From sequence record NZ_CP023779.1: 64,000 bases of DNA; one strand, written 5' to 3'. Position 1 is the first letter of the stretch, and every line of letters begins with the position of its first letter. Both the position numbers and the translations under genes were made by a program. The notes under the pieces are model-generated. The model was given only the letters and a program-made list of their open reading frames with translations, was not told where the DNA came from and made no database searches. This DNA comes from a plasmid. This document shows positions 1 to 64,000 of this stretch, one piece after another.

Positions 1-4
1 AGAG

Positions 5-187
5 ATGTCGAAGTCCGGTGGCAAGGGTGGCCACACCGGCGGCGGCAAGATGTCCGGCGCCAGGGCCTCCGCGATCCAGAGTGCCGCAGCCCGCAATCCC
101 AGTTCCAGCACCGCCAAATCAGGGTTCGCCAGCCGGGCACAGTCCGCGGCCGCGACCAACTCCAACAGCGGCGCAGGAAAGAAATAG
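5..187 (+). CDS. KGG-repeat stress-protein-like small protein; may be the C-terminal fragment of a gene starting before the window, since the frame is open to position 2
   Basis: GGKGGHTGGGK and SAxxRxxS motifs resemble KGG stress-protein repeats; frame open to window edge. Confidence 0.35.
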   Translation: MSKSGGKGGHTGGGKMSGARASAIQSAAARNPSSSTAKSGFASRAQSAAATNSNSGAGKK

Positions 188-662
188 CAACAGCCACAAC
201 CGGTTTCACGATGCCCTGAGACTCAACCCCCAGGGCATCACTGCGTTAGCGCCGGATCCGGCCGGTTACACCACCACCGCTTTACCGCCTCGATCGCGGG
301 TTGCAACGCGCTCTCGTCACCCGGCCCGGACCGGCCGGGGGCCGGGATTCGAGCGTCTCGAGCAACCGGTCCAGCCGGGCACGGATCTGCTCCGGCATGG
401 GGGGTGCACAATGCGCTCATCGGCTCCGAGTCGGCGTAGAAGATCACTGATCTCGCTGGCTTCGTGCACTGACCTCGGTCGCACTGTTACCCCCTGTCTG
501 TCACCGTCACCACTGCCTATTGTCGGCGCACCGGCGGCCGGTCACGGGTCGGGGCCCGGTCGGGCCACCGCGGCGCGGTCTGCTCGTCGGGACGTGTGGT
601 GTCGAATCCGCCGCTGACCGGGGCCGAGTGTGTAGCCACAGCGGCGCGTAGGGTGGGCGACC

Positions 663-953
663 ATGCCGTACGAGCTTCCGGAGTGGGCCGCCGCGCGATT
701 GCGCGGGGTGACCGTCGCCGAGGTGTTCCAGGTGCTCAGGGCGCGTCGCAAATGGGCGCGCCCGTCGACGGGGAGCGACCTACGGGTCACACTGATAGCA
801 GGTAGGACCGACGCCGGTCGGCCGATCCTGGTGGCGGTGCACCAAGACGCACCGTTTCACTCGGTGATCATCGCCGCTGGTGAGCTGACCGGCGATAATC
901 TGGATGCGTTCACGAGATGGGAGGCCGAGACCGATGAGCCGTTCGAAGGATGA
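663..953 (+). CDS. BrnT-like (DUF497) toxin
   Basis: ~96 aa; pattern ...VTVAEVFQVL...GRTDAGRPILVAVHQD...VIIAAGELT matches BrnT family; followed by an overlapping RHH gene. Confidence 0.5.
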   Translation: MPYELPEWAAARLRGVTVAEVFQVLRARRKWARPSTGSDLRVTLIAGRTDAGRPILVAVHQDAPFHSVIIAAGELTGDNLDAFTRWEAETDEPFEG

Positions 954-1272
954 CACGGCGGCGCTGTATGACGCGCTGGTCCAGGCCCATGGGCCCGATT
1001 TCGACATCGACAGCTTCGTGCCGGATCCAGAGGCCGCGCCGGTGGAGGTGCCGCCGCTGGAGAACCCCGACGAGCTGGTGATGACGCAGGCCGTGACGTT
1101 GCAGTTGTCATGGCCGGTGTTGCAGCGACTTCAGGCCCGCGCCGCACAGGCCGGTGCGAGCGTCGACGAGCTCGTGTCGGAATGGGTGACGGTGGAGGCG
1201 TCGGCCGAGGACACCGTGCCGCGCGATGCGATCTTGCACATGCTCGCTCAGCGTCAGCGGCGTTCGGCCTGA
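934..1272 (+). CDS. BrnA-like ribbon-helix-helix antitoxin
   Basis: ATG at 934 overlaps the brnT-like 3' end; C-terminal beta-alpha-alpha segment (TQAVTLQLSWPVLQRLQARAAQAGASVDELVSEWV); toxin-first order typical of brnTA. Confidence 0.45.
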   Translation: MSRSKDDTAALYDALVQAHGPDFDIDSFVPDPEAAPVEVPPLENPDELVMTQAVTLQLSWPVLQRLQARAAQAGASVDELVSEWVTVEASAEDTVPRDAILHMLAQRQRRSA

Positions 1273-1294
1273 GCGTTTCGGCTTCGTCGACCTC

Positions 1295-1321
1295 GAGGGC
1301 CCGGCCTGATGCCGGGCCCTC
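1295..1321. terminator. Bidirectional hairpin terminator between convergent brnA-like and ssb genes
   Basis: Perfect 11-bp stem GAGGGCCCGGC / GCCGGGCCCTC with 5-nt loop in a convergent intergenic gap. Confidence 0.5.
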
Positions 1322-1334
1322 GGTCTGTCTGCGG

Positions 1335-1715
1335 TCAGGCCGCGTCGCGCGGGGCGCGGGTGACCTTGGCGGTCTGGGTCGCCAGGTCGACGGCCACCCT
1401 GGTGGCCCGCAGTTCGAGGGTGGCCCGCGGCTGGCCCTCGCGGTCGGTCCAGGCATCGGCGGTGAGCCGATCGCCCTGGACGGTGACCAGGGTGCCCTTG
1501 GCGAGGCTGTCGACGACGTGCTCGCCGAGCTTTCCCCAGGCGGTGACGCGGATGCTGGTGGTGTGGGCGTCGACCCATGCGCCGCTGTTCTCGTCGTAGC
1601 GGCGATCGTTGCCGATCACGACGAACGAGGTGACGGTCTTGCCGGTGGGGGTGACGCGCAGTTCGGCCGGGTCGTCGGCGAGGTGACCGGTGATCTCGAC
1701 AGTGACGGCAGTCAT
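1335..1715 (-). CDS. ssb: Single-stranded DNA-binding protein (SSB), short form
   Basis: MTAVTVEITGHLADDPELRVTPTGKTVTSFVVIG...TVQGDRLTADAWTDREGQPRATLELRATRV is an OB-fold SSB pattern; ATG at 1715 with RBS CAGGAG; the upstream part of the 226-aa ORF is Pro/Arg-rich and was rejected. Confidence 0.75.
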   Translation of the reverse strand: MTAVTVEITGHLADDPAELRVTPTGKTVTSFVVIGNDRRYDENSGAWVDAHTTSIRVTAWGKLGEHVVDSLAKGTLVTVQGDRLTADAWTDREGQPRATLELRATRVAVDLATQTAKVTRAPRDAA

Positions 1716-2108
1716 GATGTGCTCCTGAAGGTTTCGGCGGGTCCGGGCTGGTCCGGGTGGTTTCCCGCTTCCGGGGTTGGACGTGGGATGCGGGGCCCGG
1801 GGGCCGGCGGGAGGCCAAGGCTCGGAGCGCAGCGACGACATGTTTCGGCCTTGGCGTGCGGACGGTGCTCGGGCATCGTGGCTCGGGGCCAACTCGGGGG
1901 CGGGTGTGCCGCCGTGGCCATTGCGGTACCCCGAAACCTTCAGGAGCACATCATCACTCGGCGGCATCGGCGGATTCGGGCGTTGGGGTGAGGGCCCGGC
2001 CGAACTGCGCGTCACCCCACGGCCGGGTAACGGCGTGGTGATCGGCGGCGAGCTGGTGTCACGCGCAGTGTCGCGGAGATGGGTGTGCCGTGCTCCGGCG
2101 GCGGCCGG

Positions 2109-5100
2109 TTACAGCTCGGGGCCGTGGTCGTGCTGGCGGTGGCGCTCGGCCTCGGCCTGGGCGGCGGCCTGTTGCTCGGCGGTCGGCCCAGCGCTGCGCG
2201 GGCCGGTCGCGGGGGCATGGGCGGCGCGGATGCGGTGTTCAGCGGCGGCGTCGACCGGGGACAGCGCGGTCCGGCGGTCGCGTTCGGCGAGCGCGGTCTC
2301 CAGATCGCGGGCAGCGCGGGCGGCGCGCTGGGCGGCCCGTTCGCGAATCTCCTCGTCGCGGGCGTCGTCGCGCTCGGCCGCTTCCATCTCGGCCGCCAGG
2401 GTGGCCCGGTCGGCGGCGCGAGCAAGCAGCGCCGCCCACTGCGGTTGCGGCGCCCCGGCGTCGCGGGCGGCGGCGGCCGCGACGCGAGCGGCGGCACGGG
2501 CGACCTCCACCGCGTCCTGTGTGCGCTGCTCGGCCGCAGCCCGCTGCTCGACGAGCTGCTGCGCCTCGCGGCGGGCCCCGGGACGGAGCGCGGAAATTCC
2601 AGCCAATGTTTGCCGGGCGTCGCGGGTCGCGGCACTGGCTTGCGCGGCCGCATCGGCGGCCTGGTCCGCGACGGACTCGGCGGCCTGGGCGGCTTCGATC
2701 GCTTCGACCTGCTCGGCAAGCCGGGCGTGATCCGCGCGTACTTGCTCGACGCGCGATTGCGCGGCGTGGAAGCCCTGCCATGCGGTCGGATCGTCGCGCC
2801 GGCTCGCGGTGCGCCGCAGGGTCCGAATCAGCAAGTCGAGCTCGGTGTCGCTGCGCATCCGGATCGGCTCGGCCTGCATCTGCTCGAGCATCAGCTGTTC
2901 GCGGGCGGCGGCCGGGTCCGCCGGGGCTTCGTCGACGGCCGGGGCCGCGTCCTGGTCGGCTTCGGCCTCGACGGCCTGCTCGGCTTCCTCCACCGGGCTG
3001 CGGGGTGACTCGGGTCCGATCTCCGGCTCGCCCTCGTCGGCAACGGTGGTGCCCGCGGCGGCCCGGGCGGCGGCCGCCTCCTGATAGCGGTTTTCCAGCT
3101 CCCACACGGCTTGGCTGTGGGAGACACCGGTATCGGCCTGGAGTTCGTTGGCGGCCTGGTGAGTGGCGTGGAACGACAGCATTTCCAGGCGTTGCGCCTC
3201 GGCGCGGGCCGCGTTGAGCTCGGCGTGAACCAAATCGTCGGCCACTCCGCGCCAGGTGTGCACCTCGTCCTCGGTGGGGACGGGCTCCCCACCGGCGGCC
3301 GCATCGAGCGCCTCCTGGGCGGCCTGGATCTGCTCGCGCAGCTCGTCGGCGTAGGCGCGGGCGGCGGCGGCGTCCTGTTTGGTCCGGGCGATTTCTGCGG
3401 CGACGGCTCCGGCGGCGGCTTCGGCCGCCGCTGTCCGGTACAGCTCGAGTTGTTCGGCCAGACGCGCACGCAATGCCGGGTCGTCATCGAGTGCGTCGAT
3501 CTGTTCCTCGACCGATGCGATGAATTCTTCGTCGGCGGCCTCGGGGTGCGCGTGCAGCGCGGTTTGGTAGGCGTCTTCGGCGGTGATGGCGTCGAATTCG
3601 GCTTCTTCCCATTGCTGTTGAACATCGCGCACCGCGAGTACCAGCGGCCGCAGGGCGTCCATGCGCAACCGCATTTCCGCGATCTTGGGTTCGATCGCGA
3701 GTTGATGCGGATGCGTCCGCCACATGGCTTGCTCGAACAATCGCCCGACCCGTTCCCGGGCGGCGGTCAGTTCGGCGTGGATCCGCATTGCCCGCTCGGT
3801 TCGCGACAATTCGGGATACGGCAATTCGATCGGCCGCGCGCCCGCGGCCGTGAATTCCGCCCATTCGTCCTCCGGCTCCGGCTCCTCGGCAGCACGGTCG
3901 GTGTCGAATCCGGTTTCCGGTGCGGCGGCATGGAATTCGGGTTCGAATTCCCTCTCGAGGTCGTCGTCGGCCTCCTCGCCGCGTTCGGTGACCGCAGCGG
4001 TCTGCGCCGCGCGGGCGCGCCAGTCGGCTGCGTCGTCGGGCAGCTCGAGCAGCAGTCGGCGCAGCTCATCGGCGTAGTCGGCCATCGCCATGTCCATGCC
4101 GGGGAATTCCGGCGGGATCGGGCGCAGGCCGCGCGGTGGCGCCAGGTCGTCCAGGGCCCGCCAGCGGGCCGGGCGGGGCTGGGCGGCGAGCACGTCGGTG
4201 CCCGTGTTCACCGCGACCGTGAGATCGGTCAGTTCCGCGGCGTGGCCCTGGTCGTCGTAGCCGAGGGTGACCAGGCTCGCGGTGGCGGTGGGGGCGACGC
4301 TGGTGATCGCGTGCTCGGCGATCCATCGGTCGGCGCGGGCCCGCAGGACGGCGGCCGCGTCCCGCGCGGTGATCAGCGTCCGGCCGTGGTCGGTGCCGTC
4401 GATGAGCGAGCCCATCAGCGCGTTGGTGTCGAGTCCGTGCGCATCCGCGAGCGCGATGGTGTCGAGCAGAGCCGGGTATCCGCGGCCGCGCTCGATCTGG
4501 CGGACCAGCGCGATGGGGAACGCCCGGTCGAGCAGCCAGCGGCCGCGCTCGTGGCCGAGCTCGCGGACGTAGTACTCGTAGTCGCGCTGGATCTTCGCGC
4601 GACGCTCGACGGGGTTCGCGGCCTCGGCGTAGCTGTCGAGCACCGCCTCCTTCTCCTCGGCGGTGACCGGGACCGTGGGCCGGTTGTCGGCCAGACGTTC
4701 GGCGCCGGTCCCGAGCAGTCGGGCGCGCAGGCCCTCGGCGAATTCGGCGAGTTCGAGGTCCATGCCGGGGTAGCGGCTGGGCACCGGCGGCACGGCCGGG
4801 AGTTCGGCGTCGCGCAGCGCAACGAACCGGCCCGCGCGCCGCGTCGTCGACAGCACTTCCTCGCCGCTCAACGCGGCTGTTGCCGTGGTGAGCGCATCGG
4901 TGTCGCTGGTGGGGGAGTAGGCCAGCGTCTCGACCGCGGCGGCGGCCGCCGGCGGGACCGTGGTCGATTGCACGTAGTCGCCGATGAGGTGGTCGGCGCG
5001 GGCACGGAGGACGGCGGCCGCGTCGCGGGCGTTGATCAGGCTGTCGCCGAGGTCTTCGCCGCCATGGGTCGCGATGTCGGCGACCAGGGCGGCGCTGTCC

Positions 5101-8100
5101 ATGCCGAGTGCGTCGGCGACGGTGATCGTGTCGAGCAGCTCCTCGTAGCGTTCGGAGCGGCGCGCCTCGGTGTACAGCACGACCGGGAGGGACCGGTCGA
5201 GCAGGTACTCGGCGCGGGCCCGGCCGAGCAGCTCGGTGGCGTAGTCGTACATTTCCCGGGTGCGGGCCGGGTCGCTGATGCGGGCCTGTTCGGCGCGCAT
5301 CACCTCGGTCGCGGTGAGGTTGTCGTCCTCGCGGGCCAAGACCCGCATGAACACGTCATGCTCGGCGGCCGGTTCGTCCGGTGCATGGTCGAGCGCCGGA
5401 TCCGGAAGCGCATCGGTGGCCACGTAGATGCCGTTGAACTCCTGCCCGCGGCTGAGTCCCACGTAGGCCAGCGCCCGGCCGAGGGTCGCGTTCATCAACA
5501 GATGAGCACGCTTGACGGTCATGCCCTGGGCGCGGTGCACCGTGCTGGCGTAGCCGAGCTCGGTGTGGTCGCGCACGTACCGGGCCGGGAGGGTGACCCG
5601 GCCCCGGTGGGTGGTGCCGACCACCGTGAGCGAGCCGTCCTGGTGGACGGCGTTCACGCGCCACAGATCACCGTTATCGACCGGGGTCCGGGCGCGGGAG
5701 CCGCCGGTGATCCGCAAGCGGTGATTGTTCTTGCGGGTGACGAGAATGTCGCCGATGTAGCCCTTGTGCCCGTCCGCGAGCCCCGCGTGCGGGCCGTCGC
5801 TTTTGACCGTGCCGCGCAAGGCGTGCGCGGCCTGGGCGGCACCGTTGAGCGCGTACACGTCGGCGACGGTGGCCGCCATCATCAGGCTGGACTTGCCTGC
5901 GGCGGTGTCGGCGAGATGCGCGGCGAGGATCTTTTCGCGCAGCTCGTCGACCATGCCGGAGGTGACGCGGTCGTTGTTCTTGTAGAACTCCCATGCCCGC
6001 TCGGCGTCGCCGCTGCGCACATCCAGAGTGGCAGCGGCCTCCTCGGGGTTGGCGAACCGCACGACTTCGGTGAGTTCGGGTGCCTTGGTGTCGGCGGCGA
6101 GCAGGCGCAGCGCGCCCCCGGATTCCACGGCCGACAGCTGGGCGGGATCGCCGATCCAGCGCACAACCGCACCATGCTCGTCCGCGATGCGCTGAAGCTC
6201 ATCGAGGTTGTGCGTCGACGCCATCCCGGCCTCGTCGACCAGGATCATGGTCCCTCGTGCGAGCCCCACATCGACACCGCTGCGAGCACGAGTGATGAGG
6301 CTGTCGATGGTGCGTGCGGGCACCCCGATCTCCTCGCCCAGCACGCGGGCCGCACTCATCTGCTGGCTGAGTGCGACCACGGTGCGGCCGTCGTTCTGCC
6401 AGGCTCGCACCACGGCTCGCAAGGCCGTCGTCTTGCCGGTGCCAGCAGGGCCAACGGCCACTGCGAGCCTCGCACCGGAGGTGCAGAAGTGCTCCACGAT
6501 GCGACGCTGACCGGCCTTCAGCCGGCGCGGCTTGCCGCGTCGCCTTCCGAGGGTGCGGCCTCGGCTCTCCTCCTCGACCTGCGCGATGGCCTTCGCCACT
6601 GCGGACCTGGTGAGGAATTCAGCGGTGGGATCCTGCGCGGCGGTCTGCAACCGCTCCTCCGCGGCGAGCACGGCTTCGCTGCTGTACCGCACCGAGGTCG
6701 ATGCGGGGGCGTTGAACACGCTCTCGCCGTTGCGTCGTGCGAGGGCCTGCGGCACGACATCCGGGTCGACGGTGAGCAGCACGCTGTGCTGGTCTCGCAC
6801 CGCCGAAACGATCTGTTCGACGGCGGCGCGATGGTCGTCGTCGGTGGCGAAATCGCAGACCGCGAGCCGATCCTCGACGGCGGCACGAATGTGAGTTTCG
6901 GCCCAGGTCGCACGGCGGCGGGAGACCTTCTCGGTCACTTCCTCCGCGATGCGCTGCGGGTCGTACTCGGTCCGCTCCCGGGCGGCAATCGCCTCCGTGA
7001 GCTCGTCGAGCAGATGGTCTTCATGCCCCGGTGACAGTAGGGTTCGCACCTCGTCAGCGGCGGCGGCACGGGTGGTCTGGGGGCCGAAGGTGCAGCCATC
7101 GAGCGCCCGCTCGATGGCCCCGGTCAGCTCGGATTCGTCTGCGGCGAGCACGGCGGCTTTGCCACCCAGCTCGAGACCGACCTCGGTCGCGATCCGCGCA
7201 GCCTCGTATGGCCGGGCCGCATCGGGATTGTGACTCAGATACAGGATGTCGTCGACGAACTGTTCGGCGGTGCGGCCGTCGCCGAGGAACTGGCGGGCAC
7301 GTTCGTCCCATTCGCCGATCATTTCCCGCAGCGTCTTGGGGAGCGGCTTGTCCTCACGGGTGTCGAGCGTGGCTTGCTGAGCAAGTTTGATCTGCGTGGC
7401 CTTGCTCGGATCGCGGCCGTGCGTCTCCCGGTACTGCTTCACCAGTTCCTCGGTGCGGGCCATGATGTCGGCTCGCCGACTGAAGTGCTTGATCATCTCG
7501 TCGCTGACGCCGACGACCTCGAGCACCGGTTCCTTGCCGCGTCCTTTGGTTCGCTCCTCGAACCGCAGCCCGAGCTTGCGCTTGAGTTTTCCGGTCAGTG
7601 CCGCGTTGTACTGGCACGACAGCGAGACGGTGGCCTGGATCAGTGCGTCGGCGCGCAGCGAGCTCCATTTCCCGTCGCTGCCGAGCACCCGTGATGAGAC
7701 GACAACGTGCGTGTGGGGGTTCATGTCGCCGGTGCGATTGTCGTAGTGCTGGTACTGCGCGAACGTCAATCCTTCGGCGTCGATCAGGCGTGTTCCACCG
7801 CGTCCGCGGCGGGCCAGCGCGTAGTTGTCTTCCATGCGGGTCAGCACGTCCCGCATGGCCTCCTCGTGGCATTCCCAGATAGCGCGACGCAGCTCGTCAT
7901 CACCCAATCCCCACAGAATCGACACCGATTTCTGCGGGGTGAACACACAGTCCCAGCCCACGACGGCCTGCCGGGCCTTGCGCTTCTCATCGTTCAGCGC
8001 TTTCGCGATCTCGTCGCGCGATGGCTTGCGGCCGAGTTCGTTGGCGAGGTGTTCACGGCCGGCATCGGTGCGCAGCTCCAGCCACTCGTCCCGCGTGGGG

Positions 8101-8504
8101 GAGCGCTTCTCGGCGGTGACGAACTCCGCCTTGCGGCGCTCGTAGATGCTCTGAATCTCGGTAACGCCGCCCTTGAAGGCGTAGAGACCGGATCCGAGTT
8201 TGGCCTCCTTCATCGCCGCCTCGGCGCTGGCGCCGTTCTCGATGGCGTCGGCAATGATCTTGTCGGCGTCCGGGTGCAGGCCCTCGCCGTACAGGGCACG
8301 CATCTGCCCTTCGGTTACGGCGCCGGATACGCCCATGAGTTCGGCACCCCGGCCCGCCCACCGGCCGGGCGGGGTGCCGTGCTCGTTGTAGTAGTCGGTG
8401 AGACCCTGGCCGCGCGCACGTTCGCGGTCGGCGGTGGCTACTTGACGTGTCAGATACTCGTAGCCATCCCCGCCGTGCAGCGCGTGGATGGTCATCACGA
8501 TCAT
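2109..8504 (-). CDS. traA: Conjugative relaxase/helicase TraA (MobF/TrwC family) with long coiled-coil and duplicated C-terminal region
   Basis: N-terminal MTIHALHGGDGYEYLTRQVA relaxase start; central AVAVGPAGTGKTT Walker A with RecD-like helicase motifs; ~1000-aa Ala/Glu-rich C-terminal tail; start M8/M11 more likely than the TTG at 8525. Confidence 0.9.
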   Translation of the reverse strand: MIVMTIHALHGGDGYEYLTRQVATADRERARGQGLTDYYNEHGTPPGRWAGRGAELMGVSGAVTEGQMRALYGEGLHPDADKIIADAIENGASAEAAMKEAKLGSGLYAFKGGVTEIQSIYERRKAEFVTAEKRSPTRDEWLELRTDAGREHLANELGRKPSRDEIAKALNDEKRKARQAVVGWDCVFTPQKSVSILWGLGDDELRRAIWECHEEAMRDVLTRMEDNYALARRGRGGTRLIDAEGLTFAQYQHYDNRTGDMNPHTHVVVSSRVLGSDGKWSSLRADALIQATVSLSCQYNAALTGKLKRKLGLRFEERTKGRGKEPVLEVVGVSDEMIKHFSRRADIMARTEELVKQYRETHGRDPSKATQIKLAQQATLDTREDKPLPKTLREMIGEWDERARQFLGDGRTAEQFVDDILYLSHNPDAARPYEAARIATEVGLELGGKAAVLAADESELTGAIERALDGCTFGPQTTRAAAADEVRTLLSPGHEDHLLDELTEAIAARERTEYDPQRIAEEVTEKVSRRRATWAETHIRAAVEDRLAVCDFATDDDHRAAVEQIVSAVRDQHSVLLTVDPDVVPQALARRNGESVFNAPASTSVRYSSEAVLAAEERLQTAAQDPTAEFLTRSAVAKAIAQVEEESRGRTLGRRRGKPRRLKAGQRRIVEHFCTSGARLAVAVGPAGTGKTTALRAVVRAWQNDGRTVVALSQQMSAARVLGEEIGVPARTIDSLITRARSGVDVGLARGTMILVDEAGMASTHNLDELQRIADEHGAVVRWIGDPAQLSAVESGGALRLLAADTKAPELTEVVRFANPEEAAATLDVRSGDAERAWEFYKNNDRVTSGMVDELREKILAAHLADTAAGKSSLMMAATVADVYALNGAAQAAHALRGTVKSDGPHAGLADGHKGYIGDILVTRKNNHRLRITGGSRARTPVDNGDLWRVNAVHQDGSLTVVGTTHRGRVTLPARYVRDHTELGYASTVHRAQGMTVKRAHLLMNATLGRALAYVGLSRGQEFNGIYVATDALPDPALDHAPDEPAAEHDVFMRVLAREDDNLTATEVMRAEQARISDPARTREMYDYATELLGRARAEYLLDRSLPVVLYTEARRSERYEELLDTITVADALGMDSAALVADIATHGGEDLGDSLINARDAAAVLRARADHLIGDYVQSTTVPPAAAAAVETLAYSPTSDTDALTTATAALSGEEVLSTTRRAGRFVALRDAELPAVPPVPSRYPGMDLELAEFAEGLRARLLGTGAERLADNRPTVPVTAEEKEAVLDSYAEAANPVERRAKIQRDYEYYVRELGHERGRWLLDRAFPIALVRQIERGRGYPALLDTIALADAHGLDTNALMGSLIDGTDHGRTLITARDAAAVLRARADRWIAEHAITSVAPTATASLVTLGYDDQGHAAELTDLTVAVNTGTDVLAAQPRPARWRALDDLAPPRGLRPIPPEFPGMDMAMADYADELRRLLLELPDDAADWRARAAQTAAVTERGEEADDDLEREFEPEFHAAAPETGFDTDRAAEEPEPEDEWAEFTAAGARPIELPYPELSRTERAMRIHAELTAARERVGRLFEQAMWRTHPHQLAIEPKIAEMRLRMDALRPLVLAVRDVQQQWEEAEFDAITAEDAYQTALHAHPEAADEEFIASVEEQIDALDDDPALRARLAEQLELYRTAAAEAAAGAVAAEIARTKQDAAAARAYADELREQIQAAQEALDAAAGGEPVPTEDEVHTWRGVADDLVHAELNAARAEAQRLEMLSFHATHQAANELQADTGVSHSQAVWELENRYQEAAAARAAAGTTVADEGEPEIGPESPRSPVEEAEQAVEAEADQDAAPAVDEAPADPAAAREQLMLEQMQAEPIRMRSDTELDLLIRTLRRTASRRDDPTAWQGFHAAQSRVEQVRADHARLAEQVEAIEAAQAAESVADQAADAAAQASAATRDARQTLAGISALRPGARREAQQLVEQRAAAEQRTQDAVEVARAAARVAAAAARDAGAPQPQWAALLARAADRATLAAEMEAAERDDARDEEIRERAAQRAARAARDLETALAERDRRTALSPVDAAAEHRIRAAHAPATGPRSAGPTAEQQAAAQAEAERHRQHDHGPEL

Positions 8505-8525
8505 CAACGATAGCCGCAATTTCAA

Positions 8526-8803
8526 AGTTAGGTCACCCTAAGATTCACAATGGTGGAAGAGGTGTGTCCTCGGATTGGTGCTCTGGGGTGGTTCTTCGGT
8601 GAGCTCTCGCTGGTTTGAGGATTGATGGGTTACGCGGACATGAGAACTGCTCGGATCGCTTCACGCTCGCAATAGGGGCTTGCATGATCGGTTACCGTGG
8701 ATGCATTGCCCGCTTGTCGGACGGGGTGATCCGCCCGGCTGGGACCGCCGTCGACCGCCCGGCGGGCGTTGGGAACCGCTAGGTGAGCGAGAGGACTTGA
8801 GAG
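8526..8803. promoter_or_regulatory. Divergent promoter region between traA and the 8804 gene; candidate oriT location
   Basis: Non-coding 278 bp adjacent to the relaxase gene; contains GC palindromic pieces (CCGCCCGGC repeats) and a GGGAACCGCTAGGT motif; no nic site can be assigned by eye. Confidence 0.25.
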
Positions 8804-9319
8804 ATGGCAGACAAGAAGCCGGTGGCCGGTGCGGTGGGTGCGCGGAAACTCGCTCGCGAGAAGATGGCCGCCGCGATGGAGGCCCGTCGCAAACGCGAGG
8901 AGGCGAACACCAAGGATCTCGAAGCGTTCTATGTCCTGCTGAGCAAGGTTGACGCGGCGGCGTCCAAGCGGGACGCGGCCATTGCAGCGGCGAACGCTGC
9001 CTACGCTGCTGCCGAGACGGCCTTGCTCGATGAACAGGGCGCGGCGCTGCGCAGCATCCGTGACCGCAACACTCCGCAAGCTGAGCTGCTGGAAATGACC
9101 GGGCTTTCGCCCGGCGAGCTTCAGAAGTTGCTCAAGCGCTCCGCTCCGGCGGCCAAGTCGGCTCCGGCGGCCCCTGCGGCCGAGGCGGCCTCGTCGAACG
9201 TCACGCCGATTGGTGGCCGCGCGGCCGAGGCGACTCCGGCGGCGGCCGAGGTGAGTTCCGATGCCGGGGCCACGGAGCGGGAAGCGCTAGGCGAGTCGTC
9301 GCCGGTGTCGGCGTCGTAG
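8804..9319 (+). CDS. Hypothetical Ala-rich small protein
   Basis: RBS GAGAGG upstream of ATG; high GC3; lysine-rich N-terminus then Ala-rich helix. Confidence 0.5.
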   Translation: MADKKPVAGAVGARKLAREKMAAAMEARRKREEANTKDLEAFYVLLSKVDAAASKRDAAIAAANAAYAAAETALLDEQGAALRSIRDRNTPQAELLEMTGLSPGELQKLLKRSAPAAKSAPAAPAAEAASSNVTPIGGRAAEATPAAAEVSSDAGATEREALGESSPVSAS

Positions 9320-9323
9320 CCCA

Positions 9324-9914
9324 ATGGCGCGGGACTCGGGGCCGGGAAGACTGCCCCGCAATGCGCCTCAACGGCTCGAGGTCGGGGACGTAGCCGAGAT
9401 CGGGCGGTTCGAGGCCAAGGTGGTCCGCGGGCCCGGGCCCGATGACTGCTGGATATGGACCGGAGCAATCGGTGACGACGGGTATGGACGTTTCGCGATC
9501 CGGCGGGATGTTCGTGGCCGGTTTCCCCGGCGGCCCGAGGATGGTCGCGAGGTGATGGTGCGGCCTCCCCGTTATGCGGTGGCGTTGTACGTCGGGACCG
9601 TTCCGGCGGGGCTCTACGCCTTGCATGACCGATGCGACAACCCGATATGTGTCCGGGCCGCTGAGGTAGACGGTCGCCGGCCTCACGTGGTCCTCGGGAC
9701 TCAGCAAGAGAATCTGACGACCATGGGCGCTCGCGGCCGCTCGTACGGCGGTCGGCCGATATGGCAGCACGACGGGCTGACCCGTGCGCAACGAGTCGCC
9801 CGGTCGCGGGCCCTGCGGTTGGCGGTGCGCGGTGGGTGGGATGCCGAGGCCGTGCGCCGCGCGATGCTGATCGGCTCGCAACCGGCGCTGTTCGATCCGG
9901 TCGAGGATTCGTGA
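9324..9914 (+). CDS. HNH endonuclease
   Basis: CWIWTGA...DGYGRF...HDRCDNPICV matches the HNH_3 family signature. Confidence 0.7.
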   Translation: MARDSGPGRLPRNAPQRLEVGDVAEIGRFEAKVVRGPGPDDCWIWTGAIGDDGYGRFAIRRDVRGRFPRRPEDGREVMVRPPRYAVALYVGTVPAGLYALHDRCDNPICVRAAEVDGRRPHVVLGTQQENLTTMGARGRSYGGRPIWQHDGLTRAQRVARSRALRLAVRGGWDAEAVRRAMLIGSQPALFDPVEDS

Positions 9915-10008
9915 GCGGCGTCTGTCGGCAACCGCTAGGCCGCTGGATACAACTGATGTGATGATTTATCACGCCTGTGCGCGTGCACCGAGACGGGAAG
10001 GGGGCGGT

Positions 10009-10342
10009 CGTGCTGATGGTCGTTGGTGTGCTCGCGCTGGGTGCGTCGCTGCTCGGTGCGGCGGTGCTGCTGGCGCTGATTCTGTGGAAGTGGGGGGCCG
10101 GGCTCGCGCGGGTGCTGGGTCTGTTCCTGATTCTGAGCAATCTCTATCGGCTGATGTTGGCCGTGTTCGTGCCGTGGGTGCTGGGCTCCGCGGCGCTGTG
10201 GCTGGCGGTCGGTGTCCTGCTCTGGTTGTTCGGGCACTGGGTGCACATCGTGCGTTATCGTCGGGCCCGTTCGCCCCTCGCACAGCGCGTTTTCGCCCTG
10301 CCGGGCCTGCGCGCCCTGGTGCCGTCTGCGGCCCGGCCTTAG
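10009..10342 (+). CDS. Small integral membrane protein (3 TM predicted)
   Basis: GTG start with RBS GGGAAGGGGG; very hydrophobic VVLMVVGVLALGASLLGAAVLLALIL... Confidence 0.5.
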
Positions 10343-10539
10343 CGCCTCGCACCGGCCGGGCGCAGGGTGGCGTCGCCTTCGTGTGCATTCCTCGCATCGC
10401 GGGCGACTCGGATAGTGCGAGATGGGCTCGCACTCTGGTTCGCACTGTCCCGCACTGGTCGCCGGTGCGAGGTCCGGAGTGATGGTGCGAGAGTGCGGCG
10501 GCAAGCGCTAGCCGGGACAGCCCGCATCGCGCTTTCGCG

Positions 10540-10785
10540 TCATGGGCATTGGCACGCTCCGTCTCGTAGCCAGCCGCATTCGGGGCACGGCGTGTCGAGC
10601 GTGAGCGGCTCGCCGGATGCGAGCCATTGATCGGTTGTGCGCCTCGGGGTTTTGACTTTCGGCGGTGTCGGGGCGTCCACCGCGATGATTCGTTGAGTGT
10701 CGCCTCGCCGGTGTGCGGCGGCGGCGAGATGGTCGAGCGCGGTGATAGGCGTCGGAATCGACGGCGGGTGCTCGGTCGCGGACAT
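10540..10785 (-). CDS. Small Cys-containing (zinc-ribbon-like) protein
   Basis: ATG with RBS GAGGAG; C-terminal CPECGW...CQCP. Confidence 0.5.
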   Translation of the reverse strand: MSATEHPPSIPTPITALDHLAAAAHRRGDTQRIIAVDAPTPPKVKTPRRTTDQWLASGEPLTLDTPCPECGWLRDGACQCP

Positions 10786-10944
10786 GTTGGGGGCTCCTCG
10801 GTGCGGCGGTGGGTGAGTTGCCCCGGGGCGGTCGTGCGCCGGGCCGGGCCGTCCACCCCGATAGAGCGGAGCGTGGGTGGACGGTGCGGCGCGGCGGGCG
10901 GCAGGGTGCGCGGGTGGCTCGGCTGCCGCTGTAGCGAGGTCGTG

Positions 10945-11292
10945 CTACCGGCTGACGGGCTCGACGTAGAGCACGTGGGTGGCACCATCGTGCCCGTGGA
11001 TGTCGATCAGGTCCGGCACTGAGTCGAAATCGGTTGTCGAACTGGGCTTGCCGGGGACACACCATCGGATCGTGGCCCGGCCGTCCGGCCACTCGACGCC
11101 GTTGGCCACGATTCCGACGCCGGAGTACCCGGTGAGATCTTTGGTGCGATACAGGACGAATACCCGTACGTCGGTGGTGATGACGGTCGGCGTCTCCGCG
11201 CGCGGGTCGGCGATGGTGCGGCGGGAGTGGCCGGTTTTCGCTGTCGCCGTGGTCGGCTCGCCGGGCCTGTACGCGGTGGCGTTATCCGGCAC
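10945..11292 (-). CDS. Hypothetical protein
   Basis: GTG start overlaps upstream stop (GTGCCGGATAA); high GC3. Confidence 0.45.
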   Translation of the reverse strand: MPDNATAYRPGEPTTATAKTGHSRRTIADPRAETPTVITTDVRVFVLYRTKDLTGYSGVGIVANGVEWPDGRATIRWCVPGKPSSTTDFDSVPDLIDIHGHDGATHVLYVEPVSR

Positions 11293-11725
11293 GGCGGGCC
11301 TCCTGGGCCGGGGCGGGCGGCAGCACGATGAGGTCATCGGCGCGTACGTCGCGCGGCACCGGGACACCCCACGGGTTGTCTTCGATGTCGACCTCGTACC
11401 AGGGTCCGGCGCGCTCAATGTCGACGCCGAGCGGGTGCACCTCGTTTCGCACGGTGCCGTGCAGGATGCCGAGCGGCTCGCCGTAGCTGGTGAATGCGGC
11501 ATTGAGCCAGAGCACGCGGTCGCCGGGCTTGAGCGGATCGCACGGTTCGCCGGGCGCCACAGGCGCGGCCTGTAGCAGGGCCGTAGCAGCCTCTAGGGCG
11601 CGATTCCAGCGTTCGCCGGCCTCGGCTTCCCCCTCAGCTGTGGGCCCGTCTACGGCGCGTGTGTAGGCGGCGGCGGCCGCCGCGAGCTCGGCGGCGACGA
11701 GATGACGGTTTGCGGGGCTGGTCAT
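11282..11725 (-). CDS. Hypothetical protein
   Basis: ATG at 11725 (MTSPANRHL...); the longer N-terminal extension is Pro/Arg-rich and was rejected. Confidence 0.5.
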   Translation of the reverse strand: MTSPANRHLVAAELAAAAAAYTRAVDGPTAEGEAEAGERWNRALEAATALLQAAPVAPGEPCDPLKPGDRVLWLNAAFTSYGEPLGILHGTVRNEVHPLGVDIERAGPWYEVDIEDNPWGVPVPRDVRADDLIVLPPAPAQEARRAG

Positions 11726-11757
11726 GGCGGGGCTCCTGGGGCTCGGGGTCGGGCGGG

Positions 11758-12159
11758 TCATGCCGCGGCGGCGGGGTCGGGGCCGGGGGCTCCGGCGGGG
11801 ATGTAGGGGATTTGGCCGAGGACGACGGTCTTCGTCTCGGTCGTCCATGGCACGGTTGCGTTGTGGCGGTCGGCCCAGTGCTGGGCGTCGGCGGGGTCGG
11901 CGAATGCGGCTTTGACTTCCTGCGGAGTGTCGGAGGAATCGAGGTCGTTGCTGTCGCGTTCGATGGCTTCGATGCCGACCAGGTGGACGACGGCCGGACC
12001 GCGCAGTGCTTCGGCGGCGAGTTCGGCGAGTTCGGCCAGCGCGAGGGCTGCCTCGTGCTCATCGGTGCCCGCGAGTCCTTCGACGGCGGCCTCGCGCAAC
12101 TCCGCGACGGCGGCGCGAAGGTCGGCGGCGAGCTTGTGCGCGGTGCGGGTGGTGGTCAT
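11758..12159 (-). CDS. Hypothetical protein
   Basis: ATG at 12159 preceded by CAGGAG RBS. Confidence 0.5.
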   Translation of the reverse strand: MTTTRTAHKLAADLRAAVAELREAAVEGLAGTDEHEAALALAELAELAAEALRGPAVVHLVGIEAIERDSNDLDSSDTPQEVKAAFADPADAQHWADRHNATVPWTTETKTVVLGQIPYIPAGAPGPDPAAAA

Positions 12160-12188
12160 GCTTTGCTCCTGAATGGCGAGTCGGGGTG

Positions 12189-12419
12189 TCATGCGGCAGG
12201 GTCGGCCATCGCTGTGATGCGGTCGGGCCGGAATCCTGACCAGTGATCCGACCCGGCGACGACGACGGGCGCGGTCAGATAGCCAAGGCTGAGAACGAAC
12301 TCGCGGGCCTCCGGCTGTTCGGTGATATCAATGGCCGTGAATTCGATGCCCGCTTTGTCGAGTGCTCGATACGTGGCCGTGCATTGCACGCAACCCGGTT
12401 TCGTGTAAACGGTGACGTT
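12189..12419 (-). CDS. nrdH: NrdH-like glutaredoxin
   Basis: VNVTVYTKPGCVQCTATYRALDKAGIEFTAIDI...APVVVAGSDHWSGFRPDRI is very close to NrdH redoxins (CVQC active site, WSGFRP motif); GTG start with GAGGGG RBS. Confidence 0.75.
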   Translation of the reverse strand, partial: NVTVYTKPGCVQCTATYRALDKAGIEFTAIDITEQPEAREFVLSLGYLTAPVVVAGSDHWSGFRPDRITAMADPAA

Positions 12420-12549
12420 CACAATTCCCCTCCGCTCATCATTCCCCTTTTCCTGGTTAATTCTAACAATGCTGGCAGCGTCGAACAATGAATGTCGAAT
12501 AATTTCCGCAGAGTAATTCACAAGCGGGTTGCTGCCGTAACTTCTGTAA

Positions 12550-13236
12550 TTACGAAATGGCGTTAGAGTGCCGCTGGCGGTGTAGTTCGGTGCGCCGAAA
12601 CCGGCCGAATTCTGCGGAATTCCACCGTCTCGGAATGGTGAAACGAGTATCCGGGAGAGTGCTGCCAACGGATGTCAGTAATTCTCGGATTATTTCTGTA
12701 CTACGCAATCCCGGCGGCTCGGGAAACAACTCGCTCATATCGGCGCTGTCGGCGACGGCGCAAATGGCCTGCGAGAGCGGGAGCGCGCCCCGCCGGGTGG
12801 TCGCGTAGGTGCCTTCGAGGGGGCCGAACGTTCGGCCGTGCAGGTCGATCGGCGGCTCGACGTGAAGTGTGTAGGCGGCGCTCCAGTCGATTTCGCTGCC
12901 GGTGCGGGGCACGATGAGCGGGTACCGGCGTTCGAGCGCGTCGGCCACGATGCCGTAGCCGTTCGGGCTTATTTCGCGGGTGCTGAGCACGCCGTGAATG
13001 CCGTAGATGACGGGCCCGCGGGCGTCGTTGCCTGTTCCCATCGCCTCGTATCGGCGGGCCAGCTCGCGCACGGCGGCGTCGGGCGGGCCGTCCGTCCAGC
13101 CGACCATTACCCAGTTCCGCCACTCGGCGCGGCCGCCGCGCACGATGAACCGGACACCGGGCCAGCGGTCGGCGAGTTCGGCGCGGATGCGCCGGGTCAC
13201 CTCCCGCGCCCCGAGGATCCGCACCGGCGGTGTCAT
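12550..13236 (-). CDS. Hypothetical protein
   Basis: ATG at 13236 overlaps upstream stop (ATGA); the Arg-rich 160-aa N-terminal extension in the ORF track was rejected. Confidence 0.55.
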   Translation of the reverse strand: MTPPVRILGAREVTRRIRAELADRWPGVRFIVRGGRAEWRNWVMVGWTDGPPDAAVRELARRYEAMGTGNDARGPVIYGIHGVLSTREISPNGYGIVADALERRYPLIVPRTGSEIDWSAAYTLHVEPPIDLHGRTFGPLEGTYATTRRGALPLSQAICAVADSADMSELFPEPPGLRSTEIIRELLTSVGSTLPDTRFTIPRRWNSAEFGRFRRTELHRQRHSNAIS

Positions 13237-13676
13237 CGCGCGCCCCCGGCGGTTGTCGTCAGCACCGGCCCGGCGGCGGCGTCGATCTTGCTGCGGTATC
13301 CGGCGACGCTGCGGCGCGGTTCGACGGCCTCGGCGTCGTCGATGAGCTTGCGCGCCCGGTCGAGTTCTCGGGCCTTGTATGCCTTTCCGGCGGCCTTGAC
13401 CAGGCGGTCCCACTCTTCGGCGCGGGCCTGCGCGGCACGCTTGCGCTCGGCCGGGCTGCGGTGCAGTACCTCGGGGTGCTGGCGCAGGTAGGCGGCCACG
13501 GCGTCGGCGACCGGGCCCAGACCGTAGGCGGCCTGAAGGGTGCGCAAGTGTCCCTCGGTCACGTAGCGCGCGGCGTCGTCGACGCCGAAGGCGAACGGTC
13601 CGCCGTAGTACTGGGCGGCGAAGTCGTCGGCGGCGTACTCGATGAGCTTGCCCTCGACCGGGGTGAATTCGGTCAT
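13233..13676 (-). CDS. Hypothetical protein
   Basis: ATG with AAAGGA RBS about 40 nt downstream of operator pair (a). Confidence 0.55.
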   Translation of the reverse strand: MTEFTPVEGKLIEYAADDFAAQYYGGPFAFGVDDAARYVTEGHLRTLQAAYGLGPVADAVAAYLRQHPEVLHRSPAERKRAAQARAEEWDRLVKAAGKAYKARELDRARKLIDDAEAVEPRRSVAGYRSKIDAAAGPVLTTTAGGAR

Positions 13677-13709
13677 CGGAGATACATCCTTTCGGTCGAT
13701 AAGTCAGTA

Positions 13710-13737
13710 CCATAGTACTATGTCACCATAGTACTAC
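13710..13737. promoter_or_regulatory. Operator pair (a): CATAGTACTATG then 4 nt then CATAGTACTACG
   Basis: Perfect 12-bp palindrome plus near-copy, 35-65 nt upstream of the 13676 start codon. Confidence 0.6.
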
Positions 13738-13809
13738 GAGTAGGATAAGATCACCATGGGTGATCGGTGAGAAGGGGATCGGCGCGTATCACCCTCGCGC
13801 CGAGGGGTT

Positions 13810-14127
13810 TCAGTCTTCGGCTGCGGCGCGCTTCTTGTCCGCTATCTGCTGGTGCGTTACGACGCGCACCGCTCCGGCCTTGACCGGCTGCCACGGCTGG
13901 CCGCCGTTCTTCTCGCGCTCCAGGTTTTCGACATCGGCCAAGATGATGCTTTTGAGGTAGTCGGAGAACGATCCGGTGTGGTCCTGGAGCCAACCGAATT
14001 GGTAGGCGGCTCGCACCCGGTCGGCTTCGTCGGGGTCGAAGTATGCGCCGATGCGGCCCTTGTTCATGGTGGCGCTCTTGGTGTTCTTGGCAGCTTCGCC
14101 GCTGCTGCCCTTCCTCGCTCCCGGCAT
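13810..14127 (-). CDS. Ribbon-helix-helix DNA-binding protein; candidate repressor of the palindrome regulon or ParG-like; an alternative start at 14244 is coupled to the upstream ORF
   Basis: KGRIGAYFDPDEADRVRAAYQFG...SFSDYLKSIILADVENLE gives a clear beta-alpha-alpha RHH pattern; RBS GGAAAGG before the ATG at 14127. Confidence 0.5.
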   Translation of the reverse strand: MPGARKGSSGEAAKNTKSATMNKGRIGAYFDPDEADRVRAAYQFGWLQDHTGSFSDYLKSIILADVENLEREKNGGQPWQPVKAGAVRVVTHQQIADKKRAAAED

Positions 14128-14146
14128 GGCCGCCTTTCCCGCGCTC

Positions 14147-14175
14147 CCGTAGTGCTGTGGTGCCATAGTACGGGC
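14147..14175. promoter_or_regulatory. Degenerate operator pair (b) upstream of the RHH gene
   Basis: CCGTAGTGCTGTG ... GCCATAGTACGGG resembles the CATAGTACTATG pairs with mutations. Confidence 0.35.
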
Positions 14176-14240
14176 TCGACCGGGGCGGGCCGGGCGGTGC
14201 GCCGGCGCGCGGGTCGCGGGCTGTTCGGGCGTGGTGGCGG

Positions 14241-14420
14241 TCATGACGGGGGCTCCTTCGGGGTAGCGGCGGTGCGGCTGGCGGTGGGCAGGAACGGCCC
14301 GAATGCGGCGCGGCAGCGGTCGCACAGTTCGGCATCCGCGGCGGGCCGGGGGCAGATGGCGCAGCGGTCGAGCTGCTGCGCGGTGTACGGGCGGGGTTGG
14401 GTGGCGTGGGCGGTCACCTC
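14241..14420 (-). CDS. Possible small zinc-ribbon protein
   Basis: C-terminal CAICPRP...CDRCRAAF; stop overlaps an in-frame ATG of the RHH ORF (ATGA); the start is unclear. Confidence 0.3.
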   Translation of the reverse strand, partial: EVTAHATQPRPYTAQQLDRCAICPRPAADAELCDRCRAAFGPFLPTASRTAATPKEPPS

Positions 14421-14583
14421 GTGGTGTCTTTCTGGTGTGGTGGCGTGCGCGGGGGAGCTCCGTTGCTCCCCCACTCGGCACCCTGTTGTGCCTGGCCTGG
14501 TGGGCGGATGGGTCCGGACCTGGGCGCGGGGAGCGTCGGCGATCCCCACTCGGCACGTCGTCGGGCCTGGTCGGTGGAGAGGT

Positions 14584-15621
14584 CTACTGCTCGTCGCTGC
14601 GCGTGCCGCTGGCGTCGAAATCGACGCGCTGACCGGCGCTGTTGGTGAGGCCGGTGATTTTGTTGATGGGAAGTTTGTTGTTCCATCCGGGCTCGACATC
14701 GAGAGTCACCGTGGTCTTGTTGACCCGTAGCACCGCTTCCGGCCGGGGCCGCGATGACTGCCCGGTGTGCACGTAATCGCCGCGCCGGATCATGGCGGCG
14801 GTGAACACGACGGCACCGGCGGCGCGGGCGGCATCGAGTTGCGCACGCTCGTAGGCGATTTCGTCGGCGCGCTGCGCGATGGCGGCCTCGAGCCGTGCGC
14901 GGTATTCGCCGGTCGCGGGCGGGGTGGCCTGGGTGATCGGGTGGCCGGTCTGGCCGTTGATGCCGAGATTGCGGGTGTAGCCGTCGCGGGCCCGCTCGTC
15001 GGCGCGCTGCTCGGCCTCGAGCCGGGCTATACGCCGCTGGATCACTCCGGGGCATTCCGGGGCGGTCGCGGTGAATTCGGCGGTCTGGGCGCGCTGCTCG
15101 GTCGCGGCAGCCTTCGCCCGAGCCTCGCGGGCCTGCACGCCGGTACGGTCGGCGCACTCGTGCAGCCGTTCGTGACGACGCTGCGAATGATGGCCGATCT
15201 TGATCGGTTCGCCGCCGGGCGGCAAGGACTGGTGCGCGCGATCCGCGGCGGCCTCGGCGGCTGCGGCCTGGCGGTGGTGACGCTCGGCCTTGTCCCGCAA
15301 CGCATCCGCCCGGGCCCGGCGCTGGGCCGCACGGTCGGCGGCGACCTCATCGGCGGCGCGGTGGCGACGGTCGATCCGCACGCTCACGCTGTGACCGGCT
15401 TCGCGCAGCGCCTCGGCCGCACCGGTGATCGCGAGATTGTTCGGCTGGCGGTCGCGGGAATTGCGGACAATCCAGCCGCCCAGGCTGTTCGACCACTTCC
15501 AATAGCGGCGCCCGATGCGCCGCTCGACCGTGCACATGATCTCGTAGGTGCCATCGCCGCGGCAGTCACCCTCGAGCTGGGTGCCTTCGGCGGCGGTGTG
15601 GGTGATGGTCAGTTCGGCCAT
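14584..15621 (-). CDS. DUF3560 domain protein
   Basis: N-terminus MAELTITHTAAEGTQLEGDCRGDGT matches the characteristic DUF3560 start; RBS GGAGG 9 nt upstream; Arg/Ala-rich coiled middle. Confidence 0.7.
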   Translation of the reverse strand: MAELTITHTAAEGTQLEGDCRGDGTYEIMCTVERRIGRRYWKWSNSLGGWIVRNSRDRQPNNLAITGAAEALREAGHSVSVRIDRRHRAADEVAADRAAQRRARADALRDKAERHHRQAAAAEAAADRAHQSLPPGGEPIKIGHHSQRRHERLHECADRTGVQAREARAKAAATEQRAQTAEFTATAPECPGVIQRRIARLEAEQRADERARDGYTRNLGINGQTGHPITQATPPATGEYRARLEAAIAQRADEIAYERAQLDAARAAGAVVFTAAMIRRGDYVHTGQSSRPRPEAVLRVNKTTVTLDVEPGWNNKLPINKITGLTNSAGQRVDFDASGTRSDEQ

Positions 15622-15640
15622 TGTCGCGGTCCTCCTTCGT

Positions 15641-15686
15641 TTGCAGTACCGTAGTACTATGGCTTCATAGTACTGTGGTACTGCAA
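15641..15686. promoter_or_regulatory. 46-bp near-perfect palindrome (c) containing two CATAGTACT(A/G)TG-type sites
   Basis: TTGCAGTACCGTAGTACTATGG-CTT-CATAGTACTGTGGTACTGCAA; 21-bp arms with 2 mismatches, ending ~20 nt upstream of the DUF3560 gene RBS. Confidence 0.6.
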
Positions 15687-15705
15687 GGTTTGCCAAGGGG
15701 CGGTT

Positions 15706-16092
15706 TCAGAATCCGGTGACGTCGGCAGCGTCTTCGATACGCCAGACGCGCACGGACACAGTGACGGGTCTGCGGTTGCGGTCGTCGCCGAAAACCCATG
15801 CCTCGCCGTCGATTCGGCGGCCGGTGTCGACCAGTCCGGCAACCATGGGGCCGTGCAGTCCGCCCGTGTAGACCAGGGTGCCGTCCGCATTCAGGTAGTA
15901 GCTGCCCGTCCCTCGGACGAGATGGAAACCGCCGGGGAAGACGTGACCGATGCGGCGGGGCCCGGCGGGGGTGTCGAGATAGTCGCCCGAGCCCGGGCGG
16001 GTGAATTCGGCGTGCCGCGCGATTCGTTCCAACACCGGCGTGCCTCGGTCGGCTCCGGCGCTGCGGCTGGCGGTGGTCTCGGTGCGGTTCAT
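15706..16092 (-). CDS. Hypothetical protein
   Basis: ATG at 16092 overlaps upstream stop (ATGA); the N-terminal 250 aa of the ORF-track entry are Arg/Pro-rich and were rejected. Confidence 0.55.
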   Translation of the reverse strand: MNRTETTASRSAGADRGTPVLERIARHAEFTRPGSGDYLDTPAGPRRIGHVFPGGFHLVRGTGSYYLNADGTLVYTGGLHGPMVAGLVDTGRRIDGEAWVFGDDRNRRPVTVSVRVWRIEDAADVTGF

Positions 16093-16474
16093 AGCGGATA
16101 GTCCTCCTCGTCGTCGATGTATTCCGGTTCCTCGTCGCGGAACCACTCCGGGTCTCCGGACGGGTATCCGGCGTCGGGTTCGTCGATGAGCTCGTACTCG
16201 AGGGCCCACCGCGGATGAGTGCCCAGCACCGCGCGGGACGTGATCAGGTGCTCGCGAAACGCCTGTTCGGTGTCCCGGCACCCCCGCACGAGCTCGGGAA
16301 CCACTGCGCTGGGACTGATGCCCGAATCGGGAAAGCCATGTCCGGGTTGTTGAAAGCGGCCTCGGCGGCGCGCACGGCGGCCAGCAGCTCGAGCGCGCGG
16401 GCGTGCTCCGGGGACGAGTCGGCCGGATGCGGGTCCGGGTCGGGGGACATCCACGGTGCCGGGATTGAAGGCAT
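16089..16474 (-). CDS. Hypothetical acidic-tail protein, apparently frameshifted (possible pseudogene or sequencing error)
   Basis: Strong RBS AGGAGGAAG before the ATG at 16474 in one frame (MPSIPAPW...AEAAFNNPDMAFP); the C-terminal 80 aa with acidic tail continue in another frame from about 16320 and are ATGA-coupled to the next gene. Confidence 0.3.
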
Positions 16475-16580
16475 GACGCTTCCTCCTGGGGGCGCGGGAC
16501 ACGTCCGCGCGCTTGCGGGGCGGGTGATGACCCGGTGCGCGCGAGGACGCGGACACCCGCGCGCACCGGGGACTGTGGGG

Positions 16581-17015
16581 TTACCGCTCGTAGCGGTCGT
16601 GGACGCGCAGCACGTCGGGGGCCGGGTACTCCAGCAGGGCAGAAAGCACCTGCCGGAATTGGCTGGCACCATTGCCCGCGAAGTTGCCGCCGTGCGCGGT
16701 GCCGGGCCGGCGGTGGATCCGGCCGTCGTCGGTGAGCTCCACCGGCTCGAGGTGGGCCTCCCGTTCGCCGTTGCGCCAAATGCCCGCGCGCCGGACCACC
16801 ACGACCACCGGCGGCGCGTCGTCGCGCACGGGGTTCGCTCGCCACTCGGCGACCGGCACGATGGTGCCGTTCACTCGGGGGTCGGTGGTGTTGAGCACGC
16901 CGACCACGGTTACTCGGTCGTACTTCGCGGTGATCCCGCCGAGTGTGAAATCGGCGTCGGCTTCCGCGGAGCGGTAGACGCTGAGGGTCAGGCCCTTGAT
17001 GTCGCTGGTGGTCAC
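16581..17015 (-). CDS. Hypothetical protein
   Basis: GTG at 17015 with GGAG RBS; the ORF-track ATG at 17045 lies inside the operator and was not preferred. Confidence 0.5.
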   Translation of the reverse strand: MTTSDIKGLTLSVYRSAEADADFTLGGITAKYDRVTVVGVLNTTDPRVNGTIVPVAEWRANPVRDDAPPVVVVVRRAGIWRNGEREAHLEPVELTDDGRIHRRPGTAHGGNFAGNGASQFRQVLSALLEYPAPDVLRVHDRYER

Positions 17016-17041
17016 TTTCTCCGCCTCTCTTCGGTATAACG

Positions 17042-17071
17042 CCATAGTACTATGGTGTCGTAGTACTATGC
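17042..17071. promoter_or_regulatory. Operator pair (d): CCATAGTACTATGG then 3 nt then CGTAGTACTATGC
   Basis: Same palindrome family, immediately upstream of the 16581..17015 operon. Confidence 0.6.
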
Positions 17072-17102
17072 AATGTTGGGCGGTGTGATCGGCGCCACAG
17101 AG

Positions 17103-17414
17103 CTATCGCGCACGGATCCGGTTTGTTCGGCGCTGCTGCTCGGCGTACCGGTCGATCTGGTCACGGTCGACATCGTGAATCGCCAGCTCGCGAATTGCGG
17201 CGGCGCGAGCGCTGGACGGCAGGGCCGCGATGCGCCACAGCTCGGCGACCCATTCCCGTTCGGCCTCGAAATGGCGCTCGGAGTCGGTGACCAGGCAGTA
17301 CCGGGGGCGGTGTTCGTGGTAGTCGCGGCATTCCAGGCTCGCGGCTTCCTCGGGCGTCACGGGCGACAGTCGGGCGTATCGCTGCGGGCAGCGGGTCGTG
17401 GGATCCAGGGACAT
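17103..17414 (-). CDS. Hypothetical protein (three Cys; not a WhiB)
   Basis: ATG with GAGAGGAG RBS; 103 aa. Confidence 0.55.
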   Translation of the reverse strand: MSLDPTTRCPQRYARLSPVTPEEAASLECRDYHEHRPRYCLVTDSERHFEAEREWVAELWRIAALPSSARAAAIRELAIHDVDRDQIDRYAEQQRRTNRIRAR

Positions 17415-17461
17415 CGGGGCATCTCCTCTCGGGGGCGGGCGGGGATCGGCTCGAGCTCCGG

Positions 17462-17504
17462 GGGAGGCGCGCCGGGTAGCTAGCGACTATCCGGCGCGCC
17501 TCCC
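17462..17504. repeat. Intergenic hairpin with a GTAGCTAGCGACTA core (copy 1)
   Basis: 14-bp perfect stem GGGAGGCGCGCCGG / CCGGCGCGCCTCCC around the loop GTAGCTAGCGACTAT; between the DUF932 stop and the next RBS; no U tract. Confidence 0.4.
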
Positions 17505-17516
17505 GCTCTTGCTCGG

Positions 17517-18338
17517 TCAGCCCTTGTACTTGCGCATTTCCTCGGCGAGCACCCACAACGCGCGGTTGAGCTTCACGTTGCCGTCGATGCCGTTGACCGG
17601 CCGGGTCCGGGTGCGCTGGCCCTTGGCGGTGGTGCCACGCACTCCGCCCTTGGTCACCCGCTCCTGTACCCGGTTGAACACGCTCCACATGTCGTCTCCG
17701 GCGTCCTCGACCCGGCGCGGGGTGAGCAGCTGGCGGGCGGCGATCGGGGCCTTCTCTGGTTCGTCGTAGCGCAGCGCAAGGGCCGCCTTGGCGAAGGCGT
17801 GCTGTTCGCCCGTCTCCAGCGGCAGGGCCTTCATGTCGTCGCGTTCGGCCTCGACGAGCTCGAACTGATCGAGCACGGTGTACGCGCCTTCGATCACGTC
17901 GTCGACCACGTTGCCGGAGTGGCGAACTCGGATATCGTCGATCGTTTCGCCGCACACCATGCCGTTGGTGCACACGAATCGGAACATGCCCGCGAGCATC
18001 TGATACGAGCTGGTGCCGTCGTGCGAGTTCAACAGGATGATCTCGTTCGTCTCGTCGGCGCGGATCGCCGTTGCGTGACGCAGCCGGACCATGTGCTTGC
18101 AGAACTCGCGGCGGCTTTCGTCGCGCACCCGGCTTTGCGCCACCGCGAAGGGCTGGAATCCCTCGCGCTGCAAGCCGCGCAGCACGTCGATGGTCGGGAT
18201 GTAGGTGTAGCGCGCGCTGCGGTCCGCGTGCGCCTCGGTCGCGAAGATGCTCGGCGCGACGCGACGGATCGCGTCGTCGGTCAGCGGGTCGTCCGAGCGA
18301 ATCGAAACGGCGTTGCGGATCTTCGATGCCAATGGCAT
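17517..18338 (-). CDS. DUF932 domain protein (phage/plasmid-like, TIGR03299-type)
   Basis: 273 aa with MPLASKI start, NSHDGTSSYQ motif, and a size and pattern typical of DUF932; RBS AAGGGAG. Confidence 0.7.
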   Translation of the reverse strand: MPLASKIRNAVSIRSDDPLTDDAIRRVAPSIFATEAHADRSARYTYIPTIDVLRGLQREGFQPFAVAQSRVRDESRREFCKHMVRLRHATAIRADETNEIILLNSHDGTSSYQMLAGMFRFVCTNGMVCGETIDDIRVRHSGNVVDDVIEGAYTVLDQFELVEAERDDMKALPLETGEQHAFAKAALALRYDEPEKAPIAARQLLTPRRVEDAGDDMWSVFNRVQERVTKGGVRGTTAKGQRTRTRPVNGIDGNVKLNRALWVLAEEMRKYKG

Positions 18339-18389
18339 TGTGGCGACTCCCTTTTCGGTGTGGTTCCGGCGGTCTCTCCGTCGGTAACT

Positions 18390-18419
18390 CCATAGTACTA
18401 TGGAGCCGTAGTACTATGC
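18390..18419. promoter_or_regulatory. Operator pair (e): CCATAGTACTATGG then 3 nt then CGTAGTACTATGC
   Basis: Upstream of a ~50-nt leader conserved with site (f), then the DUF932 gene. Confidence 0.6.
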
Positions 18420-18518
18420 AACTGGTCGGATTGTGATGGCTGCCACAGCAGCCGAGGCCGCGGCGCTCAGCCGGGAAACGGGTGGCCCCGGCGCTCGGGG
18501 CTGTGGGTCGTCGGCGGG

Positions 18519-19071
18519 CTATTCTCGCCTGCCACCGGTGCCGGGCTGGTGGGCTTCCGGGTCGAACAGGGCGGGTTGGATCGGCGGTGTCGCTGCCGAA
18601 GGCTGTGCGGGCCTGCTACGGCTGCGAGCGGGGGCGCGTAAGGCCGGGGTGGTGCCGAACAGTTCGAGTTCGATCGGCGCGGGCGGTGTCTCGGATTCGG
18701 TGAGCCAGAATCGCCGCTTTCCGTGCGCATAGGCGCGGACATCGAGGCTGTACTCGAGGGTCGTCACCACAGGGTCGGCAAGCTCGGTGCGCTCGTAGCG
18801 CAGCGTCCAGGCGCGGCCGCGCGCGATGTCGTCGAGCTCCTCGCCGAGATGGGCACGGCAAACGCAAATCTCCCACGATTCGCGCGTCCCCCACGGGGTG
18901 TAGTCGAGCCGGATCCGGTGGGCTGCACGGACCTTGCACGCGAAACCGGTTCCGCCGGTGCCGGTTTCGGGGTCGGGTGGGGTCGTCCAGACAAAGCGCT
19001 CGCAGGTGGGTACCTGCCAGTTGCTCGTGATCGACCGGCGAGAGATGATCCGCGGCGCGTCGGTGGTCACG
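18519..19071 (-). CDS. Hypothetical Cys-containing protein
   Basis: GTG at 19071 overlaps upstream stop (GTGA); the Arg-rich N-terminal extension was rejected. Confidence 0.5.
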
Positions 19072-19477
19072 AGTAGAGTCCGGCGGCTTCGCGCCGGTCG
19101 GCGCAGGTGCCGCAATAGCCGTCGTATCCCTCGCCGTCGTCCAGGAGTTCGGCGCAATCCGCGGTGGCGCAGTATTCGGGCCACTGCGCGGCTTCGAGGG
19201 CGTTTACTGCGCCGTCGCCGGGCTGGTAGGTCGTCTCGATCGGGTTGCCGTGCTCGTCGGCCGCCTCGGGCAACGCCCATACCTTGCGGAAGCTCGCCGA
19301 TGTCAGTTTCACCGGCACCGGCAGGTCACAGACGTTGGTCAGCTCGACCGATCCGCCGGGCGTCGGATACATCTCCTGCCCGTCGTCGGTGTGCAGGAAC
19401 TTGCGCACGTGGGCCTCGCTGTCGGCCCGGATTACGAGGGTGACGACGGCGTACACGTCAACGGTGTAGGTGTTCAT
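19067..19477 (-). CDS. Hypothetical protein
   Basis: ATG at 19477 with GAAAGGTG RBS. Confidence 0.5.
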   Translation of the reverse strand: MNTYTVDVYAVVTLVIRADSEAHVRKFLHTDDGQEMYPTPGGSVELTNVCDLPVPVKLTSASFRKVWALPEAADEHGNPIETTYQPGDGAVNALEAAQWPEYCATADCAELLDDGEGYDGYCGTCADRREAAGLYS

Positions 19478-19626
19478 TGGGCGCACCTTTCGGGCTGCTG
19501 AATAGGCGCACAGAGCCCCGAACCGGACTCGCCGGCCCCGGGGGGTGTGCGGGGGAGTGGTGGGCCCCGATTCGGGGCCGGGTGGCGGGCCGCGCCGGGT
19601 GGCTCGGCCCGCCGATTCGGGCGAAC

Positions 19627-20217
19627 CTATGCGGTGTTCGTCCCGCGCTGAATCGCCCATGCCTGCGGCAGGTGTCCGGCGCGGGCGAGCGTGTCGAGCC
19701 GCTCGGCCACTCCGGCGGCCTGCGCGTACAGCTCCGCGCGGTCGTCGACATACAGGCCGGTAGCGGCCGCGTCCTTCTCGTTGTCCGGGTCCGCGTAGTA
19801 CTCCGCGGCGCGCTGCTCGGCCTTGCGCAGATAGCTACGGAACTCGGCGAGCAGCGCGTCCGGCTCGGCGGCCGCCGCTAGCTGGTCCTCGGCCTTGATC
19901 AGGGTGTAGCCGAACCAGTCGGCCAACATGTCGAGCACATCGCGCCCGGTCGGCAACGGCGTGGTCTCGGCCTGCTCACGCTCGGCCGTAGCCGCCTGGG
20001 TCTTGCACGTCTCGCAGTGGTTCGGGCATCCGCCGAACGTGCAGTCGAGCCCCTCGAGCCCGTCGAGCGGGTATCCGTCGACGCTGGTCGAATCCAGATG
20101 CCAGCGGCCCTCGTCGAAGTAGAAATAGATCTTGCCGTGGTCTTCGTAGCGATGCCCTTCGGCGTCCTGTTCGGCGGCTGCGGCGGCGTCGGCCTGGGTG
20201 TTTTCGGTGGTTGTCAT
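19627..20217 (-). CDS. Hypothetical acidic protein with CxxC...C motif
   Basis: ATG at 20217 with GGTGAGAGG RBS. Confidence 0.5.
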   Translation of the reverse strand: MTTTENTQADAAAAAEQDAEGHRYEDHGKIYFYFDEGRWHLDSTSVDGYPLDGLEGLDCTFGGCPNHCETCKTQAATAEREQAETTPLPTGRDVLDMLADWFGYTLIKAEDQLAAAAEPDALLAEFRSYLRKAEQRAAEYYADPDNEKDAAATGLYVDDRAELYAQAAGVAERLDTLARAGHLPQAWAIQRGTNTA

Positions 20218-20220
20218 GTC

Positions 20221-20281
20221 GGTGCCTCTCACCTAGAGTTCTGGGGGAGAGGCACCGGGTAGCTAGCGACTACCCGGTGCC
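20221..20281. repeat. Two adjacent hairpins, the second with a GTAGCTAGCGACTA core (copy 2)
   Basis: GGTGCCTCTC...GAGAGGCACC and GGCACCGGGTAG-CTAGCGA-CTACCCGGTGCC; same core as 17462-17504; intergenic inside an operon. Confidence 0.4.
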
Positions 20282-20347
20282 TATCTCGTTGACGGGCTTA
20301 CGAATTCCGGTCGGTGGGTGGTGCGCGCGCCGTGGGCTGCTGCGCCG

Positions 20348-20616
20348 TCACGCGAGGATGGTTGCGGCTGGGCGGCCGTGCTGGTCGACGCCGAGGATCA
20401 TCACCATGTCGGCGGCACTGATTACGCCGTTCTCGAATCGGTTGATGTGGAACGGAATTCGCGACGAACCGATCGGTGCGTACGCCACGGCCTCGCGGGC
20501 GGCGGTGAGCACCTGGGCCACCTCGACGGCCGGGATGGCGTTCTCGACGCTGACCGGGCAGTGGTAGCCCATCGCGGCGGCGGTGTCGGTGACGTCGATC
20601 AGAGCGAAGCTCATCG
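20348..20616 (-). CDS. Hypothetical small protein
   Basis: ATG at 20616 with AAGGGA RBS, downstream of the conserved leader. Confidence 0.5.
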
Positions 20617-20662
20617 AGTTTCCCTTTCGGTGTGGTTCCGGCGGTCTCTCCGTCGGTAACTT

Positions 20663-20691
20663 CATAGTACTATGATACCGTAGTACTATGC
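20663..20691. promoter_or_regulatory. Operator pair (f): CATAGTACTATG then 4 nt then CGTAGTACTATGC
   Basis: Followed by a ~46-nt leader about 95% identical to the leader after site (e). Confidence 0.6.
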
Positions 20692-21074
20692 AAACTCGGT
20701 GATGTGATCTGATACACATCTACCCAGGTCAGCGGCGGTTTCCTTCCTCCTCCAGGCTGCTATGGTGACCGGCTCGCAAACGGTCGATCCGCACCCGACC
20801 GCCGGCGGGGAAGCGGTCGCGTCGGGACACTTCTCGCGAGGCGGGGAATCCCGGTGCCTCCCGGGACAGAGGGCCGAAAACACAAGCGCGACCGTGGTTT
20901 ACGTGGCAAGCCTTCCCGCTGAGGGAAGGCGCGGCAGCCGGGGAACGGGCGCGGGCGGATACCCGGCCCGCGGGTCCTATCGGCCAACCCGCGACCCGTG
21001 CGCGCGGCCGAGTGCACATCGCTGGATGCTCATATCGCAATAGCGGCGCGGCTGAGGCTGCTGCGGGACATAGC

Positions 21075-21091
21075 ATCCATATGGATACTTT
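21075..21091. repeat. 17-bp direct repeat ATCCATATGGATACTTT (copy 1)
   Basis: Identical 17-mer recurs at 21986-22002; contains the palindrome TCCATATGGA. Confidence 0.4.
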
Positions 21092-21139
21092 TCTGTACAG
21101 GCTAGGTCTTCGCTGGTGGTTCGGGGGATTGGGGCGAGA

Positions 21140-21991
21140 CTATTGCCTGCCCATGTCTCTGCGGGCGCGATGATGCTGGAGGTGGTGCGCCGCCGAGTGG
21201 TCGACGGCGGCGGCCACGACGGCCTCGGCGGACCGGGCGGCCCATCGGTCGACGGCCATGCGGGCGAGGGTGCCCATGGGCAGGCGGCGGGGCACGGCCG
21301 CGGTGAGCTGTTGGGCGGCGAGTTGGCCGAGAGCGAAGAGGGCGCGCTCCTCGGCCTGGTAGCGGCCGGGGAATCGGCGGGCGGCCTCGGCGCGCACCTC
21401 GTCGACGATGGCACGGTGCGCTTCGTGGGCCTCGGTGAGCAGGGCCTCGGCGTGCTCGGCGTGCGGCTCCGGAAGATAGAACGAAACGTGTTGTGCACCG
21501 GGGAATTTGGTGCTTCGGCCGTCGCGCTGTTCGGATCGGATCCATGCGGCGTAGCGGGCCACCTCGAGGGCCTGGGGCGGCGCGGTGTCGAGCAGGTCGA
21601 CCACGGCGGCCGCGACGCAATCGGAGCTGGAGGCGGGCGGGCGACCGTCGCGGGTGAAGTAGGTGCGACGGCGGGGGCGGTGCAGCTCGCGGCGCCAGGC
21701 GTTGACCGTCCGGGCCTGCGTGGCGGTCAGCTTTCCCGTGGAGTAGTGCCGGGCCGAGCGGGTGTCGGCGGTGGCCGGATCGTCGCTGTCGCTGGGCCCT
21801 TCGCTGTTCGGGCTGTCGCCGGACTCCGGAGCGTCGGCAGGCCGCCAGCGCATCGCGTCCGGGCTCACCTGGTGGTCCTCGAGTGCGGTGTCGATGAGCT
21901 CGAGGATCCGATCGGTTTCGTCGGGCGTGTGCTGGTCGGGGCCGCCGTCATCGGGGCCCGCGGCGTCGGGCTCTCCGGAGACAGAATCCAT
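21140..21991 (-). CDS. Hypothetical protein (acidic N-terminus, basic middle)
   Basis: High GC3; its ATG lies inside repeat copy 2 (ATCCATATGGAT). Confidence 0.5.
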   Translation of the reverse strand: MDSVSGEPDAAGPDDGGPDQHTPDETDRILELIDTALEDHQVSPDAMRWRPADAPESGDSPNSEGPSDSDDPATADTRSARHYSTGKLTATQARTVNAWRRELHRPRRRTYFTRDGRPPASSSDCVAAAVVDLLDTAPPQALEVARYAAWIRSEQRDGRSTKFPGAQHVSFYLPEPHAEHAEALLTEAHEAHRAIVDEVRAEAARRFPGRYQAEERALFALGQLAAQQLTAAVPRRLPMGTLARMAVDRWAARSAEAVVAAAVDHSAAHHLQHHRARRDMGRQ

Positions 21992-22002
21992 ATGGATACT
22001 TT
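21986..22002. repeat. 17-bp direct repeat ATCCATATGGATACTTT (copy 2), overlapping the start codon of the 21140..21991 gene
   Basis: Exact match to 21075-21091. Confidence 0.4.
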
Positions 22003-22050
22003 ACAGTGCCGGTGACCAGGGCCCGCGTGGGTGTGCAGGTCAGATGGGGG

Positions 22051-22365
22051 TTAGCGGCCGAGGATGCGATGGGCTCGTGCTTCGGCGGCGACCGCTGCGG
22101 CGTCGGGGCCGAGGACGTTGCTCGGCACGGTGCCGGGGCGCGCGGGGCGGGAGTCGTCGACGAACAGCACGCCGGTGAGGCCGTGGGCGGCGGCGCAGCG
22201 CTGGGCGGTGCGTATGTCGTCGTCGGTTCGGTCGGTGAGATTCATGGTTATCTGGGCGTCGCCGAGGGCGTGCCCGGCGGCGCCCAGCTGGTCGGCCAAG
22301 GTGGTGAGGCTCTGCTCGATGTGGTCGGCGAATGGCCGGGCGGGGTCGATCGGCAGGAATCCCAT
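22051..22365 (-). CDS. Hypothetical protein
   Basis: Very high GC3 (C-ending codons); no clear RBS. Confidence 0.35.
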   Translation of the reverse strand: MGFLPIDPARPFADHIEQSLTTLADQLGAAGHALGDAQITMNLTDRTDDDIRTAQRCAAAHGLTGVLFVDDSRPARPGTVPSNVLGPDAAAVAAEARAHRILGR

Positions 22366-22395
22366 GCGCAGCAGGCTAGACCATTGCGGTGCTGG

Positions 22396-23532
22396 TCACT
22401 GGTGGTCGGGGCACGTCAGGCCCGCGGCCGTGTCGCGCCACCCGTGGCGGGTCAGCCACAGGTGCACCAGTTCGGGGAGCTGACCGCCCGATGTGAGCGT
22501 GGCTGCCGCGAGCTCGCCGCCGAGGATGGGCCCGTTCGCGCACAGCGGGTGTTCGCATTCGACCGGGAATCGCTGCGCGGGTTGGCATCTCGCGCAATGG
22601 TGGGTCACGACCAGGCCGCCGGGGTTGTCGGGGGCGGTGTCGGGCTCGAGCCAGCTCCACGCGAGATCGTCGAGCATGAGGCGGGGGTCGTAGTCGCGGC
22701 CGGGGCGGGCCTGACAGCGCGGGCACGGCTCGAGGCGCTTGAACCGCTTGCGGCGGAAGGATTCTCGCCGGACGGGTGGCCGCGCGGGCGCGGTCCGCTC
22801 GGCGGTGGGGGCCTCGGCGGGCGGTGCGTCGATCACGGCGACGGCGGCCGGGGGCATCACCTCCGCCTCGGCGGTAGGCGACAGTGCGGGTCTGACGGGC
22901 TCCGGGTTGCCGGTGGCGGCCGGGCCCGCCGCGCCGTGGCGGGCGCGGGGCCGTTTTCCGACAGTGGATCGGTCCAGGTAGCCGTAGACGGTGGCGCGGC
23001 CGACGCGCAGGATCTTGGCGATTTCGGCGACGGTGTGGCCGCCCTGGTCGTAGAGCTGCTGGGCGTGTGCCTTCTGCTCCGCGGCGAGTTTGGAGGGGCG
23101 GCCGCCGGTGCGGCCCTCGGCCCGGGCGGCGTCGAGCCCGGCCCGGGTGCCGCTGGCGATTCGGCCGCGCTGGAAAACGTCGAGCTTGGCGAACATGTCG
23201 AGCTGGGCGCGGCCCTCGGCGGTATCGGTGTCGATTCCGTCGTCGAGCACGCGCAGACCCATTCCGGCCTCGCGCAGCGCGGCACCGAGGGCGACCAGGG
23301 GGCGCAGCCCGGCGGCGAGCCGATGCAGCCCGGTGACGGTGAGGGTGTCGCCGGGGCCGGCTGCCGCGCGGATCCGCTCGAGGGCGGGCCGGGGTGCGCG
23401 TTCGGCGGCCCGTGCGCCGGTCGGCACGGTGTCGACGTGGATGTCCGCGGTGGCCACACCGGCGGCCCGGAGTGCCGCGATCTGGTCGTCCGGGGCCTCG
23501 TCGGCCGTCACGGAGACATACCCGATCAACAT
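22396..23532 (-). CDS. Serine recombinase (resolvase/invertase family) with a ~190-aa Cys-rich C-terminal extension
   Basis: MLIGYVSVTADEAPDDQ catalytic-Ser N-terminus; DTLTVTGLHRLA; HTH TVAEIAKILRVGRATVYGYL; C-terminal CPRCQ...HHCARCQ...CEHPLC. Confidence 0.8.
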   Translation of the reverse strand: MLIGYVSVTADEAPDDQIAALRAAGVATADIHVDTVPTGARAAERAPRPALERIRAAAGPGDTLTVTGLHRLAAGLRPLVALGAALREAGMGLRVLDDGIDTDTAEGRAQLDMFAKLDVFQRGRIASGTRAGLDAARAEGRTGGRPSKLAAEQKAHAQQLYDQGGHTVAEIAKILRVGRATVYGYLDRSTVGKRPRARHGAAGPAATGNPEPVRPALSPTAEAEVMPPAAVAVIDAPPAEAPTAERTAPARPPVRRESFRRKRFKRLEPCPRCQARPGRDYDPRLMLDDLAWSWLEPDTAPDNPGGLVVTHHCARCQPAQRFPVECEHPLCANGPILGGELAAATLTSGGQLPELVHLWLTRHGWRDTAAGLTCPDHQ

Positions 23533-23740
23533 GTGTCGATAATACCAGCTAGACCCTTTTCGAGACACTCAATGTCGATCAAATTAGCAGACTGATAGGT
23601 CTGGTTCTAGCCTCCGATAAACGACCGTTATCGGCGGTGAGCACACCCTAAGTACGAAAAGTGTCAAACCTGGCCGTTGAGTGTCCGAAACCCGATCGTT
23701 TTCCGACACTGGCCGTTGATCCGGCACACAGGAGACGGTG
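23533..23740. promoter_or_regulatory. Lower-GC res-like region upstream of the serine recombinase
   Basis: Repeated GACACT/AGTGTC and TGGCCGTTGA motifs and a GTGTCCGAAA...TTTTCCGACAC inverted pair, as in multi-subsite res sites. Confidence 0.35.
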
Positions 23741-23758
23741 TGCGCCCGCGGCGGGGGC

Positions 23759-23989
23759 TCAGATGATCGGGTTGGCCCATGTTTCGGCGGCGGTGAGCAG
23801 GAAGGGGCCGATGTCGTCGCCGGTGGCTGTCTGCTGCTCACCGCTGGGGGCGATGAGCGAGGCCACCCATCCGGCGGGTTCGGTGTAGTGGAGCAGCAGG
23901 TCTACGCCCGGGGTGAGTTCGAGGCGGTCGGCGGCATCGCGCTCGGCGGTCGTGAGACCCAGCATCGTGTCCGGGGTGATGTCGGTCAT
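23759..23989 (-). CDS. Hypothetical small protein
   Basis: ATG at 23989; 76 aa; the rest of the ORF-track entry was rejected. Confidence 0.35.
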   Translation of the reverse strand: MTDITPDTMLGLTTAERDAADRLELTPGVDLLLHYTEPAGWVASLIAPSGEQQTATGDDIGPFLLTAAETWANPII

Positions 23990-24119
23990 CGAGTCGCTTC
24001 CGTTTGTCGTCGCTCTCGGCGGGCGCGTGGCCGGGCAGATCGGCCACCAGTCCACGGTAGACAGCCTCGGTAGCCGTGAGAAGCGGAATCGGGGGTGTCG
24101 GTGACGAGCGGTTGACACC

Positions 24120-24338
24120 CTACGCACGATGTCGTCCTCGATATCGGTCGCGGTCGGCATCCAGGGAAGCGCCCGCCCACAGCGGCAGTTCGTCGGGGTC
24201 GGCGAGCGGGTGACGACGCAGGCGCTCGATGAACTCCTCCACGGTGTAGCCCGCAGCGGTGATCTGGGCCAGTAGCCGCACGGCGGGTTCGGCGAACGCC
24301 ACCGGCCCATCATCCTCCGTCGCCGGGATGCCGATCAT
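24120..24338 (-). CDS. Hypothetical small protein
   Basis: High GC3; RBS GGGGTGGG; 20 nt after the upstream stop. Confidence 0.4.
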   Translation of the reverse strand: MIGIPATEDDGPVAFAEPAVRLLAQITAAGYTVEEFIERLRRHPLADPDELPLWAGASLDADRDRYRGRHRA

Positions 24339-24358
24339 CACCCACCCCGGATGCAGTT

Positions 24359-24865
24359 TCAGTCACACAGCCGGGCGAGTTCGTCGTTGACCGCCGCCAT
24401 GTCGAAGGCGGCCGGGTCGAAGCGGCCGGTACCGAGTTGGTCGCGGACTTCGTGGTAGCGCCAACCTTTTCGGGCACGGAGCGCTTTGAGCATGTCGTAG
24501 TAGCCGTGCGGGCCGCCGCTGTCCTCCGGTGGGCAGGCCCGCCGCCCCGCTGTGCACGTCGGGTACGAAGATCGGCGCGGGGCGGTGAAAATCTTCTCGA
24601 CCTCGACGATGTGTTCCCAGTTGTCGCCGAAATCGTAGGTGTAACAGAGCATCTGACCAACCGAGAGCGTCGACACCGGCTGTTGCTCGGCCAGCGCACC
24701 GCCGTAGCGCCCCTCGAAGCGATACAGGTGGTAGTTCTCCCAACCCATCGCAATCTGAATCACCGCGTGCAGACGTGCAAGGGTGTCCGTCGACCGCACT
24801 TGCACCCTCCGCCACACGGTCGGTTCCACACCCACCAAGCTGATCTTCAACTGATGTACCGTCAC
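24359..24865 (-). CDS. pRiA4b ORF-3-like (PF07929-type) protein
   Basis: VHQLKISLVGVEPTVWRRVQV...TLARLHAVIQIAMGWENYHLYRF matches the family's conserved N-terminal pattern. Confidence 0.6.
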   Translation of the reverse strand: MTVHQLKISLVGVEPTVWRRVQVRSTDTLARLHAVIQIAMGWENYHLYRFEGRYGGALAEQQPVSTLSVGQMLCYTYDFGDNWEHIVEVEKIFTAPRRSSYPTCTAGRRACPPEDSGGPHGYYDMLKALRARKGWRYHEVRDQLGTGRFDPAAFDMAAVNDELARLCD

Positions 24866-25003
24866 GGCCTTGGACCGTAGACGGCCTCGACGGCGGCGTG
24901 TGGGTGAATTCGCCTGGGGGCGTCCGGAATTCGCCCCTCATCTAAGAGAGCAAAACCGGACACTTGTGCAGGTGAGGCGGCTGCGGAGCCTGGCCACCCG
25001 GAG

Positions 25004-25501
25004 CTAGGCACGGCCGTCGAGCGCTGGCGGGGCGGTGAGCTCGACTGCGGCGCGTACCCAGCTGGCGCGGCCTTCGGCGATCATGTCCAGGAAGGCGGCC
25101 GGTGCCGATGCCGCCGCACCGGTGATGACGACGATGCCGCGGCCGTGCTGCTGGTTCTCGGCTACTTGGCCGATCCATGCGGCGTTGACCGGCGGCAGGC
25201 TGCCGTCGTAGACCTCGCCCATGACACCCGGGCCGGTAATGCGTACTCCGGCCGTCGTGTCGATCGACACCACCCAGTCCGGCACCGGCCCGCCGACGAA
25301 CGGCAGATTGGTCAACGGCCGGGCGCCGTGGGCGCGAATGGCGGCCTCGAACGCATCCGCGGCGACGAGCGCTCCGTCTTCGTTGATCTGGGTCACGGTG
25401 AAGCGCGGGAGCAGGATCAGCACGGGCTCGTCGGCAATTGTCGCGGCGAACAGGTCGGCCTCGTCGATGTCCGGCGGTGGGTGGCCGCCCGGGCCGATCA
25501 T
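25004..25501 (-). CDS. Hypothetical protein
   Basis: ATG at 25501; the start is uncertain (the ORF extends to 25627). Confidence 0.35.
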   Translation of the reverse strand: MIGPGGHPPPDIDEADLFAATIADEPVLILLPRFTVTQINEDGALVAADAFEAAIRAHGARPLTNLPFVGGPVPDWVVSIDTTAGVRITGPGVMGEVYDGSLPPVNAAWIGQVAENQQHGRGIVVITGAAASAPAAFLDMIAEGRASWVRAAVELTAPPALDGRA

Positions 25502-26019
25502 GTACTCAGGAGTCGACACCTGTCCAAAGTAGTTCGCGGACCGGTGGATTGGGGCTCGAGATTGTCGCCGATCGACGCTACTGTGGTGGGTGACCTGCAC
25601 GGATGGGGGCCCGATGGGGAGGGACATCGTGGAATTCGCGGATTGGGTTCGGCTTGCGGGCCGACGGCTGCCGCTGGCTGAGGTGCGTGCCGATCCGGAT
25701 CGGCATGTGCGGCTGCTGGCGGCCGCCCGGTCGGGTAAGAACGCCGAATGCCTGTGCGCCGCAACGCCGTTGCGGCTGGTGACGCGGTGTACGCAGAACG
25801 GCCGTCATCATCTGGCGTGCTGGCCGGGTGTTCTATCGCCAGTTAGATCTGTTGCGGCTTAACCTGATTGGGCTCAACTTCTCGCAGGTCAAGATCATGC
25901 CGTGTTGGTGGTGGGTTTGCAACAGTATCCGAGTGTGTCTGGAGACTGTTGCAGGTATGGGAAGCGGATCGGCCGGAGCCGATTTCGCGGCGCGGTGACG
26001 ATCGGACCGGCTTCTCGGC

Positions 26020-26450
26020 TCAGCAGGGACCGATGGTTTTGGCTCCAGCGCGGCGGCGTCGTCTGGTGTCAATGTCGGCGACGCGGGCCTTGCCGGTGGC
26101 CGCGTCCTTCTCCAAGGTTAGTAGGTTGATCACCGAGGCGTAGAGCTTCACCTGCTCTTCCAGCTCGGCGCAGTGCACCAGCAGTTCGGCGTGTTTTTCC
26201 TTCAGCTTGTCGTAGTCGCTGGGCTCGGCCGCGGCTGCGTCGGCCTGGGCGGCTTTGGCGCGGGCTTGGAACTGTTCTTTGAGGTCGGTGTGCTGGTGGG
26301 TGAGTCTCCAGCGTTCGAGACCTGCTTCGACCGCGAGTTGGGAAACGCTGAGCCGGCCGGTGGAACGCAGCGGCGTGCCGTCGAGCAGCCGGTCCATCGC
26401 GGCCAAGAGTTTCTTGCGGATGGGGTCGGTCTCGGTCGTGGTGGTCACCG
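26020..26450 (-). CDS. Small protein translationally coupled to the recombinase trio (possible HTH); TnpC-like position
   Basis: GTG overlaps the stop of the third recombinase (GTGA); RLSVSQLAVEAGLERWRL helix-turn-helix-like segment. Confidence 0.45.
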
Positions 26451-28571
26451 GTGGTTCTCCAGGATCGTGTCGAGGCGGTCGAGTTCGTTCTGTTCGCGCT
26501 GGTGGCGGATCGGTGGGGCGAGTGGGTCGCTGATGATTTCGGCGAGTTCGTCTCGGCGCGTGCGGATTTCGGTGATGTCGCGATCGGTGCGGGCAATGTT
26601 GGGGCATCGGGGGCGGCAGTCGCTGATGTCGGGGGTGGTCAGGGGGTCGTCGGCGCTGCCACGGAGTTGGCAGGCGGCCTTGGTGGCGTCGAACACGCAG
26701 GTCATGCCTTTGCCGTGGAAGATCTGGAGCAGCGGGTTGCCGAGCAGGTCGCGGGCGTGCTTGCCGGTGGTGAGCACGTGCCCGGCGAACTGCTTGTGGG
26801 CGGCGGATATCCGCAGCCGGTAGTTGTCGGCGGCGGGTCCGCTGACACGCTCGCCGGTTTGCAATGCTCGGTGGTCCTCGGCGAGTTCGTCGATGCGGGC
26901 CAGGAAATCTTCGAAGGCGTAGTCGTCGGGGAATCCGGAGGCGAGATCACCCGCGTATCCCTGGAAAATGCGGGTTTCGACATGCGAATACTGCAATGCG
27001 CCGGCCACCACGCCGCGCGGCCGCCGCCGCAGAAACCATGCGAGTGTGCGCCGGAACCGGGACATGCTGATGGATCCATGAGGATCGTCCGGGACGCCGG
27101 AGATCCCGCGTTCGAGGCTGTAAGCGTTGACCCAGTCGATGAATGCGGTCAGGTCGACCGCTGCCTGGACCGACGTGCGCGCCTGGCCGACGCGGGTGAT
27201 GACGCTATATCGCTGATGGTCGAACTGGGTCGGAAACAGAACTTCGTGGTCGTGCATGCGCTCGAGGACTGCGACGGCCCGGGCGACCGGTTCAACGACC
27301 ACCCAGGGATCGCGTCGCAGAGCACCTGCGGGAATCTTATTGCCGTCGTCCCCGACGGCGTTTTTGAAGTAGAGCCCGGACATGAGCCAGAGACCGGTGG
27401 CGCTGTCGTAGTCGATGCAGCCGCGGCGGAGATTGAGCACTTCACCGACGCGAGCGCCGGAAAGATACGCGATGATCACAGAACAGGCGGTGCTCAGATG
27501 CCGTGCCAGGACCAGTGATTCGGTGTAGGTGAGCGTCCGGTCGCGCCAAAGACGACCGTCGAGCCGGGCGGTGATGGGCGCCTCCAGATAGGCATCGTCA
27601 GCGATCGGAATGCCGGACTCGAGCAGGAATTTGGCCAGTCCCTTGCGCCTTCGCAGGCCCTGATAGGCGCATTCGAAGATCCGTCCGAGATGCGTCCAGT
27701 GGAGCCCTATGGTGCCGTCGGGCTCTTTCCTGCCCGGCAGCATGCCGCCGGTGCCGCGCAGCCGGTCGACGTATTCGGCGGCGAGCCGGTCGACTTGGCC
27801 CCGCGGTGAGCGGACGAGCCCGGCATCTCGGCGCGGCCGTAGATCTCTGCCCCGCAGGAACATTCGTTCCGCGTGAGCGGCGAGGATGTCCTCGGAGAGG
27901 TCTTCGACGAACCGCAGTGACCACAACAGCAGCGATTGCATCGTGTTCTCGGTGATGCGAGGGGTGAGGTTGTGCCGGTCGCTGACCGACTTTCCGAACA
28001 ATTCGGCGGCGCGGTCACCGCCCCAGGGCATCGGCGGCGGCAGCCGCATGGCTTCGGGGACCGTGCTGCGATACGACCACAAGCGCCGGATATCGGTGAT
28101 CTGCCGGAACTTCCAGCGGACCGGCATGTCGGCGCCGGCGATCTCGATCAGGTAGTCGTCGAGCAATTCGGCGGTGACCTGCCGCAGCTCCGTGATGTGG
28201 TGTTCGTGCAGCCAGATCGTGAATGCGAGCAGCCGCGACCATGCGGTTTTGATGGTGCGAATCGAATATCGGCTGACGGTCGCCCGGTTCATCGGCACCG
28301 GGCAGTCGGTGTTGATCATCTGCCAGATCAGGTGTTTCATCGTCAGCCGCAGCGGGGCGGGGACCATAGCGAAGTTGATGCTGATCGCTTGGGCGTCGGC
28401 TTCGAACACCGCCTCGTTGAGATGCCACCGGTCCTCGCCGAACCGGGACAACGCAGCGGGGTCGGTGCCCGGGACCAGTTCCCTGTCGAACAGCACCAGG
28501 GTGTCGTTGTGCGGCAACGGATTTTCGATTGCCGGATCGGTGTGAGTGACGTTGTAGGCAAGGTGTGTCAT
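26445..28571 (-). CDS. Tyrosine recombinase, third of trio (708 aa)
   Basis: Box I LSGARVGEVLNLRRGCI; box II RFRRTLAWFL...LQYSHVETRIFQGYAG; ATG overlaps the upstream stop (ATGA). Confidence 0.75.
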   Translation of the reverse strand: MTHLAYNVTHTDPAIENPLPHNDTLVLFDRELVPGTDPAALSRFGEDRWHLNEAVFEADAQAISINFAMVPAPLRLTMKHLIWQMINTDCPVPMNRATVSRYSIRTIKTAWSRLLAFTIWLHEHHITELRQVTAELLDDYLIEIAGADMPVRWKFRQITDIRRLWSYRSTVPEAMRLPPPMPWGGDRAAELFGKSVSDRHNLTPRITENTMQSLLLWSLRFVEDLSEDILAAHAERMFLRGRDLRPRRDAGLVRSPRGQVDRLAAEYVDRLRGTGGMLPGRKEPDGTIGLHWTHLGRIFECAYQGLRRRKGLAKFLLESGIPIADDAYLEAPITARLDGRLWRDRTLTYTESLVLARHLSTACSVIIAYLSGARVGEVLNLRRGCIDYDSATGLWLMSGLYFKNAVGDDGNKIPAGALRRDPWVVVEPVARAVAVLERMHDHEVLFPTQFDHQRYSVITRVGQARTSVQAAVDLTAFIDWVNAYSLERGISGVPDDPHGSISMSRFRRTLAWFLRRRPRGVVAGALQYSHVETRIFQGYAGDLASGFPDDYAFEDFLARIDELAEDHRALQTGERVSGPAADNYRLRISAAHKQFAGHVLTTGKHARDLLGNPLLQIFHGKGMTCVFDATKAACQLRGSADDPLTTPDISDCRPRCPNIARTDRDITEIRTRRDELAEIISDPLAPPIRHQREQNELDRLDTILENHR

Positions 28572-30463
28572 CGCAGATCGAGCTCCCGGTTCAGGAACCG
28601 CTCCACCAGGGCGCGGTCGGCGTCACCGATGACGGCGCGGGCATCGGCGATATCGATGTCGTCGTGCTCGCCGAGGAGATCGGCGAGCTGGGCGTGTGGC
28701 AGCCCGTAGCGTTGTGTCCAGGCCAGCGGGGTCATCTCGGCTTTGCGGGCCTCGAGCTGATCGTGGACGAGGATCTGGACCGGCAGATGGTGCGGCATCG
28801 CCCGGGCGCAGGAGCAGCCCAGACATTGCATGAACGAGGCCCGGCATGGCCCGTCCGGCGAAGAGTGCGGGCCGGTGCCGTCATCGGTGCAGGCCGCCAT
28901 CACCGTGTCCAGCTCCCGGGCGATCATGCGTTTGAGCATGGTCGCGTTCACGCCAAATTCGGCGGCGATCGTGTCCGGGTCGCGTGTGGCTCTGGCGAGA
29001 TCGCCGCCGGTGAGGCGGGTCATGACGCCTCGAGTGCGGGCCTTGTCGACCTCCTCGGTCAGCGCCTTGGCAACGACCCTCTGGTAGTCGACGAGACTGG
29101 CGCGGTTGCGGGTCAGATAGTCGTTGACCAGGGTGGTTTCCTGGTGCGCGACGGGCTTTTGATGCAGTTCGAGGTAGGTCAACCGGATCCGGCGCATGTC
29201 GATCTGGAGAGGAATCGGGTTGCCGTCCTCGTCGGTCCGGTCGGACACGAGGTTGTGCTTGCGCGCCCAGGTGGTCAGACAGTTGCCCGGCTGGCTGACC
29301 CGCAGCCCGCGGCCCTTCGCCCGGCCGCCGGTGGCGTGGTAGGAGACGAAGATGCTGTTCGTGCCCGAGATCTCACGAGTGCGTGAGGTGAGCTCGGCCA
29401 GCAGCGCGTAGACCCCGAACGGAGTGTGAAGCTCGTCGCGGGCCGACATCTGCCCGGCATGGTCGGGGACAGTGATCCAATCCGGGACGTCGGACAACGC
29501 CAGGTTCATGTAGGCGTGACGGCCGCGGCGCGGTTTGACGGTGTCGAGGATGGCGGTAGGTGTCTGCCCGGTGTGCCCGTCCGCGCGGTGGTGGGCGACG
29601 GTGGTATTCAGGATCACGCTCGCGTTCTGGCCGGTCATCGCGGCCAGCAGAACCTCACCGGCGAACGCTTCCAACCCGGTCAGATGCAGCTGGCTGATGA
29701 TGTCGATGATCGATCCGACGTGGAACACCCAGCCGAGCGCGGGCTCGAGCGTGCTGTTGTAGCTCGACGACACCGATTCCGGCGCCATGCGGCGCCGGGG
29801 GACGTCGGCGTGCTGGTCGACGTAATCCAGCAACACCAGCTCGCGGGGATCAGTGTCACCCCAGTCCCCGGCGCGGTATCGCTGCAACACCTCCCGGTTG
29901 CCGCGGATCCGTGCAGCGGCAGCACGCAGATCCGCGCGAGCAGCATCGACGATGCGTTTGAACTCGGCCTTGGTGTAGCCAGCCTTGCTGGTCTTGCGGA
30001 TCCGCTTGGGATGCCGCTCCTGCGCCTTGGCCACCACGGCATCGGTGACGCCGTCGGCGACCCGCAACAGCGCCTTGACCTGCCCCAAATCATGGCAGAC
30101 CTCGACACCGGCGTTCAGACGCGCGACGGTGAACCCGTCGATGTGCTCCGGTGCCAGATCGCTCATCGTCTGCGGCGGATCCGGCATCGCCGCCAGATAG
30201 CAGGCGAACGCCCGCACGGAGTAAAACGTGTGTTTGAACGTGCTGAGCGTCGTCAGCCCGTTGCCTGGCGCGGTGCGCCGCGCGAACGCGACCGCCAACC
30301 CTCGCTGGATCTGCGGTGCGACCGGCAGGCGGCCGAGATCGAAATCGGCGAATTCGCTGCCGCCCTGCACGAAACAACGAACCACCAGGCCGCCCTCGAG
30401 AAGACCACGCGCCGTGCCGGATCCGGTGCCCGGGAGAGCGGCCTTGCGCCCTCGCCGGCTCAC
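28568..30463 (-). CDS. Tyrosine recombinase, second of trio (631 aa; size matches Tn554 TnpB-class)
   Basis: C-terminal IDMRRIRLTYLELHQKPVAHQETTLVNDYL (R...H...Y); GTG start overlaps the upstream stop (GTGA). Confidence 0.75.
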   Translation of the reverse strand: MSRRGRKAALPGTGSGTARGLLEGGLVVRCFVQGGSEFADFDLGRLPVAPQIQRGLAVAFARRTAPGNGLTTLSTFKHTFYSVRAFACYLAAMPDPPQTMSDLAPEHIDGFTVARLNAGVEVCHDLGQVKALLRVADGVTDAVVAKAQERHPKRIRKTSKAGYTKAEFKRIVDAARADLRAAAARIRGNREVLQRYRAGDWGDTDPRELVLLDYVDQHADVPRRRMAPESVSSSYNSTLEPALGWVFHVGSIIDIISQLHLTGLEAFAGEVLLAAMTGQNASVILNTTVAHHRADGHTGQTPTAILDTVKPRRGRHAYMNLALSDVPDWITVPDHAGQMSARDELHTPFGVYALLAELTSRTREISGTNSIFVSYHATGGRAKGRGLRVSQPGNCLTTWARKHNLVSDRTDEDGNPIPLQIDMRRIRLTYLELHQKPVAHQETTLVNDYLTRNRASLVDYQRVVAKALTEEVDKARTRGVMTRLTGGDLARATRDPDTIAAEFGVNATMLKRMIARELDTVMAACTDDGTGPHSSPDGPCRASFMQCLGCSCARAMPHHLPVQILVHDQLEARKAEMTPLAWTQRYGLPHAQLADLLGEHDDIDIADARAVIGDADRALVERFLNRELDLR

Positions 30464-31935
30464 CGGGCAGCCCCAACCGGGTCGCTGATCACCCTCGGAT
30501 GCGTCGCCATCGCGTCGGCAACGAACCTGTCGATATCGAATCCTTCGACATGGGCGAGCAGAACCTCCACCGACAAGCTCCGGAACGGCTCTAGGTATAC
30601 GAGTCTGGTCGTCTCGACCCGGCGGTGGCCAAGGACGGTCTGCACGAGGTCCCAGGTGTCGCCGAACTGGTCACGGAAGTCCCGGGACTCCTCTTCGTCC
30701 AGATGACCAATCTGTTTGGCGTAGAACAGTTTCCCCACCGAGAACCATCGCAATGCCGCGCTGTGGCGCGCCATGTGCGCGGTGACGTGGAAGTTGTCCA
30801 GCCCCTGGGCGGCAATACGCTGATTCGCCGTCTCGAAGGTGTGATGCCACCCGTGCGGATCTCGCGGCACCCCGTCCTCGTTCAACCACAACCACACCGG
30901 CTCCAGCCCCGCAGCGGTCTGCCTGAACATCCGACGGCGCAGCAGCGGCGGCACCATCACCCAGTCCCGCACCACCCCCGCGCCGGCCTTCTCGTCAGGA
31001 ATCACCACCGAGCCACGGCGCTTGCCGGTGCCGACCACCATCCGCCCCGGCAACCGCTCGTAAGTCCCGGCCGCCTGAGCATGCCGGACCGCCCGGGCCC
31101 GCGCCCCTTCGACATAGGACCAGACCGCGCTCAACGCCCGCCGTGGAATCCAATACGGGTGCCCATATTCACCTTTCGCGCATTTACCCGCCAGCTCACA
31201 GGTGTAGTACCCGCGTCCGGCTTCCAACGGCGGCAACTCCGGCAAGACCACGCTCGCCCATTCGGTCAGCCGCAAGGCTGTGCCGTAGAGGCCATCGGCG
31301 AACGCCGCGTCACGCTGCTCGTTGCGGCCGCGCCACGACCGATCGTGGCGACCCGACAATTCCCGGCCGCGCAATCCGACATCGCGCCACCGTGCCCACG
31401 CTGCCGGATCCAGCCACTTCACCGACGCCTCACGGCGTGCGGCCGGGAAGTCCACCTCGGCGAACACGTCGAGGACGTCGGTGTAACGCTGGGCGGCCCA
31501 GCCGTAGAACTTCTTGCAGGCCGCGACGTCCTTCGCGAACGTCGAGGTCCGCACCGTCGCCAGGTTCGCCGGATCGGTCAGCCGCCAGAATTCGAACGCC
31601 TCGGCATGCTCATCGTCAGCCTGCCACCAGGCACAACTCCGTGATTCCAGAAAATTCATCCACATCGCCAGCGAGTGGACGTAGGCGCGACGAGTATTCG
31701 CCGCTAGCACTCCGAACCTCGCCGACGCCAAGAACTGGTTCACACGGGGATCCGGAAACCCGTTCGGCCCCAACAAGAACCATTGACCGTGACGGACGCC
31801 CAACCTTCGGGCCCACGAACCCACGTCTCCAGCGATTCCGAACTCGCCCGGCAACTCGGGCCACGGCCGCTCCAGACCGAACTGATGCACAGACCAATGT
31901 CCAGTGCTCAATGCACGCTTCCCCTCTCGGCTCAC
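30460..31935 (-). CDS. Tyrosine recombinase, first of trio (491 aa)
   Basis: HMARHSAALRW and LGHRRVETTRLVYLE catalytic-region motifs; N-terminal SAM-like domain; GTG start uncertain. Confidence 0.75.
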   Translation of the reverse strand: MSREGKRALSTGHWSVHQFGLERPWPELPGEFGIAGDVGSWARRLGVRHGQWFLLGPNGFPDPRVNQFLASARFGVLAANTRRAYVHSLAMWMNFLESRSCAWWQADDEHAEAFEFWRLTDPANLATVRTSTFAKDVAACKKFYGWAAQRYTDVLDVFAEVDFPAARREASVKWLDPAAWARWRDVGLRGRELSGRHDRSWRGRNEQRDAAFADGLYGTALRLTEWASVVLPELPPLEAGRGYYTCELAGKCAKGEYGHPYWIPRRALSAVWSYVEGARARAVRHAQAAGTYERLPGRMVVGTGKRRGSVVIPDEKAGAGVVRDWVMVPPLLRRRMFRQTAAGLEPVWLWLNEDGVPRDPHGWHHTFETANQRIAAQGLDNFHVTAHMARHSAALRWFSVGKLFYAKQIGHLDEEESRDFRDQFGDTWDLVQTVLGHRRVETTRLVYLEPFRSLSVEVLLAHVEGFDIDRFVADAMATHPRVISDPVGAAR

Positions 31936-32038
31936 AACAACGACAGGTAGTTCGGAGCCACAACAGGAAAGTCGCTATAGAACGGGTGAGGGCCCGCGTC
32001 ATGATCCGCGGTGTACGTTCCATCGGCTCGACCCGGAG

Positions 32039-33046
32039 ATGACCGGGCGCGGTGCCTGCGAGGCGGCGATCCGCGAGACGGACGCAGGGGTGTCGATCCG
32101 ATTCGCCGCGCCGCTGGTCAGCAAGCCGTCCGAACCTCGGCAGGCGGTCGACGAGTCGGCCTATCCGGGGTTGGGTCGGCGGTCGCTGGGGTTGCTGGGC
32201 CTGCTGCATTTCCTGTGGGAGGGCGCGAAGTTGTCGGCCTGGTCGGCGAGCTCGCGCTCGCGTAGCTGGGCGACGGTGGCGCGGGCGCTGACCGACCAGA
32301 CTTCGGGATGCACGATCAGCCGTCAGCCTGCCGAGAGCGTGCTCTACGTCGTGCCGCCGTACCGGGCCGAGCTCGCCGAGGCCAATCTCGCCGGGTTCGA
32401 TGCCTTCATGGGCACCCTGCGGGCCGATCGGACGCAGATCCGGCGCGGTTTCGTGCTCGGCGAGCTCAAGGCCGTGCACCCGTCCAAATTCGGTGTGCGC
32501 TACCAGCTGGCGCAGCAGAGCCCGCAGCGACAGGTGTTCGTCGGCGAGCGGCTCGACGCCAAGCTCCGCCGGTCTTATCGCAATGCGTTCTCCGAGGCCG
32601 CGGCCGAGGCGGGCGGCCGCCGGGTCGTGCTGTTCTATATCGAGCGATCCTCGGGCGGGTTCGCGACGGCGGTCGACGCGGCGGTGATGCTGACCAGCGG
32701 CGACTACATCCCCGCTGATTCGTCGTATGAGGTGCGGATGGCCGATGCGCTCGCGGCCGCCGGCCGGAGCTACGTCAAGCCGCTGGCCTTCGACGGTGCC
32801 AGCGGCGACGCGGTGACCTCGGCCGTGTTCCCGGACTTCGTGTTGATCGACCAGCCGAATGCCTACGTCGAAGTGTGGGGCCTACCGGGCCGGGAAAGTT
32901 ACGAGCGCCGCAAGGCTGAGAAGCTGGCACACTACCAACGCACGGCGTCCACGCTGGTGGAATGGATCGTGACCGGCCCGATGCCGGTGCTGGAGCAGGC
33001 TTCTCCAGCGAGCTCGGCGCGGCCCGCGTGGGCCATCGCGCACTAA
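32039..33046 (+). CDS. Hypothetical protein divergent from the recombinase trio (possible PD-(D/E)xK-like C-terminus)
   Basis: VFPDFVLIDQPNAYVEVWG weakly resembles a PD-(D/E)xK core; start chosen at an internal ATG to avoid overlapping the recombinase. Confidence 0.35.
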   Translation: MTGRGACEAAIRETDAGVSIRFAAPLVSKPSEPRQAVDESAYPGLGRRSLGLLGLLHFLWEGAKLSAWSASSRSRSWATVARALTDQTSGCTISRQPAESVLYVVPPYRAELAEANLAGFDAFMGTLRADRTQIRRGFVLGELKAVHPSKFGVRYQLAQQSPQRQVFVGERLDAKLRRSYRNAFSEAAAEAGGRRVVLFYIERSSGGFATAVDAAVMLTSGDYIPADSSYEVRMADALAAAGRSYVKPLAFDGASGDAVTSAVFPDFVLIDQPNAYVEVWGLPGRESYERRKAEKLAHYQRTASTLVEWIVTGPMPVLEQASPASSARPAWAIAH

Positions 33047-33089
33047 AAGGCCGGGTGGATCCGGTGCAGCGGCGAGCAGAATCGAAGGC

Positions 33090-33329
33090 GTGAGCGAGAC
33101 CTCGGCCGCCGACGAGCGCGCCATCCTGACCCGATCACGCGCCGCGCAGGCCGCCTACGCCGCTGGCGACCATGCCACGGCGCACGCGCTCCATGATGAC
33201 CTGGTGGCCCTCTACGGGCTGACCGCCATCGCCACGGTCATGGCGGCGCGATATGACCGTGAGCAACTCGGCATCGAGGCACAGTTGCTCGGCATATTCG
33301 GACCGACGCTGTACGGCGAGAACCGCTAG
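33090..33329 (+). CDS. Hypothetical small protein
   Basis: 79 aa, helical; ATG start. Confidence 0.35.
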   Translation: MSETSAADERAILTRSRAAQAAYAAGDHATAHALHDDLVALYGLTAIATVMAARYDREQLGIEAQLLGIFGPTLYGENR

Positions 33330-33380
33330 CTCTCGAGCTCTCGCGCGTCCGCTCGAGTCGGCGGCTTAGACTTCCCTGCT

Positions 33381-34124
33381 ATGACCTCAGAGCCCACGCC
33401 GGGATTTGATTCATTCGTCACGCGGTGTCGATATCCCGGTCGCGGCATTGCACTCGGTCGCGACGCGGCGGGGGCCGGGTTCGCCGCGTACTGGCTGACC
33501 GGGCGCAGCACGGAATCGCAAGAGCGCCGGATCATCGTCGGCGTAGATGCCCTCGATGTCAGCGACACCGCGTCAGACCAATCCGACCCATTGCGCCACT
33601 ACACCGCGATCATCCGCCTCACAGACCGGATCATTGTCGGCAACGGCACCCAGGTGGGCGAAGTTGCTGGGGATTTCGGCGGCGGTGTTTCCGTATGGGA
33701 GGCGCTGAGCAGGCTCGAATACGAGCCGGATCCGCCGATCTTGACACCCCGGATCACCGCAACCGCGACGGTGACCGGTGATGAGGTGAGGGACGTAATC
33801 CTGTCCGGCGCAGTAGCACACCCTCGGTGGCCGAACACCGCTCAGCACAACATGTTTCACACTCACCGCCTCGAGGTGGGGCAATGCCATGCGATGACGA
33901 CCTACAACGGGGACACCGCAGCGGTGTCGACGAGCGGGCAACCGGCCGCCGTGCAGGTCGATGCGCTGTGGCCGACATTGGCTGAACGCATCTGGGACAA
34001 CCTCGATCCCGCGCTGCGCGTGGCGGTCGCGGTTGTCCCGCTCGTCGGAGACCTGCGCGAAGGCCGGTTTATCGGCGTTCACGAGCCCCACATTCACGCA
34101 GGCACGGGGCGCAGCACGACGTGA
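33381..34124 (+). CDS. Hypothetical protein
   Basis: 247 aa, high GC3; no confident family match. Confidence 0.45.
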   Translation: MTSEPTPGFDSFVTRCRYPGRGIALGRDAAGAGFAAYWLTGRSTESQERRIIVGVDALDVSDTASDQSDPLRHYTAIIRLTDRIIVGNGTQVGEVAGDFGGGVSVWEALSRLEYEPDPPILTPRITATATVTGDEVRDVILSGAVAHPRWPNTAQHNMFHTHRLEVGQCHAMTTYNGDTAAVSTSGQPAAVQVDALWPTLAERIWDNLDPALRVAVAVVPLVGDLREGRFIGVHEPHIHAGTGRSTT

Positions 34125-34951
34125 GAGCCGAACCCGAGGCGTCCCGTCACCGCCTCGGGAAGCCAACGCTGCGCGGTGCGGGAGAACTCGATAGCGCGGT
34201 TGCTCCACGGGATCGCCAGGCTGTCCGGGCTGATCCGTTCGACGTGGAAGCCGGACCATTCGAGCTCCCGCAGCACCACACCGGGGAAGAACCACCGATG
34301 CACAGTGTCGACGCCGAATTCGTCGACGGACTCGGTAACCGACACCCGACCCTGTATCCGCGCTGCCACGGTGCGAACCAGACCGCGAGCGGCCGAGGGC
34401 AGCGAGCCACGACCGAAGACGTAGGGGTCGGTCCCACCACCCATCCGCACCCATGCGGTCGGATTCAGACATGAGGGGAATGCGACGACGCACCGGTCGA
34501 TGGTGTGTTCTCGCAGGAATCCCAGCAGGGCCCGAGGATGGGGCGCGTGCTCTAGGATGTGCAGCGCGGTGACCACCTGGGCCGGTTCGACGGGCAGCTC
34601 CTCGAACCGGCGATTTCCACTGTGCACGAACTCGATTCGACCAGCGTCGACGCCGTTGACCTCGGCGAAGCGTTCCAGTGCAGCGATATGATTGCGCGAG
34701 GGGCTGATGATGGTCACCTGTTTGCCCAGACCAGCGGCAAGGACTCCGAGCACGCCGTCGACCGATGCACCGCGGGTGACATCCATGATGCGGGTGTAGC
34801 CATCGAGCAACGGCAGGATGTTGCCGATCTTCTGCCGGTGGCTGAACTGGTGTATCGGTCGTTGCGACCACCACCGCGATTCCAGTCGTTGCCAAGCATG
34901 GTCGGCGGATTCGGCGTCGACGGCCGCGCCGAACGCGGCGAAGTAGTTCAT
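34094..34951 (-). CDS. Class I SAM-dependent methyltransferase
   Basis: Motif I-like VDGVLGVLAAGLGKQV, and HILEHAPHP as in Methyltransf_11/23 proteins; ATGA-coupled to the kinase gene. Confidence 0.65.
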   Translation of the reverse strand: MNYFAAFGAAVDAESADHAWQRLESRWWSQRPIHQFSHRQKIGNILPLLDGYTRIMDVTRGASVDGVLGVLAAGLGKQVTIISPSRNHIAALERFAEVNGVDAGRIEFVHSGNRRFEELPVEPAQVVTALHILEHAPHPRALLGFLREHTIDRCVVAFPSCLNPTAWVRMGGGTDPYVFGRGSLPSAARGLVRTVAARIQGRVSVTESVDEFGVDTVHRWFFPGVVLRELEWSGFHVERISPDSLAIPWSNRAIEFSRTAQRWLPEAVTGRLGFGSHVVLRPVPA

Positions 34952-35544
34952 GCGTGGCCTTCTGATTCGAGTATCCAGTCGATCACTTCAGTGATCTGCG
35001 CCGGTTGATTGTCGTGGATGGTCAGCACGCCGGGACGGTCGGCGAGCTCGGCGAACGCCTGGTGCAGGGTGGTCAGGAATTCGGGCTGATCCTCGCGGCG
35101 GAACACCGTGTCGCGATCACCCCGGACCCGCTGGGCGATCCGGCCGTCGAGTCGCTGCTGATTGAGGTCCAGGTCCGGCAGTAGCAGCAGCGTCGGCGGC
35201 TGAGCCGGGAGGTGGTCGATGATCTGCCGCAACCTCTTGTGCTGGTCACCGGAGATCCAGCCCAGCCGGGCGTATGCCTCGATGTAAGCCTCGGAGTCCG
35301 CGGCGCCACGGCTGACCAGCACACAGCGACCCGGAACGGGCTCGATGAGCTGGGGCATGACGATGCGGTGGTACAGCCGCAGCAGGCTGCGCTCCCAGTC
35401 CTCGAGCGCGCGGAAAGAACCGAACTCACTCAGGAAGTCGATATCGACAGCCGGGTCGGTGAACCGGTCGTCGGTCAACAGTTTGTCGATCAGATACGTT
35501 TTGCCTCCGCCATGCGGGCCGGAAACACAAACACAGTGCTTCAT
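34948..35544 (-). CDS. P-loop nucleoside/nucleotide kinase-like protein
   Basis: CVSGPHGGGKTYLIDKL Walker A at residue 8; ~198 aa, typical of the NMP/dNK kinase fold; ATGA-coupled on both sides. Confidence 0.6.
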   Translation of the reverse strand: MKHCVCVSGPHGGGKTYLIDKLLTDDRFTDPAVDIDFLSEFGSFRALEDWERSLLRLYHRIVMPQLIEPVPGRCVLVSRGAADSEAYIEAYARLGWISGDQHKRLRQIIDHLPAQPPTLLLLPDLDLNQQRLDGRIAQRVRGDRDTVFRREDQPEFLTTLHQAFAELADRPGVLTIHDNQPAQITEVIDWILESEGHA

Positions 35545-36257
35545 CGTGAAACCTCCTGGAAGAACTCGTATTTCGTCTCGGTGGTGGGTTCCAGTGGCAC
35601 CGGGGAGTGATGTTGGATCCGTTGCGCGGCCCGGCGCACCTGCTCGGCGACCTCGACGAGTGATCCTGGGTCGCGGGCGGCCTCGGAAGCCTCGTATTCG
35701 ATCTCCAACTGCCGCTGAACGCGGTCACCGGCCACGCACACTGTGACCGCGACCGTGTAACAGAACCCGTCCGCGTCGTACGCGAGCACTTTCGACCTGC
35801 GCTTTTCCAGCGGCTCTGACAGTCCGCCGCCGGATTCGGCGGCCCACTGTGCCGCGTCCTGGTCGTAGCGGAAACGCTCGGTGGACACCATCACCGGTGC
35901 GCCGACGGTGTCGACCGTGTGCTGTTTGATCTTCAGCAGGGGCGCGTTGCGCCACGTGAAGTAGGAATACTCCACCTCGGCGCCGGTGTCGTCGCTGCCG
36001 ATCAGGTAGCGGGGGTACACGGTGGTTTCACCGTTACTGACACGGTCGATGAGCAGCGGCGGCAGCTCGCCGAGGATGCGCCACAGCAGTGCGGTGGGGT
36101 CGGTGTCCGGATCGGTGATGGCGAGTTTCGCCTCGACCTCCCAGTCCGGATGCCAATCCCGGTAGCGGCCGGACTGCTTGAGCGTGGTGGTCAGCGTTCC
36201 GGCGACGGCGTGCGCAGCCAGAGCCGGGTCGAGAGCAGGGTTCAGGGCGGTGCTCAT
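35541..36257 (-). CDS. CYTH-like (triphosphate tunnel metalloenzyme) domain protein
   Basis: N-terminal WEVEAKL (ExExK) and C-terminal LEIEYE acidic motif as in CYTH/CyaB/ThTPase enzymes; RBS GAGGAC; ATGA coupling. Confidence 0.45.
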   Translation of the reverse strand: MSTALNPALDPALAAHAVAGTLTTTLKQSGRYRDWHPDWEVEAKLAITDPDTDPTALLWRILGELPPLLIDRVSNGETTVYPRYLIGSDDTGAEVEYSYFTWRNAPLLKIKQHTVDTVGAPVMVSTERFRYDQDAAQWAAESGGGLSEPLEKRRSKVLAYDADGFCYTVAVTVCVAGDRVQRQLEIEYEASEAARDPGSLVEVAEQVRRAAQRIQHHSPVPLEPTTETKYEFFQEVSR

Positions 36258-36952
36258 GGCTTTGTCCTCGAATCGGTTTCGGGCATGGGATGAAATACGC
36301 CGTTGCGGGCCCGCAGACATTCGAGGGCGCGCCGCACCTGGCGGGCAGGGCTGTAGGTGTCGTAGAACTCGCCGGTTTCCTCGTTGAAAATGCGCGCGTG
36401 AGGTTGGAGGGAAGGCCCGCGTACGAACAGCGTCGTGCACGGCTCGTCTGCGCTGGGGACGTGCACCTGATGAGGGACGCGGGCGGCCAGCGAGCTCGAT
36501 CCGCCAGCCACTCTCACATCGCGACTACGTTCGGTGACAACGGCGCGGCGAGTGAGTTCGGCGCATTCGGTGATCTCGAAGCGCCGCTCGACATACGAGC
36601 CGGTGAGGATGATCGTGCTCATATGCCATTTGTGATAGTGGACTTTCTCAATCGCGTTGCCCGCGATGCATGTCGGCCAGAATCGGTGCAGCCGAACCCG
36701 GAACATATCGTCGGGATGGACGTAGAGGGTGAACTTGTCCATGAGAGTCCGCGGATACTCGGTGTAGGGCTCGAGTGCGCGGTACAGGGGGTCATCGTTG
36801 AGGATTTCGTCGATCCGTTCCGCCACGATGGAGTAGTCGCGGTAGGCACTCTGCAACAACGCCTCCACGGCGGCCGCTTCGGTGTCCATGAATGTTGGTG
36901 AGTTCCAGCTGACATCGCGCGTGAGCGCGGCGACGAATGCATTCCAGCTCAT
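36254..36952 (-). CDS. Cupin-like His-rich protein (possible metal-dependent oxygenase)
   Basis: KVHYHKWHMSTIILTGSYVERRF and HQVHVP His clusters; 232 aa; first gene of the 4-gene coupled operon. Confidence 0.4.
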   Translation of the reverse strand: MSWNAFVAALTRDVSWNSPTFMDTEAAAVEALLQSAYRDYSIVAERIDEILNDDPLYRALEPYTEYPRTLMDKFTLYVHPDDMFRVRLHRFWPTCIAGNAIEKVHYHKWHMSTIILTGSYVERRFEITECAELTRRAVVTERSRDVRVAGGSSSLAARVPHQVHVPSADEPCTTLFVRGPSLQPHARIFNEETGEFYDTYSPARQVRRALECLRARNGVFHPMPETDSRTKP

Positions 36953-37021
36953 AGGGTTTCGCTTTCCTGGTAGAGGTGTTGTGGTTGCGCGGCCTCTCGC
37001 ACTTGGACGGCACTCCAATCG

Positions 37022-37615
37022 TTAGACGGCCTTGGGTCGGCGGAGGCGTTGCAGAACGGCTCGGTTGCGGGTGGCGTCCTGGGTGATCGCCGCGGCCCAT
37101 ACATGGGCGGACACAACACCGGCGTCGAACCGGCCGATCCACTCGTCGATAGAGGCGCTGTCTTCGAGGGTGTCGTCGTGCCAGCTGGTTACGCCCAGCT
37201 CGGGCATGTGTACGTACATGACCGCGTTGTACGACCGACCGCGAGCATCGAAAACCATTGCGGCGCAGAGTTCATCGGCGGTCGGGCGGTCCTTCATCCG
37301 GCCCTCGGCCATAGCGCGTAGCGCGCCTTCCGGCACTTCACCGTTCCCGGTGAACAGTTCGCCTACCATCCAGCAGGCGAGCCCGAACCCCCAGAGCTGA
37401 CGGCCGGGGAGCCGGTTGATCAATCCGGCGGCCGCGTTCAGGATCGGCGACTTCACCGGGTCGGAATCGAGATCGACCACCGTATAGGCGACACCGGAGG
37501 CAGTGTTGGCATCGGTGCAGGCGAGCCCCCACAGGTGCACGGTGCGCGCCGCGCTCGCATCACGAACCATGTCGATGCTGCGCTTGGCCATCATCGCCGG
37601 AAGTATCGCGTCCAT
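37022..37615 (-). CDS. Hypothetical protein
   Basis: ATG at 37615; 197 aa. Confidence 0.45.
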   Translation of the reverse strand: MDAILPAMMAKRSIDMVRDASAARTVHLWGLACTDANTASGVAYTVVDLDSDPVKSPILNAAAGLINRLPGRQLWGFGLACWMVGELFTGNGEVPEGALRAMAEGRMKDRPTADELCAAMVFDARGRSYNAVMYVHMPELGVTSWHDDTLEDSASIDEWIGRFDAGVVSAHVWAAAITQDATRNRAVLQRLRRPKAV

Positions 37616-37740
37616 GATCGTCGACCGGCGCGGGTAGCTCAGGGTGGCTTCGATGGGCGCCCGCTTGCGAGCCGTCCGTCGAGCGCGGCGGTTCTGGTAT
37701 GGCTGGTCCGATCGGTTCGGCACATCGCCTCCTTCGGCGC

Positions 37741-38247
37741 CTACGCCGAGTGGACGGGCCGGGCCCGCCGGCTCGGCACGGCGCACGCATCGACCGCGGC
37801 GAGCACAACGACCCCGGAGGGTCGGTATGCGCCGGTCGGTGCCTGCGACCAGCAGCGGAATCCGCTATGACGGCGAACCGGGGACGGCAACGCGATTTGC
37901 GTACCTGTCCGGGACACAGCTATCTGCATCCGAAACAGGCGCGCGAACGTTGCCGCATCGTCGGGGATGTCCGGCCGGACAAGAAAGGTCCACCGCGATG
38001 AGCGCGGGTGCGAGATGACCGGCCCGAGGCGTTCGCCTTGGCGCTGCAAGTGGAGCCGGACTCGGGCGGCGAGTTCCGCGGGCATGGTGATCGACCCGAG
38101 GCTACTGTTCGCGATCACGATGATGGCTTGCAGCTCCGGTTGTACGTGGGCGTCGAGCTCACATGTCCGCCGGTAATACTCGCACCGCGAGGTGAGGGTA
38201 TCGGCCGGAATGCTCGGCAGAATCGCGGTGACCTCTGCGGCCGTCAC
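37741..38247 (-). CDS. Hypothetical protein
   Basis: GTG at 38247 with CAGGAG RBS. Confidence 0.4.
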   Translation of the reverse strand: MTAAEVTAILPSIPADTLTSRCEYYRRTCELDAHVQPELQAIIVIANSSLGSITMPAELAARVRLHLQRQGERLGPVISHPRSSRWTFLVRPDIPDDAATFARLFRMQIAVSRTGTQIALPSPVRRHSGFRCWSQAPTGAYRPSGVVVLAAVDACAVPSRRARPVHSA

Positions 38248-38320
38248 GACGCGCTCCTGTGGTCGGTAGCGTCCATTCGTAGCTTCATCTCCAATGTTGC
38301 TGTCAGGCAGTAGGTTTCGA

Positions 38321-38587
38321 TCATTCGAAGAGAGCACGATGTAGTTCCGGCGACGGTGTGCAGCGGCCCGCGGAAATGAGGGTCTTCCACGCCTCACGGA
38401 CGCATTCGCAGTCCGCAGGAGTGCAGGTGCAATGCGTCTGCGTGGCGATATGCGCGGACGCGACGGTGAACCCTTGAGCGGGGGCCGGGTGATGAACTCC
38501 GGAATCAGTTGGGCCACAGCGGAACACGGCCGCGATCAGGCCACCAATCAGGGCCGAGAAACCAATCGCGAGCGCGGGCCAAGGCAT
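38321..38587 (-). CDS. Small membrane-anchored Cys-rich protein
   Basis: N-terminal TM (ALAIGFSALIGGLIAAVF) then CTCTPADCEC. Confidence 0.3.
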   Translation of the reverse strand: MPWPALAIGFSALIGGLIAAVFRCGPTDSGVHHPAPAQGFTVASAHIATQTHCTCTPADCECVREAWKTLISAGRCTPSPELHRALFE

Positions 38588-38595
38588 GATCCGAC

Positions 38596-38889
38596 CTAAT
38601 CTTCGGTGTCCTGCTGACCGAATCCGTAGGCCATGGCCGCGAGGAACGGGCGGCAGCCGGGGCCGTGGCCTGCGTGAGTCTTGTAGACGAATTCGGCCTC
38701 AGCACCGCTCGCGAACCCACCGGGATCGGTGTTGCAGTCGCGATAGACCGCCAAGCAAAGATCACTGTCGATCCCGCCGTTCACCGATGCCTCCAGACGC
38801 GCGATCGTCGAGTGGAACGGTGCGCTCGGTGCCGAGGACGCTGCGCGGGCCGCGGGCGCGTATCCGAGTGAGGTGCAGAGCTCTCCCAA
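38596..38889 (-). CDS. Hypothetical small protein
   Basis: 97 aa ORF with ATG start. Confidence 0.3.
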   Translation of the reverse strand: MGELCTSLGYAPAARAASSAPSAPFHSTIARLEASVNGGIDSDLCLAVYRDCNTDPGGFASGAEAEFVYKTHAGHGPGCRPFLAAMAYGFGQQDTED

Positions 38890-39092
38890 ACCTGCCTCAG
38901 CTCCATCCGCCGCTGCGGGGCGTCGTGCTCATCGCGAGGGGAAGATGAGCAATGAACTCAGCACCGAGTGCACTGGATCACAGCTTGGCAGGCTCAGGGA
39001 CAGGCTTTGTTCGCCAGACGAACACATGCAATGCCAGAATCTGCGCATACCATGGGGAGTGGCCACCCCGCTGTTCCGAAGGGGAACTCACC

Positions 39093-40331
39093 ATGATCGA
39101 AACCGAAGATCGCTACATCGGCCGCCAGGTCGCCACACTCCGCAACCGCCGAGGAATGACTCAGCAGGTCCTTGCCGACCTCCTGGGTATCAGTCGATCG
39201 CAACTCGCGAAATACGAATCCGGCCTGCAACCACTCGACTCTCGCAAGATGCTGTATGCCATCGCGGAGGCGTTGCAAGTCTCGATCGCTGATCTGACGG
39301 GACACGCGGAGGACAAGCACCTGTCGTCCGCTTCGGTCTTCCACGCTGCTGTTCCGCGCATCGAAGCCGCGCTGCTGTCGGCGGGACATGTGGACGATGT
39401 TCGGGCGCCGGCCACGGTGGCTGTGCTCGCTCAGACCGCCGATCTCGCACTCGATCTGCGGATGGCGGGTGACCTGTCGAAACTTGGTTCGCTGCTGCCT
39501 GACCTGATCACCGATTGCTACCGGCGGACAGTTGACGGACCGGAACCCGACCGAAACGTCGCGTGGTCGGCACTGGCTCGAGCAGCGTTCGCGACGGCTC
39601 TAGCCAGCAAAGGACTGGGCTACACGTCGCTCGCTTGGAACGCCGCACGAGTAACCGCCGAAGCAGCAGGCATCATCGGCGACAAAGTCGCGCTGGCGGC
39701 TTCTGAATTCGTCTCATCACAAGTACTGCTCGCGATGCCCGGTAGCCTTCCTGCGGCACTGGGGCGGATCCAGGCCGCCACCGACCGGATGCAGACCGAC
39801 CTGAGCGGCACACCGGAGGGCCTCCAACTGTATGGAATGTTGAACTTGCAGGGCGCTCTCACTTCGGCGGCATTGGGTCGCGACTCGGCCGACCATCTCG
39901 CCGAGGCACGGGAAACAGCATCTCGCACAGGGGAATCCGACGAATCTGCTTTCCGTCTGGATTTTGGCCCATCCAATGCCGCCATCTGGGGGATGTCGGT
40001 CGCGCTCGAAGAAGGCCGAGGCGGCGCGGCCGTTGCACTCGCCACTGAAGTCGATCCGACTGCCATCGGCACCGCTGAACGGCAGGCGCGTTTCTTCATC
40101 GAGCAGGGTCGCGGACATGCGATGGAGGGCCAATATGCTGAAGCAATGGCGGCTCTCCTGCGTGCGGAGACCATAGCTCCGCAGTACGTTCGCTCACGTG
40201 TTGTTGTTCGTGAACTCGTTGGCTACATGCTGCGGAAGGCTCGCCGCGATCTCACCGCCGGGGAACTCGGCAAGCTGGCCCAGCGCGTAGGGGCCATTCC
40301 CGCTCCGGCCGGTTTGTCGCACCTGTCCTAA
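39093..40331 (+). CDS. XRE-family HTH regulator with a large TPR-like C-terminal domain
   Basis: IGRQVATLRNRRGMTQQVLADLLGISRSQLAKYESG HTH_XRE; RBS GAAGGGGAA before the ATG at 39093; ~370-aa helical C-terminal domain. Confidence 0.7.
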   Translation: MIETEDRYIGRQVATLRNRRGMTQQVLADLLGISRSQLAKYESGLQPLDSRKMLYAIAEALQVSIADLTGHAEDKHLSSASVFHAAVPRIEAALLSAGHVDDVRAPATVAVLAQTADLALDLRMAGDLSKLGSLLPDLITDCYRRTVDGPEPDRNVAWSALARAAFATALASKGLGYTSLAWNAARVTAEAAGIIGDKVALAASEFVSSQVLLAMPGSLPAALGRIQAATDRMQTDLSGTPEGLQLYGMLNLQGALTSAALGRDSADHLAEARETASRTGESDESAFRLDFGPSNAAIWGMSVALEEGRGGAAVALATEVDPTAIGTAERQARFFIEQGRGHAMEGQYAEAMAALLRAETIAPQYVRSRVVVRELVGYMLRKARRDLTAGELGKLAQRVGAIPAPAGLSHLS

Positions 40332-40345
40332 ATCCAGAGAGCTCC

Positions 40346-40394
40346 CGGGAACCGCTAGGTAGGTCGATTCCCTCCCGCCACCTAGCGGTTCCCG
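40346..40394. terminator. Hairpin between convergent genes (bidirectional terminator candidate)
   Basis: CCGGGAACCGCTAGGT ... ACCTAGCGGTTCCCG, 15-bp arms with 19-nt loop; the same GGGAACCGCTAGGT motif occurs at 8771. Confidence 0.45.
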
Positions 40395-40428
40395 TCTGTC
40401 TACGCCATGGCTGGCTGTCCCTGCTGAT

Positions 40429-42117
40429 TTATCGAACGGCTCGGACAGGTACCTTGACCTGTTCTGCGGCGGCCGCGATGGCCTTGATCGTTTTGTGGTG
40501 AACTCCGCCGGTGTACGAGTTGGGTGCGGTCGCTCGGGTGATCGCGGCGTGCGATTCGCCTTCGTCGAGCATCCGAAGAACGGTGGTGATCTGCTCGACC
40601 GTGGGTTTTGTGACCAGTCCGGCGGCGCGGATCCGGCCCGCGAGCACCTCGTACTGATCGGGTCCGTTCTCGTCGGCGCGAGATGCGGGCAGGGCTCGCA
40701 CTACCGCACTCGCACCGGCGGCGCCGCTCGCATTGCTCGCACTTGGGGTCGCACTCGGTGCGGGCGGTGCGGGCCGACGCGACCTCGCATCGGCAAGTGC
40801 GGGCTCCTGCGCGGCCTGGGCCGGTGCTAGGTCGACGTGGTGCGAGGCCGCGCTCGCACCGGTGCTGAGTGCGAGGCTGGTGCCCGCGGCGGACGGTGCG
40901 AGGGCTTCCTCGGTCGGCGTGGGTGCGGCGGCGGCCGGTGCGGGGGCCGCGGAGTGGTCTTCGAACGGGCCCGCATCGGGGCTCGCACCGGCGGGTGCGG
41001 TGGGGGCGGCGGTCTCGTGGTTGTCCTGGTCAGCTGCGGTGCGAGCTGGTGCGTCGGCCGCCTGGTCGTTGCGCTCGGGTTCGGGCTCGACTGGTGCGGG
41101 CGCAGCGGCGGCCGGGCTCGCATTCGGGCTCGCACCGGTGGGTGCGGGCTGTGCGGGCGTGGCCGGTGCGAGGGGTACTTCGGGAACTGCGAGGTGCGGG
41201 GTGCGGGGTGCGAGGGCTGCCGTTGGTGCGAGGGTGTTGTGGTGCGAGGTCAGGCTCGCACCGGCGAGTGCGGGCTCGCACCTGTCGGCGGCCGCGGCGG
41301 TTGGTGCGAGGCGTTCCAGGGTCGCACTCGCACCGGCCTCGGGAGCGTTAGCGGCGGCCTCGAGGGTTTTGCTGATCAGTCGCGCGTAGCGGTTGGACAA
41401 CCAGGCGTGTAGCCAGATGGCGACGCCGATCATGACCGGGGCGGCGGAGAATTCGAGGCCCTTGCCGAGGTCGCCGGTGAAGTAGTGCGGCCCGGCGTTG
41501 AGTGCGATCGACCCGCCGAGTAGGGCGACTTCGAGCAGGACGATCGTGCCGCGCTCGGTTTCCTCGCCGAGCTCGGCGGCCGTCTGCGAGTGCACCATGA
41601 TCAGGATGAGGGGCACCGAAAACATGGCTTCGATGCCGAAGCTGATCCACCACAGTGGGTTGCTGGTGTCATGGTTGGGCACGAGATTCGATTGCACATT
41701 GATTGCCGCCCAGGTCATTCCGAGCAGCACGACGCCGATGAGTACCCGTGCGGTGACGGTGCTGCGTCGGAAGACCCGGGCCAGCTGCGCGTCCGGGGTC
41801 AGCGCACGGCGGCGCGCGGACAGGGCTCGTTGAAGCCATTGCCGATCCTGGTGGGCGGCCTTGGCCAGCTGGGCGGCGGTGCGCTGTTCGCGGCGCTCGG
41901 CCCGGTCTTCCAGTTTGAGCAGTCGACGGCGGCGCGTACGTTTCTGGTCGCGTTCCCACTCGGCGAGGTCGCGGTCGGCGTCGCGTTCACGCTGCGAGGG
42001 CGCGGTCATGAGCGTGCTCGCGGCCGGTTGACGCAGGAGTTCGGTTACCTTGGCGCTGCGCTCGATCGCCTCGCGCAACGCGGTCGGGTCGCTGACTTCC
42101 GGTTTCTTTCGCAGCAT
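40429..42117 (-). CDS. DUF2637-like 4-TM membrane protein with Ala/Pro-rich low-complexity middle and HTH-like C-terminus
   Basis: ATG at 42117 with AGGA RBS; TM segments (VLIGVVLLGMTWAAI, LWWISFGIEAMFSVPLILIMV, IVLLEVALLGGSIAL, APVMIGVAIWLHAWL); nucleotide micro-repeats at 40840-41340; the 150-aa Arg-rich N-terminal extension was rejected. Confidence 0.55.
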   Translation of the reverse strand: MLRKKPEVSDPTALREAIERSAKVTELLRQPAASTLMTAPSQRERDADRDLAEWERDQKRTRRRRLLKLEDRAERREQRTAAQLAKAAHQDRQWLQRALSARRRALTPDAQLARVFRRSTVTARVLIGVVLLGMTWAAINVQSNLVPNHDTSNPLWWISFGIEAMFSVPLILIMVHSQTAAELGEETERGTIVLLEVALLGGSIALNAGPHYFTGDLGKGLEFSAAPVMIGVAIWLHAWLSNRYARLISKTLEAAANAPEAGASATLERLAPTAAAADRCEPALAGASLTSHHNTLAPTAALAPRTPHLAVPEVPLAPATPAQPAPTGASPNASPAAAAPAPVEPEPERNDQAADAPARTAADQDNHETAAPTAPAGASPDAGPFEDHSAAPAPAAAAPTPTEEALAPSAAGTSLALSTGASAASHHVDLAPAQAAQEPALADARSRRPAPPAPSATPSASNASGAAGASAVVRALPASRADENGPDQYEVLAGRIRAAGLVTKPTVEQITTVLRMLDEGESHAAITRATAPNSYTGGVHHKTIKAIAAAAEQVKVPVRAVR

Positions 42118-42152
42118 GATGTGTCCTGTTCGAGGCAGGGTTGTGCGGCTGA

Positions 42153-43049
42153 TCAGTCGGCCGCGATAGCGGTGCGGACCGATTCGGGGATGTCGGTGTA
42201 GCTGGTGCCGTTCTTGCGGGCGATGCCGCGCAAGGTGTCCTCGAGGTGCTCGCCCTCGACGCCGCTGGCCTTGGCGTCCTGCACCGCGAGCACGGCTTGC
42301 TCGACCCATTCGCGCAGTTTCGCGATGCGGGCCACGAGCGGCAGGAACGTCTGTTCCGCGGTCCTGGCCGCGAGGCGGGCTCGCGCCGGGTCGGCTGATG
42401 CACTCGTGCTGTCCTCGGCCGCGATGGCGTCGCGGACCGATTCGGGGATGTCGGTGTAGGCGGTGCTGTTCTTGCGGGCGATGCCCCGCAAGGTGTCCTC
42501 GAGGTGCTCGCCGGTCACGCCGGCGGTCTTGGCGTCGGCGATGGCCATGACGGCCTGCCCGATCCAATCGTTGAGTTTCGCAATGCGGGCCACGAGCGGC
42601 AAGAACGTCTGTTCCGCGGTCCTGGCCGCGAGTCTCGTCCGCGCTGCGTCGACCGGCCCGCCAGTCCTGCGCGGGCTCGACTCGATCGCCGGGACCTTTG
42701 GCGCGGTCTGCTGCTGCGGTGCGGCCTTGGCTTTCGACTCGTGACGCTTCGGCGACTCCTCGGCGGCAGGAACGCTTTCGGGCCGAGGCGTGGTCGCTGC
42801 TGGAGTCGCAGTCGGTGATTGAGCAACGGTCGGCGTCGACGTGGAAGGCGTCGCTTGCGCCTCTGGTTGGCCCGTAGACGGCTTGGTCTCCGGTTCGGCG
42901 ACTCCGGTACTGCCCGAGCGTTGTTCGGCCGTCTGCGTTCCTTGCTGACCGGGTTGCTTGGGAAGGTTTCCTCGGTTGGCACGAGGGCGGCCACGCTCAG
43001 CAGGGGCGGCCAGTGCCTTGGCGGCTTTTTCAGCATCAATTGTTGACAT
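42153..43049 (-). CDS. Protein with basic disordered N-terminus and two tandem ~85-aa repeats; directly downstream of parA (candidate ParB-like partner)
   Basis: Repeat 1 ARTRLAARTAEQTFLPLVARIAKL...EHLEDTLRGIARKN and repeat 2 nearly identical; 258-bp tandem DNA duplication at 42156-42650. Confidence 0.55.
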   Translation of the reverse strand: MSTIDAEKAAKALAAPAERGRPRANRGNLPKQPGQQGTQTAEQRSGSTGVAEPETKPSTGQPEAQATPSTSTPTVAQSPTATPAATTPRPESVPAAEESPKRHESKAKAAPQQQTAPKVPAIESSPRRTGGPVDAARTRLAARTAEQTFLPLVARIAKLNDWIGQAVMAIADAKTAGVTGEHLEDTLRGIARKNSTAYTDIPESVRDAIAAEDSTSASADPARARLAARTAEQTFLPLVARIAKLREWVEQAVLAVQDAKASGVEGEHLEDTLRGIARKNGTSYTDIPESVRTAIAAD

Positions 43050-43096
43050 CGGGTCTTGGTCTCCTGTGGTTCGGAGTAATCCTGGGCCGGAAAGGA

Positions 43097-43774
43097 TTAC
43101 GTGGTTTCGAGTTCCTCGACTACGGCTTCGTAGCCGAACAGTCGGACAGGCACGGAATGTGCTGCACGAGCGACGAGCGTGTTCTGGCGAATCTGCGCCT
43201 TCATCACCGGAATACCGACCGCTTCCAACATGTCCCTGGCCTGCTTTGCCAGGGCAGTATTCGGGTCAACTCGAACGAGTAGGACACGAGTGTCGATCTT
43301 CCTGCCTTGTTCCTGCTCGATCTCCCCCACTAGGTCGAACGCAGGCATTATTTGCTCGGTAGTGAGATATCCCGGCTCGGTGGGCAGGATTACCACATCG
43401 GCCAGGCGAGCGATCAGTTTCAGGCTTTCAGGGTCGGCAGGTCCCCCATCGACAATCTTCCGGGATGCCGTGCTCCCGTGTATCAGGCCGTACAGATCGT
43501 CTTCGTCCTCTGCACCCTCGACGACGAAGTTATCGGGCCATAGCCGATGGGCAGCACCACCCAGTCCCACACCTTCGTGTGCCTTGTCAGCCCAGCTGAC
43601 CGCCGAATGGTAGCGGTCCCAGGACACCAGGGTGACATCTTCTCCACGGCGTATGTAGGCGTGACCCATCATCATCGCAGCAGTCGTTTTGGTGGTCCCT
43701 CCACCTTTGACGTGAGTACTAGCGATTGTTTTGCCGGAGTCCGGCGGTCTCCATCCGGAGTACTGATCTTCCAT
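43097..43774 (-). CDS. parA: ParA/Soj-family partition ATPase (deviant Walker A)
   Basis: TIASTHVKGGGTTKTTAA deviant Walker A; ~225 aa; ATG at 43774; the ORF-track upstream extension is non-coding. Confidence 0.75.
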   Translation of the reverse strand: MEDQYSGWRPPDSGKTIASTHVKGGGTTKTTAAMMMGHAYIRRGEDVTLVSWDRYHSAVSWADKAHEGVGLGGAAHRLWPDNFVVEGAEDEDDLYGLIHGSTASRKIVDGGPADPESLKLIARLADVVILPTEPGYLTTEQIMPAFDLVGEIEQEQGRKIDTRVLLVRVDPNTALAKQARDMLEAVGIPVMKAQIRQNTLVARAAHSVPVRLFGYEAVVEELETT

Positions 43775-43874
43775 GACCGACCACCGTACTGGACAAGTGT
43801 CGGTGCCGCCCGCTAAAACGCGGCGAGTCGCGGAATGCCGCTGCGTCGCGTGCTCACACGCGCTGGAGCGCATA

Positions 43875-43898
43875 CGCGCGGTACGCGCGTACCGCGCG
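43875..43898. promoter_or_regulatory. Perfect 24-bp palindrome CGCGCGGTACGCGCGTACCGCGCG upstream of parA (operator or centromere-like candidate)
   Basis: Exact inverted symmetry ~100 bp upstream of the parA start; a nearby TCACGTGA palindrome lies at ~43960. Confidence 0.45.
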
Positions 43899-44195
43899 CA
43901 AATACCACACAAGAATTCGATTGTCCATACATAGGCGCCTTTTCGTGTCGCTGCTGGCGATAGTCATCACGTGACAAAAGTGCCGTCCTTGCCGAGGCTA
44001 CGTGAGGTCGAATCTCGACCTGGCCGCCCGTGCTGGGCGGCCGAAATCGGGGCATTCTGCCGGCCCGCGCGCCAGCCGTTCGCGGATGACCAGTGGGAGC
44101 GGGCTGCGCTCCGAGCAACGTACACCCGCCGACCGGTGACGGCCCAGCTTCAGCCCCGGCCCGGCCCGGCGGGGCCGGTCGACTTTCTTGTCCGT

Positions 44196-44272
44196 GAATA
44201 CTTGTCCGACAAGCTAAAAAAATAAAGAAAATAAAGATACGAAAATCGGATACGAAATGATAGAATCGAGGC
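44196..44272. promoter_or_regulatory. AT-rich island with short direct repeats (AATAAAGA x2, GATACGAAA x2)
   Basis: ~77 bp of >75% AT in a 70% GC replicon, between divergent parA and the 44273 gene. Confidence 0.4.
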
Positions 44273-45424
44273 ATGACCAGCGCGAACGGCCCGGCGGCCA
44301 AGGTCGAGCCGAAGATCTGCAAGTACCCGGGGTGCACCCGGCACGCCAAGCCGGGTAAAGGTCGCGGGGCACCGAACGAGTACTGCCACGAGGCCGATCC
44401 CGGGGGCGGCCCGGTCCACAACGGGCCGAATGCCTGGAAGGCGAAGCAGAAGACCGCCGGTGACGGTCCGGCCCCGGACGCGACCGAGCCCGCCGCTCGG
44501 GTGTCGCTTGCGCGGGCCAGTCTCGAGGTGCAGCTCGAGGACATGCGTAACCAGTTCGCAGGCATGGGGGAGCGGCTGACCCAGCTCTCGGAGACGCTGC
44601 GGGTGTCGCGCGACGACGAAGCTCTCGCCGCCGAGCTCAAGCACCGCCAGCAGCAGGCGGACGCCGATGTCGCGGCCGCGAACCTGCGCGCCGACGACGC
44701 CGAGGCCGCGGCTCGCGCGATGCGAGAGGACCTGGAGGACGCGAACGACGCAGCGCGGGAAGCCATCGCCGAGTCGGAAGAGACCGCGGCCGTTGCGCGC
44801 TGGCTCGTCGCGGAAGCCCAGTGGCGCACCGACCGGGCCGAGGCGGCCGCTCGCGCGGCAGAACAGCGGATCAACGAACATCAGGCGCAGGCCGAGGCCG
44901 CAATCGCCACGGCGCGCCGCGAGGCAGACGCGAAGGTCGAACAAGCCAAATCGGAGGCCGCGCAACAGATTCGGGCCGCCTCGGCCGCCGCAGACGAACG
45001 GATCGCGGAAGCCGAGGCCCAGGCCGCCGAGGCCGATTCCCGCCGCGCGGCCGCCGAACGGGCGGCCGAGCGCAGCGATCAGGCCCGGCAGGACGCGGTG
45101 GCGGCGGCCGCCGAGGTCAAGCAGACCGCCGAGGATCTGCGCCAGCGGCTCGACCAGCTCCGCGCCGAGCACGATGAGCAGGTGCGGGCGCTGCGGGTCG
45201 ACATCGACGAGCTGCACCACACGCACCGCGCCGAGCTGACCCGCCTCACTGCGGAAGCCCGAGCGGACCGGACCCAGCTGGAGACCAGCTACCGGAGCGA
45301 GCTGGCGCGCGTCCGCGATGAGGCCAACGCGCGGGTAGCGGCCGCCGAGGAAGCGCTCGCGCACGCGCGGCGAGCACCCGCGACCCGGGCCCGCGGCGGC
45401 GGTCGACGACGACCGGCGGTGTAG
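44273..45424 (+). CDS. Zinc-ribbon plus long coiled-coil protein
   Basis: N-terminal CKYPGCTRHAKPGKGRGAPNEYCHE followed by ~300 aa of Ala/Glu/Arg-rich heptad-like sequence. Confidence 0.55.
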   Translation: MTSANGPAAKVEPKICKYPGCTRHAKPGKGRGAPNEYCHEADPGGGPVHNGPNAWKAKQKTAGDGPAPDATEPAARVSLARASLEVQLEDMRNQFAGMGERLTQLSETLRVSRDDEALAAELKHRQQQADADVAAANLRADDAEAAARAMREDLEDANDAAREAIAESEETAAVARWLVAEAQWRTDRAEAAARAAEQRINEHQAQAEAAIATARREADAKVEQAKSEAAQQIRAASAAADERIAEAEAQAAEADSRRAAAERAAERSDQARQDAVAAAAEVKQTAEDLRQRLDQLRAEHDEQVRALRVDIDELHHTHRAELTRLTAEARADRTQLETSYRSELARVRDEANARVAAAEEALAHARRAPATRARGGGRRRPAV

Positions 45425-45461
45425 CCCAATGCCCCAGGCCCGCAGAAAGGATGGTTCCCCC

Positions 45462-46100
45462 GTGACCAACCACCGCAGTTCAGCAACCAAGGTCGCGACA
45501 ACAGCGCGTCGTCGACAGCAACCCGCGCCGCCCGGGGCGGCCCGTAACCTCGGTAACGTGCGTGTTGATGTTGTGGGCTTGGTGAACGAGACGGCAGAGC
45601 AGCTCGAGAACCTGCCGCCGGACACCTCACCGCAAGCCGCGCTGTGCCATGCGCACAGCGGCATCGCCGCGCTGAATCTGGGTGTCGTCGTGATGAGCGG
45701 GAACGTCGATCAATCCCGCCTGGACGAATTCACGGCCGCCACGGTCCTGGCGCACGAAGCTCATGAGGAAATCACCGAGGTCGTCGACGACGACTTGTTC
45801 GGCGAGCTGCTCGACATGCGCGTGATCGAGCTGCTCGACCAGGCCGAGCAGCTACGCCGGATGCGGGTCTCGGTGCGCTGGCTGCGCACGGCCATGGCCC
45901 GCGCAGCCGAGGCAACGCATTCCGTTCTCGCCGGCCTGGCCACCTCCGACGATCCGCCGTCCGACATCCGCGCGGCCGCCGAGACCACCGCTGCCCTCGT
46001 CGCCGATATGCGGATGCTAATCGACGGGCCCGCTCGTGAACGGGCAGCCCTGGCCGAGCTCATCAAGCGGCAAGCGGTCATCATCAAGGTCGACGAATAA
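45462..46100 (+). CDS. Hypothetical protein
   Basis: GTG with GAAAGGATGG RBS. Confidence 0.45.
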   Translation: MTNHRSSATKVATTARRRQQPAPPGAARNLGNVRVDVVGLVNETAEQLENLPPDTSPQAALCHAHSGIAALNLGVVVMSGNVDQSRLDEFTAATVLAHEAHEEITEVVDDDLFGELLDMRVIELLDQAEQLRRMRVSVRWLRTAMARAAEATHSVLAGLATSDDPPSDIRAAAETTAALVADMRMLIDGPARERAALAELIKRQAVIIKVDE

Positions 46101-46128
46101 AGGTTCGGGCGGGGCCAATCCGCGCTGA

Positions 46129-47586
46129 TCAGGACTCCAGCGGCGGCCTCTTGTGCGCGGCCTGGGTCAGCCGACGCCAGTGCGCGCGGTGGTCGAACGC
46201 AGTGCCCTCTTGGCGCCGCCGGGCCGCCGCGTCAGCGGCCGCCTTCGCCGCCTGGCGGCCCTCACCGTTGAGCGCGGCCTCGCGCACCTCCGCCCGGCGC
46301 TCCTGCACGGCTTCTTTTGCGGCCGCCACCACGGCGTCGAGGGCGGCTTTCTCCTCGGCCGCGCGCCGTTGCTCGATCTCACGCACGACATGCGGCGGGA
46401 ACGGCAGATCGACCTTCTCCAGCATCGCCCTGACGTAAGCGAGCGGGTGCCGCACTTCGGCGGCCGGACGCAGCTCGTCGTTGATGTCGTCGGATGTCCA
46501 ACCGTTCTCGGCTGCGGGCGCTAGAACCCTCGCCCACGCATCGGCCCTATTCCGACGCGCCCAATCCGGTGTTCGGGCATCTCCGAGCCATTTGAGGGCC
46601 AAAATGAGGGCATTCTGAGGCGGCGGCGTAGTCTTCCGGTCACCCCCCTTTTTGTCTGGGCGGCGCGAAGCGCCTCGATTTCCACAACCCTGCGCTACGT
46701 AAGAACCACTAGAAGTCTCTTTTACGGGGGGAACCTGACCCCGAAGGGGGTGGGTAGCCATTTTGTTCTGACCTGCGCAAATCCGGCCCGAGTTATTCAC
46801 GCGGTTGTCCACAGATCCACGATTGCGCGGCGGGTGCAGCGCCCACACCGAGGCCCAGCCACGGGCCTTGTCGCCGACTCGCCAGCTCGCCATCCGCTCG
46901 GCCCGGGTCCGTTGCCGCCCACGAATCACCTCGGTAGCGACGCCCATGAGCAACATGGCAAGGCGGACGCGCGTCACAGTGGTTTCCGACAAGCCTGACC
47001 GCTCCGCGATCCCGGCATTCGAGAGCCTGCAATTGCGGCCGGTCAGGTCATCCGCGGCGGCCGCCATGACCTCAGCGACCTTCATGTACGTTTTCTTGGC
47101 GACACCGCCGCCGGTGTTCTTCCGGCCGCCGCGCTTCCTGATGAGGATCGGCCGAATCGTGCGGTATTGCCGGTCGTAGGTGTTGCTGGCGGATTCGAGG
47201 TAGCTCTCGCGGGTGAACCAGCAGGCCACTCCGCGATAGGCGTTGTCGTCCTCGTCCTCGCGCGGATCGAGCTGCACGCGGCACAAGCGGCGGCAGGCTG
47301 CTTGCTGGCCACCCCACAGCGCGATCAGGCGCGGGGAGACGGCGGTGCACTGATGGCCGCACACGTGACCCCGGGTGACGGTGTGGGGGGCTTTCGCCCG
47401 GCCGCGCCGAGGGCGGCTCGGGCTGGATCCGCGGTAGGGGCCGCCGATAGCGGCTTCGATGGTGGCGCGCCACTCGTCGACTTCGGCAGCTGAGGGCGGG
47501 CTGAACGGTGCGGGCGAGAGGACACGTTGCCGATCAGTTGTTTCGCTTTCCGGGCGTGCGATATCCTCGGACCAGTGGTTCGTCAT
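46129..47586 (-). CDS. Putative plasmid replication initiator (HTH plus Cys/His motif), downstream of a CopG-like gene
   Basis: TRGHVCGHQC, the HTH-like AGIAERSGLSETTVTRVRLAML, a basic KRGGRKNTGGG stretch; gene order copG-like then rep-like; family not firmly recognised. Confidence 0.4.
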   Translation of the reverse strand: MTNHWSEDIARPESETTDRQRVLSPAPFSPPSAAEVDEWRATIEAAIGGPYRGSSPSRPRRGRAKAPHTVTRGHVCGHQCTAVSPRLIALWGGQQAACRRLCRVQLDPREDEDDNAYRGVACWFTRESYLESASNTYDRQYRTIRPILIRKRGGRKNTGGGVAKKTYMKVAEVMAAAADDLTGRNCRLSNAGIAERSGLSETTVTRVRLAMLLMGVATEVIRGRQRTRAERMASWRVGDKARGWASVWALHPPRNRGSVDNRVNNSGRICAGQNKMATHPLRGQVPPVKETSSGSYVAQGCGNRGASRRPDKKGGDRKTTPPPQNALILALKWLGDARTPDWARRNRADAWARVLAPAAENGWTSDDINDELRPAAEVRHPLAYVRAMLEKVDLPFPPHVVREIEQRRAAEEKAALDAVVAAAKEAVQERRAEVREAALNGEGRQAAKAAADAAARRRQEGTAFDHRAHWRRLTQAAHKRPPLES

Positions 47587-47825
47587 CAAAAGGAGTCCTG
47601 TTCCTTTGGTCTGATGAGGGGCCCGGGTGGGGGCGAGGTAGCGCTCGCCTCCCCACAATCTTTCGAGGGCTCCCGGAGATCCAGCCGGGGGCCCTCGATC
47701 CGTTTGGGGGTTCCAAACGGGCCCGATGGGGGTCGTATTCACTTGCTGGGGTACTTCAGAGTCCTGCTCGGATTACTCGGTCAGTCCTTCGTCGATTAGC
47801 TTCACCCCTTGGAGGGCAAAGGAAT

Positions 47826-48119
47826 TCAGCTCGCCTTGAGGTTGGCGCGGTGCGCCCGTACATCGAGCAGCGCCGGTTCGTCCGCGATCGGCGTCGGCAC
47901 CTTGGGGAGACCCTCGCGCAGCGCTTCTTCGACGACCTCCCACTTGTTGAGGCAACGCGCTTCCATCTCGTGGTTGATCCGGTTCACGAGGGTCTCGTCG
48001 ATCCGCACGAACAGCTCGGTCACGTTCTGTCTGCCTCGATGACGCTTTGCCGCACCCATACCGATATCAATATCACTCGAGATGGTCTTGTTGGTCGCGA
48101 CGCGCCGAGGATTCGCCAC
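47826..48119 (-). CDS. CopG/RHH-family small DNA-binding protein
   Basis: TELFVRIDETLVNRINHEMEARCLNKWEVVEEALREGL beta-alpha-alpha pattern; 97 aa. Confidence 0.5.
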   Translation of the reverse strand: MANPRRVATNKTISSDIDIGMGAAKRHRGRQNVTELFVRIDETLVNRINHEMEARCLNKWEVVEEALREGLPKVPTPIADEPALLDVRAHRANLKAS

Positions 48120-48164
48120 GGATTGAGCGGCCCTTGGAAGGAGCTCATGCCCACCGCCCGGTGG

Positions 48165-49199
48165 TCACCGTAGGGTGGCGGCGGCGCGGCTGTCGGGGCG
48201 TGCACGGCGGGCTGTGTCGCGGGTGTCTCGGATGGTGGCGCGGCGGGCTTCCATGGCGGCGGCGGGGGAGGTTCCGGCGCGCAGGGCCTCGGCGACGGCG
48301 GCGGCGTCGAGGAGTGCATCGCGGGCACCGGAACCGGCGGCGGGTGTGACGGCGTGGTCGGCGTCGCCGATCAACAGCAGCTCATCGGTTTGCGGCAAGG
48401 CGGCCTCGAGCGGCACGGTGCGGGCGTTGGTGATGTGCACGGTATCGGTGGCAGCGATGAGAGCGTCGAGCACCGGGGCCGCAGCGTCGGTGGCGATGGC
48501 GCGCAGCCGGGGAATCCATGGCCCGATCGGTTGCGGGCCGACCTCGCCGGGGTCGAGCTGGTCAGCATTGAGTCGGGCGAACCAGAAGGTATCGGCGGCC
48601 TCGGTGTGATGGATGTGGCCGATCGTGCCGCCGGGGCGTGTGCCGTCGGGGACAAGGGTGTCGAATGCCGCGGTGCGGTCCGGGGTGGGCAGCTCGACAC
48701 GGTTCGCGACGGCGTAGAGGGCGATCTGGGCGGCATAGACGGGGGTGCGGGCCGGGTCGAGCTGGGCGCGGATGGGTGAGTCGATGCCGTCGGCAGCGAT
48801 GATGGGGCCGGTGAGTGCACGGCCCGCGGCGGTGATGCTGAGCCCGGCCGGTGTCGGAGTGACGTGGACCGGGGTGTCGTAGTGCACGGTGGCGCCTGCT
48901 GCCGCGGCGCGGTCGGTGAGCACGTCGAGTAGGTCGTGGCGGTGGTATGCGCGGTATCCGGGGGCGGGCTGGTGGTGGCCGTTGATCTGGATCTGGTCGA
49001 TCGGTCGTGAGGCGTCGAGCAGGCGCGCGCGGTCGACTCCGAGGTCGGTGAGCAGATCGTGAACGGCACCGTCGAGAGCCAGGAACGCGCCGTTGCGATG
49101 GCGGGGGCCGCGCTCGTAGACGGTGGCGGGGATGCCTGCGGCCGCTAACGCGCCCGCGAGGGCGCTACCGGCGATACCGGCACCGATAATGGTGACCAT
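48165..49199 (-). CDS. FAD-dependent monooxygenase/oxidoreductase
   Basis: MVTIIGAGIAGSALAGAL GxGxxG; DGIDSPIR and GDADHA motifs. Confidence 0.75.
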   Translation of the reverse strand: MVTIIGAGIAGSALAGALAAAGIPATVYERGPRHRNGAFLALDGAVHDLLTDLGVDRARLLDASRPIDQIQINGHHQPAPGYRAYHRHDLLDVLTDRAAAAGATVHYDTPVHVTPTPAGLSITAAGRALTGPIIAADGIDSPIRAQLDPARTPVYAAQIALYAVANRVELPTPDRTAAFDTLVPDGTRPGGTIGHIHHTEAADTFWFARLNADQLDPGEVGPQPIGPWIPRLRAIATDAAAPVLDALIAATDTVHITNARTVPLEAALPQTDELLLIGDADHAVTPAAGSGARDALLDAAAVAEALRAGTSPAAAMEARRATIRDTRDTARRARPDSRAAATLR

Positions 49200-49207
49200 C
49201 TGCTCTC

Positions 49208-50299
49208 CTACTGCTGTGTGGTGTGGCGGGCGTACGCGCGCGCGAGGGCGATGATGTCGGCGGCACGGTTCGTGAGGATCGGTTGCGGCCCTTGACCTTT
49301 GCGGGGCCGCAACCGGTCGTCGCGGTGCAGGCGCGCGATGGTGACCGCGACCTGCTCGGGGTCGTTCCAGTGTGCCGGGTCAAGCTCGGCGGCGACGACG
49401 GGGCTGATGGTGACCAGCCGGTCCCGGAGTTCGATGGCCGATTGGTAGCGGGCGGCGTGGGCGCGCAGCAGCAGCGCCGGGCGGCCGGTGCGGGGGTAGG
49501 TGTATTCGGGAATCGCGTCGGAGAGATCACGGCTGAGCGTACGGGCGGCGCGCACGTCACGGTATGCGGGCACGATGGACCCGACCTGACGGATGCGATG
49601 GGCGGCCGCGACTGTGGCGAGCGAGGCGGCGAACAACGCGGCCGCGCCCAGGAACCCGACCTTGAACGCGCTCTGGACGACGGCCGGGGCACGGTGGTCG
49701 GTCCATGTGGTCAACGCGTATTTGATGGCCCACCAGAGGGTTTCGGCGGTGAACAGCGCCAGCGCCAGCCACGCCAGGTGCAGGCCCCACCGCAGGACGC
49801 CGCGGGCGCGGCGGGCGGCGCGACCGGCCAGGACACTGCTCACGGCGGTGGCCACGGGGAACGACCCCGACTCCGCGAGGGAATACGTCTGCGCCCGCCA
49901 ATTGTGCTGCGCATACAGTGACTCCGGGGCAGCGGGCAGCGTGATCAGCACGGCCGCGATGACCAGTGCCGCCACCGCCGCCCAGCAGCACACCACCCGC
50001 AGCAGCGACCAGGCCAGGGCGCTGCCGTCGGCGGCAGCGTAGTAACCGATCATGGCGCACAACATGATCTCCAACCCTGCCGCGGCGATGGTTGTTGCCC
50101 AGTAGGTCATGGCGAAATGGCTGCGCTGGATGCCGTCGAAGACGAGGGCGACAGCCAGCGCGGTGATCGCGGCAGTGATCATCCGGGATTCGGTCGTGGG
50201 TTTCACCTGGCGAATCCGCCACACCGCGATCACCGTGATGACGACGACGCGGACCGACCACAGCAAACCGTCGTCGGAATGCCCCATGCCCAAGTACAT
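49208..50299 (-). CDS. Integral membrane protein (multi-TM)
   Basis: Multiple hydrophobic helices across 363 aa. Confidence 0.55.
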   Translation of the reverse strand: MYLGMGHSDDGLLWSVRVVVITVIAVWRIRQVKPTTESRMITAAITALAVALVFDGIQRSHFAMTYWATTIAAAGLEIMLCAMIGYYAAADGSALAWSLLRVVCCWAAVAALVIAAVLITLPAAPESLYAQHNWRAQTYSLAESGSFPVATAVSSVLAGRAARRARGVLRWGLHLAWLALALFTAETLWWAIKYALTTWTDHRAPAVVQSAFKVGFLGAAALFAASLATVAAAHRIRQVGSIVPAYRDVRAARTLSRDLSDAIPEYTYPRTGRPALLLRAHAARYQSAIELRDRLVTISPVVAAELDPAHWNDPEQVAVTIARLHRDDRLRPRKGQGPQPILTNRAADIIALARAYARHTTQQ

Positions 50300-50311
50300 G
50301 ATCGTCCCCGC

Positions 50312-50830
50312 CTACCAGCCGATCGTGTCTCGCAGCGCGGCGTCGAGCCGTGCGGCCCGCTCATCGGACTGTGCGGGCAACGCAGCATCGGCGCTGGCAT
50401 GAATCCAGACGCCGACCTCGCGGGCGAAGAACTCGGCGTCACGCTCATCGATATTGGCGTAGTTGCCGGTGCGGTGGGTGGCCAGCTGCCCCGGCCCGGC
50501 TGGCTCGAACGTGCCGAAGACCAGATGCGCGAGCTCGTGCAGGACGAGGTGGCGCTGATGCGCGCGGTCGGTTGCTTCCTGCACCGCGATCACGTAGCCG
50601 CCGTCACCGTCGACCATGATGGCCGAAAACATCGAGAGCACAGGGAGGGGGAGCCTGTGCAGTTCGATCGTGCGGCCGGTATGGACTCTGATCGCAGCCA
50701 TGATGCCCGCCACACCGTCTTCCGGACGTACCCGCAACTGCCGCAGGAACCGACGGATGCGCCGCCGCAACAACCACCAGCGCAGCCGTGTATCCGGTGC
50801 GGGCGCAGTGATCAGCGGAGCAGACGGCAT
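50312..50830 (-). CDS. ImmA/IrrE-family metallopeptidase
   Basis: HEXXH-type HLVLHELAHLVFG; immediately follows the XRE gene. Confidence 0.7.
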   Translation of the reverse strand: MPSAPLITAPAPDTRLRWWLLRRRIRRFLRQLRVRPEDGVAGIMAAIRVHTGRTIELHRLPLPVLSMFSAIMVDGDGGYVIAVQEATDRAHQRHLVLHELAHLVFGTFEPAGPGQLATHRTGNYANIDERDAEFFAREVGVWIHASADAALPAQSDERAARLDAALRDTIGW

Positions 50831-51265
50831 TCATCCGAGTATGTCCGAGTCAGGGTCCGCAGGCAGCCCCCGGCTGCGCCGCAGGCTCTGCAAGATGCCG
50901 GTGATCGCCGCAATGTCCTCGTCATCGAGATCGGCCATCCGCCACGCCGCCGCCTGGATGTTCTTCTCGCGGCGAAGCTGCTCGTACATCTCCCGCACAT
51001 CCTGATCAGGGCGGGGACGCTCGGTGTAGAGGGCTTTGGGATCGCCACCGTGGTACGCGCGTTCCGCGCTGCCGGGCTCCCACCCCAGCGCGGTATCCAG
51101 ACGCTGAAACGTCGACGGCCGCAGCGGATGATCGGCCACGTTGCGCTCGATCTTGGACACGGTCACGAAACTCGGGCCACCAGCGGCGGAGACGTCGGAC
51201 TGGGTCATCTTCAGCTGCTGACGACGACCTTTGACGATCACGCCGAATCGCTCGTGGTTGTCCAT
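50831..51265 (-). CDS. XRE-family HTH regulator (ImmR-like partner of ImmA)
   Basis: LKMTQSDVSAAGGPSFVTVSKIERN HTH; RBS AGGACC. Confidence 0.7.
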   Translation of the reverse strand: MDNHERFGVIVKGRRQQLKMTQSDVSAAGGPSFVTVSKIERNVADHPLRPSTFQRLDTALGWEPGSAERAYHGGDPKALYTERPRPDQDVREMYEQLRREKNIQAAAWRMADLDDEDIAAITGILQSLRRSRGLPADPDSDILG

Positions 51266-51399
51266 GAAACTCAGGTCCTATCGGGAGGCCCGATGGCCTC
51301 TGTCAGCGTAAACACCGGCGTCTACTGCATAAATCATATGCGAAGCGAGCCCGGCAGGGAGCTGGGGCCCTGCGCAAGCCGACAGTAGCACAACTTCAT

Positions 51400-51450
51400 G
51401 GTAGATATTTTAAAAATTTGGTATGCAGTTTAAAAAATCTGGTGTAACTT
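51400..51450. promoter_or_regulatory. AT-rich segment with direct repeats TTTAAAAAT(T/C)TGGT(A/G)T between the two XRE genes
   Basis: Two copies 19 bp apart in a 450-bp non-coding gap. Confidence 0.35.
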
Positions 51451-51715
51451 CTACCGCACGCCGCCCGTATGCGTCACCGCTGCCGCCGGATACGGGCTGG
51501 ACGGACGTTCGGTTCTCGGCAGCGCCAGGGAGGGATCTGGTGACAGGAGAGGGGAAGGTGTCGATGCCGCGATGGCAGATCGCTCATCGGCTGCCGTCGC
51601 GAACGGGGACGGCCCGCAGAAACCCGGTGTCCCCATCCCCCCGGCCTCGGTCGAGGCCATAACGCGAGGGAAGCACATGTTTTCAGGCGGCCGTTTTCCG
51701 ACACTCACCAGCGGG

Positions 51716-52168
51716 TTACGCCGGCGAGCCCGGAGGCCGCTGGCGCGCGCGCTCGTAGGCGGCGCGCACCTCGTCCACGGAGAGGCCGAGGCCCTCGGCC
51801 AGGCCCGTGGCGCTCTCGCGCGACAGCGCTACCTGGCCGAGCTCCAGGCGGTGAACGGTCGGCGCGCTCAGACCGGCCGCGGTGGCGAGCTCTTGCTGAG
51901 TCATGCCCCGCAGCACCCGCCAATCGCCGAGGTAGCGCTCGGTGACAGGGATCGGCACGAGCACGTCCATCGGAACGCCGAGCGCTTGTGCGACGCGCCA
52001 GAGCAGTTTGACCGAGGGGGATTTCTCCTCGCGTTCCCACTGTTCGACTGCGCTCTTGCTGACGCCCGCGACGCGGGCCAGTTCGCCGGTGTGGTGCAGG
52101 GTGGGGTGGTTCTCCCGCACGTGCCGCAGCGCTGCGCCCTTGAATCCGCGCGTGACCTTCCTGGTCAT
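51716..52168 (-). CDS. Tandem-HTH XRE-family regulator
   Basis: Two HTH_XRE units (TGELARVAGVSKSAVEQWE... and RGMTQQELATAAGLSAPTVHRLELG...); divergent from the conjugation operon. Confidence 0.7.
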   Translation of the reverse strand: MTRKVTRGFKGAALRHVRENHPTLHHTGELARVAGVSKSAVEQWEREEKSPSVKLLWRVAQALGVPMDVLVPIPVTERYLGDWRVLRGMTQQELATAAGLSAPTVHRLELGQVALSRESATGLAEGLGLSVDEVRAAYERARQRPPGSPA

Positions 52169-52242
52169 CCGCGTACCTGTTTGCGCTGGTCATTCATCGG
52201 AACACACCATGCCACACCGTCCGATGAGAGCTCTCATTGTCT

Positions 52243-52426
52243 GAAAATAGAGTGTGAAAATAGAGTACACTCGGCGGGGAGGCTTTAAGACGGACGCAAG
52301 GACGAGACGAGGAAGCGGTGAGACCGTCAGGTTCGTGATCATGAAATTCCCTGCTCACAGCCTGACCTGGTGATCCCTGGTGATCGAAACGAAGAACCTT
52401 CCCCTCCGTTGCACCGGAGGGGAAGG
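52243..52426. promoter_or_regulatory. Control region of the conjugation operon: GAAAATAGAGT direct repeats, CTGGTGATC tandem repeat, and a perfect 12-bp-stem hairpin in the 5' leader
   Basis: GAAAATAGAGT at 52243 and 52256; CCTTCCCCTCCG-ttgcac-CGGAGGGGAAGG at 52397-52426 about 60 nt before the first ATG. Confidence 0.35.
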
Positions 52427-52491
52427 CCCGAAGTCGCTCCAGCACGGTTGCACCCGTCCTGGAGCTGATGCAGAAACTAGGAGAGCTCTGC

Positions 52492-53910
52492 ATGAACACA
52501 GTAGAACGCGAGCCAGGTTCCGCGCGCCCCGATGTTTCGGGGCCGCGCATTCCGGCCGGTCGTGACCGGGGTGCCGGTGGGCACCGGGCGGCCCGCACGG
52601 CGGGCAACGCCGCGCGGGCCGCGGCCGCCTTCACCACCACGGCCGCTGTCGTGCTCGGTGCGGCGGGGTGGGCGAACGCAGCTCCCGGCGAGCAGCAGCC
52701 CGGCGTCACGGGCCCGTCGCAGCAGCCCGGCGTCACGCCGAGCCCGGCGACCGATCAGCCGGGGGTGTCGACTGCACCAACACCGCCGCCGCGTCCGGAA
52801 CAGCATTCGCCGGTGGGGGACCTGATCCCGGATCCGCCCACGTACGCGCCGAGTGAGTACCGCAATCCGCCGAGCCACTCGAGCGGCGGCAGCGGTGGGT
52901 CGCAGACTCGTCCCGCCCCGGCACCGAGTTTGACGCAGGATCTGCCCAACCTGCACGCCCCGGAACCGGTTGCGCCGCCGAAGGTGATCGTGCCGCCCGC
53001 GCCCGACAAGCTCGGCCTCGGCGACGCGACGATTCCTCGGCCCGACTGGGTGCCGGTCGACGCGGCATGGAAGATCAACGGCCAAATCGCGGACATGCAG
53101 CGTGGAACCAACGCGTTCATGCAGTCGACCGGCATCAACGCCGATCGCGCCGATCTGATGTCGGCGGCCATGGTGCTGGGCGGCGTCTCGGGCTTCGCTG
53201 TCGGCGCAACGACTGTCGGTGTCCCACTGGCGGTGGTCGGCGCGGTCGGCGGAGGGTTGATCGGCGGCACGATCGGCGGTATCGCCGGGGCCGCTGTGGG
53301 CACGGTGGTGCCGGTGCCGGTGGTCGGCACGGTGACCTCCGGGGTTGCCGGGACCGCGATCGGCGCGGCCGCTGGCGCGGCGATCGGCGCGGCGGCGCTC
53401 GGCATTCCGGGTGCGCTGGCCGGTGGCGCGGCGGGCGCGGCCATCGGGGTGACGACCGGTGCAGTTGCGACTGCCGGTGACGGCTCGGATTACGTTGCAC
53501 CACCGCAAGATCCGTCGAACCCCGGTGCTCCGTCCCCCGCTCCGGGCCCGTCGCTGCACGATCGGATCGCCGCGCAGGCGGCGGCTGCGATCGGGACCGG
53601 TGAGCAAGCCTCGCGCTGGGTGCAAGCTCAGCCGGGCGGGCAGCAGGCGGCCGACGCCGCGCTGTCGGCGGGCGCTGCGGTCGGTGCGGCGGTGCAGGCT
53701 CAGCCATGGGCCGCGCCCGCCGGTGCCGCCGTCGACCAGGCCGCACGGAACGTGGTGGCGGCCGCCAAGTCCGCCCCGCCGACCTCCGAGGTCGCTACCG
53801 CCGTGGCCGACGTGATCAGCGAGCAGAAGCCGTTCGCTCCGGGGCAGTTCGGTGCCTTCACCGATGCCGCGAACGGCGCTCTCGCCGCTGTGCAGGGGGT
53901 CGTGCGATGA
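52492..53910 (+). CDS. Secreted/membrane protein with Pro-rich linker and Gly-zipper (GxxxG-rich) region
   Basis: RR-containing signal-like N-terminus (AAAAFTTTAAVVLGAAGWANAAPG); long G/A/V/I repeats; ATGA-coupled to the next gene. Confidence 0.55.
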   Translation: MNTVEREPGSARPDVSGPRIPAGRDRGAGGHRAARTAGNAARAAAAFTTTAAVVLGAAGWANAAPGEQQPGVTGPSQQPGVTPSPATDQPGVSTAPTPPPRPEQHSPVGDLIPDPPTYAPSEYRNPPSHSSGGSGGSQTRPAPAPSLTQDLPNLHAPEPVAPPKVIVPPAPDKLGLGDATIPRPDWVPVDAAWKINGQIADMQRGTNAFMQSTGINADRADLMSAAMVLGGVSGFAVGATTVGVPLAVVGAVGGGLIGGTIGGIAGAAVGTVVPVPVVGTVTSGVAGTAIGAAAGAAIGAAALGIPGALAGGAAGAAIGVTTGAVATAGDGSDYVAPPQDPSNPGAPSPAPGPSLHDRIAAQAAAAIGTGEQASRWVQAQPGGQQAADAALSAGAAVGAAVQAQPWAAPAGAAVDQAARNVVAAAKSAPPTSEVATAVADVISEQKPFAPGQFGAFTDAANGALAAVQGVVR

Positions 53911-55427
53911 ATCCGCTCCTGCGTGTGAGCGCGGGGGCGGTGACCGTGGCGACGGCGGCCGTGCTGGTCGCCGTCCCCGGTACCGCCGCCGCCGACCCGT
54001 CCTCTGCGACCGATTGCCCGGCGCTGTACGCGCTGGGGGTGCAGGGCACCGGCGAGTCGTCGCCGGATGCGCCCGCCACGACCGACACCGGCATGTTGTC
54101 CAACGTGTTCACGCCGTTCCAGGCCGACGCCGAGGCGGCGGGGGTCAAGGTGGCCCGCGAGTATGTGGCCTACGACGCGGGGTTCGCCGGGTTCGTGCCC
54201 GGCGGCACCCAGCCCTACGAGCAGTCGGTGACCGGCGGCAAGGATCGGCTGTCGCAGACCGTGAGCGATATCGCACAGCGGTGCCCGACAACGGATTTCG
54301 CGCTCGCTGGCTACAGCCAGGGCGCGCATGCGGTGTCGTTGTTCGCCCAGGATGTCGGGCAGGGCCGGGGCCCGATCCCGGCGGACAAGGTGGCGGCGGT
54401 GGCCCTGTTCGGTGATCCGACCCGCAATCCCGGTGCCGCGCCGTTCCCGGGAGCGACCGATCGCGAGTCGCCGAAGGCTGCTCCGGGCACCTCGGGCGCC
54501 GCGATCCAGACGGTAGCCCAGCTCGTCCCGGCGAAGCTCAGCGGCGGCGGCATCGGCCCCCAGCGCGATATCGCATCAAATTTCGGTTCGCTCACGGGCC
54601 GGGTGGCGAGCTTCTGCGCCTCGGGGGACTTGTCCTGCGACGCACCCGATCACGCGCCGCTGCTGCACGCGGTCGCCAATATCGCCGGGCAGACCGAGTT
54701 CGGCGGTGACCCGCTCAAGGCCCTGGGCTCGATCACCCAAGCCCTGGCCATGACCGGCATCAAAACCGCGACGAACGTGGTCAACCAGGATATCTCAGGG
54801 AACTCGCTGGCCTCGCTGAGCCTGAACCCGCGCAAGTCGATCAGTGCTCGCATCGCCGAGGCGTCGGATCCCCGCACGCCGGTGGAGCCGGGGCAGGTCA
54901 TCCAGGCGCTGTTCAAGGTGGCCACGATCGGCATCAACTCCGCGGTGACCGTCGTGCGCACCCTGCTGACCCCGGCCAACATTGCCGAGATCGCCGCGGC
55001 CGGGCTCGCCGATCCCGTTGCGGGCCTAGCGGTTTTCGGCGGCAAGCTGATTGGGGCGCTGCCGCAGCTGATCCCCCCGGCGACGGCGAGCCGCCTGGTA
55101 CAGCAGACCTTCAACGCGTTCGTCGGCAATCTGACCGACAACCAAGACATGTTGCAGGCGGCGACGTGGGTCAAATACTCCGATGTCATCCAGCGGCACG
55201 GGTCGTACGCGAACGATCCGGTGACCGTCGATGGCAAGTCGGCGACGAAGTTCGTGGCCGATTGGTTCGTCGCGACTGCGAAGGATGTCGCCGCTAGCGG
55301 CGGTGCCCCTGCCGCGTCGGTGCCGTCGACCACCGCGCCGCACTCCACGGTCGCGCCGACGACTTCGCGTGCCCCGTGGACGTTCTCGCTCGACTCGTCC
55401 AGCGCGCCGACCACTTCGGCCCGGTGA
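53907..55427 (+). CDS. Secreted cutinase-family serine esterase with ~300-aa C-terminal extension
   Basis: Signal peptide; ALYALGVQGTGES...; catalytic GYSQGA pentapeptide; CASGDLSCD; ATG overlaps the upstream stop. Confidence 0.7.
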   Translation: MNPLLRVSAGAVTVATAAVLVAVPGTAAADPSSATDCPALYALGVQGTGESSPDAPATTDTGMLSNVFTPFQADAEAAGVKVAREYVAYDAGFAGFVPGGTQPYEQSVTGGKDRLSQTVSDIAQRCPTTDFALAGYSQGAHAVSLFAQDVGQGRGPIPADKVAAVALFGDPTRNPGAAPFPGATDRESPKAAPGTSGAAIQTVAQLVPAKLSGGGIGPQRDIASNFGSLTGRVASFCASGDLSCDAPDHAPLLHAVANIAGQTEFGGDPLKALGSITQALAMTGIKTATNVVNQDISGNSLASLSLNPRKSISARIAEASDPRTPVEPGQVIQALFKVATIGINSAVTVVRTLLTPANIAEIAAAGLADPVAGLAVFGGKLIGALPQLIPPATASRLVQQTFNAFVGNLTDNQDMLQAATWVKYSDVIQRHGSYANDPVTVDGKSATKFVADWFVATAKDVAASGGAPAASVPSTTAPHSTVAPTTSRAPWTFSLDSSSAPTTSAR

Positions 55428-55553
55428 CTTCGGTCCGCCCGGTGGACCGGACCGGGTGGCCCGAACCGTGGCAGGGGCCGGAGGTAGCTCTCCTAGCCCG
55501 GCCCCTGCCTTCCCCTCTTCTCCAACGGACACAGCTCGCATGGGAGGTGAGCA

Positions 55554-56351
55554 ATGTTGTTCCCGAACAACGGTTCTGACGACGGCAATGCCGTGTCCGG
55601 CCCGACGGCGGGATGGGGCGACTGGCTGCGGCCCGAGCCTGCCGACCCGGCGGCGGGCCCCGTTCCGGCGGCCGAGGTGATGCAGGCCGCGCCCCGCAAC
55701 GGTGCCGAGGTGGCAGCGGCGGCCACGGACTCGGCGTGGTCGCAGTGGCTCGAGGACTCGGGACCAGCTGAACAGGACACCGCCGCCACGGCCGCGGCGG
55801 CTCCGGCGCAGCGGCGGCGGCCGCTGGTGTTCGCGCTCGGGGGCGCGGTCCTGGCCGTGGGCGCGGTGATCGCCGGTGCGGTCGCGCTGATGTCGACGAC
55901 GAGGACACCGGTCCCGGCACTGCCGACACCGGCGGTCACCCCGCCCTCGGCCTCCGCGACCGATCCGGTGCTCGGTGGCGGCCCCGGCTGCGACGCGACC
56001 CGCGCACCGAATCTGGTGCGCGGCAACGGAACCGGTGGCACCGCCTCGGGGCCGGACGCAATTCTGGCGTTCCAGCACGGTTACTACGCGGCACGATCCG
56101 GCGCGGCGGCGTGGTCGGTGGTCGCACCGGGCGCACAGGTGTCGCCGGTGGAAGCGATCGACGCGGGGATCGCGACCGTCCCGGCCGGTACCCGGTACTG
56201 CGTCACGATCACCCCGGCCGCGGACAGCGAGTACCTGGTCGTGATCACCGAGACCCGCCCGGACACCTCGGTGCGCACCTGGCAGCAGCGGGTCACCGTC
56301 GCGGCGCAGGGCGGCAAGACGCTCATCACCCGGATCGGACGTGTCGAATGA
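55554..56351 (+). CDS. Single-pass membrane protein
   Basis: RBS GGGAGGTGAG; TM LVFALGGAVLAVGAVIAGAVALM. Confidence 0.5.
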   Translation: MLFPNNGSDDGNAVSGPTAGWGDWLRPEPADPAAGPVPAAEVMQAAPRNGAEVAAAATDSAWSQWLEDSGPAEQDTAATAAAAPAQRRRPLVFALGGAVLAVGAVIAGAVALMSTTRTPVPALPTPAVTPPSASATDPVLGGGPGCDATRAPNLVRGNGTGGTASGPDAILAFQHGYYAARSGAAAWSVVAPGAQVSPVEAIDAGIATVPAGTRYCVTITPAADSEYLVVITETRPDTSVRTWQQRVTVAAQGGKTLITRIGRVE

Positions 56352-57073
56352 CCAGCGTGGACGCCCACACGGGTGAATTCGTCGAGACCCACGGCGCAAC
56401 GGCCGAGACGGCACAGCCCGCGGGCCCGGTTCCCGCGCCGCCGCTGCTGCATATGCCGCGCAGCGGAAACCTCTCGTTCGCGGCGGCGGTGGCCCCGCCC
56501 CTCGATCGGCGGGCCCCGGCGTGGGAAACGCCCGTGCAGCACAACGAGCGGCGGGCCCCGGCGGTGTGGTTGCTGGGCGCACACGGCGGCGCGGGGGTGT
56601 CGACCCTGGCGCAGATGCTCGCCCCGGCTGGCGACTGCGGCCGCCGCTGGCCTGCGGGGCTGGGTGGTGAGTCCCCGTACGTGGTGATCGTGACGCGCGA
56701 GACCATCGAGGGCCTTTCCCGGGCTCATGATCTGCTGCGGCAGTTCCATTGCGGCCTGGCCGCCCGTCGCACGGTACTGCTCGGGTTGATCACGACCGCG
56801 CACCAGGCGGGCCGTCAACCCAAACCGATCCGCCGCTACCTGGATGTCATCTGGGATCTGGTGCCCGAAGCAGGACGGTGGCGCGTCGAGTGGCAGGGCG
56901 ATTGGCCTCTGACGGAGCTGAAAGACCTGCCGACCTGGACTCCGGGCGATGTGCGCCCGGCCAAGGGAGCCGACCCGCTCGCCAGTGTGCGCGGTCTCGG
57001 CGAATCGCTGATCGACACCATCCGCGCCGCTGCCACCGCGCGGCACCCTATCGAAGGAGAACAAGCACGATGA
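56348..57073 (+). CDS. Hypothetical conjugation-operon protein with a weak P-loop-like motif
   Basis: AVWLLGAHGGAGVSTLAQML; ATGA coupling on both sides. Confidence 0.5.
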   Translation: MTSVDAHTGEFVETHGATAETAQPAGPVPAPPLLHMPRSGNLSFAAAVAPPLDRRAPAWETPVQHNERRAPAVWLLGAHGGAGVSTLAQMLAPAGDCGRRWPAGLGGESPYVVIVTRETIEGLSRAHDLLRQFHCGLAARRTVLLGLITTAHQAGRQPKPIRRYLDVIWDLVPEAGRWRVEWQGDWPLTELKDLPTWTPGDVRPAKGADPLASVRGLGESLIDTIRAAATARHPIEGEQAR

Positions 57074-57366
57074 TCACCGCCCTGGTCATGCAGAGCACCG
57101 ACGTGCTCGCACAGCTGAATACCGACCTCACCCCGACGCCGCCCGCCGGAAGCGGCGGCCTGATCTACCTCGGCCGAATCCTCATGTGGTGCTGCCTTCT
57201 CGGCGGAATCCTCGCCATCGTCTACGGCGGCGGCAAGTTCGGGTGGGAGAAATGGACCGGTGGCGCGGTCGAGTCTCCGAAGATCATCGCCGCGTCGATG
57301 ATCGGGGGCATCGTCTCGGTGTCCGCGAGTCAGCTGATGGACGCCGTGATCAGCCACGCGCACTGA
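57070..57366 (+). CDS. Small 2-TM membrane protein (pilin/VirB2-like candidate)
   Basis: 98 aa with two hydrophobic helices (LIYLGRILMWCCLLGGILAIVYGG; IIAASMIGGIVSVSA); ATGA-coupled. Confidence 0.45.
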   Translation: MITALVMQSTDVLAQLNTDLTPTPPAGSGGLIYLGRILMWCCLLGGILAIVYGGGKFGWEKWTGGAVESPKIIAASMIGGIVSVSASQLMDAVISHAH

Positions 57367-57632
57367 TGACCATGACCGCCGCAGTGCTGGCCAAGCACCT
57401 CCCCGCCGACGTCGACGGGCCGATTCGCGCGCTGCTCGAGCGGGGGCTGTGGGTGGCGTTGATGCTGTGCCTGATTTGGCTCATCGCGTCCGGCGGGGCC
57501 TTCTGGCTGGCCAAATACAGCGCTCATCCGATCACGGTGCCCCTGAACCGGATTCTGCGCAGCCTCATCGCCTCAACGATGTGCACCGCCGCCCTCAGCT
57601 TCGCCGTCATGTACATCTACGCCATCCATTAA
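57366..57632 (+). CDS. Small 2-TM membrane protein (VirB3-like candidate)
   Basis: 88 aa; LWVALMLCLIWLIASGGAFWLA; start overlaps the upstream stop. Confidence 0.45.
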   Translation: MTMTAAVLAKHLPADVDGPIRALLERGLWVALMLCLIWLIASGGAFWLAKYSAHPITVPLNRILRSLIASTMCTAALSFAVMYIYAIH

Positions 57633-57675
57633 TAGAAAACTCATCGAATTCCATTCTCATGCAAGGAGATTCACG

Positions 57676-58317
57676 ATGCGTCGACCATCGACACGGCGCG
57701 CGCTCGGCACGCTCGCGGCCACCGCGGCGGCGGCTCTGCTGGCCGTGACCGGCTGCGGTGACGGCGGACACGAGAGCACGACCGGCCCGGCCGCGCCCGA
57801 CCTGAATCGCGCCCCGGCCGGTGTGCACTGGCAGACCTGGCAGGGCGTCGCCCTGCCGGTCAGCAGCACAGACGGACCGGCCGATATCGACGCGGCGGCC
57901 ACCGGCTACTCCCACACCCCGCAGGGTGCGGCGCTGGCGGCGATCCAGCACTCGATCCGGACGATGCTCGCGCCGGACGACAGCTGGCCCACCATCGCGG
58001 CCCGGTCTCTGGTACCGCTGAGCCCCGGCGCGGATGCCTGGAAGCTCACGCGGGTGCTGGTGTCGAAGATAAAGACCGACCCCGCCGCGGTGCCGCGCAT
58101 CGCAGGCTACAAGATCACCAGCTGGTCGCCGGGCCGAGCCGCTGTCACGGTCTACACCACGTATTCAGACGCCAGCGTGCTGGCCAGTGACACCACGGTC
58201 ACCTGGACGGCGGGCGATTGGCGGTTGCTGCTGCCGGATCCGGCGGCGAAAATCGTCACGCAGCACGATGTGCCCGCGGTTCCGGCCGACGCGGTGCGGC
58301 TGGAGGCCCAGCGATGA
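57676..58317 (+). CDS. Lipoprotein (paralog 1)
   Basis: Lipobox LLAVTGC; shares TGY(S/A)HTPQGAALAA with the next gene. Confidence 0.55.
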   Translation: MRRPSTRRALGTLAATAAAALLAVTGCGDGGHESTTGPAAPDLNRAPAGVHWQTWQGVALPVSSTDGPADIDAAATGYSHTPQGAALAAIQHSIRTMLAPDDSWPTIAARSLVPLSPGADAWKLTRVLVSKIKTDPAAVPRIAGYKITSWSPGRAAVTVYTTYSDASVLASDTTVTWTAGDWRLLLPDPAAKIVTQHDVPAVPADAVRLEAQR

Positions 58318-59174
58318 GCCACACGCCCGACCGGACTCCAGAGCAGGACGGCGGCGGTCGTCGCTCGATGGCACTGATCGCCGCCGTGGTCTTCGTGGCC
58401 GTGCTGATCGCCGCGGGCACCATTGTCCTGGTCACCCGCGGCGGTGACGATCACGGCGCGAAGCCGACGGCCCCGCCGACTCCGAGCTCGGCGCCGCCCG
58501 GCCCCGGCACCGCGACCGGGTTCGGTATCCCCGAGACCGATCCGTTCGGCCGCCGTATCGACATGCCGAACAACGCCTACGGTCAGCCGCTGGAACAGAC
58601 TGCCCCGCACCGCGAGCCGGGTGATCCGGAATGGCTGACCGCCGCTCCCGCCGGCACCCGCGGCCCCGGCGCCAAGGGCGGCTGGCAGCGGGTGTACGGC
58701 GCGGTGGTGCCGTTCAGCGCGTCCGACGGGCCCACCCGGATTCAGGACGGTGTGCCCACCGGGTACGCGCACACCCCCCAGGGTGCGGCGCTGGCGGCGG
58801 CGTTCCTGATGTGGGAGACCGCAGCGCGACCGGCTGACCGGCCCCTGCGCGAACGCATGGTCGTGATGAGCGCGAACGACCTCGCCGAGTTCGACCGGCT
58901 CAAGGCAGCGGGGAAGCTCCCCGATCGGCGGCCGGACTCGGAAACCCGCTACATGCTCGCACCCGACGCATTCCGGATCCGGTCGTGGGCCGATGACCTG
59001 TGCGTGGTCGAGCTGGCCACTCGCACCGAACCGGACAAGACCGGGACACCCCGTTGGCTGGGCAACCAGCTGGCGATGGTGTGGGACGGTTCCGGCTGGC
59101 GGATGCGGCTCGCGGCCGATCAGAAGCTGCCGCAAGAGGCCCTCGCGTCGCTGGCGGGGTGGACGCCATGGTGA
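58314..59174 (+). CDS. Membrane-anchored paralog of the preceding lipoprotein
   Basis: N-terminal TM; conserved VPFSASDGPTRI...GYAHTPQGAALAAA block; coupled start. Confidence 0.55.
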   Translation: MSHTPDRTPEQDGGGRRSMALIAAVVFVAVLIAAGTIVLVTRGGDDHGAKPTAPPTPSSAPPGPGTATGFGIPETDPFGRRIDMPNNAYGQPLEQTAPHREPGDPEWLTAAPAGTRGPGAKGGWQRVYGAVVPFSASDGPTRIQDGVPTGYAHTPQGAALAAAFLMWETAARPADRPLRERMVVMSANDLAEFDRLKAAGKLPDRRPDSETRYMLAPDAFRIRSWADDLCVVELATRTEPDKTGTPRWLGNQLAMVWDGSGWRMRLAADQKLPQEALASLAGWTPW

Positions 59175-60703
59175 CCACACTCCTCCGGTCCGTGTGCCCG
59201 GTGTCGGCGCTGCGCCGCGCCGCCGTCGCGGTGCTCGTGGTGGTCGCGGCGCTGGTCGGGACCGCCGCGAATGTGACGGCCCAGCCCGATACCTCCGGCG
59301 GCACCTACGGGTTCAACGACGCGTGCGAATCCATCCATGATGGGCTGCAAGATCTCGGAATCCCTGGCACCCCATTCAATTTGGGCAACGCGGCCGGTGG
59401 CCTGTGCAAGGCGGGCAACGTCGCGACGCATCCCGGCGACGCTGTGGAGGCGGTGACGGACAAGGCATGGGATTCGACGTTCGGCAAGGTGGTCGACTCG
59501 ATGCTGACCGGCCTCGGGCAGGCGCTCAGCATGGGTATCACGTTCTGGGCGCGAGTACCGAACTCCGCGGTGGCCGATATGCCGGGCCTGATGACGCGGA
59601 TCCGCGACTACACCCTGGACATTCAAATCTACGCTCTCGCAGCGAGTGTGATGCTGTGCGCCGTGCGGCTCGCGGCGGCGCGTGCCTCGGCAGCGGCCGA
59701 GGAAGCCGCCGAGGCGTTCCGGGTCCTGGTCCGCGTGGTGATCATGTCCGGCATGTTCGCCGGGCTAATCGTTATAGGCACTCAAGGCAGCGATGCCTTC
59801 GCCGAATGGGTGATCGACGATTCGACCGGCGGCAACGCCAAGGGGATCGCGGAGAGCATCGTGAAGACCGAGGCGCTGACGGCGTTCTCGCCGGGGCTGG
59901 TGCTGATCTTCGCTGTGGTCGGCCTGTTGTCGGCGATCCTGCAAATCGTGCTGGCGGTGGTGCGGCAAGGACTGCTGGTGGTGGTGACCGGGGTCCTTCC
60001 GCTCGCCGCCGCGTCGAGCGGGTCGCCCGCCGGGAAGCAGTTCTACCAAAAGTTGCTGCTGTGGAGCATCGCGTTCGTGCTCTACAAGCCCATGGCGGCG
60101 CTGGCCTACATGATCGCGTTCACCGTGGCAGGGTCCGGCGCCGGCACCGCTGACACCAAGCCCGATGCGGACAGCGCGATGAAATCGCTGGTCGGAATCG
60201 CGCTGCTGTGCTCGGTGGCGCTGGTTCTGCCCGCAATCATGCGCCTGATCTCGCCCGTGACATCCATGGCATCAGGTGCGTCCGGCGCGATGCTGGCCGG
60301 GGGCGTGCTGGCGGGCGGCGGCGGCATGGGCATGGTCGGGCGGCTGGCCAGCGGGGCAGCCGATTCCCGCGGCGGCGGCGTGGTGTCGAGCAATCAGGGG
60401 GGTGGCAACCGGCCGACCGGCGCGGCTTCCGGCCGCTCCGGCGGCACCGGCACACGCGGCGCGGCGGGCCCGGCCGGTGCCGCAGGGGCCAGAAGTGCCG
60501 GTGCCGCCGGGACCGGCGCCGCGGCAGCGAAGGCAGCCGGGCCGTACGGAGCGGCGGCAGCGGCGGCCGGGAAGGCGATCGGCGGTGGCCTTCGCGCAGC
60601 GGATTCGGCGGTCGGTCAGGCCACGAACACCGGACACAACTCCTCGCCCGCACCGCCCGCCCGGCCGACCGGCGCGGGCTCGAATCAGGCGGTTCCGCAA
60701 TGA
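59168..60703 (+). CDS. Polytopic membrane protein, TrbL/VirB6-like
   Basis: 6-7 TM segments then a Gly/Ala-rich C-terminal tail typical of TrbL/VirB6; ATGGTGA overlap with the upstream gene. Confidence 0.55.
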   Translation: MVTTLLRSVCPVSALRRAAVAVLVVVAALVGTAANVTAQPDTSGGTYGFNDACESIHDGLQDLGIPGTPFNLGNAAGGLCKAGNVATHPGDAVEAVTDKAWDSTFGKVVDSMLTGLGQALSMGITFWARVPNSAVADMPGLMTRIRDYTLDIQIYALAASVMLCAVRLAAARASAAAEEAAEAFRVLVRVVIMSGMFAGLIVIGTQGSDAFAEWVIDDSTGGNAKGIAESIVKTEALTAFSPGLVLIFAVVGLLSAILQIVLAVVRQGLLVVVTGVLPLAAASSGSPAGKQFYQKLLLWSIAFVLYKPMAALAYMIAFTVAGSGAGTADTKPDADSAMKSLVGIALLCSVALVLPAIMRLISPVTSMASGASGAMLAGGVLAGGGGMGMVGRLASGAADSRGGGVVSSNQGGGNRPTGAASGRSGGTGTRGAAGPAGAAGARSAGAAGTGAAAAKAAGPYGAAAAAAGKAIGGGLRAADSAVGQATNTGHNSSPAPPARPTGAGSNQAVPQ

Positions 60704-62193
60704 CGGGACAGACGAGTCAAGTTGTCGAAGAACGCACGTACGGCCTGTGGACCCGGCCCCGGAATGAGGGGTTGTGGGGGTTCGGGTGGGGCCTGACCAT
60801 GGCCGGTTTCGCCGCGCTGGTGGCCGCGATGTTCGCGGTCCTGTTCGGCGGGTGGCGAGCTGGCGCGGTGATCGTCGTGCTCGAAGTGATGGTGCTGGCA
60901 CCCATGGCCTGGCGGGTCGAAGGCCGCAGTGGATACGAACGGGGAATTCAGATGATGCAGTGGATCCGGACCGTGTTCCGGGGCGAGAACATCTACCAAT
61001 CCGGAGTGTTCAGCAGACTGGGCAGCTGCCAGCAGCCGGGCCTGCTGGCTCCCTCCAAGCTCTACGAGGGCAGGGATTCCGCCGGCTACCAGTTCGGCAT
61101 GGTGCACATGCCGAACTGGAACTTGTACACGGTGGTAGTGCGATGCTGGCCGCAGGGCGCGAGGGCCGTGGACCAGGAGATGATCGATCACTGGGTTGCC
61201 TGCTGGGGCCGGATGCTCGCGACCCTCGGCGGCAAACCGGATATCGAGGCGATCACCGCTGTCCTGGATACCGTCCCGGAGACCGGCAACCGGCTCGCCG
61301 CCGAGGTAGCCCAGCTCACCCGCCACGACGCGCCTGTCATGGCGAAGGCCATGATGGCCGAGCTGGCGGCCGAGCTGCCGAGCAACACCGTCCGGCCCGA
61401 AGCCTGGTGTTCGGTGACCTTCCGCGCCACGACACCGGAACGACGCAAAGACCCCGCCGAGCAAGCGGTCGAAATCGGCCGCCGCCTGCCCGGCATGATC
61501 ACCGCGCTCGGTGATGCGGGTGTTCGGGCCCGGCCGATGACGGGTGAGGAAGTCACCGCGCTCATGCGGCGGGCCTGGGATCCGGCGGCCGAGGCGAACC
61601 TCGAGGAGGCCGCCGAATACGACCAACCGCACGGGGTGCGGTGGTCCGAGGCCGGACCGGTCGCCCACGAGGAATACAAGGACAGGCTGTATCACGACGG
61701 CACGGTGTCGGTGACCTGGGAGATGGCGGCGGCCCCGGAGGGCAACGTCAACGAGCAGGTTCTCAAGCAGCTGCTCGAACCCAACCCGGACGTTCCGCGC
61801 AAGCGCGTCGCGATCGTCTATCGGCCACACGCGGCCGGGGACGCCGCGAAGATCGTCACCGACGACTACAAGAACGCGCTGGTGGCAAGCCAATCCGAGC
61901 GATCGGGCGTGGTCTCCGCCCAAGCAACACTGCGCGTCGCTGCCACCCAGCAAGCCCGCGAGGAACAGGCTCGGGGGCACGGGGTCACCCGATTCGGCGT
62001 GCTAATCACGATCACCGAACTCGCCGGATCGGACCTGCCGAGGATCGACGCGGTGGTCAAAGACATGACCGCGCAAGCGCGGCTCCGCATCCGGCGAAGC
62101 TACCGCTACCAAGCCGCCGCGTTCTCCGCCTGCTTGGGCACCGGCGTCCTGCTTCCGGAGATGGCGGCGACGCCGCGGGTCGTGGCCGAATGA
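60700..62193 (+). CDS. Conjugation membrane protein (SCO6880-like candidate)
   Basis: Two N-terminal TM helices then a 400-aa soluble domain; ATGA-coupled on both sides, directly before the VirB4-like ATPase. Confidence 0.5.
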   Translation: MTGQTSQVVEERTYGLWTRPRNEGLWGFGWGLTMAGFAALVAAMFAVLFGGWRAGAVIVVLEVMVLAPMAWRVEGRSGYERGIQMMQWIRTVFRGENIYQSGVFSRLGSCQQPGLLAPSKLYEGRDSAGYQFGMVHMPNWNLYTVVVRCWPQGARAVDQEMIDHWVACWGRMLATLGGKPDIEAITAVLDTVPETGNRLAAEVAQLTRHDAPVMAKAMMAELAAELPSNTVRPEAWCSVTFRATTPERRKDPAEQAVEIGRRLPGMITALGDAGVRARPMTGEEVTALMRRAWDPAAEANLEEAAEYDQPHGVRWSEAGPVAHEEYKDRLYHDGTVSVTWEMAAAPEGNVNEQVLKQLLEPNPDVPRKRVAIVYRPHAAGDAAKIVTDDYKNALVASQSERSGVVSAQATLRVAATQQAREEQARGHGVTRFGVLITITELAGSDLPRIDAVVKDMTAQARLRIRRSYRYQAAAFSACLGTGVLLPEMAATPRVVAE

Positions 62194-63965
62194 GCCCCGC
62201 ACGCAAGACGCGCACATCCACGCCGGGAACCGAGAAGGCGACCGGGAGCGGGTTCGGGCAGAAACTCCTGTCGGCGGAGCAGCGTGCCCGCATCGAGGCC
62301 CGCGCGGCGGCCGGGAATCCAGCGGCCCGGTTCCGCCTGCTTGTCGATGACAAGCGTCGGCTGGCGGCGAGCGTTCGCGCGGGCGAAGCGAACGGCGCGA
62401 GCCGCCCCACGGTGCGGATCACCAGAACGGGTGTCGTCGGCCTCGGCGGCGGCCGGTCTCGATCGGTGGTTGCGCCAGCAGAATTCCGGGGAACCACCGC
62501 GCAGGTCGCTGGCCTGTGGCCGTGGTGTGTCGGTGCCGGGGCACCGTTGATCGGTACGCCGCTGGGCCGCCACCTCGACACCGGTGAACCGGTGTGCTTC
62601 GACCCCACGAACTGGTTCACCAGCGGATTCCTGACCGCGCCCAGCCTGTTCGTGCTGGGGCTCAACGGGTTCGGCAAGTCGTCACTGGTGCGGCGCCTGG
62701 TGCTCGGCGGCATCGCCCAGGGCATCAAGCCCCTGATCCTCGCCGATGTGAAGCCCGACTACCGCGAAGCGGTCGAACAGTGCGGCGGCCAGATCATCGA
62801 CCTCGGGTATGGGCACGGCAAGATCAATCCACTCGACGCCGGTGTCATGGGTCAGGCGTTGCAACGGCTCATCGATGCCACGGCCGCAGCCCGCGCCGCG
62901 GGGGACATGGAGCGGGTAGGCACGCTCGGCAGCGAGATCGAGAGCCTGCGCACGGAACTGCGCGCCCGGCAAACCAACCTTATCGCGGGCCTCATCGAAC
63001 TGGTGCGCGGCCAGCGGATCGCGGATTTCGAGGACACCATCATCTCGACGGCACAGCGCATATTGTTCCGGTCGGCGAGCGAGGGCGGGCGCGGCTTCAC
63101 CGTGACGAACCCGCCGATCCTCGACGACCTCGCCGACGTGATCGCCGCCGGTGGCCCGGAACTCCAGCTCGACGCGGCCGCCAAGGACGCCGAACAGTAC
63201 GAGGCCGCGATCATCCCGCTGCGCCGGACCTTGCGGGCTCTCACCCAGGGCAACTTCGGCAACGTCTTCAACGGGCCCACCACAACGCCGCTCGATATCA
63301 ACGCGGTCGGGGTGTGCGTGGACGTGAGCCACATCCCGAAAAACGACAAAAAGCTGAAAGCGGCGGTGATGCTCGCGAGCTGGTCGTCGGGGTTCGGCGC
63401 GATCGAGGCCCTGAACTTGCTGGCGGCGGTCGGCCTGGAGAAACAGCGCTACTTCCAAGTGGTCATGGACGAGTTGTGGCAGGTTCTCGGCCTCGGCGAA
63501 TTCATGATCGAACGTGTCGACGAACTGACCCGTCTGCAACGCAGCATCGCGACGGCACTGATCATGATCAGTCACACCATCAAAGATCTCCAGGGCCTCG
63601 GAACCGATGCGGCCGGAAAGGCTTTGGGCTTTCTCGAACGGGCGCGCGCGAAGATCTTCGGCGCGCTGCCGCCCGAAGAACTGGCCCGGCTGGATCCGAT
63701 CGTGCCGTGCACCCGCACCGAGGTCGCGATGGTGACCGGGTGGTCGTCGCCGCAGGCGTTGACCGGTGAACCGATCAAGCGCGGCGTGGACCGCCCGCTG
63801 CCGCCGGGCGTCGGCAAGTTCCTGCTCAAGATCGGCGAAGATCGCGCGCCGGGAATCCCCTTCAGCTTGGAGCTCACCGGCGTGGAGCTGACCGCGAAAA
63901 TTCACGAGACCTCCCGCTTGTACGACACGTTCGGCGAACACGACGACGAGAGGTATGCCTCGTGA
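62190..63965 (+). CDS. VirB4/TraC-like conjugal transfer ATPase
   Basis: Walker A LGLNGFGKSS and Walker B FQVVMDELWQ; 591 aa. Confidence 0.75.
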   Translation: MSPARKTRTSTPGTEKATGSGFGQKLLSAEQRARIEARAAAGNPAARFRLLVDDKRRLAASVRAGEANGASRPTVRITRTGVVGLGGGRSRSVVAPAEFRGTTAQVAGLWPWCVGAGAPLIGTPLGRHLDTGEPVCFDPTNWFTSGFLTAPSLFVLGLNGFGKSSLVRRLVLGGIAQGIKPLILADVKPDYREAVEQCGGQIIDLGYGHGKINPLDAGVMGQALQRLIDATAAARAAGDMERVGTLGSEIESLRTELRARQTNLIAGLIELVRGQRIADFEDTIISTAQRILFRSASEGGRGFTVTNPPILDDLADVIAAGGPELQLDAAAKDAEQYEAAIIPLRRTLRALTQGNFGNVFNGPTTTPLDINAVGVCVDVSHIPKNDKKLKAAVMLASWSSGFGAIEALNLLAAVGLEKQRYFQVVMDELWQVLGLGEFMIERVDELTRLQRSIATALIMISHTIKDLQGLGTDAAGKALGFLERARAKIFGALPPEELARLDPIVPCTRTEVAMVTGWSSPQALTGEPIKRGVDRPLPPGVGKFLLKIGEDRAPGIPFSLELTGVELTAKIHETSRLYDTFGEHDDERYAS

Positions 63966-64000
63966 ATCCTATTCGCCGTTACGGGCCTGTCAGCGAGGAA
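63962..64000 (+). CDS. 5' end of the next coupled gene (truncated by window edge)
   Basis: GTG overlapping the VirB4-like stop (GTGA); only 13 codons visible. Confidence 0.25.
   Translation, partial: MNPIRRYGPVSEE

Follow-up and report, generated by a model that had tools for sequence, protein, structure and literature searches.

What might the series of small genes beside the relaxase gene of this plasmid do, and how might its operons be switched on together? The DNA analysed here (the window, 64,000 nucleotides) is most of a 71-kb conjugative plasmid of Nocardia terpenica, on which we found the genes of a MOBF relaxase and an actinobacterial type IV secretion system (T4SS). Gene calling by codon bias placed 19 small minus-strand genes in an unbroken series from 10540 to 20614, all pointing at the relaxase gene traA, and these form an island of five operons that adjoins traA. 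The same-strand series runs on to 31710, well past the promoter modules described below, for a total of 30 genes. The original prediction had all operons from 8526 onwards reading towards the relaxase, and this holds from about 10.5 kb, the limit given in its own text; three plus-strand genes lie between 8526 and that point. The features, from traA outwards, are as follows.

1335-1715: ssb, downstream of traA
2109-8504, minus strand: traA, MOBF relaxase-helicase of 2131 aa, with its start at 8504 or 8495
8543-8567, plus strand: candidate oriT nic region, a conserved box resembling the nic sites of F and R388
8804-9319, plus strand: Ala-rich protein, 171 aa
9324-9914, plus strand: Cys/His-rich protein, 196 aa
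9977-10342, plus strand: hydrophobic protein, 121 aa
10540-13676, minus strand: operon 5, with genes at 13233-13676, 12550-13224 (LPD29), 12189-12422 (NrdH), 11758-12159, 11282-11725, 10945-11292 and 10540-10785
10796-10940, plus strand only: imperfect hairpin of about 145 nt, with inner 22-nt arms at 10837-10896
13810-14244, minus strand: operon 4, orphan RHH protein of the ParB_C/ParG type (CB_ParB_C, weaker Pfam match); publicly annotated from 14166 (118 aa)
14241-14417, minus strand: operon 4, small Cys-rich zinc-ribbon-like protein (weaker Pfam match)
14584-15621, minus strand: operon 4, DUF3560 protein (Pfam)
15706-17015, minus strand: operon 3, with genes at 16581-17015 (DUF8317-like, phrog_6045), 16089-16304 (acidic, 71 aa) and 15706-16092
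17103-18338, minus strand: operon 2, with DUF932 at 17517-18338, then 17103-17414; a GC-rich hairpin (17462-17504) separates the two
18519-20614, minus strand: operon 1, with genes at 20348-20614 (acidic protein, 88 aa), 19627-20217, 19067-19477 and 18519-19070, and GC-rich hairpins at 20220-20285 and 19584-19613

The traA product matches Pfam TrwC (1e-75) and AAA_30 (1e-57) and is 56-61% identical to MobF of Nocardia plasmids. Pfam agrees with the five families named in the original prediction (DUF3560, DUF932, NrdH, zinc ribbon and RHH), the last two by weaker matches. It identifies glutaredoxin/NrdH at 12189-12422 and LPD29 at 12550-13224, and the operon 5 genes at 10945 and 12550 have PHROG matches of unknown function. 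The DUF932 protein (Pfam 6e-53) is 52.6% identical over 272 aa to an ORF of the F leading region, where it is the last gene before oriT. No anti-defence family was recognised among the window proteins with Pfam or PHROG, and a Pfam search with the three divergent proteins gave no match. An establishment or anti-defence role of the island products is putative. The same architecture was found again in five other Nocardia plasmids or contigs.

Is the island the first DNA to enter a recipient? In MOBF plasmids, transcription of the relaxase gene normally runs away from oriT (PMC3737333), and oriT would here lie in the 300-bp gap upstream of traA, at the nic-like box (8543-8567). Its conserved 15-nt core, ACACACCTCTTCCAC on the traA-sense strand (8553-8567), reads GGTGGAAGAGGTGT followed by GT on the plus strand, and the predicted nick would fall between the two, near 8565/8566. 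Six relatives (L002, L012, L013 from Rhodococcus, L014 from Prescottella, L015 from Amycolatopsis, and L020) carry the box in the same orientation, 50-190 nt upstream of mobF; in L001, a seventh, the distance is 3.3 kb and the box stands ahead of an int-HTH-hyp-mobF operon. It is thus kept in eight plasmids of four genera, always in one orientation. The relatives have no conserved inverted repeat adjoining the box. With the nic strands of F and R388, the box shares the spacing TGC-N5-GT(G/C)T, a short likeness of about seven fixed bases. In both of these control plasmids, the G-rich nic strand is antisense to the relaxase gene; by analogy, the nicked and transferred strand would be the plus strand of the window. 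If so, DNA rightward of the box would be the first to enter the recipient, and the T-strand would be the template for 19 of the 19 island genes, the orientation anticipated for genes read from the incoming strand. In F and R388, the T-strand is likewise the template of the leading-region genes.

The map as a whole resembles that of R388 (IncW, MOBF), in which the relaxase gene and oriT are followed by three divergent genes and then by genes reading back towards oriT; its nic strand is antisense to the relaxase gene, and its leading region also has an annotated DUF3560 gene. The divergent trio of the Nocardia plasmid sits where R388 has stbABC, although its members are not stbABC homologues. 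The 196-aa protein is kept beside mobF in L002 (70%) and in L013 and L014 (about 51%), and divergent trios also occur beside mobF in relatives. The differences from R388 are considerable: the host is an actinobacterium with another T4SS type, most of the genes are unrelated, and the Nocardia island has neither ArdC nor ssb, the latter being included in the R388 leading region. Under the proposed polarity, ssb falls at the lagging end, a placement that counts against our model.

These observations must be weighed against the possibility that the island serves maintenance or accessory functions as a co-regulated set and is not the first-entering DNA, with oriT elsewhere or with the minus strand nicked so that traA and ssb lead. 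The position of ssb downstream of traA, the shortness of the resemblance on which the nic assignment rests and the extension of the same-strand series to 31.7 kb, well beyond the modules, all fit such a reading, and the ArdK targets of R388 have been described as 'stable maintenance' genes (PMC3937220). We nevertheless consider it improbable, given the single orientation of the box upstream of mobF in eight plasmids, the strand assignment in the F and R388 controls, the R388-like map and the orthologue of an F leading-region gene. The conserved nic-like box, the R388-like map and the likeness to the F DUF932 protein support the earlier proposal of a leading region, which would be of the MOBF type, and the recurrence of the island in relatives agrees with this reading.

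How, then, might five operons be expressed together? Each is preceded by one copy of a cassette, TTGCAT-N18-TACTAT, in which two CATAGTACTATG dyads, 16 bp apart from centre to centre, lie over the -35 and -10 hexamers. Pairs of this 12-mer occur at 13711, 15650, 17043, 18391 and 20663. The sequence TAGTACTA occurs 9 times (0.01 expected) and the 9-mer with one mismatch 24 times (1.5 expected), far above chance. Both the 46-bp palindrome and the pairs of 12-bp palindromes noticed earlier are real; they are five copies of one cassette.

20634-20718, minus strand: M1, with dyads at 20663-20674 and 20679-20690, a transcribed hairpin at 20634-20660 and a CRP-like dyad at 20703-20718
18362-18447, minus strand: M2, with dyads at 18391-18402 and 18407-18418, a transcribed hairpin at 18362-18388 and a CRP-like dyad at 18432-18447
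17042-17099, minus strand: M3, TTGCAT-N18-TACTAT, with dyads at 17043-17054 and 17059-17070 and a TGTGA-N6-TCACA-like dyad at 17084-17099
15641-15686, minus strand: M4, the 46-bp palindrome, with dyads at 15650-15661 and 15666-15677 and symmetry reaching into the flanks
13708-13765, minus strand: M5, with dyads at 13711-13722 and 13727-13738 and an upstream dyad, GATCACCATGGGTGATC, at 13749-13765

The 64 kb of the window hold these five copies and no others, and each is followed, after 27-52 nt, by a minus-strand start codon with a ribosome-binding site. About 35 further copies were found in N. africana, N. veterana, N. salmonicida, N. higoensis, N. farcinica, N. rhamnosiphila and Nocardia sp., each facing the same way as the gene downstream of it, in surroundings of 65-80% flanking identity and mosaic gene content. 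L020 has five modules at orthologous positions, among them the counterparts of M4 (at 8586; also at 5492 in L003) and M5 (at 10456). We propose that the cassette is a SigA-type promoter. It counts against this that TTGCAT agrees with the Escherichia coli -35 consensus at only 3 of 6 positions, that M4 and M5 have poorer -35 regions and that a generic promoter scan picked up M4 alone (TTGGCA-N18-TACTAT). Three copies carry the TGTGA-N6-TCACA-like dyad upstream, and two have a short leader hairpin.

It had also been suggested that the paired palindromes may act as Frpo-like promoters on the T-strand, from which host RNA polymerase would transcribe the island before complementary-strand synthesis. 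The palindromes do fold as single-stranded DNA in silico, but only into hairpins of 10-12 bp, or 21 bp at 15641 (M4; arms of 21 nt, a 4-nt loop and 90% complementarity). Plus-strand hairpins form with z values of -2 to -6.3 in four of the five 120-nt windows; because each arm is palindromic, they rebuild a duplex TACTAT beside single-stranded template. In the leader stem next to them, 100% of positions can pair on the plus strand versus 91% on the mRNA strand, and the genes have the required orientation. However, the two arms of these hairpins are the -35 and the -10 dyads, and a duplex holding both boxes at a spacing of 17-18 bp is impossible. The F Frpo, examined by the same scan, gave a 115-bp hairpin across 317 nt (z -5.9), whereas only 84-180 bp of intergenic space is available at four of the five modules. 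Furthermore, each 12-mer is self-complementary, a symmetry that a hairpin does not need, and AGTACT to AGCGCT double changes preserve it within one 12-mer while the partner is still AGTACT, which breaks inter-arm pairing. Inter-arm mismatches are found on either strand. Such symmetry-keeping changes fit a dimeric protein on double-stranded DNA and not a hairpin. No sequence similarity of the modules to the F leading region was found. The palindromes are probably not single-strand promoters, and we regard Frpo-like transcription of the island from them as very improbable indeed. The comparison with F and ColIb-P9 (Frpo/ssi) holds at another level: the island adjoins the candidate oriT, the predicted T-strand is the gene template, the DUF932 orthologue is common to the Nocardia island and F, and ParB-like leading-region proteins are found in the relatives L020 and L012, as YfjB/HerB is in F. 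It fails for the hairpin itself, since that of F (about 320 nt) holds both -35 and -10 in its stem and the modules are short dyads.

Some function at the level of single-stranded DNA is possible, because the predicted T-strand allows better pairing than the mRNA strand in both the leader stem and the hairpin at 10796-10940. Folded as DNA, the latter reaches -62 kcal/mol on the plus strand (z -3.6), against z -0.5 on the minus strand; it is not conserved in L020 and may be a terminator or a single-stranded DNA signal.

Which protein might bind the dyads? The most likely candidate, and probably the repressor of the regulon, is the RHH protein of operon 4. First, it matches PF18064 (CB_ParB_C, 5e-5) and PDB 3no7 (E 0.017), and its AlphaFold model has two helices with pLDDT above 90, for which Foldseek returned 3no7 as the top match (TM 0.75). 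Second, the operator is invariant, as is the predicted DNA-reading beta-strand of the protein (NKGRIG.Y in five homologues). Third, wherever its gene was found, it belonged to an operon driven by a module; such a repressor would accordingly be autoregulated. Against this candidate, the protein belongs to a centromere-binding family.

We also considered that the RHH protein might be a type Ib partition adaptor and the dyad pairs centromere sites, with transcriptional control secondary or absent. In sequence and in fold, it is most similar to the centromere-binding ParB of pCXC100; it matches this protein, ParG and omega in RHH fold and family and in having a disordered N-terminal tail, which in the Nocardia protein is Arg-rich. 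Omega-type proteins, such as omega of pSM19035, act in both transcription repression and segregation. Unlike those systems, however, the Nocardia plasmid has no ParA gene beside the RHH gene (nor have L018 and L020), and Pfam identified no Walker-type ParA among the window proteins of suitable size; a ParA partner may be encoded in the roughly 7 kb of plasmid outside the window. The proposed sites lie exactly over the -35 and -10 hexamers of five dispersed operons and are not clustered as a centromere array upstream of a par operon. We think a partition role of this kind distinctly improbable.

Another repressor might serve the same cassette: the 88-aa product of operon 1, the tandem-HTH protein at 51716-52168 or a CRP/GlxR-type host factor at the upstream dyad. 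The 88-aa gene comes directly behind a module in the window and in seven related loci (L003, L006, L008, L010, L011, L018 and L020), other parts of the window encode HTH regulators, and the TGTGA-N6-TCACA matches in the window (3 of 3) are placed 10 nt upstream of a module -35 hexamer. Yet no DNA-binding fold could be detected in the 88-aa protein, which is acidic (pI 5.0), the HTH protein and its L018 homologue share only 39% identity despite identical operators, and the upstream dyad is centred near -54, a non-canonical position for CRP, and is missing at M4. We consider a different repressor unlikely, while giving it serious weight.

We propose, as a probable though by no means certain interpretation, that the island is a repressor-controlled establishment regulon in the leading region. 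The five operons, each driven by one cassette copy, would be held shut in established cells by a plasmid-encoded dimeric repressor, for which the RHH protein is the likeliest choice. After transfer and complementary-strand synthesis, the recipient would lack this repressor, and the promoters would fire together in a transient burst (zygotic induction, or transcriptional overshoot) that ends once the repressor accumulates. A burst of establishment proteins in the new host, followed by shut-off by the plasmid's own repressor, is the most likely outcome.

This proposed mechanism has analogous precedents in two plasmids. ArdK of R388 is autoregulated and represses five leading-region promoters, with an overshoot after conjugation (PMC3937220); it is an HTH protein, whereas the Nocardia candidate is an RHH protein, and regulator and operators are unrelated. 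In p576 (pLS20 family, clade II; EGeRS2 sequences), the autoregulated RHH protein Reg (Reg576) represses four strong promoters of establishment operons, which are likewise clustered and variable, share one strong promoter with repeated operator motifs and show mosaic gene content between relatives (PMC8708921). Its operators, pairs of directly repeated heptamers (TTATCCC-N2-TTATCCC), flank the promoter, in contrast to the two dyads over -35 and -10, and both its host phylum and its relaxase family are different. The repressor-controlled establishment regulon is an already known kind of system, and the Nocardia island, as interpreted here, is a further case.

How is the island next to traA organised, and how might its genes be controlled? 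The G+C content of the whole window is about 68%, at which raw ORF lists are uninformative, and genes were called with a codon log-odds model trained on long high-GC3 ORFs, with the frame plot as a check. Hypothetical proteins of Nocardia terpenica match two window proteins at 100% identity, and of these two the RHH protein (an orphan ribbon-helix-helix protein) is annotated as plasmid-encoded; because both matches come from a 71,380-bp contig, the window is, judging from them, most of one plasmid.

Features of the window
1335-1715, minus strand: ssb, downstream of traA
2109-8504, minus strand: traA, TrwC relaxase plus AAA_30 helicase, 2131 aa (Pfam)
8804-10342, plus strand: three divergent genes (gene calls)
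10540-31710, minus strand: unbroken co-directional gene run, 19 of its genes inside the span of the original prediction
22396-23532, minus strand: serine resolvase, in the run beyond the island
24359-24799, minus strand: PRiA4_ORF3 protein, in the run beyond the island
30460-31710, minus strand: tyrosine recombinase, in the run beyond the island
50831-51265, minus strand: HTH_3 protein, beside a weak Peptidase_M78/ImmA-like protein (50312-50713)
51716-52168, minus strand: tandem-HTH protein, near the HTH_3/ImmA-like pair
52.9-64 kb (52930-63965): T4SS block, syntenic with that of a Nocardia plasmid; its genes include those for a VirB4-like ATPase and a member of the SCO6880 family

The expectation that every gene between about 10.5 and 20.7 kb lies on the minus strand is borne out by the codon-model calls, which give 19 genes, all on the same strand as traA. 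Pfam confirms the NrdH/glutaredoxin, DUF3560 and DUF932 proteins that had been named there and also an LPD29 domain, and the zinc ribbon and the RHH protein (CB_ParB_C) were recovered through weaker matches. A near-identity DNA search of the island against PLSDB and an Rfam scan of the whole window returned no match. The minus-strand run goes on past the last module (21140-31710), where modules are absent and two large proteins of 708 and 600 aa have no family match. Given the T4SS block, transfer of single-stranded DNA from an oriT is the expected mode; directly upstream of this block lie the HTH_3, ImmA-like and tandem-HTH genes (50312-52168, minus strand), which resemble an ImmR/ImmA-type switch that would act on the transfer genes.

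The 46-bp palindrome singled out in the original prediction, at 15641-15686, is real, with 21-nt arms, a 4-nt loop and 90% complementarity, and it is one of five copies of a paired dyad. The dyad CATAGTACTATG occurs in pairs exactly 16 bp apart at 13711, 15650, 17043, 18391 and 20663 and is otherwise absent from the 64 kb, and TAGTACTA was counted 9 times in the window against 0.01 expected. On the minus strand, a start codon with a ribosome-binding site follows each pair at a distance of 27-52 nt. We refer to the five cassettes as modules M1 (20634-20718), M2 (18362-18447), M3 (17042-17099), M4 (15641-15686) and M5 (13708-13765). Three of the five (M1-M3) have the form TTGCAT-AGTACTAYGG-N3-CATAG-TACTAT-G, in which 18 nt separate a -35-like hexamer from a TANNNT -10 hexamer and each of these promoter elements is covered by a dyad; M4 and M5 match poorly at the -35 position. 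The arrangement TTGCAT-N18-TACTAT fits the actinobacterial TANNNT -10 element and is a putative promoter, and a generic promoter scan of the E. coli type called M4 alone among the modules. A CRP/GlxR-type dyad, TGTGA-N6-TCACA, has only three matches in the window at up to one mismatch (17084-17099, 18432-18447 and 20703-20718), all of them 10 nt upstream of the -35 hexamer of a module and centred near -54; the same dyad is found in most modules of the relatives, which suggests a second regulator, of host or plasmid origin. Two module copies also share the conserved leader GTTACCGACGGAGAGACCGCCGGAACC. GC-rich hairpins follow several genes (10837-10896, 16531-16570, 17462-17504, 19584-19613 and 20220-20285), and with modules in front and these hairpins behind, the island reads as five promoter-to-terminator units.

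Could the palindromes instead be single-strand promoters comparable to Frpo of the F leading region, as had been proposed? The part of that proposal concerning folding in ssDNA stands for short hairpins only, since the plus strand folded as DNA gives stems of 21 bp at M4 (15641-15686) and of 10-12 bp at the other four modules; the part concerning a Frpo-like promoter structure does not stand. First, the module hairpins pair the -35 dyad with the -10 dyad, so that a duplex carrying both boxes at promoter spacing cannot form, and none of the modules shows a long hairpin of the transferred strand (T-strand) with -35 and -10 boxes in its stem. Second, the F T-strand upstream of ssb, folded in the same way as a positive control, gives one imperfect hairpin about 320 nt long (z -5.9). 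A gapless inverted-repeat finder missed this element, and an MFE-based sliding scan for the longest unbranched hairpin was used instead; it gave 115 bp over a 317-nt span for Frpo of F and a median of 21 bp in the island, with no module standing out. The intergenic space is only 84-180 bp at four of the five modules, and no Frpo-like stem was found in the intergenic regions 16300-16585 and 20615-21140. Third, a blastn comparison of the F leading region (52.0-66.5 kb) with 8.5-21.2 kb of the window gave chance-level matches of 14-28 nt, none at a module, and hence no similarity to known Frpo elements. Fourth, each 12-mer is dyad-symmetric on its own, and because a hairpin requires complementarity from arm to arm rather than a palindrome within each arm, this symmetry is surplus to a hairpin. 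In three modules of relatives (L003 5492, L004 2160 and L020 10456), one 12-mer has changed from AGTACT to AGCGCT and kept its own symmetry, with its partner still AGTACT. A count of inter-dyad and intra-dyad complementarity over 28 modules gave about 78% for both and so did not discriminate, two rows being in the wrong register, and only the qualitative AGCGCT cases were used from it; these modules are natural variation useful for studying operator recognition. From the limits of the hairpins, the F control, the intrinsic dyad symmetry, the AGCGCT changes and the lack of similarity to F, we conclude that the palindromes are putative operators for a dimeric protein on double-stranded DNA.

We leave a small residual probability to Frpo-like function, because a module hairpin would rebuild a duplex TACTAT beside a single-stranded template, and because of the 7-bp leader stem CCGRCGG-N5-CCGYCGG, found at 18362-18388 and 20634-20660 and in 14 further copies in related loci (L003-L020). 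This stem is 100% pairable on the template (plus) strand, where the central pair is G.T in 8/13 distinct copies, G-C in three and A-T in two, and it carries an A.C mismatch on the mRNA strand in the same fraction, 8/13; one compensatory change from C-G to T-A was observed. An ssDNA or antisense function of the stem is possible, as is a protein-binding dyad. The Frpo-like hairpin promoter itself fails its defining structural test. A dual use of the modules seems to us very improbable: the 12-mers of the T-strand would pair into a 12-21-bp hairpin acting as an ssDNA promoter, and on double-stranded DNA the same sequence would be an ordinary promoter shut by a repressor. The duplex TACTAT -10 beside a single-stranded template would then resemble a fork-junction or pre-melted promoter, which may be sufficient for the actinobacterial SigA holoenzyme in view of its low dependence on the -35 element, and beside the module hairpin stands a leader stem with perfect pairing on the T-strand only. 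If this is true, high-GC Gram-positive conjugation would have a single-strand promoter of a new, minimal kind. The longest plus-strand hairpin of the island lies elsewhere, at 10796-10940, between two minus-strand genes and about 2.3 kb from the predicted nic; it is imperfect, about 145 nt long, GC-rich and without a -10-like box, with z -3.6 on the plus strand (the predicted T-strand) and z -0.5 on the minus strand. Its role may be that of a terminator or of a signal for single-strand initiation, and it is not conserved in N. rhamnosiphila (L020), where the orthologous spacer holds only two ordinary GC hairpins.

The modules can be followed into other genomes. The paired-dyad pattern, scanned against one genome per species, matched five Nocardia species, and looking up the context of RHH homologues added N. 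farcinica and N. rhamnosiphila as carriers; single-copy matches in two unrelated genomes (L005 and L009) were taken as chance. About 35 further modules were found across the loci of relatives, every one oriented with its downstream gene, in flanking DNA of only 65-80% identity, with genes shuffled from one element to another. The N. rhamnosiphila contig has five modules at orthologous positions, preceding the gene for the 88-aa protein (the first gene of operon 1), DUF932, a DUF8317-like gene, DUF3560 and the 146-aa/LPD29 operon, followed by three divergent genes and traA. In three other Nocardia MOBF plasmids (L001, L012 and L002), an island of small co-directional genes likewise lies upstream, and the repeated AT-rich modules that it carries are different ones.

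Repeated AT-rich modules in Nocardia MOBF plasmids
L001 4962-11262 and L012 8181-14566: modules ahead of co-directional genes upstream of mobF, ATGCGTAAAA...TAGAATAGAG
L002 12567-12603 and 17543-17579: GTTGCATTCATTTTGTACATTTGGTACATTT

The cassette principle thus appears to be general and its sequence specific to each lineage. Because these three plasmids have repeated modules of their own and the loci are mosaic, the clustering of variable operons behind a repeated regulatory cassette is a lineage-wide design.

Which protein might recognise the operators? The only clear DNA-binding protein of the island is the RHH protein (13810-14244), which matches Pfam CB_ParB_C (PF18064; 5e-5) and PDB entry 3no7 (E 0.017). 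Its AlphaFold model has a disordered tail and then two helices with pLDDT above 90, and the best structural match of the model is the RHH domain of pCXC100 ParB (3no7; TM 0.75, rmsd about 2 A). In all elements where the gene is visible, it belongs to a module-driven operon, and the predicted DNA-reading strand of the protein, NKGRIG.Y, is invariant in five homologues that are 59-69% identical overall, paralleling the invariant operator. Both the Pfam match and the fold match give it the DNA-binding fold of a type Ib partition protein, and immediately upstream, where such a system has a Walker-type parA, are DUF3560 and the zinc-ribbon gene; no ParA/CbiA Pfam match was obtained in the window or near the RHH homologues in L018 and L020. 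On this evidence we give the RHH protein about an even chance of being the cassette repressor. Two other products are weaker candidates for that role: the 88-aa protein, encoded by the first gene of operon 1, is acidic and has no recognisable fold, its homologue search returned only itself and its PDB matches were noise; and the tandem-HTH protein (51716-52168) has a homologue in L018 that is only 39% identical, yet the operators are identical.

Is the island placed as a leading region would be? Within the 300-bp gap upstream of traA, at 8543-8567 between traA and the island, is the box ACACACCTCTTGCAC, to which the window copy has one mismatch; this candidate nic is present in one orientation throughout eight plasmids, the window and seven relatives. 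In six of the relatives (L002, L012 and L020 from Nocardia, L013 from Rhodococcus, L014 from Prescottella and L015 from Amycolatopsis), a single copy of the box precedes mobF by 50-190 nt in the same orientation, and the L001 copy is located ahead of an int-HTH-hyp-mobF operon. On the plus strand the box reads G(T/G)GCAAGAGGTGTG, the complement of ACACACCTCTTGCAC being given as GTGCAAGAGGTGTG. The nic strands of F (TGCGTGGGGTGT|GG) and R388 (TGCGTATTGTCT|AT), located in public records, share with it the spacing TGC-N5-GTNT, more narrowly TGC-N5-GT(G/C)T; the window copy has TGG for TGC. Ahead of the relaxase operon, on the strand antisense to the relaxase, there is thus a candidate nic core akin to those of F and R388, as in a MOBF oriT. 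A possible relaxase-binding inverted repeat 5′ of the predicted nic, TTAGG-N4-CCTAA at 8533-8546, is shared with L020 only and is not conserved in L001, L012 or L002. The possibility that the conserved box is a promoter was rejected, as the relatives show no consistent -10 element after it.

Both F and R388 have a nic strand that lies antisense to the relaxase gene, runs 5′-3′ away from that gene and is the template for the leading-region genes. If this polarity holds here, the plus strand of the window would be the T-strand, the island would enter first, and the T-strand would template all 19 genes (19/19), which supports the gene orientation that had been expected of a leading region. This polarity agrees with a published rule by which the relaxase genes of MOBF plasmids are directed away from oriT (PMC3737333) and with the orientation rule for leading-region genes (PMC11541004). 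The island also carries leading-region gene families, namely DUF932, DUF3560 (as in R388) and LPD29. Its DUF932 protein (17517-18338, minus strand), which matches phrog_12094 at 1e-110, is 52.6% identical over 272 aa, full length, to the DUF932 ORF of F (NC_002483 64438-65259), the last F leading-region gene before oriT; such identity is unusually high for actinobacterial and enterobacterial plasmid proteins lacking assigned function. The large ParB-like protein in the islands of L020 and L012 has a counterpart in YfjB/HerB, carried by F (PMC13370423). Against a leading region stand the shortness of the nic resemblance and the position of ssb, which lies outside the island and at the lagging end under the predicted polarity. 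In L006 and L011 (N. salmonicida and Nocardia sp. NPDC058499), an ssb orthologue lies directly beside the module island. On balance, the description of the island as leading-region-like is supported by comparative anatomy, through the nic-like box, the R388-like map and the homologue of the F DUF932 protein.

The resemblance to R388 extends to gene order: trwC-trwB-trwA, oriT and three divergent genes (stbABC) are followed there by genes reading back towards oriT, among them ssb, a DUF3560 protein and ArdC. An assignment of the divergent trio of the window (8804-10342) to StbABC was rejected, there being neither similarity nor a Pfam match. One of these genes encodes a 196-aa Cys/His-rich protein (9324-9914, plus strand; CWIWTG...GYGRF...HDRCDNPICV) whose position directly beside mobF is conserved in plasmids of Nocardia, Rhodococcus and Prescottella, where identities are 50-70%; by eye the protein resembles an HNH protein, but it has no Pfam match, and it may be a relaxosome accessory protein.

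How would such an arrangement work? ArdK of R388 acts as the repressor of five promoters in the leading region, one of them its own, and all five overshoot after conjugation because no repressor accompanies the incoming DNA (PMC3937220). On the Bacillus plasmid p576, variable establishment operons are preceded by four strong promoters that an RHH repressor keeps shut, an arrangement that the authors of that study consider to favour the shuffling of operons between plasmids (PMC8708921). The anatomy of the island matches these two experimentally characterised systems, and we propose the same repressor logic for it: strong promoters would be blocked at both -35 and -10 through cooperative binding to two dyads, and would be de-repressed only in a repressor-free recipient, after complementary-strand synthesis. 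Like these regulons, the island has a repeated regulatory sequence ahead of clustered operons (five modules, with about 35 in relatives), predicted operator dyads over -35 and -10, and a candidate cognate repressor gene (RHH, encoded in operon 4 behind M4). Homology between this RHH candidate and ArdK, an HTH protein, is not expected. The island is, by this anatomical comparison, best described as a probable new actinobacterial example of a repressor-controlled establishment regulon.

As for the products, no match to anti-restriction (Ard), anti-CRISPR (Acr), SOS-inhibitor (Psi) or methyltransferase families was obtained among the island proteins. Seven match phage protein families, six of which lack assigned function, with NrdH falling in a thioredoxin-domain family, and seven island proteins are small and acidic (pI 4.1-5.0). 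From their position and regulation, a putative role in establishment or anti-defence is plausible.

Leading regions and their anti-defence cargo have so far been mapped almost entirely in Proteobacteria and Firmicutes, and the text of a survey published in Nature in 2024 does not mention Actinobacteria. The mechanism proposed here has good precedents, and it extends known principles and overturns none. For T4SS-type conjugation in Nocardiaceae, this analysis provides a candidate oriT/nic box common to MOBF plasmids of Nocardia, Rhodococcus, Prescottella and Amycolatopsis, a promoter-operator cassette that marks putative establishment-regulon genes in at least seven Nocardia species, and a candidate repressor. 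The cassette, as a predicted compact repressible promoter, could serve Nocardia and Rhodococcus genetics. It is also a practical search key, and the genes behind it, which include many small acidic proteins and families common to actinophages, are candidate early-acting or anti-defence factors.

Follow-up and report, generated by a model that had tools for sequence, protein, structure and literature searches.

Plasmid circuits related to the Nocardia locus

The RHH protein Reg576 of the Bacillus pumilus plasmid p576 represses establishment operons together with its own promoter (PMC6294495, PMC8708921). On the IncW plasmid R388, ArdK represses PardC, Porf7, Porf12 and Porf14 as well as its own Pssb, and an overlapping set is under repression by the partition protein StbA (PMC3937220). 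Omega of pSM19035 and other type Ib RHH proteins bind cooperatively to arrays of 7–9 bp subsites, and omega is both a global repressor of several promoters and a centromere protein (PMC3074162).

We describe here five operons of a Nocardia terpenica plasmid that have a twin-palindrome promoter in common and are probably shut off jointly by a small plasmid repressor. They lie in what we call the window, the whole stretch of 64,000 nucleotides analyzed from record NZ_CP023779.1. Our preferred reading, to which we give a probability of about 0.6, is that the twin palindromes are putative combined promoter-operators of the housekeeping-sigma type and that an RHH repressor acts through them on at least five establishment operons of a conjugative plasmid. 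This is a real system and not new in kind, its control scheme having been documented for other plasmids (PMC6294495, PMC3937220).

As with Reg576, an RHH repressor is predicted to act on its own promoter and on strong promoters of several separate establishment operons of a conjugative plasmid through a dual short operator motif, to which two dimers bind highly cooperatively in p576, and a transient burst after transfer is proposed in both cases. The two differ in host (Bacillota versus Actinomycetota here) and in operator, which is a dual TTATCCC heptamer in p576 and the unrelated twin 12-bp palindromes CRTAGTACTAYG here, while the lineage of the RHH protein, type Ib ParB (CB_ParB_C), the CRP-like boxes and the 5' hairpins set the present plasmid apart. 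R388 likewise has a MOBF (TrwC) relaxase, and its strong promoters, being held by negative feedback, overshoot once the plasmid has been transferred (PMC3937220), as we would expect here; however, ArdK and StbA are helix-turn-helix (HTH) proteins, their operators are unrelated and the host is proteobacterial. Omega, ParG and pCXC100 ParB belong to the same superfamily as our RHH protein, and pCXC100 ParB to the same Pfam family (PMC3074162). Those type Ib systems have 9-bp direct repeats, whereas here the palindromes are perfect and 12 bp long, the sites are spread over 7 kb with one pair per promoter instead of forming one array, and parA is not adjacent in the window or in five other Nocardia elements. 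KorA and KorB of the IncP plasmid RK2 also use short perfect palindromes (12–13 bp), found at many promoters of a single plasmid, where they overlap the −10 or −35; unlike the protein proposed here they are HTH proteins, with replication, transfer and maintenance targets and a single operator per site in place of a fixed tandem pair.

The twin palindromes and their operons

The earlier note on this DNA had taken it to be plasmid-borne, which is borne out by 100% identity to an N. terpenica plasmid protein and by the presence of a TrwC relaxase gene and a conjugation gene cluster. The plasmid is 71 kb in size, with about 7 kb outside the window. We use the term leading region by inference for the window and N. 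rhamnosiphila only, because TrwC has no match in the N. farcinica relative and oriT was not located.

The palindrome CRTAGTACTAYG has nine exact matches in the whole 64-kb window against 0.00 expected from shuffles, and CATAGTACTATG with up to two mismatches has ten against 0.12 expected. All ten make up exactly five tandem pairs, with a 4-bp spacer and 16 bp from centre to centre; the pair at 15650 has one imperfect member, CATAGTACTGTG. Each of the five pairs is intergenic and 5' of minus-strand genes, the downstream palindrome being 48, 52, 27, 28 and 34 nt from the first start codon at P1 to P5, respectively. The enrichment and the placing of pairs upstream of same-strand operons had been claimed before, with coordinates that prove right within 1 bp, and it is only there that pairs occur. 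Allowing up to three mismatches, there are no further copies in the 64 kb other than those at 14148 (a degenerate copy), 50362 (a single weak match), and 13604 and 19794, the last two being lone motif-like 12-mers within coding sequence that both encode Q/E-Y-Y. The features are as follows:

2109–8525, minus strand: TrwC-type (MOBF) relaxase-helicase, 2138 aa; the regulon is transcribed towards this gene
20663–20690, minus strand: P1 twin palindrome, CATAGTACTACG gtat CATAGTACTATG; −35 TTGCAT at 20693–20688, −10 TACTAT at 20669–20664, predicted start A at 20657
19067–20614, minus strand: P1 operon, g22 (20614–20348, 88 aa), g21 (20217–19627) and g20 (19477–19067)
18391–18418, minus strand: P2 twin palindrome, 5' of the DUF932 gene; −35 at 18421–18416, predicted start A at 18385
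17103–18338, minus strand: P2 operon, DUF932 gene (18338–17517) and g17 (17414–17103)
17043–17070, minus strand: P3 twin palindrome, 5' of g16; −35 at 17073–17068, predicted start A at 17037
15706–17015, minus strand: P3 operon, g16 (17015–16581), g15 and g14
15650–15677, minus strand: P4 twin palindrome, class 2, 5' of the DUF3560 gene; without TTG and without CRP-like box
14584–15621, minus strand: DUF3560 gene, first of the P4 operon, followed on the same strand by the CxxC ORF and the RHH gene
14241–14417, minus strand: zinc-ribbon ORF (CxxC...CxxC), 58 aa; its stop codon and the long-form RHH start overlap in ATGA
13810–14244, minus strand: RHH gene, candidate repressor, type Ib centromere-binding ParB family (CB_ParB_C); long form 144 aa
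14148–14175, minus strand: weak operator copy in the RHH 5' region, GCCCGTACTATG gcac CACAGCACTACG
13711–13738, minus strand: P5 twin palindrome, class 2, preceding g11, the LPD29 gene and, farther on, NrdH
12189–13676, minus strand: P5 operon, g11 (13676–13233), LPD29 gene (13224–12550), then NrdH

Pfam confirms the DUF3560 and DUF932 genes, both named in the earlier note, and has no match for g22, g21 or g20 of the P1 operon. A g16 homolog in a related locus is tagged DUF8317, and the zinc-ribbon ORF is kept in three of seven elements. The same note had placed an NrdH operon under the motif: the NrdH-type glutaredoxin is confirmed at 12422–12189, but its gene is 1.3 kb away from the 13711 pair, on the downstream side, is preceded by an AT-rich region in which the motif is absent, and may have its own promoter.

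Promoter geometry

The motif recurs outside the window, with 33 pair sites 5' of homologous and non-homologous operons in the other Nocardia elements examined (N. africana, N. veterana, N. higoensis, N. farcinica, N. rhamnosiphila and one further Nocardia assembly). A position weight matrix was built from 31 non-redundant pair sites, and the consensus across the Nocardia sites is gTTG-CATAGTACTAYG-Gtnn-CATAGTACTATG-N5-TA. At these 31 sites the −10 is the TACTAT of the downstream palindrome; a TTG just beyond the upstream palindrome, its bases present in 27/31, 23/31 and 24/31 sites, gives a −35, TTGCAT, separated from the −10 by 18 nt. Seven nucleotides past the −10, at the predicted start, is a T/A pair with T(−1) and A(+1) each found in 25/31 sites. 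This geometry agrees with the earlier suggestion that the repeat is promoter and operator at once. On the other side, the −35 has only three of its six bases in common with TTGACA, and just one of the five window sites was picked up by a generic promoter scan. At P4, flanking GTAC extends the pair to an inverted repeat with 18-bp arms (15644–15683), and there is an alternative promoter, TTGGCA-18-TACTAT, with the upstream palindrome as its −10.

Except for the R/Y positions 2 and 11, palindrome positions are kept in 27–31 of the 31 sites, and so are those that fall in the promoter spacer, namely the downstream palindrome's left half. Near-invariant positions in the spacer are more than a promoter alone needs. 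The good −10 and the conserved −35-like TTG would also suit a duplicated strong promoter cassette with no dedicated repressor, in which the palindromic appearance is incidental or marks where a sigma factor or activator binds. P1 and P2 are nearly identical over ~75 nt, leader included, which suggests duplication, and the plasmid of Nocardia sp. NBC_01503 encodes a sigma-70 family factor beside its sites. We nevertheless consider such a cassette very improbable: the conserved positions include some without a sigma-70 role, such as CATAG in the spacer and the G closing each palindrome, dyad symmetry is kept or regained in sites that diverge, as in TAGCGCTA, flanks differ between sites and non-homologous genes follow the module in different species, and the weak copy at the RHH gene, itself lacking a −35, is conserved.

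In single-stranded form each pair would fold back on itself into a stem of 12 bp that closes a 4-nt loop (−7 to −8 kcal/mol), and the 15650 site into an 18-bp stem (−13.3 kcal/mol). The genes point towards the relaxase gene, as leading-region genes do (PMC11541004), and the pairs might thus act on the incoming single strand as hairpin promoters or priming signals like Frpo/ssi of F-type leading regions. The hairpin is not independent evidence, however, since any two adjacent palindrome copies must fold in this way; in it the palindrome of the −35 is base-paired to that of the −10, so that a promoter with a 17–18 bp spacer cannot be rebuilt, and known single-strand promoters are much longer, imperfect hairpins. 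We judge a single-strand function to be extremely unlikely.

The candidate repressor

The RHH protein is the most likely regulator. It matches Pfam CB_ParB_C with E = 2.7e-5, at 23.7–24.6 bits, which is below the gathering score of 27 bits, and the structure of pCXC100 ParB (3NO7) is its top Foldseek hit (sequence E = 0.017). Its AlphaFold2 model, which is only moderate (mean pLDDT 63, with the beta-strand not formed as a monomer), has helices at 71–88 and 93–112 after the conserved NKGRIGAY strand region. It is the only regulon protein of the window found in every related locus covering that part of the cluster, including NBC_01503. This, together with the weak operator at its gene and the half-site arrays of its ParA-linked homologs described below, supports the earlier choice of the RHH protein as the best candidate.

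The degenerate copy that had been reported upstream of the RHH gene is real, being kept in 7/7 readable versions of the gene, including a variant form in NBC_01503 in which the motif is in another reading frame; the variation lies in the spacer. Its position is less simple than had been claimed, as in 6/7 versions it is inside an open in-frame N-terminal extension of the gene. Alternative starts are at 14163 and 14127, and because the start codon is uncertain the "upstream region" may be 5' coding region.

Palindrome-keeping variants such as CATAGCGCTATG occur, and three instances of a direct-plus-inverted arrangement, CGTAGTGT-CGTAGTACTATG, surround the RHH gene of NBC_01503. Omega tolerates subsites in either direct or inverted order, and flexible half-site arrangements of this kind are typical of RHH operators. 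Beside the ParA-linked homolog of Gordonia p3 the same half-site recurs, with 21 RTAG/CTAY subsites in the 370 bp upstream of parA versus 3.5 expected, with gaps that are mostly multiples of 9 bp, and the array includes the palindromes TAGAGCTA, TAGCGCTA and TAGCTCTA. A soil contig with another ParA-linked homolog has CAGTAGCACTATCGCAACTATCGCACCTATCGGTACTATGG upstream of parA. Around distant RHH homologs in Microbacterium and Arthrobacter leading regions, no obvious repeated operator was found within 8 kb.

Membership of the RHH protein in the centromere-binding ParB family, and the two homologs encoded directly after parA with similar subsite arrays upstream, raise the question of whether the pairs are mainly dispersed centromere (parS) sites, with the RHH protein serving a ParA encoded elsewhere and any effect on transcription secondary or coexisting, as for omega of pSM19035. 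The ~7 kb of the plasmid beyond the window could hold parA. However, there is no ParA homolog in the 64 kb, the RHH gene is without an adjoining parA in six Nocardia elements (the window and five others), and on the N. farcinica plasmid ParA is encoded separately, together with a CB_ParB_C paralog of its own and different repeats. Moreover, every pair is in fixed register with the −35, the −10 and the start, 27–52 nt before the start codon, a register that a pure centromere does not need. We therefore regard a mainly centromeric role as improbable.

Another protein might instead be the repressor, the promoter-operators being correctly read and the RHH protein merely regulated: either a host factor or a dimeric HTH regulator encoded elsewhere on the plasmid, candidates for which include:

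51716–52168: tandem-HTH Xre protein
50831–51265: ImmR-like protein

In layout, the paired 12-bp palindromes and their 4-bp spacer are reminiscent of operators bound by HTH controller proteins, two tandem-HTH homologs are present on the N. farcinica plasmid, and binding by the RHH protein is itself a prediction. No motif copy with up to three mismatches lies near any HTH gene of the window, however, and these genes have other AT-rich repeats directly 5' (GTCTGAAAATAGA twice at 52239–52264 and TGGTAnnnnnTTTAAAAA twice at 51399–51436). No tandem-HTH homolog was found in the parts examined of the other motif-bearing loci, whereas the RHH protein is in all covering loci, and the half-site arrays beside its ParA-linked homologs favor the RHH family. 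We consider a different repressor unlikely.

A proposed model of regulation

If the RHH protein is the repressor, a paralog of the type Ib centromere-binding ParB proteins without a neighboring ParA gene would control promoters whose −35 overlaps the upstream palindrome and whose −10 is in the downstream one, with transcription predicted to start at the conserved A 7 nt on. RHH dimers would bind cooperatively to CRTAG half-sites, of which each module has four, spaced 7, 9 and 7 bp apart. We invoke half-sites because one dimer per 12-mer at the 16-bp spacing would place neighboring dimers on opposite DNA faces, which is unusual for cooperative RHH binding. Bound in this way, the protein would extend over −36 to −8 and keep RNA polymerase off the promoter.

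The location of the RHH gene at the end of the DUF3560 operon, with a weaker operator copy, would provide negative feedback, and the promoters would therefore be off in a resident plasmid. Upon transfer into a repressor-free recipient they would be expected to fire in a burst until the repressor builds up. The establishment genes regulated in this manner would include those for DUF932, DUF3560 and LPD29, possibly the NrdH glutaredoxin gene downstream, and ArdC in relatives.

Other promoter elements

CRP-like boxes and 5'-terminal hairpins were found at several of these promoters:

20703–20718, minus strand: P1 CRP/FNR-like box TGTGTatcagaTCACA, with 9 nt between it and the −35
18432–18447, minus strand: P2 CRP/FNR-like box TGTGGcagccaTCACA, with 10 nt between it and the −35
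17084–17099, minus strand: P3 CRP/FNR-like box TGTGGcgccgaTCACA, with 10 nt between it and the −35
20638–20656, minus strand: P1 5'-terminal mRNA hairpin CCGACGG-AGAGA-CCGCCGG, which begins at transcript +2
18366–18384, minus strand: P2 5'-terminal hairpin, the same as on the P1 transcript

Palindrome pairs in the window

Our rescan of the window placed five palindrome pairs (P1 to P5) within 1 bp of the coordinates that an earlier note, made from the sequence alone, had given for them. The exact pattern CRTAGTACTAYG has nine matches in the 64-kb window and none in dinucleotide shuffles, and there are 10 matches with up to two mismatches to CATAGTACTATG versus 0.12 expected, which bears out the enrichment proposed in that note. 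Since the G+C content of the window is ~69%, such an AT-rich 12-mer is very unlikely to arise by chance. All five pairs are intergenic, 27-52 nt ahead of minus-strand genes, and consist of twin palindromes with a 4-bp spacer, 16 bp apart from centre to centre. Operon genes were called by us based on GC3 (g numbers denote predicted minus-strand genes) and their domains were assigned by Pfam.

Twin palindromes and the minus-strand operons behind them
20663-20690, P1: g22, g21 and g20
18391-18418, P2: DUF932 gene and g17
17043-17070, P3: g16, g15 and g14
15650-15677, P4: DUF3560 gene, 58-aa CxxC ORF and, last, the gene for a ribbon-helix-helix (RHH) protein
13711-13738, P5: g11 and LPD29 gene

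A search allowing three mismatches added just four matches: a degenerate copy at 14148, a weak one at 50362 and two single motif-like 12-mers.

Single motif-like 12-mers
13604-13615, plus strand: CGTAGTACTGGG, in the g11 coding sequence
19794-19805, plus strand: CGTAGTACTCCG, in the g21 coding sequence

These last two encode Q/E-Y-Y and are probably by-products of coding; the g11 copy is kept in N. rhamnosiphila. The pattern includes AGTACT, a ScaI-type site, and we considered a restriction or methylation target; this was provisionally rejected as Pfam scans of ~60 predicted ORFs in the window identified no restriction-modification genes.

Conservation in Nocardia elements

The earlier note had also proposed a search of related plasmids, and pair sites were indeed found in other Nocardia elements. 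A scan for the pair pattern that covered one genome per species identified it in three Nocardia species, N. africana, N. higoensis and N. veterana, the only other matches being four single chance ones in unrelated metagenome-assembled genomes. Protein-based retrieval added an N. farcinica plasmid, an N. rhamnosiphila contig, another Nocardia contig, a short read-assembly contig and the plasmid of Nocardia sp. NBC_01503. Scanning viral and metagenome contigs for the motif brought up nothing but low-GC tandem repeats and chance matches, and no further high-GC elements; in the literature, the motif string was found solely in unrelated eukaryotic or primer sequences. Across these searches the motif appears to be confined to Nocardia elements.

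The window and seven loci together provided 33 pair sites, 31 of them non-redundant, from which we built the consensus gTTG-CATAGTACTAYG-Gtnn-CATAGTACTATG-ga..TA. Palindrome positions are kept in 27-31 of the 31 sites, except for the R/Y positions 2 and 11. The TTG adjoining the upstream palindrome on its outer side is conserved in 27, 23 and 24 of 31 sites for its three bases, and a T-A pair lies 6-7 nt past TACTAT in 25 of 31. In this family of conjugative elements from Nocardia, the signature gTTG-CATAGTACTAYG-N4-CRTAGTACTATG labels the putative establishment genes; the majority of these genes have no known function and could have anti-defence roles.

Operons and plasmid context

An annotated protein of a 71-kb Nocardia terpenica plasmid has the same sequence as the RHH protein (100% identity). 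The window also encodes an SSB.

Other features of the window
8525-2109: TrwC/MOBF relaxase-helicase, 2138 aa
12422-12189: NrdH-type glutaredoxin (Pfam E=7e-16), beyond the P5 operon
52.9-64 kb: conjugation-type cluster common to other Nocardia plasmids

In relatives, which carry SSB too, the module also heads ArdC_N, ParB_N and DUF6573 genes; such a gene set is typical for the leading or establishment regions of plasmids (PMC11541004). The regulon cluster is ~4 kb from the TrwC relaxase gene and its transcription is directed towards that gene; an inverted-repeat search of 8.4-12.3 kb yielded no decisive oriT candidate. A megablast search of the region against plasmid and phage collections had no match, a search for g22 homologues returned g22 itself as the sole match, and an Rfam scan of 8-24 kb found nothing beyond one microRNA match (E=0.71).

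The NrdH operon had initially been listed among those headed by a pair. The NrdH gene does lie 3' of P5, but it has its own AT-rich upstream region of 127 nt (12423-12549, minus strand), with a promoter-like TTGTTC-17-TAGAAT and no palindrome, so that its membership of the regulon is uncertain and its expression may be independent. Between the regulon side and the remaining plasmid there are three consecutive large ORFs (708, 605 and 416 aa; 26445-31710, minus strand) which may be a block of recombinase-like mobile-element genes.

The module as a probable promoter-operator

With the conserved A taken as +1, TACTAT is at -12 to -7 and TTGCAT at -36 to -31, separated by an 18-nt spacer, a predicted geometry that fits a housekeeping-sigma promoter with an actinobacterial TANNNT -10. 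Transcription is thereby predicted to begin at 20657 for P1, 18385 for P2 and 17037 for P3, the positions for P4 and P5 being uncertain. A generic promoter scan called only the 15650 site, with the upstream palindrome as its -10. That the scan misses the other sites is explained by the -35, as TTGCAT agrees with TTGACA at only three of six positions, and for the same reason the promoter assignment is based on conservation and not on consensus score. This geometry would also suit a promoter cassette that has no repressor, a reading we regard as highly improbable; a promoter needs neither the invariant CATAG in its spacer nor dyad symmetry, which argues for an operator. Divergent sites keep or restore symmetry, e.g., CATAGCGCTATG in N. 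africana and N. rhamnosiphila, and in NBC_01503 the half-sites are re-ordered as direct plus inverted copies (CGTAGTGT-CGTAGTACTATG) three times, all around the RHH gene. Because both symmetric variants and direct plus inverted forms occur, the recognised unit, as judged from these alignments, is probably the CRTAG half-site, present four times per module at spacings of 7, 9 and 7 bp. RHH binding by short subsites at such spacings is known for pCXC100 ParB, which binds 9-bp repeats (PMC3074162), and for Reg576, which binds a dual heptamer (PMC6294495). We consider it very probable that the module is a combined promoter-operator.

The palindromes could alternatively act as a hairpin signal in single-stranded DNA. 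Frpo-type single-strand promoters are long imperfect hairpins in the transferred strand that rebuild -35 and -10 in duplex. The stems here have just 12 bp, or 18 bp in one case, and are bound to arise wherever two copies of a palindrome lie side by side. They pair the -35 with the -10 palindrome, so they cannot rebuild a promoter, and we find this alternative scarcely credible.

The promoter-operator modules of the window fall into two classes. P1-P3 have the TTG and a CRP/FNR-like box; P4 and P5 have neither, and show flanking GTAC instead, with the dyad lengthened to 18-bp arms at 15644-15683.

CRP/FNR-like boxes (TGTGN7TCACA), 9-10 nt upstream of the -35
20703-20718, minus strand: P1
18432-18447, minus strand: P2
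17084-17099, minus strand: P3

These are the only three matches to TGTGN7TCACA in 64 kb, versus 0.28 expected, and a CRP-like box is found at about half of the 31 related Nocardia sites. The box fits the CRP consensus, TGTGA-N6-TCACA, which is valid also for the CRP of Mycobacterium tuberculosis (PMC4117774), although in the window its left half deviates (TGTGT/TGTGG); the predicted centre is near -54.5. The boxes suggest a possible host CRP input at P1-P3.

Two predicted transcripts begin, from +2, with the same hairpin, CCGACGG-AGAGA-CCGCCGG, comprised of a 7-bp stem and a 5-nt purine loop.

Predicted 5'-terminal hairpins
20638-20656, minus strand: transcript from P1
18366-18384, minus strand: transcript from P2

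A 7-bp hairpin with a purine loop is predicted at the start of about half of the transcripts, including those of many sites in the related loci L002-L005, L009, L014 and L015. Stem variants are compensatory (CCGACGG/CCGTCGG, CCGGCGG/CCGCCGG, UCGGCGG/CCGCCGA and GGGG/CCCC, with changes from A-U to G-C), and the element is probably a stabilising stem-loop.

Identity of the candidate repressor

The RHH protein (13810-14244, minus strand) scored 24.6 and 23.7 bits against Pfam CB_ParB_C (PF18064; E=2.7e-5 and 5.3e-5), below the 27-bit cut-off, and precomputed Pfam tags assign PF18064 to all seven of its homologues. By sequence it matches the pCXC100 ParB structure 3NO7 at E=0.017, which is also the top Foldseek match, but at E=1.1 and a probability of 0.63. 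The AlphaFold2 monomer has helices at residues 71-88 and 93-112 (pLDDT 75-88) after an invariant NKGRIG-Y; its N-terminus is disordered and the strand is not formed. The 58-aa ORF, a double-CxxC zinc ribbon (14241-14417, minus strand), ends in an ATGA overlap with an upstream in-frame RHH start, so that the RHH gene has three candidate start codons (14244, 14163 and 14127), with 144-aa and 105-aa forms of the protein among the possibilities; the N-terminal extension MTATTPEQ...RTMAPQHYG is kept in several Nocardia homologues. A perfect 17-bp palindrome, GATCACC-CAT-GGTGATC, lies at 13749-13765, between the RHH stop codon and P5, and is a candidate terminator or other binding site.

Of the regulon proteins of the window, RHH alone recurs in all related loci that extend over this part of the cluster, NBC_01503 included. 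The CxxC ORF was rejected as regulator since it was found in just three of seven elements. The g22 family was rejected too: it is acidic (pI 5.0) and lacks lysine, and no member occurs in the retrieved portion of the NBC_01503 plasmid. All seven versions of the RHH gene have a weak operator, GTACTATG-nnnn-CRCAGYACTAYG, in their 5' region (14148-14175 in the window), with variation in the 4-bp spacer. We discounted this copy being a coding by-product of TMAPQ(H/Y)YG based on the fact that in NBC_01503 it lies in a different frame from the RHH gene, which indicates that the constraint is on the DNA and not the peptide, and that variation follows the motif spacer rather than codon positions.

Two RHH homologues are encoded right after parA, next to arrays of the same subsite, in Gordonia hongkongensis p3 and in a soil contig. 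The Gordonia plasmid has 21 RTAG/CTAY subsites in 370 bp, versus 3.5 expected, with gaps that are mainly multiples of 9 bp and with TAGnnCTA palindromes, and in the soil contig CAGTAGCACTATCGCAACTATCGCACCTATCGGTACTATGG precedes parA. As arrays of this kind in front of parA are the binding sites of type Ib centromere-binding proteins, it is reasonable to infer that the RHH family is specific for CTAY subsites. On Microbacterium and Arthrobacter plasmids, the surroundings of distant RHH homologues were searched for repeats, and no obvious shared operator emerged. As a separate observation, the centromere-like CTAYnG arrays with 9-bp phasing upstream of parA (3990-4300 of the Gordonia locus, where the RHH homologue is unannotated, and 810-870 of the soil contig, L019) are probably uncharacterised type Ib partition loci.

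No ParA was found in the 64 kb of the window, and in Nocardia elements the upstream neighbours of the RHH gene vary (DUF3560 or small ORFs), none being parA. By its sequence and setting, the window RHH is therefore assigned as a CB_ParB_C family relative outside any type Ib par operon. On the N. farcinica plasmid, a ParA is accompanied by a CB_ParB_C partner and repeats of another kind, and a ParA-less paralogue lies inside the regulon, which suggests that the latter has specialised as a regulator. We estimate the probability that RHH is the repressor of the modules at about 0.6-0.65.

The repressor could instead be a different protein, either an HTH regulator or a host factor, and the window does encode HTH regulators.

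HTH regulators of the window, with an associated peptidase
50312-50773: ImmA-like M78 peptidase, paired with the next
50831-51265: ImmR-like HTH protein
51716-52168: tandem-HTH Xre protein

However, these HTH regulators have different repeats of their own in the AT-rich regions upstream of their genes (TGGTAnnnnnTTTAAAAA twice at 51399-51436 and GTCTGAAAATAGA twice at 52239-52264) and no copy of the palindrome, and we consider a repressor other than RHH unlikely. The ImmR/ImmA and Xre region probably provides the conjugation genes with a switch of their own.

The kinship of RHH with partition proteins raises the question of whether the modules are primarily dispersed centromeres, possibly in addition to an operator role; with no ParA in the window, we rate this as very unlikely. 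A related proposal, which we think quite unlikely, is that RHH has been freed from ParA and that the twin palindromes would serve both as operators of an establishment burst and as dispersed centromere or pairing sites, like those of omega of pSM19035, with the burst gated by host CRP via the TGTGA-N6-TCACA boxes. If true, this would couple plasmid establishment to the cAMP state of the recipient.

Proposed mechanism and precedents

With RHH as repressor, dimers of the protein would occupy each promoter from -36 to -8 and shut out RNA polymerase. The repressor gene would be fed by the P4 operon and restrained by the weaker site at its own gene, resulting in negative feedback, and after transfer into a repressor-free cell the promoters would fire until repressor had built up. 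Such a burst and shut-off has been shown experimentally for Reg576 of p576 (PMC6294495, PMC8708921) and for ArdK/StbA of R388 (PMC3937220), and by analogy the Nocardia plasmid may behave in the same manner. As in Reg576/ArdK-type regulons, one operator is shared by the promoters of several separate operons (here five intergenic regions, with -35, -10 and predicted start in fixed register), as it is in the other Nocardia elements covered. The candidate repressor gene lies at the end of the DUF3560 operon with a weak operator copy in its 5' region (7/7), and would be a self-controlled repressor gene as in those regulons if RHH is the repressor. The genes of the cluster (DUF932, DUF3560, LPD29 and NrdH in the window; ArdC_N, ParB_N and SSB in relatives) may be establishment or anti-defence genes of a leading region.

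Neither the control logic nor an RHH protein as repressor is new in itself; the novel points are the phylum, the ParB-type lineage of the RHH, the twin palindromic operator that includes the -35 and -10 hexamers, and a possible input from CRP. The system suggests that a partition-type RHH protein can be recruited as a timer, and would extend to Actinomycetota a repressor-timed establishment scheme that has so far been studied in plasmids of Bacillus and enterobacteria. Being composed of one small protein and a 28-bp site, the circuit is compact and easily tested. The N. farcinica plasmid (NZ_CP086601, a human isolate), in which no match to the TrwC relaxase was found, has the same regulon and also predicted resistance genes, sul1 and qacEdelta1 (630-2449 of the locus), which makes the control circuit relevant to the establishment of resistance plasmids in an actinomycete of clinical importance.
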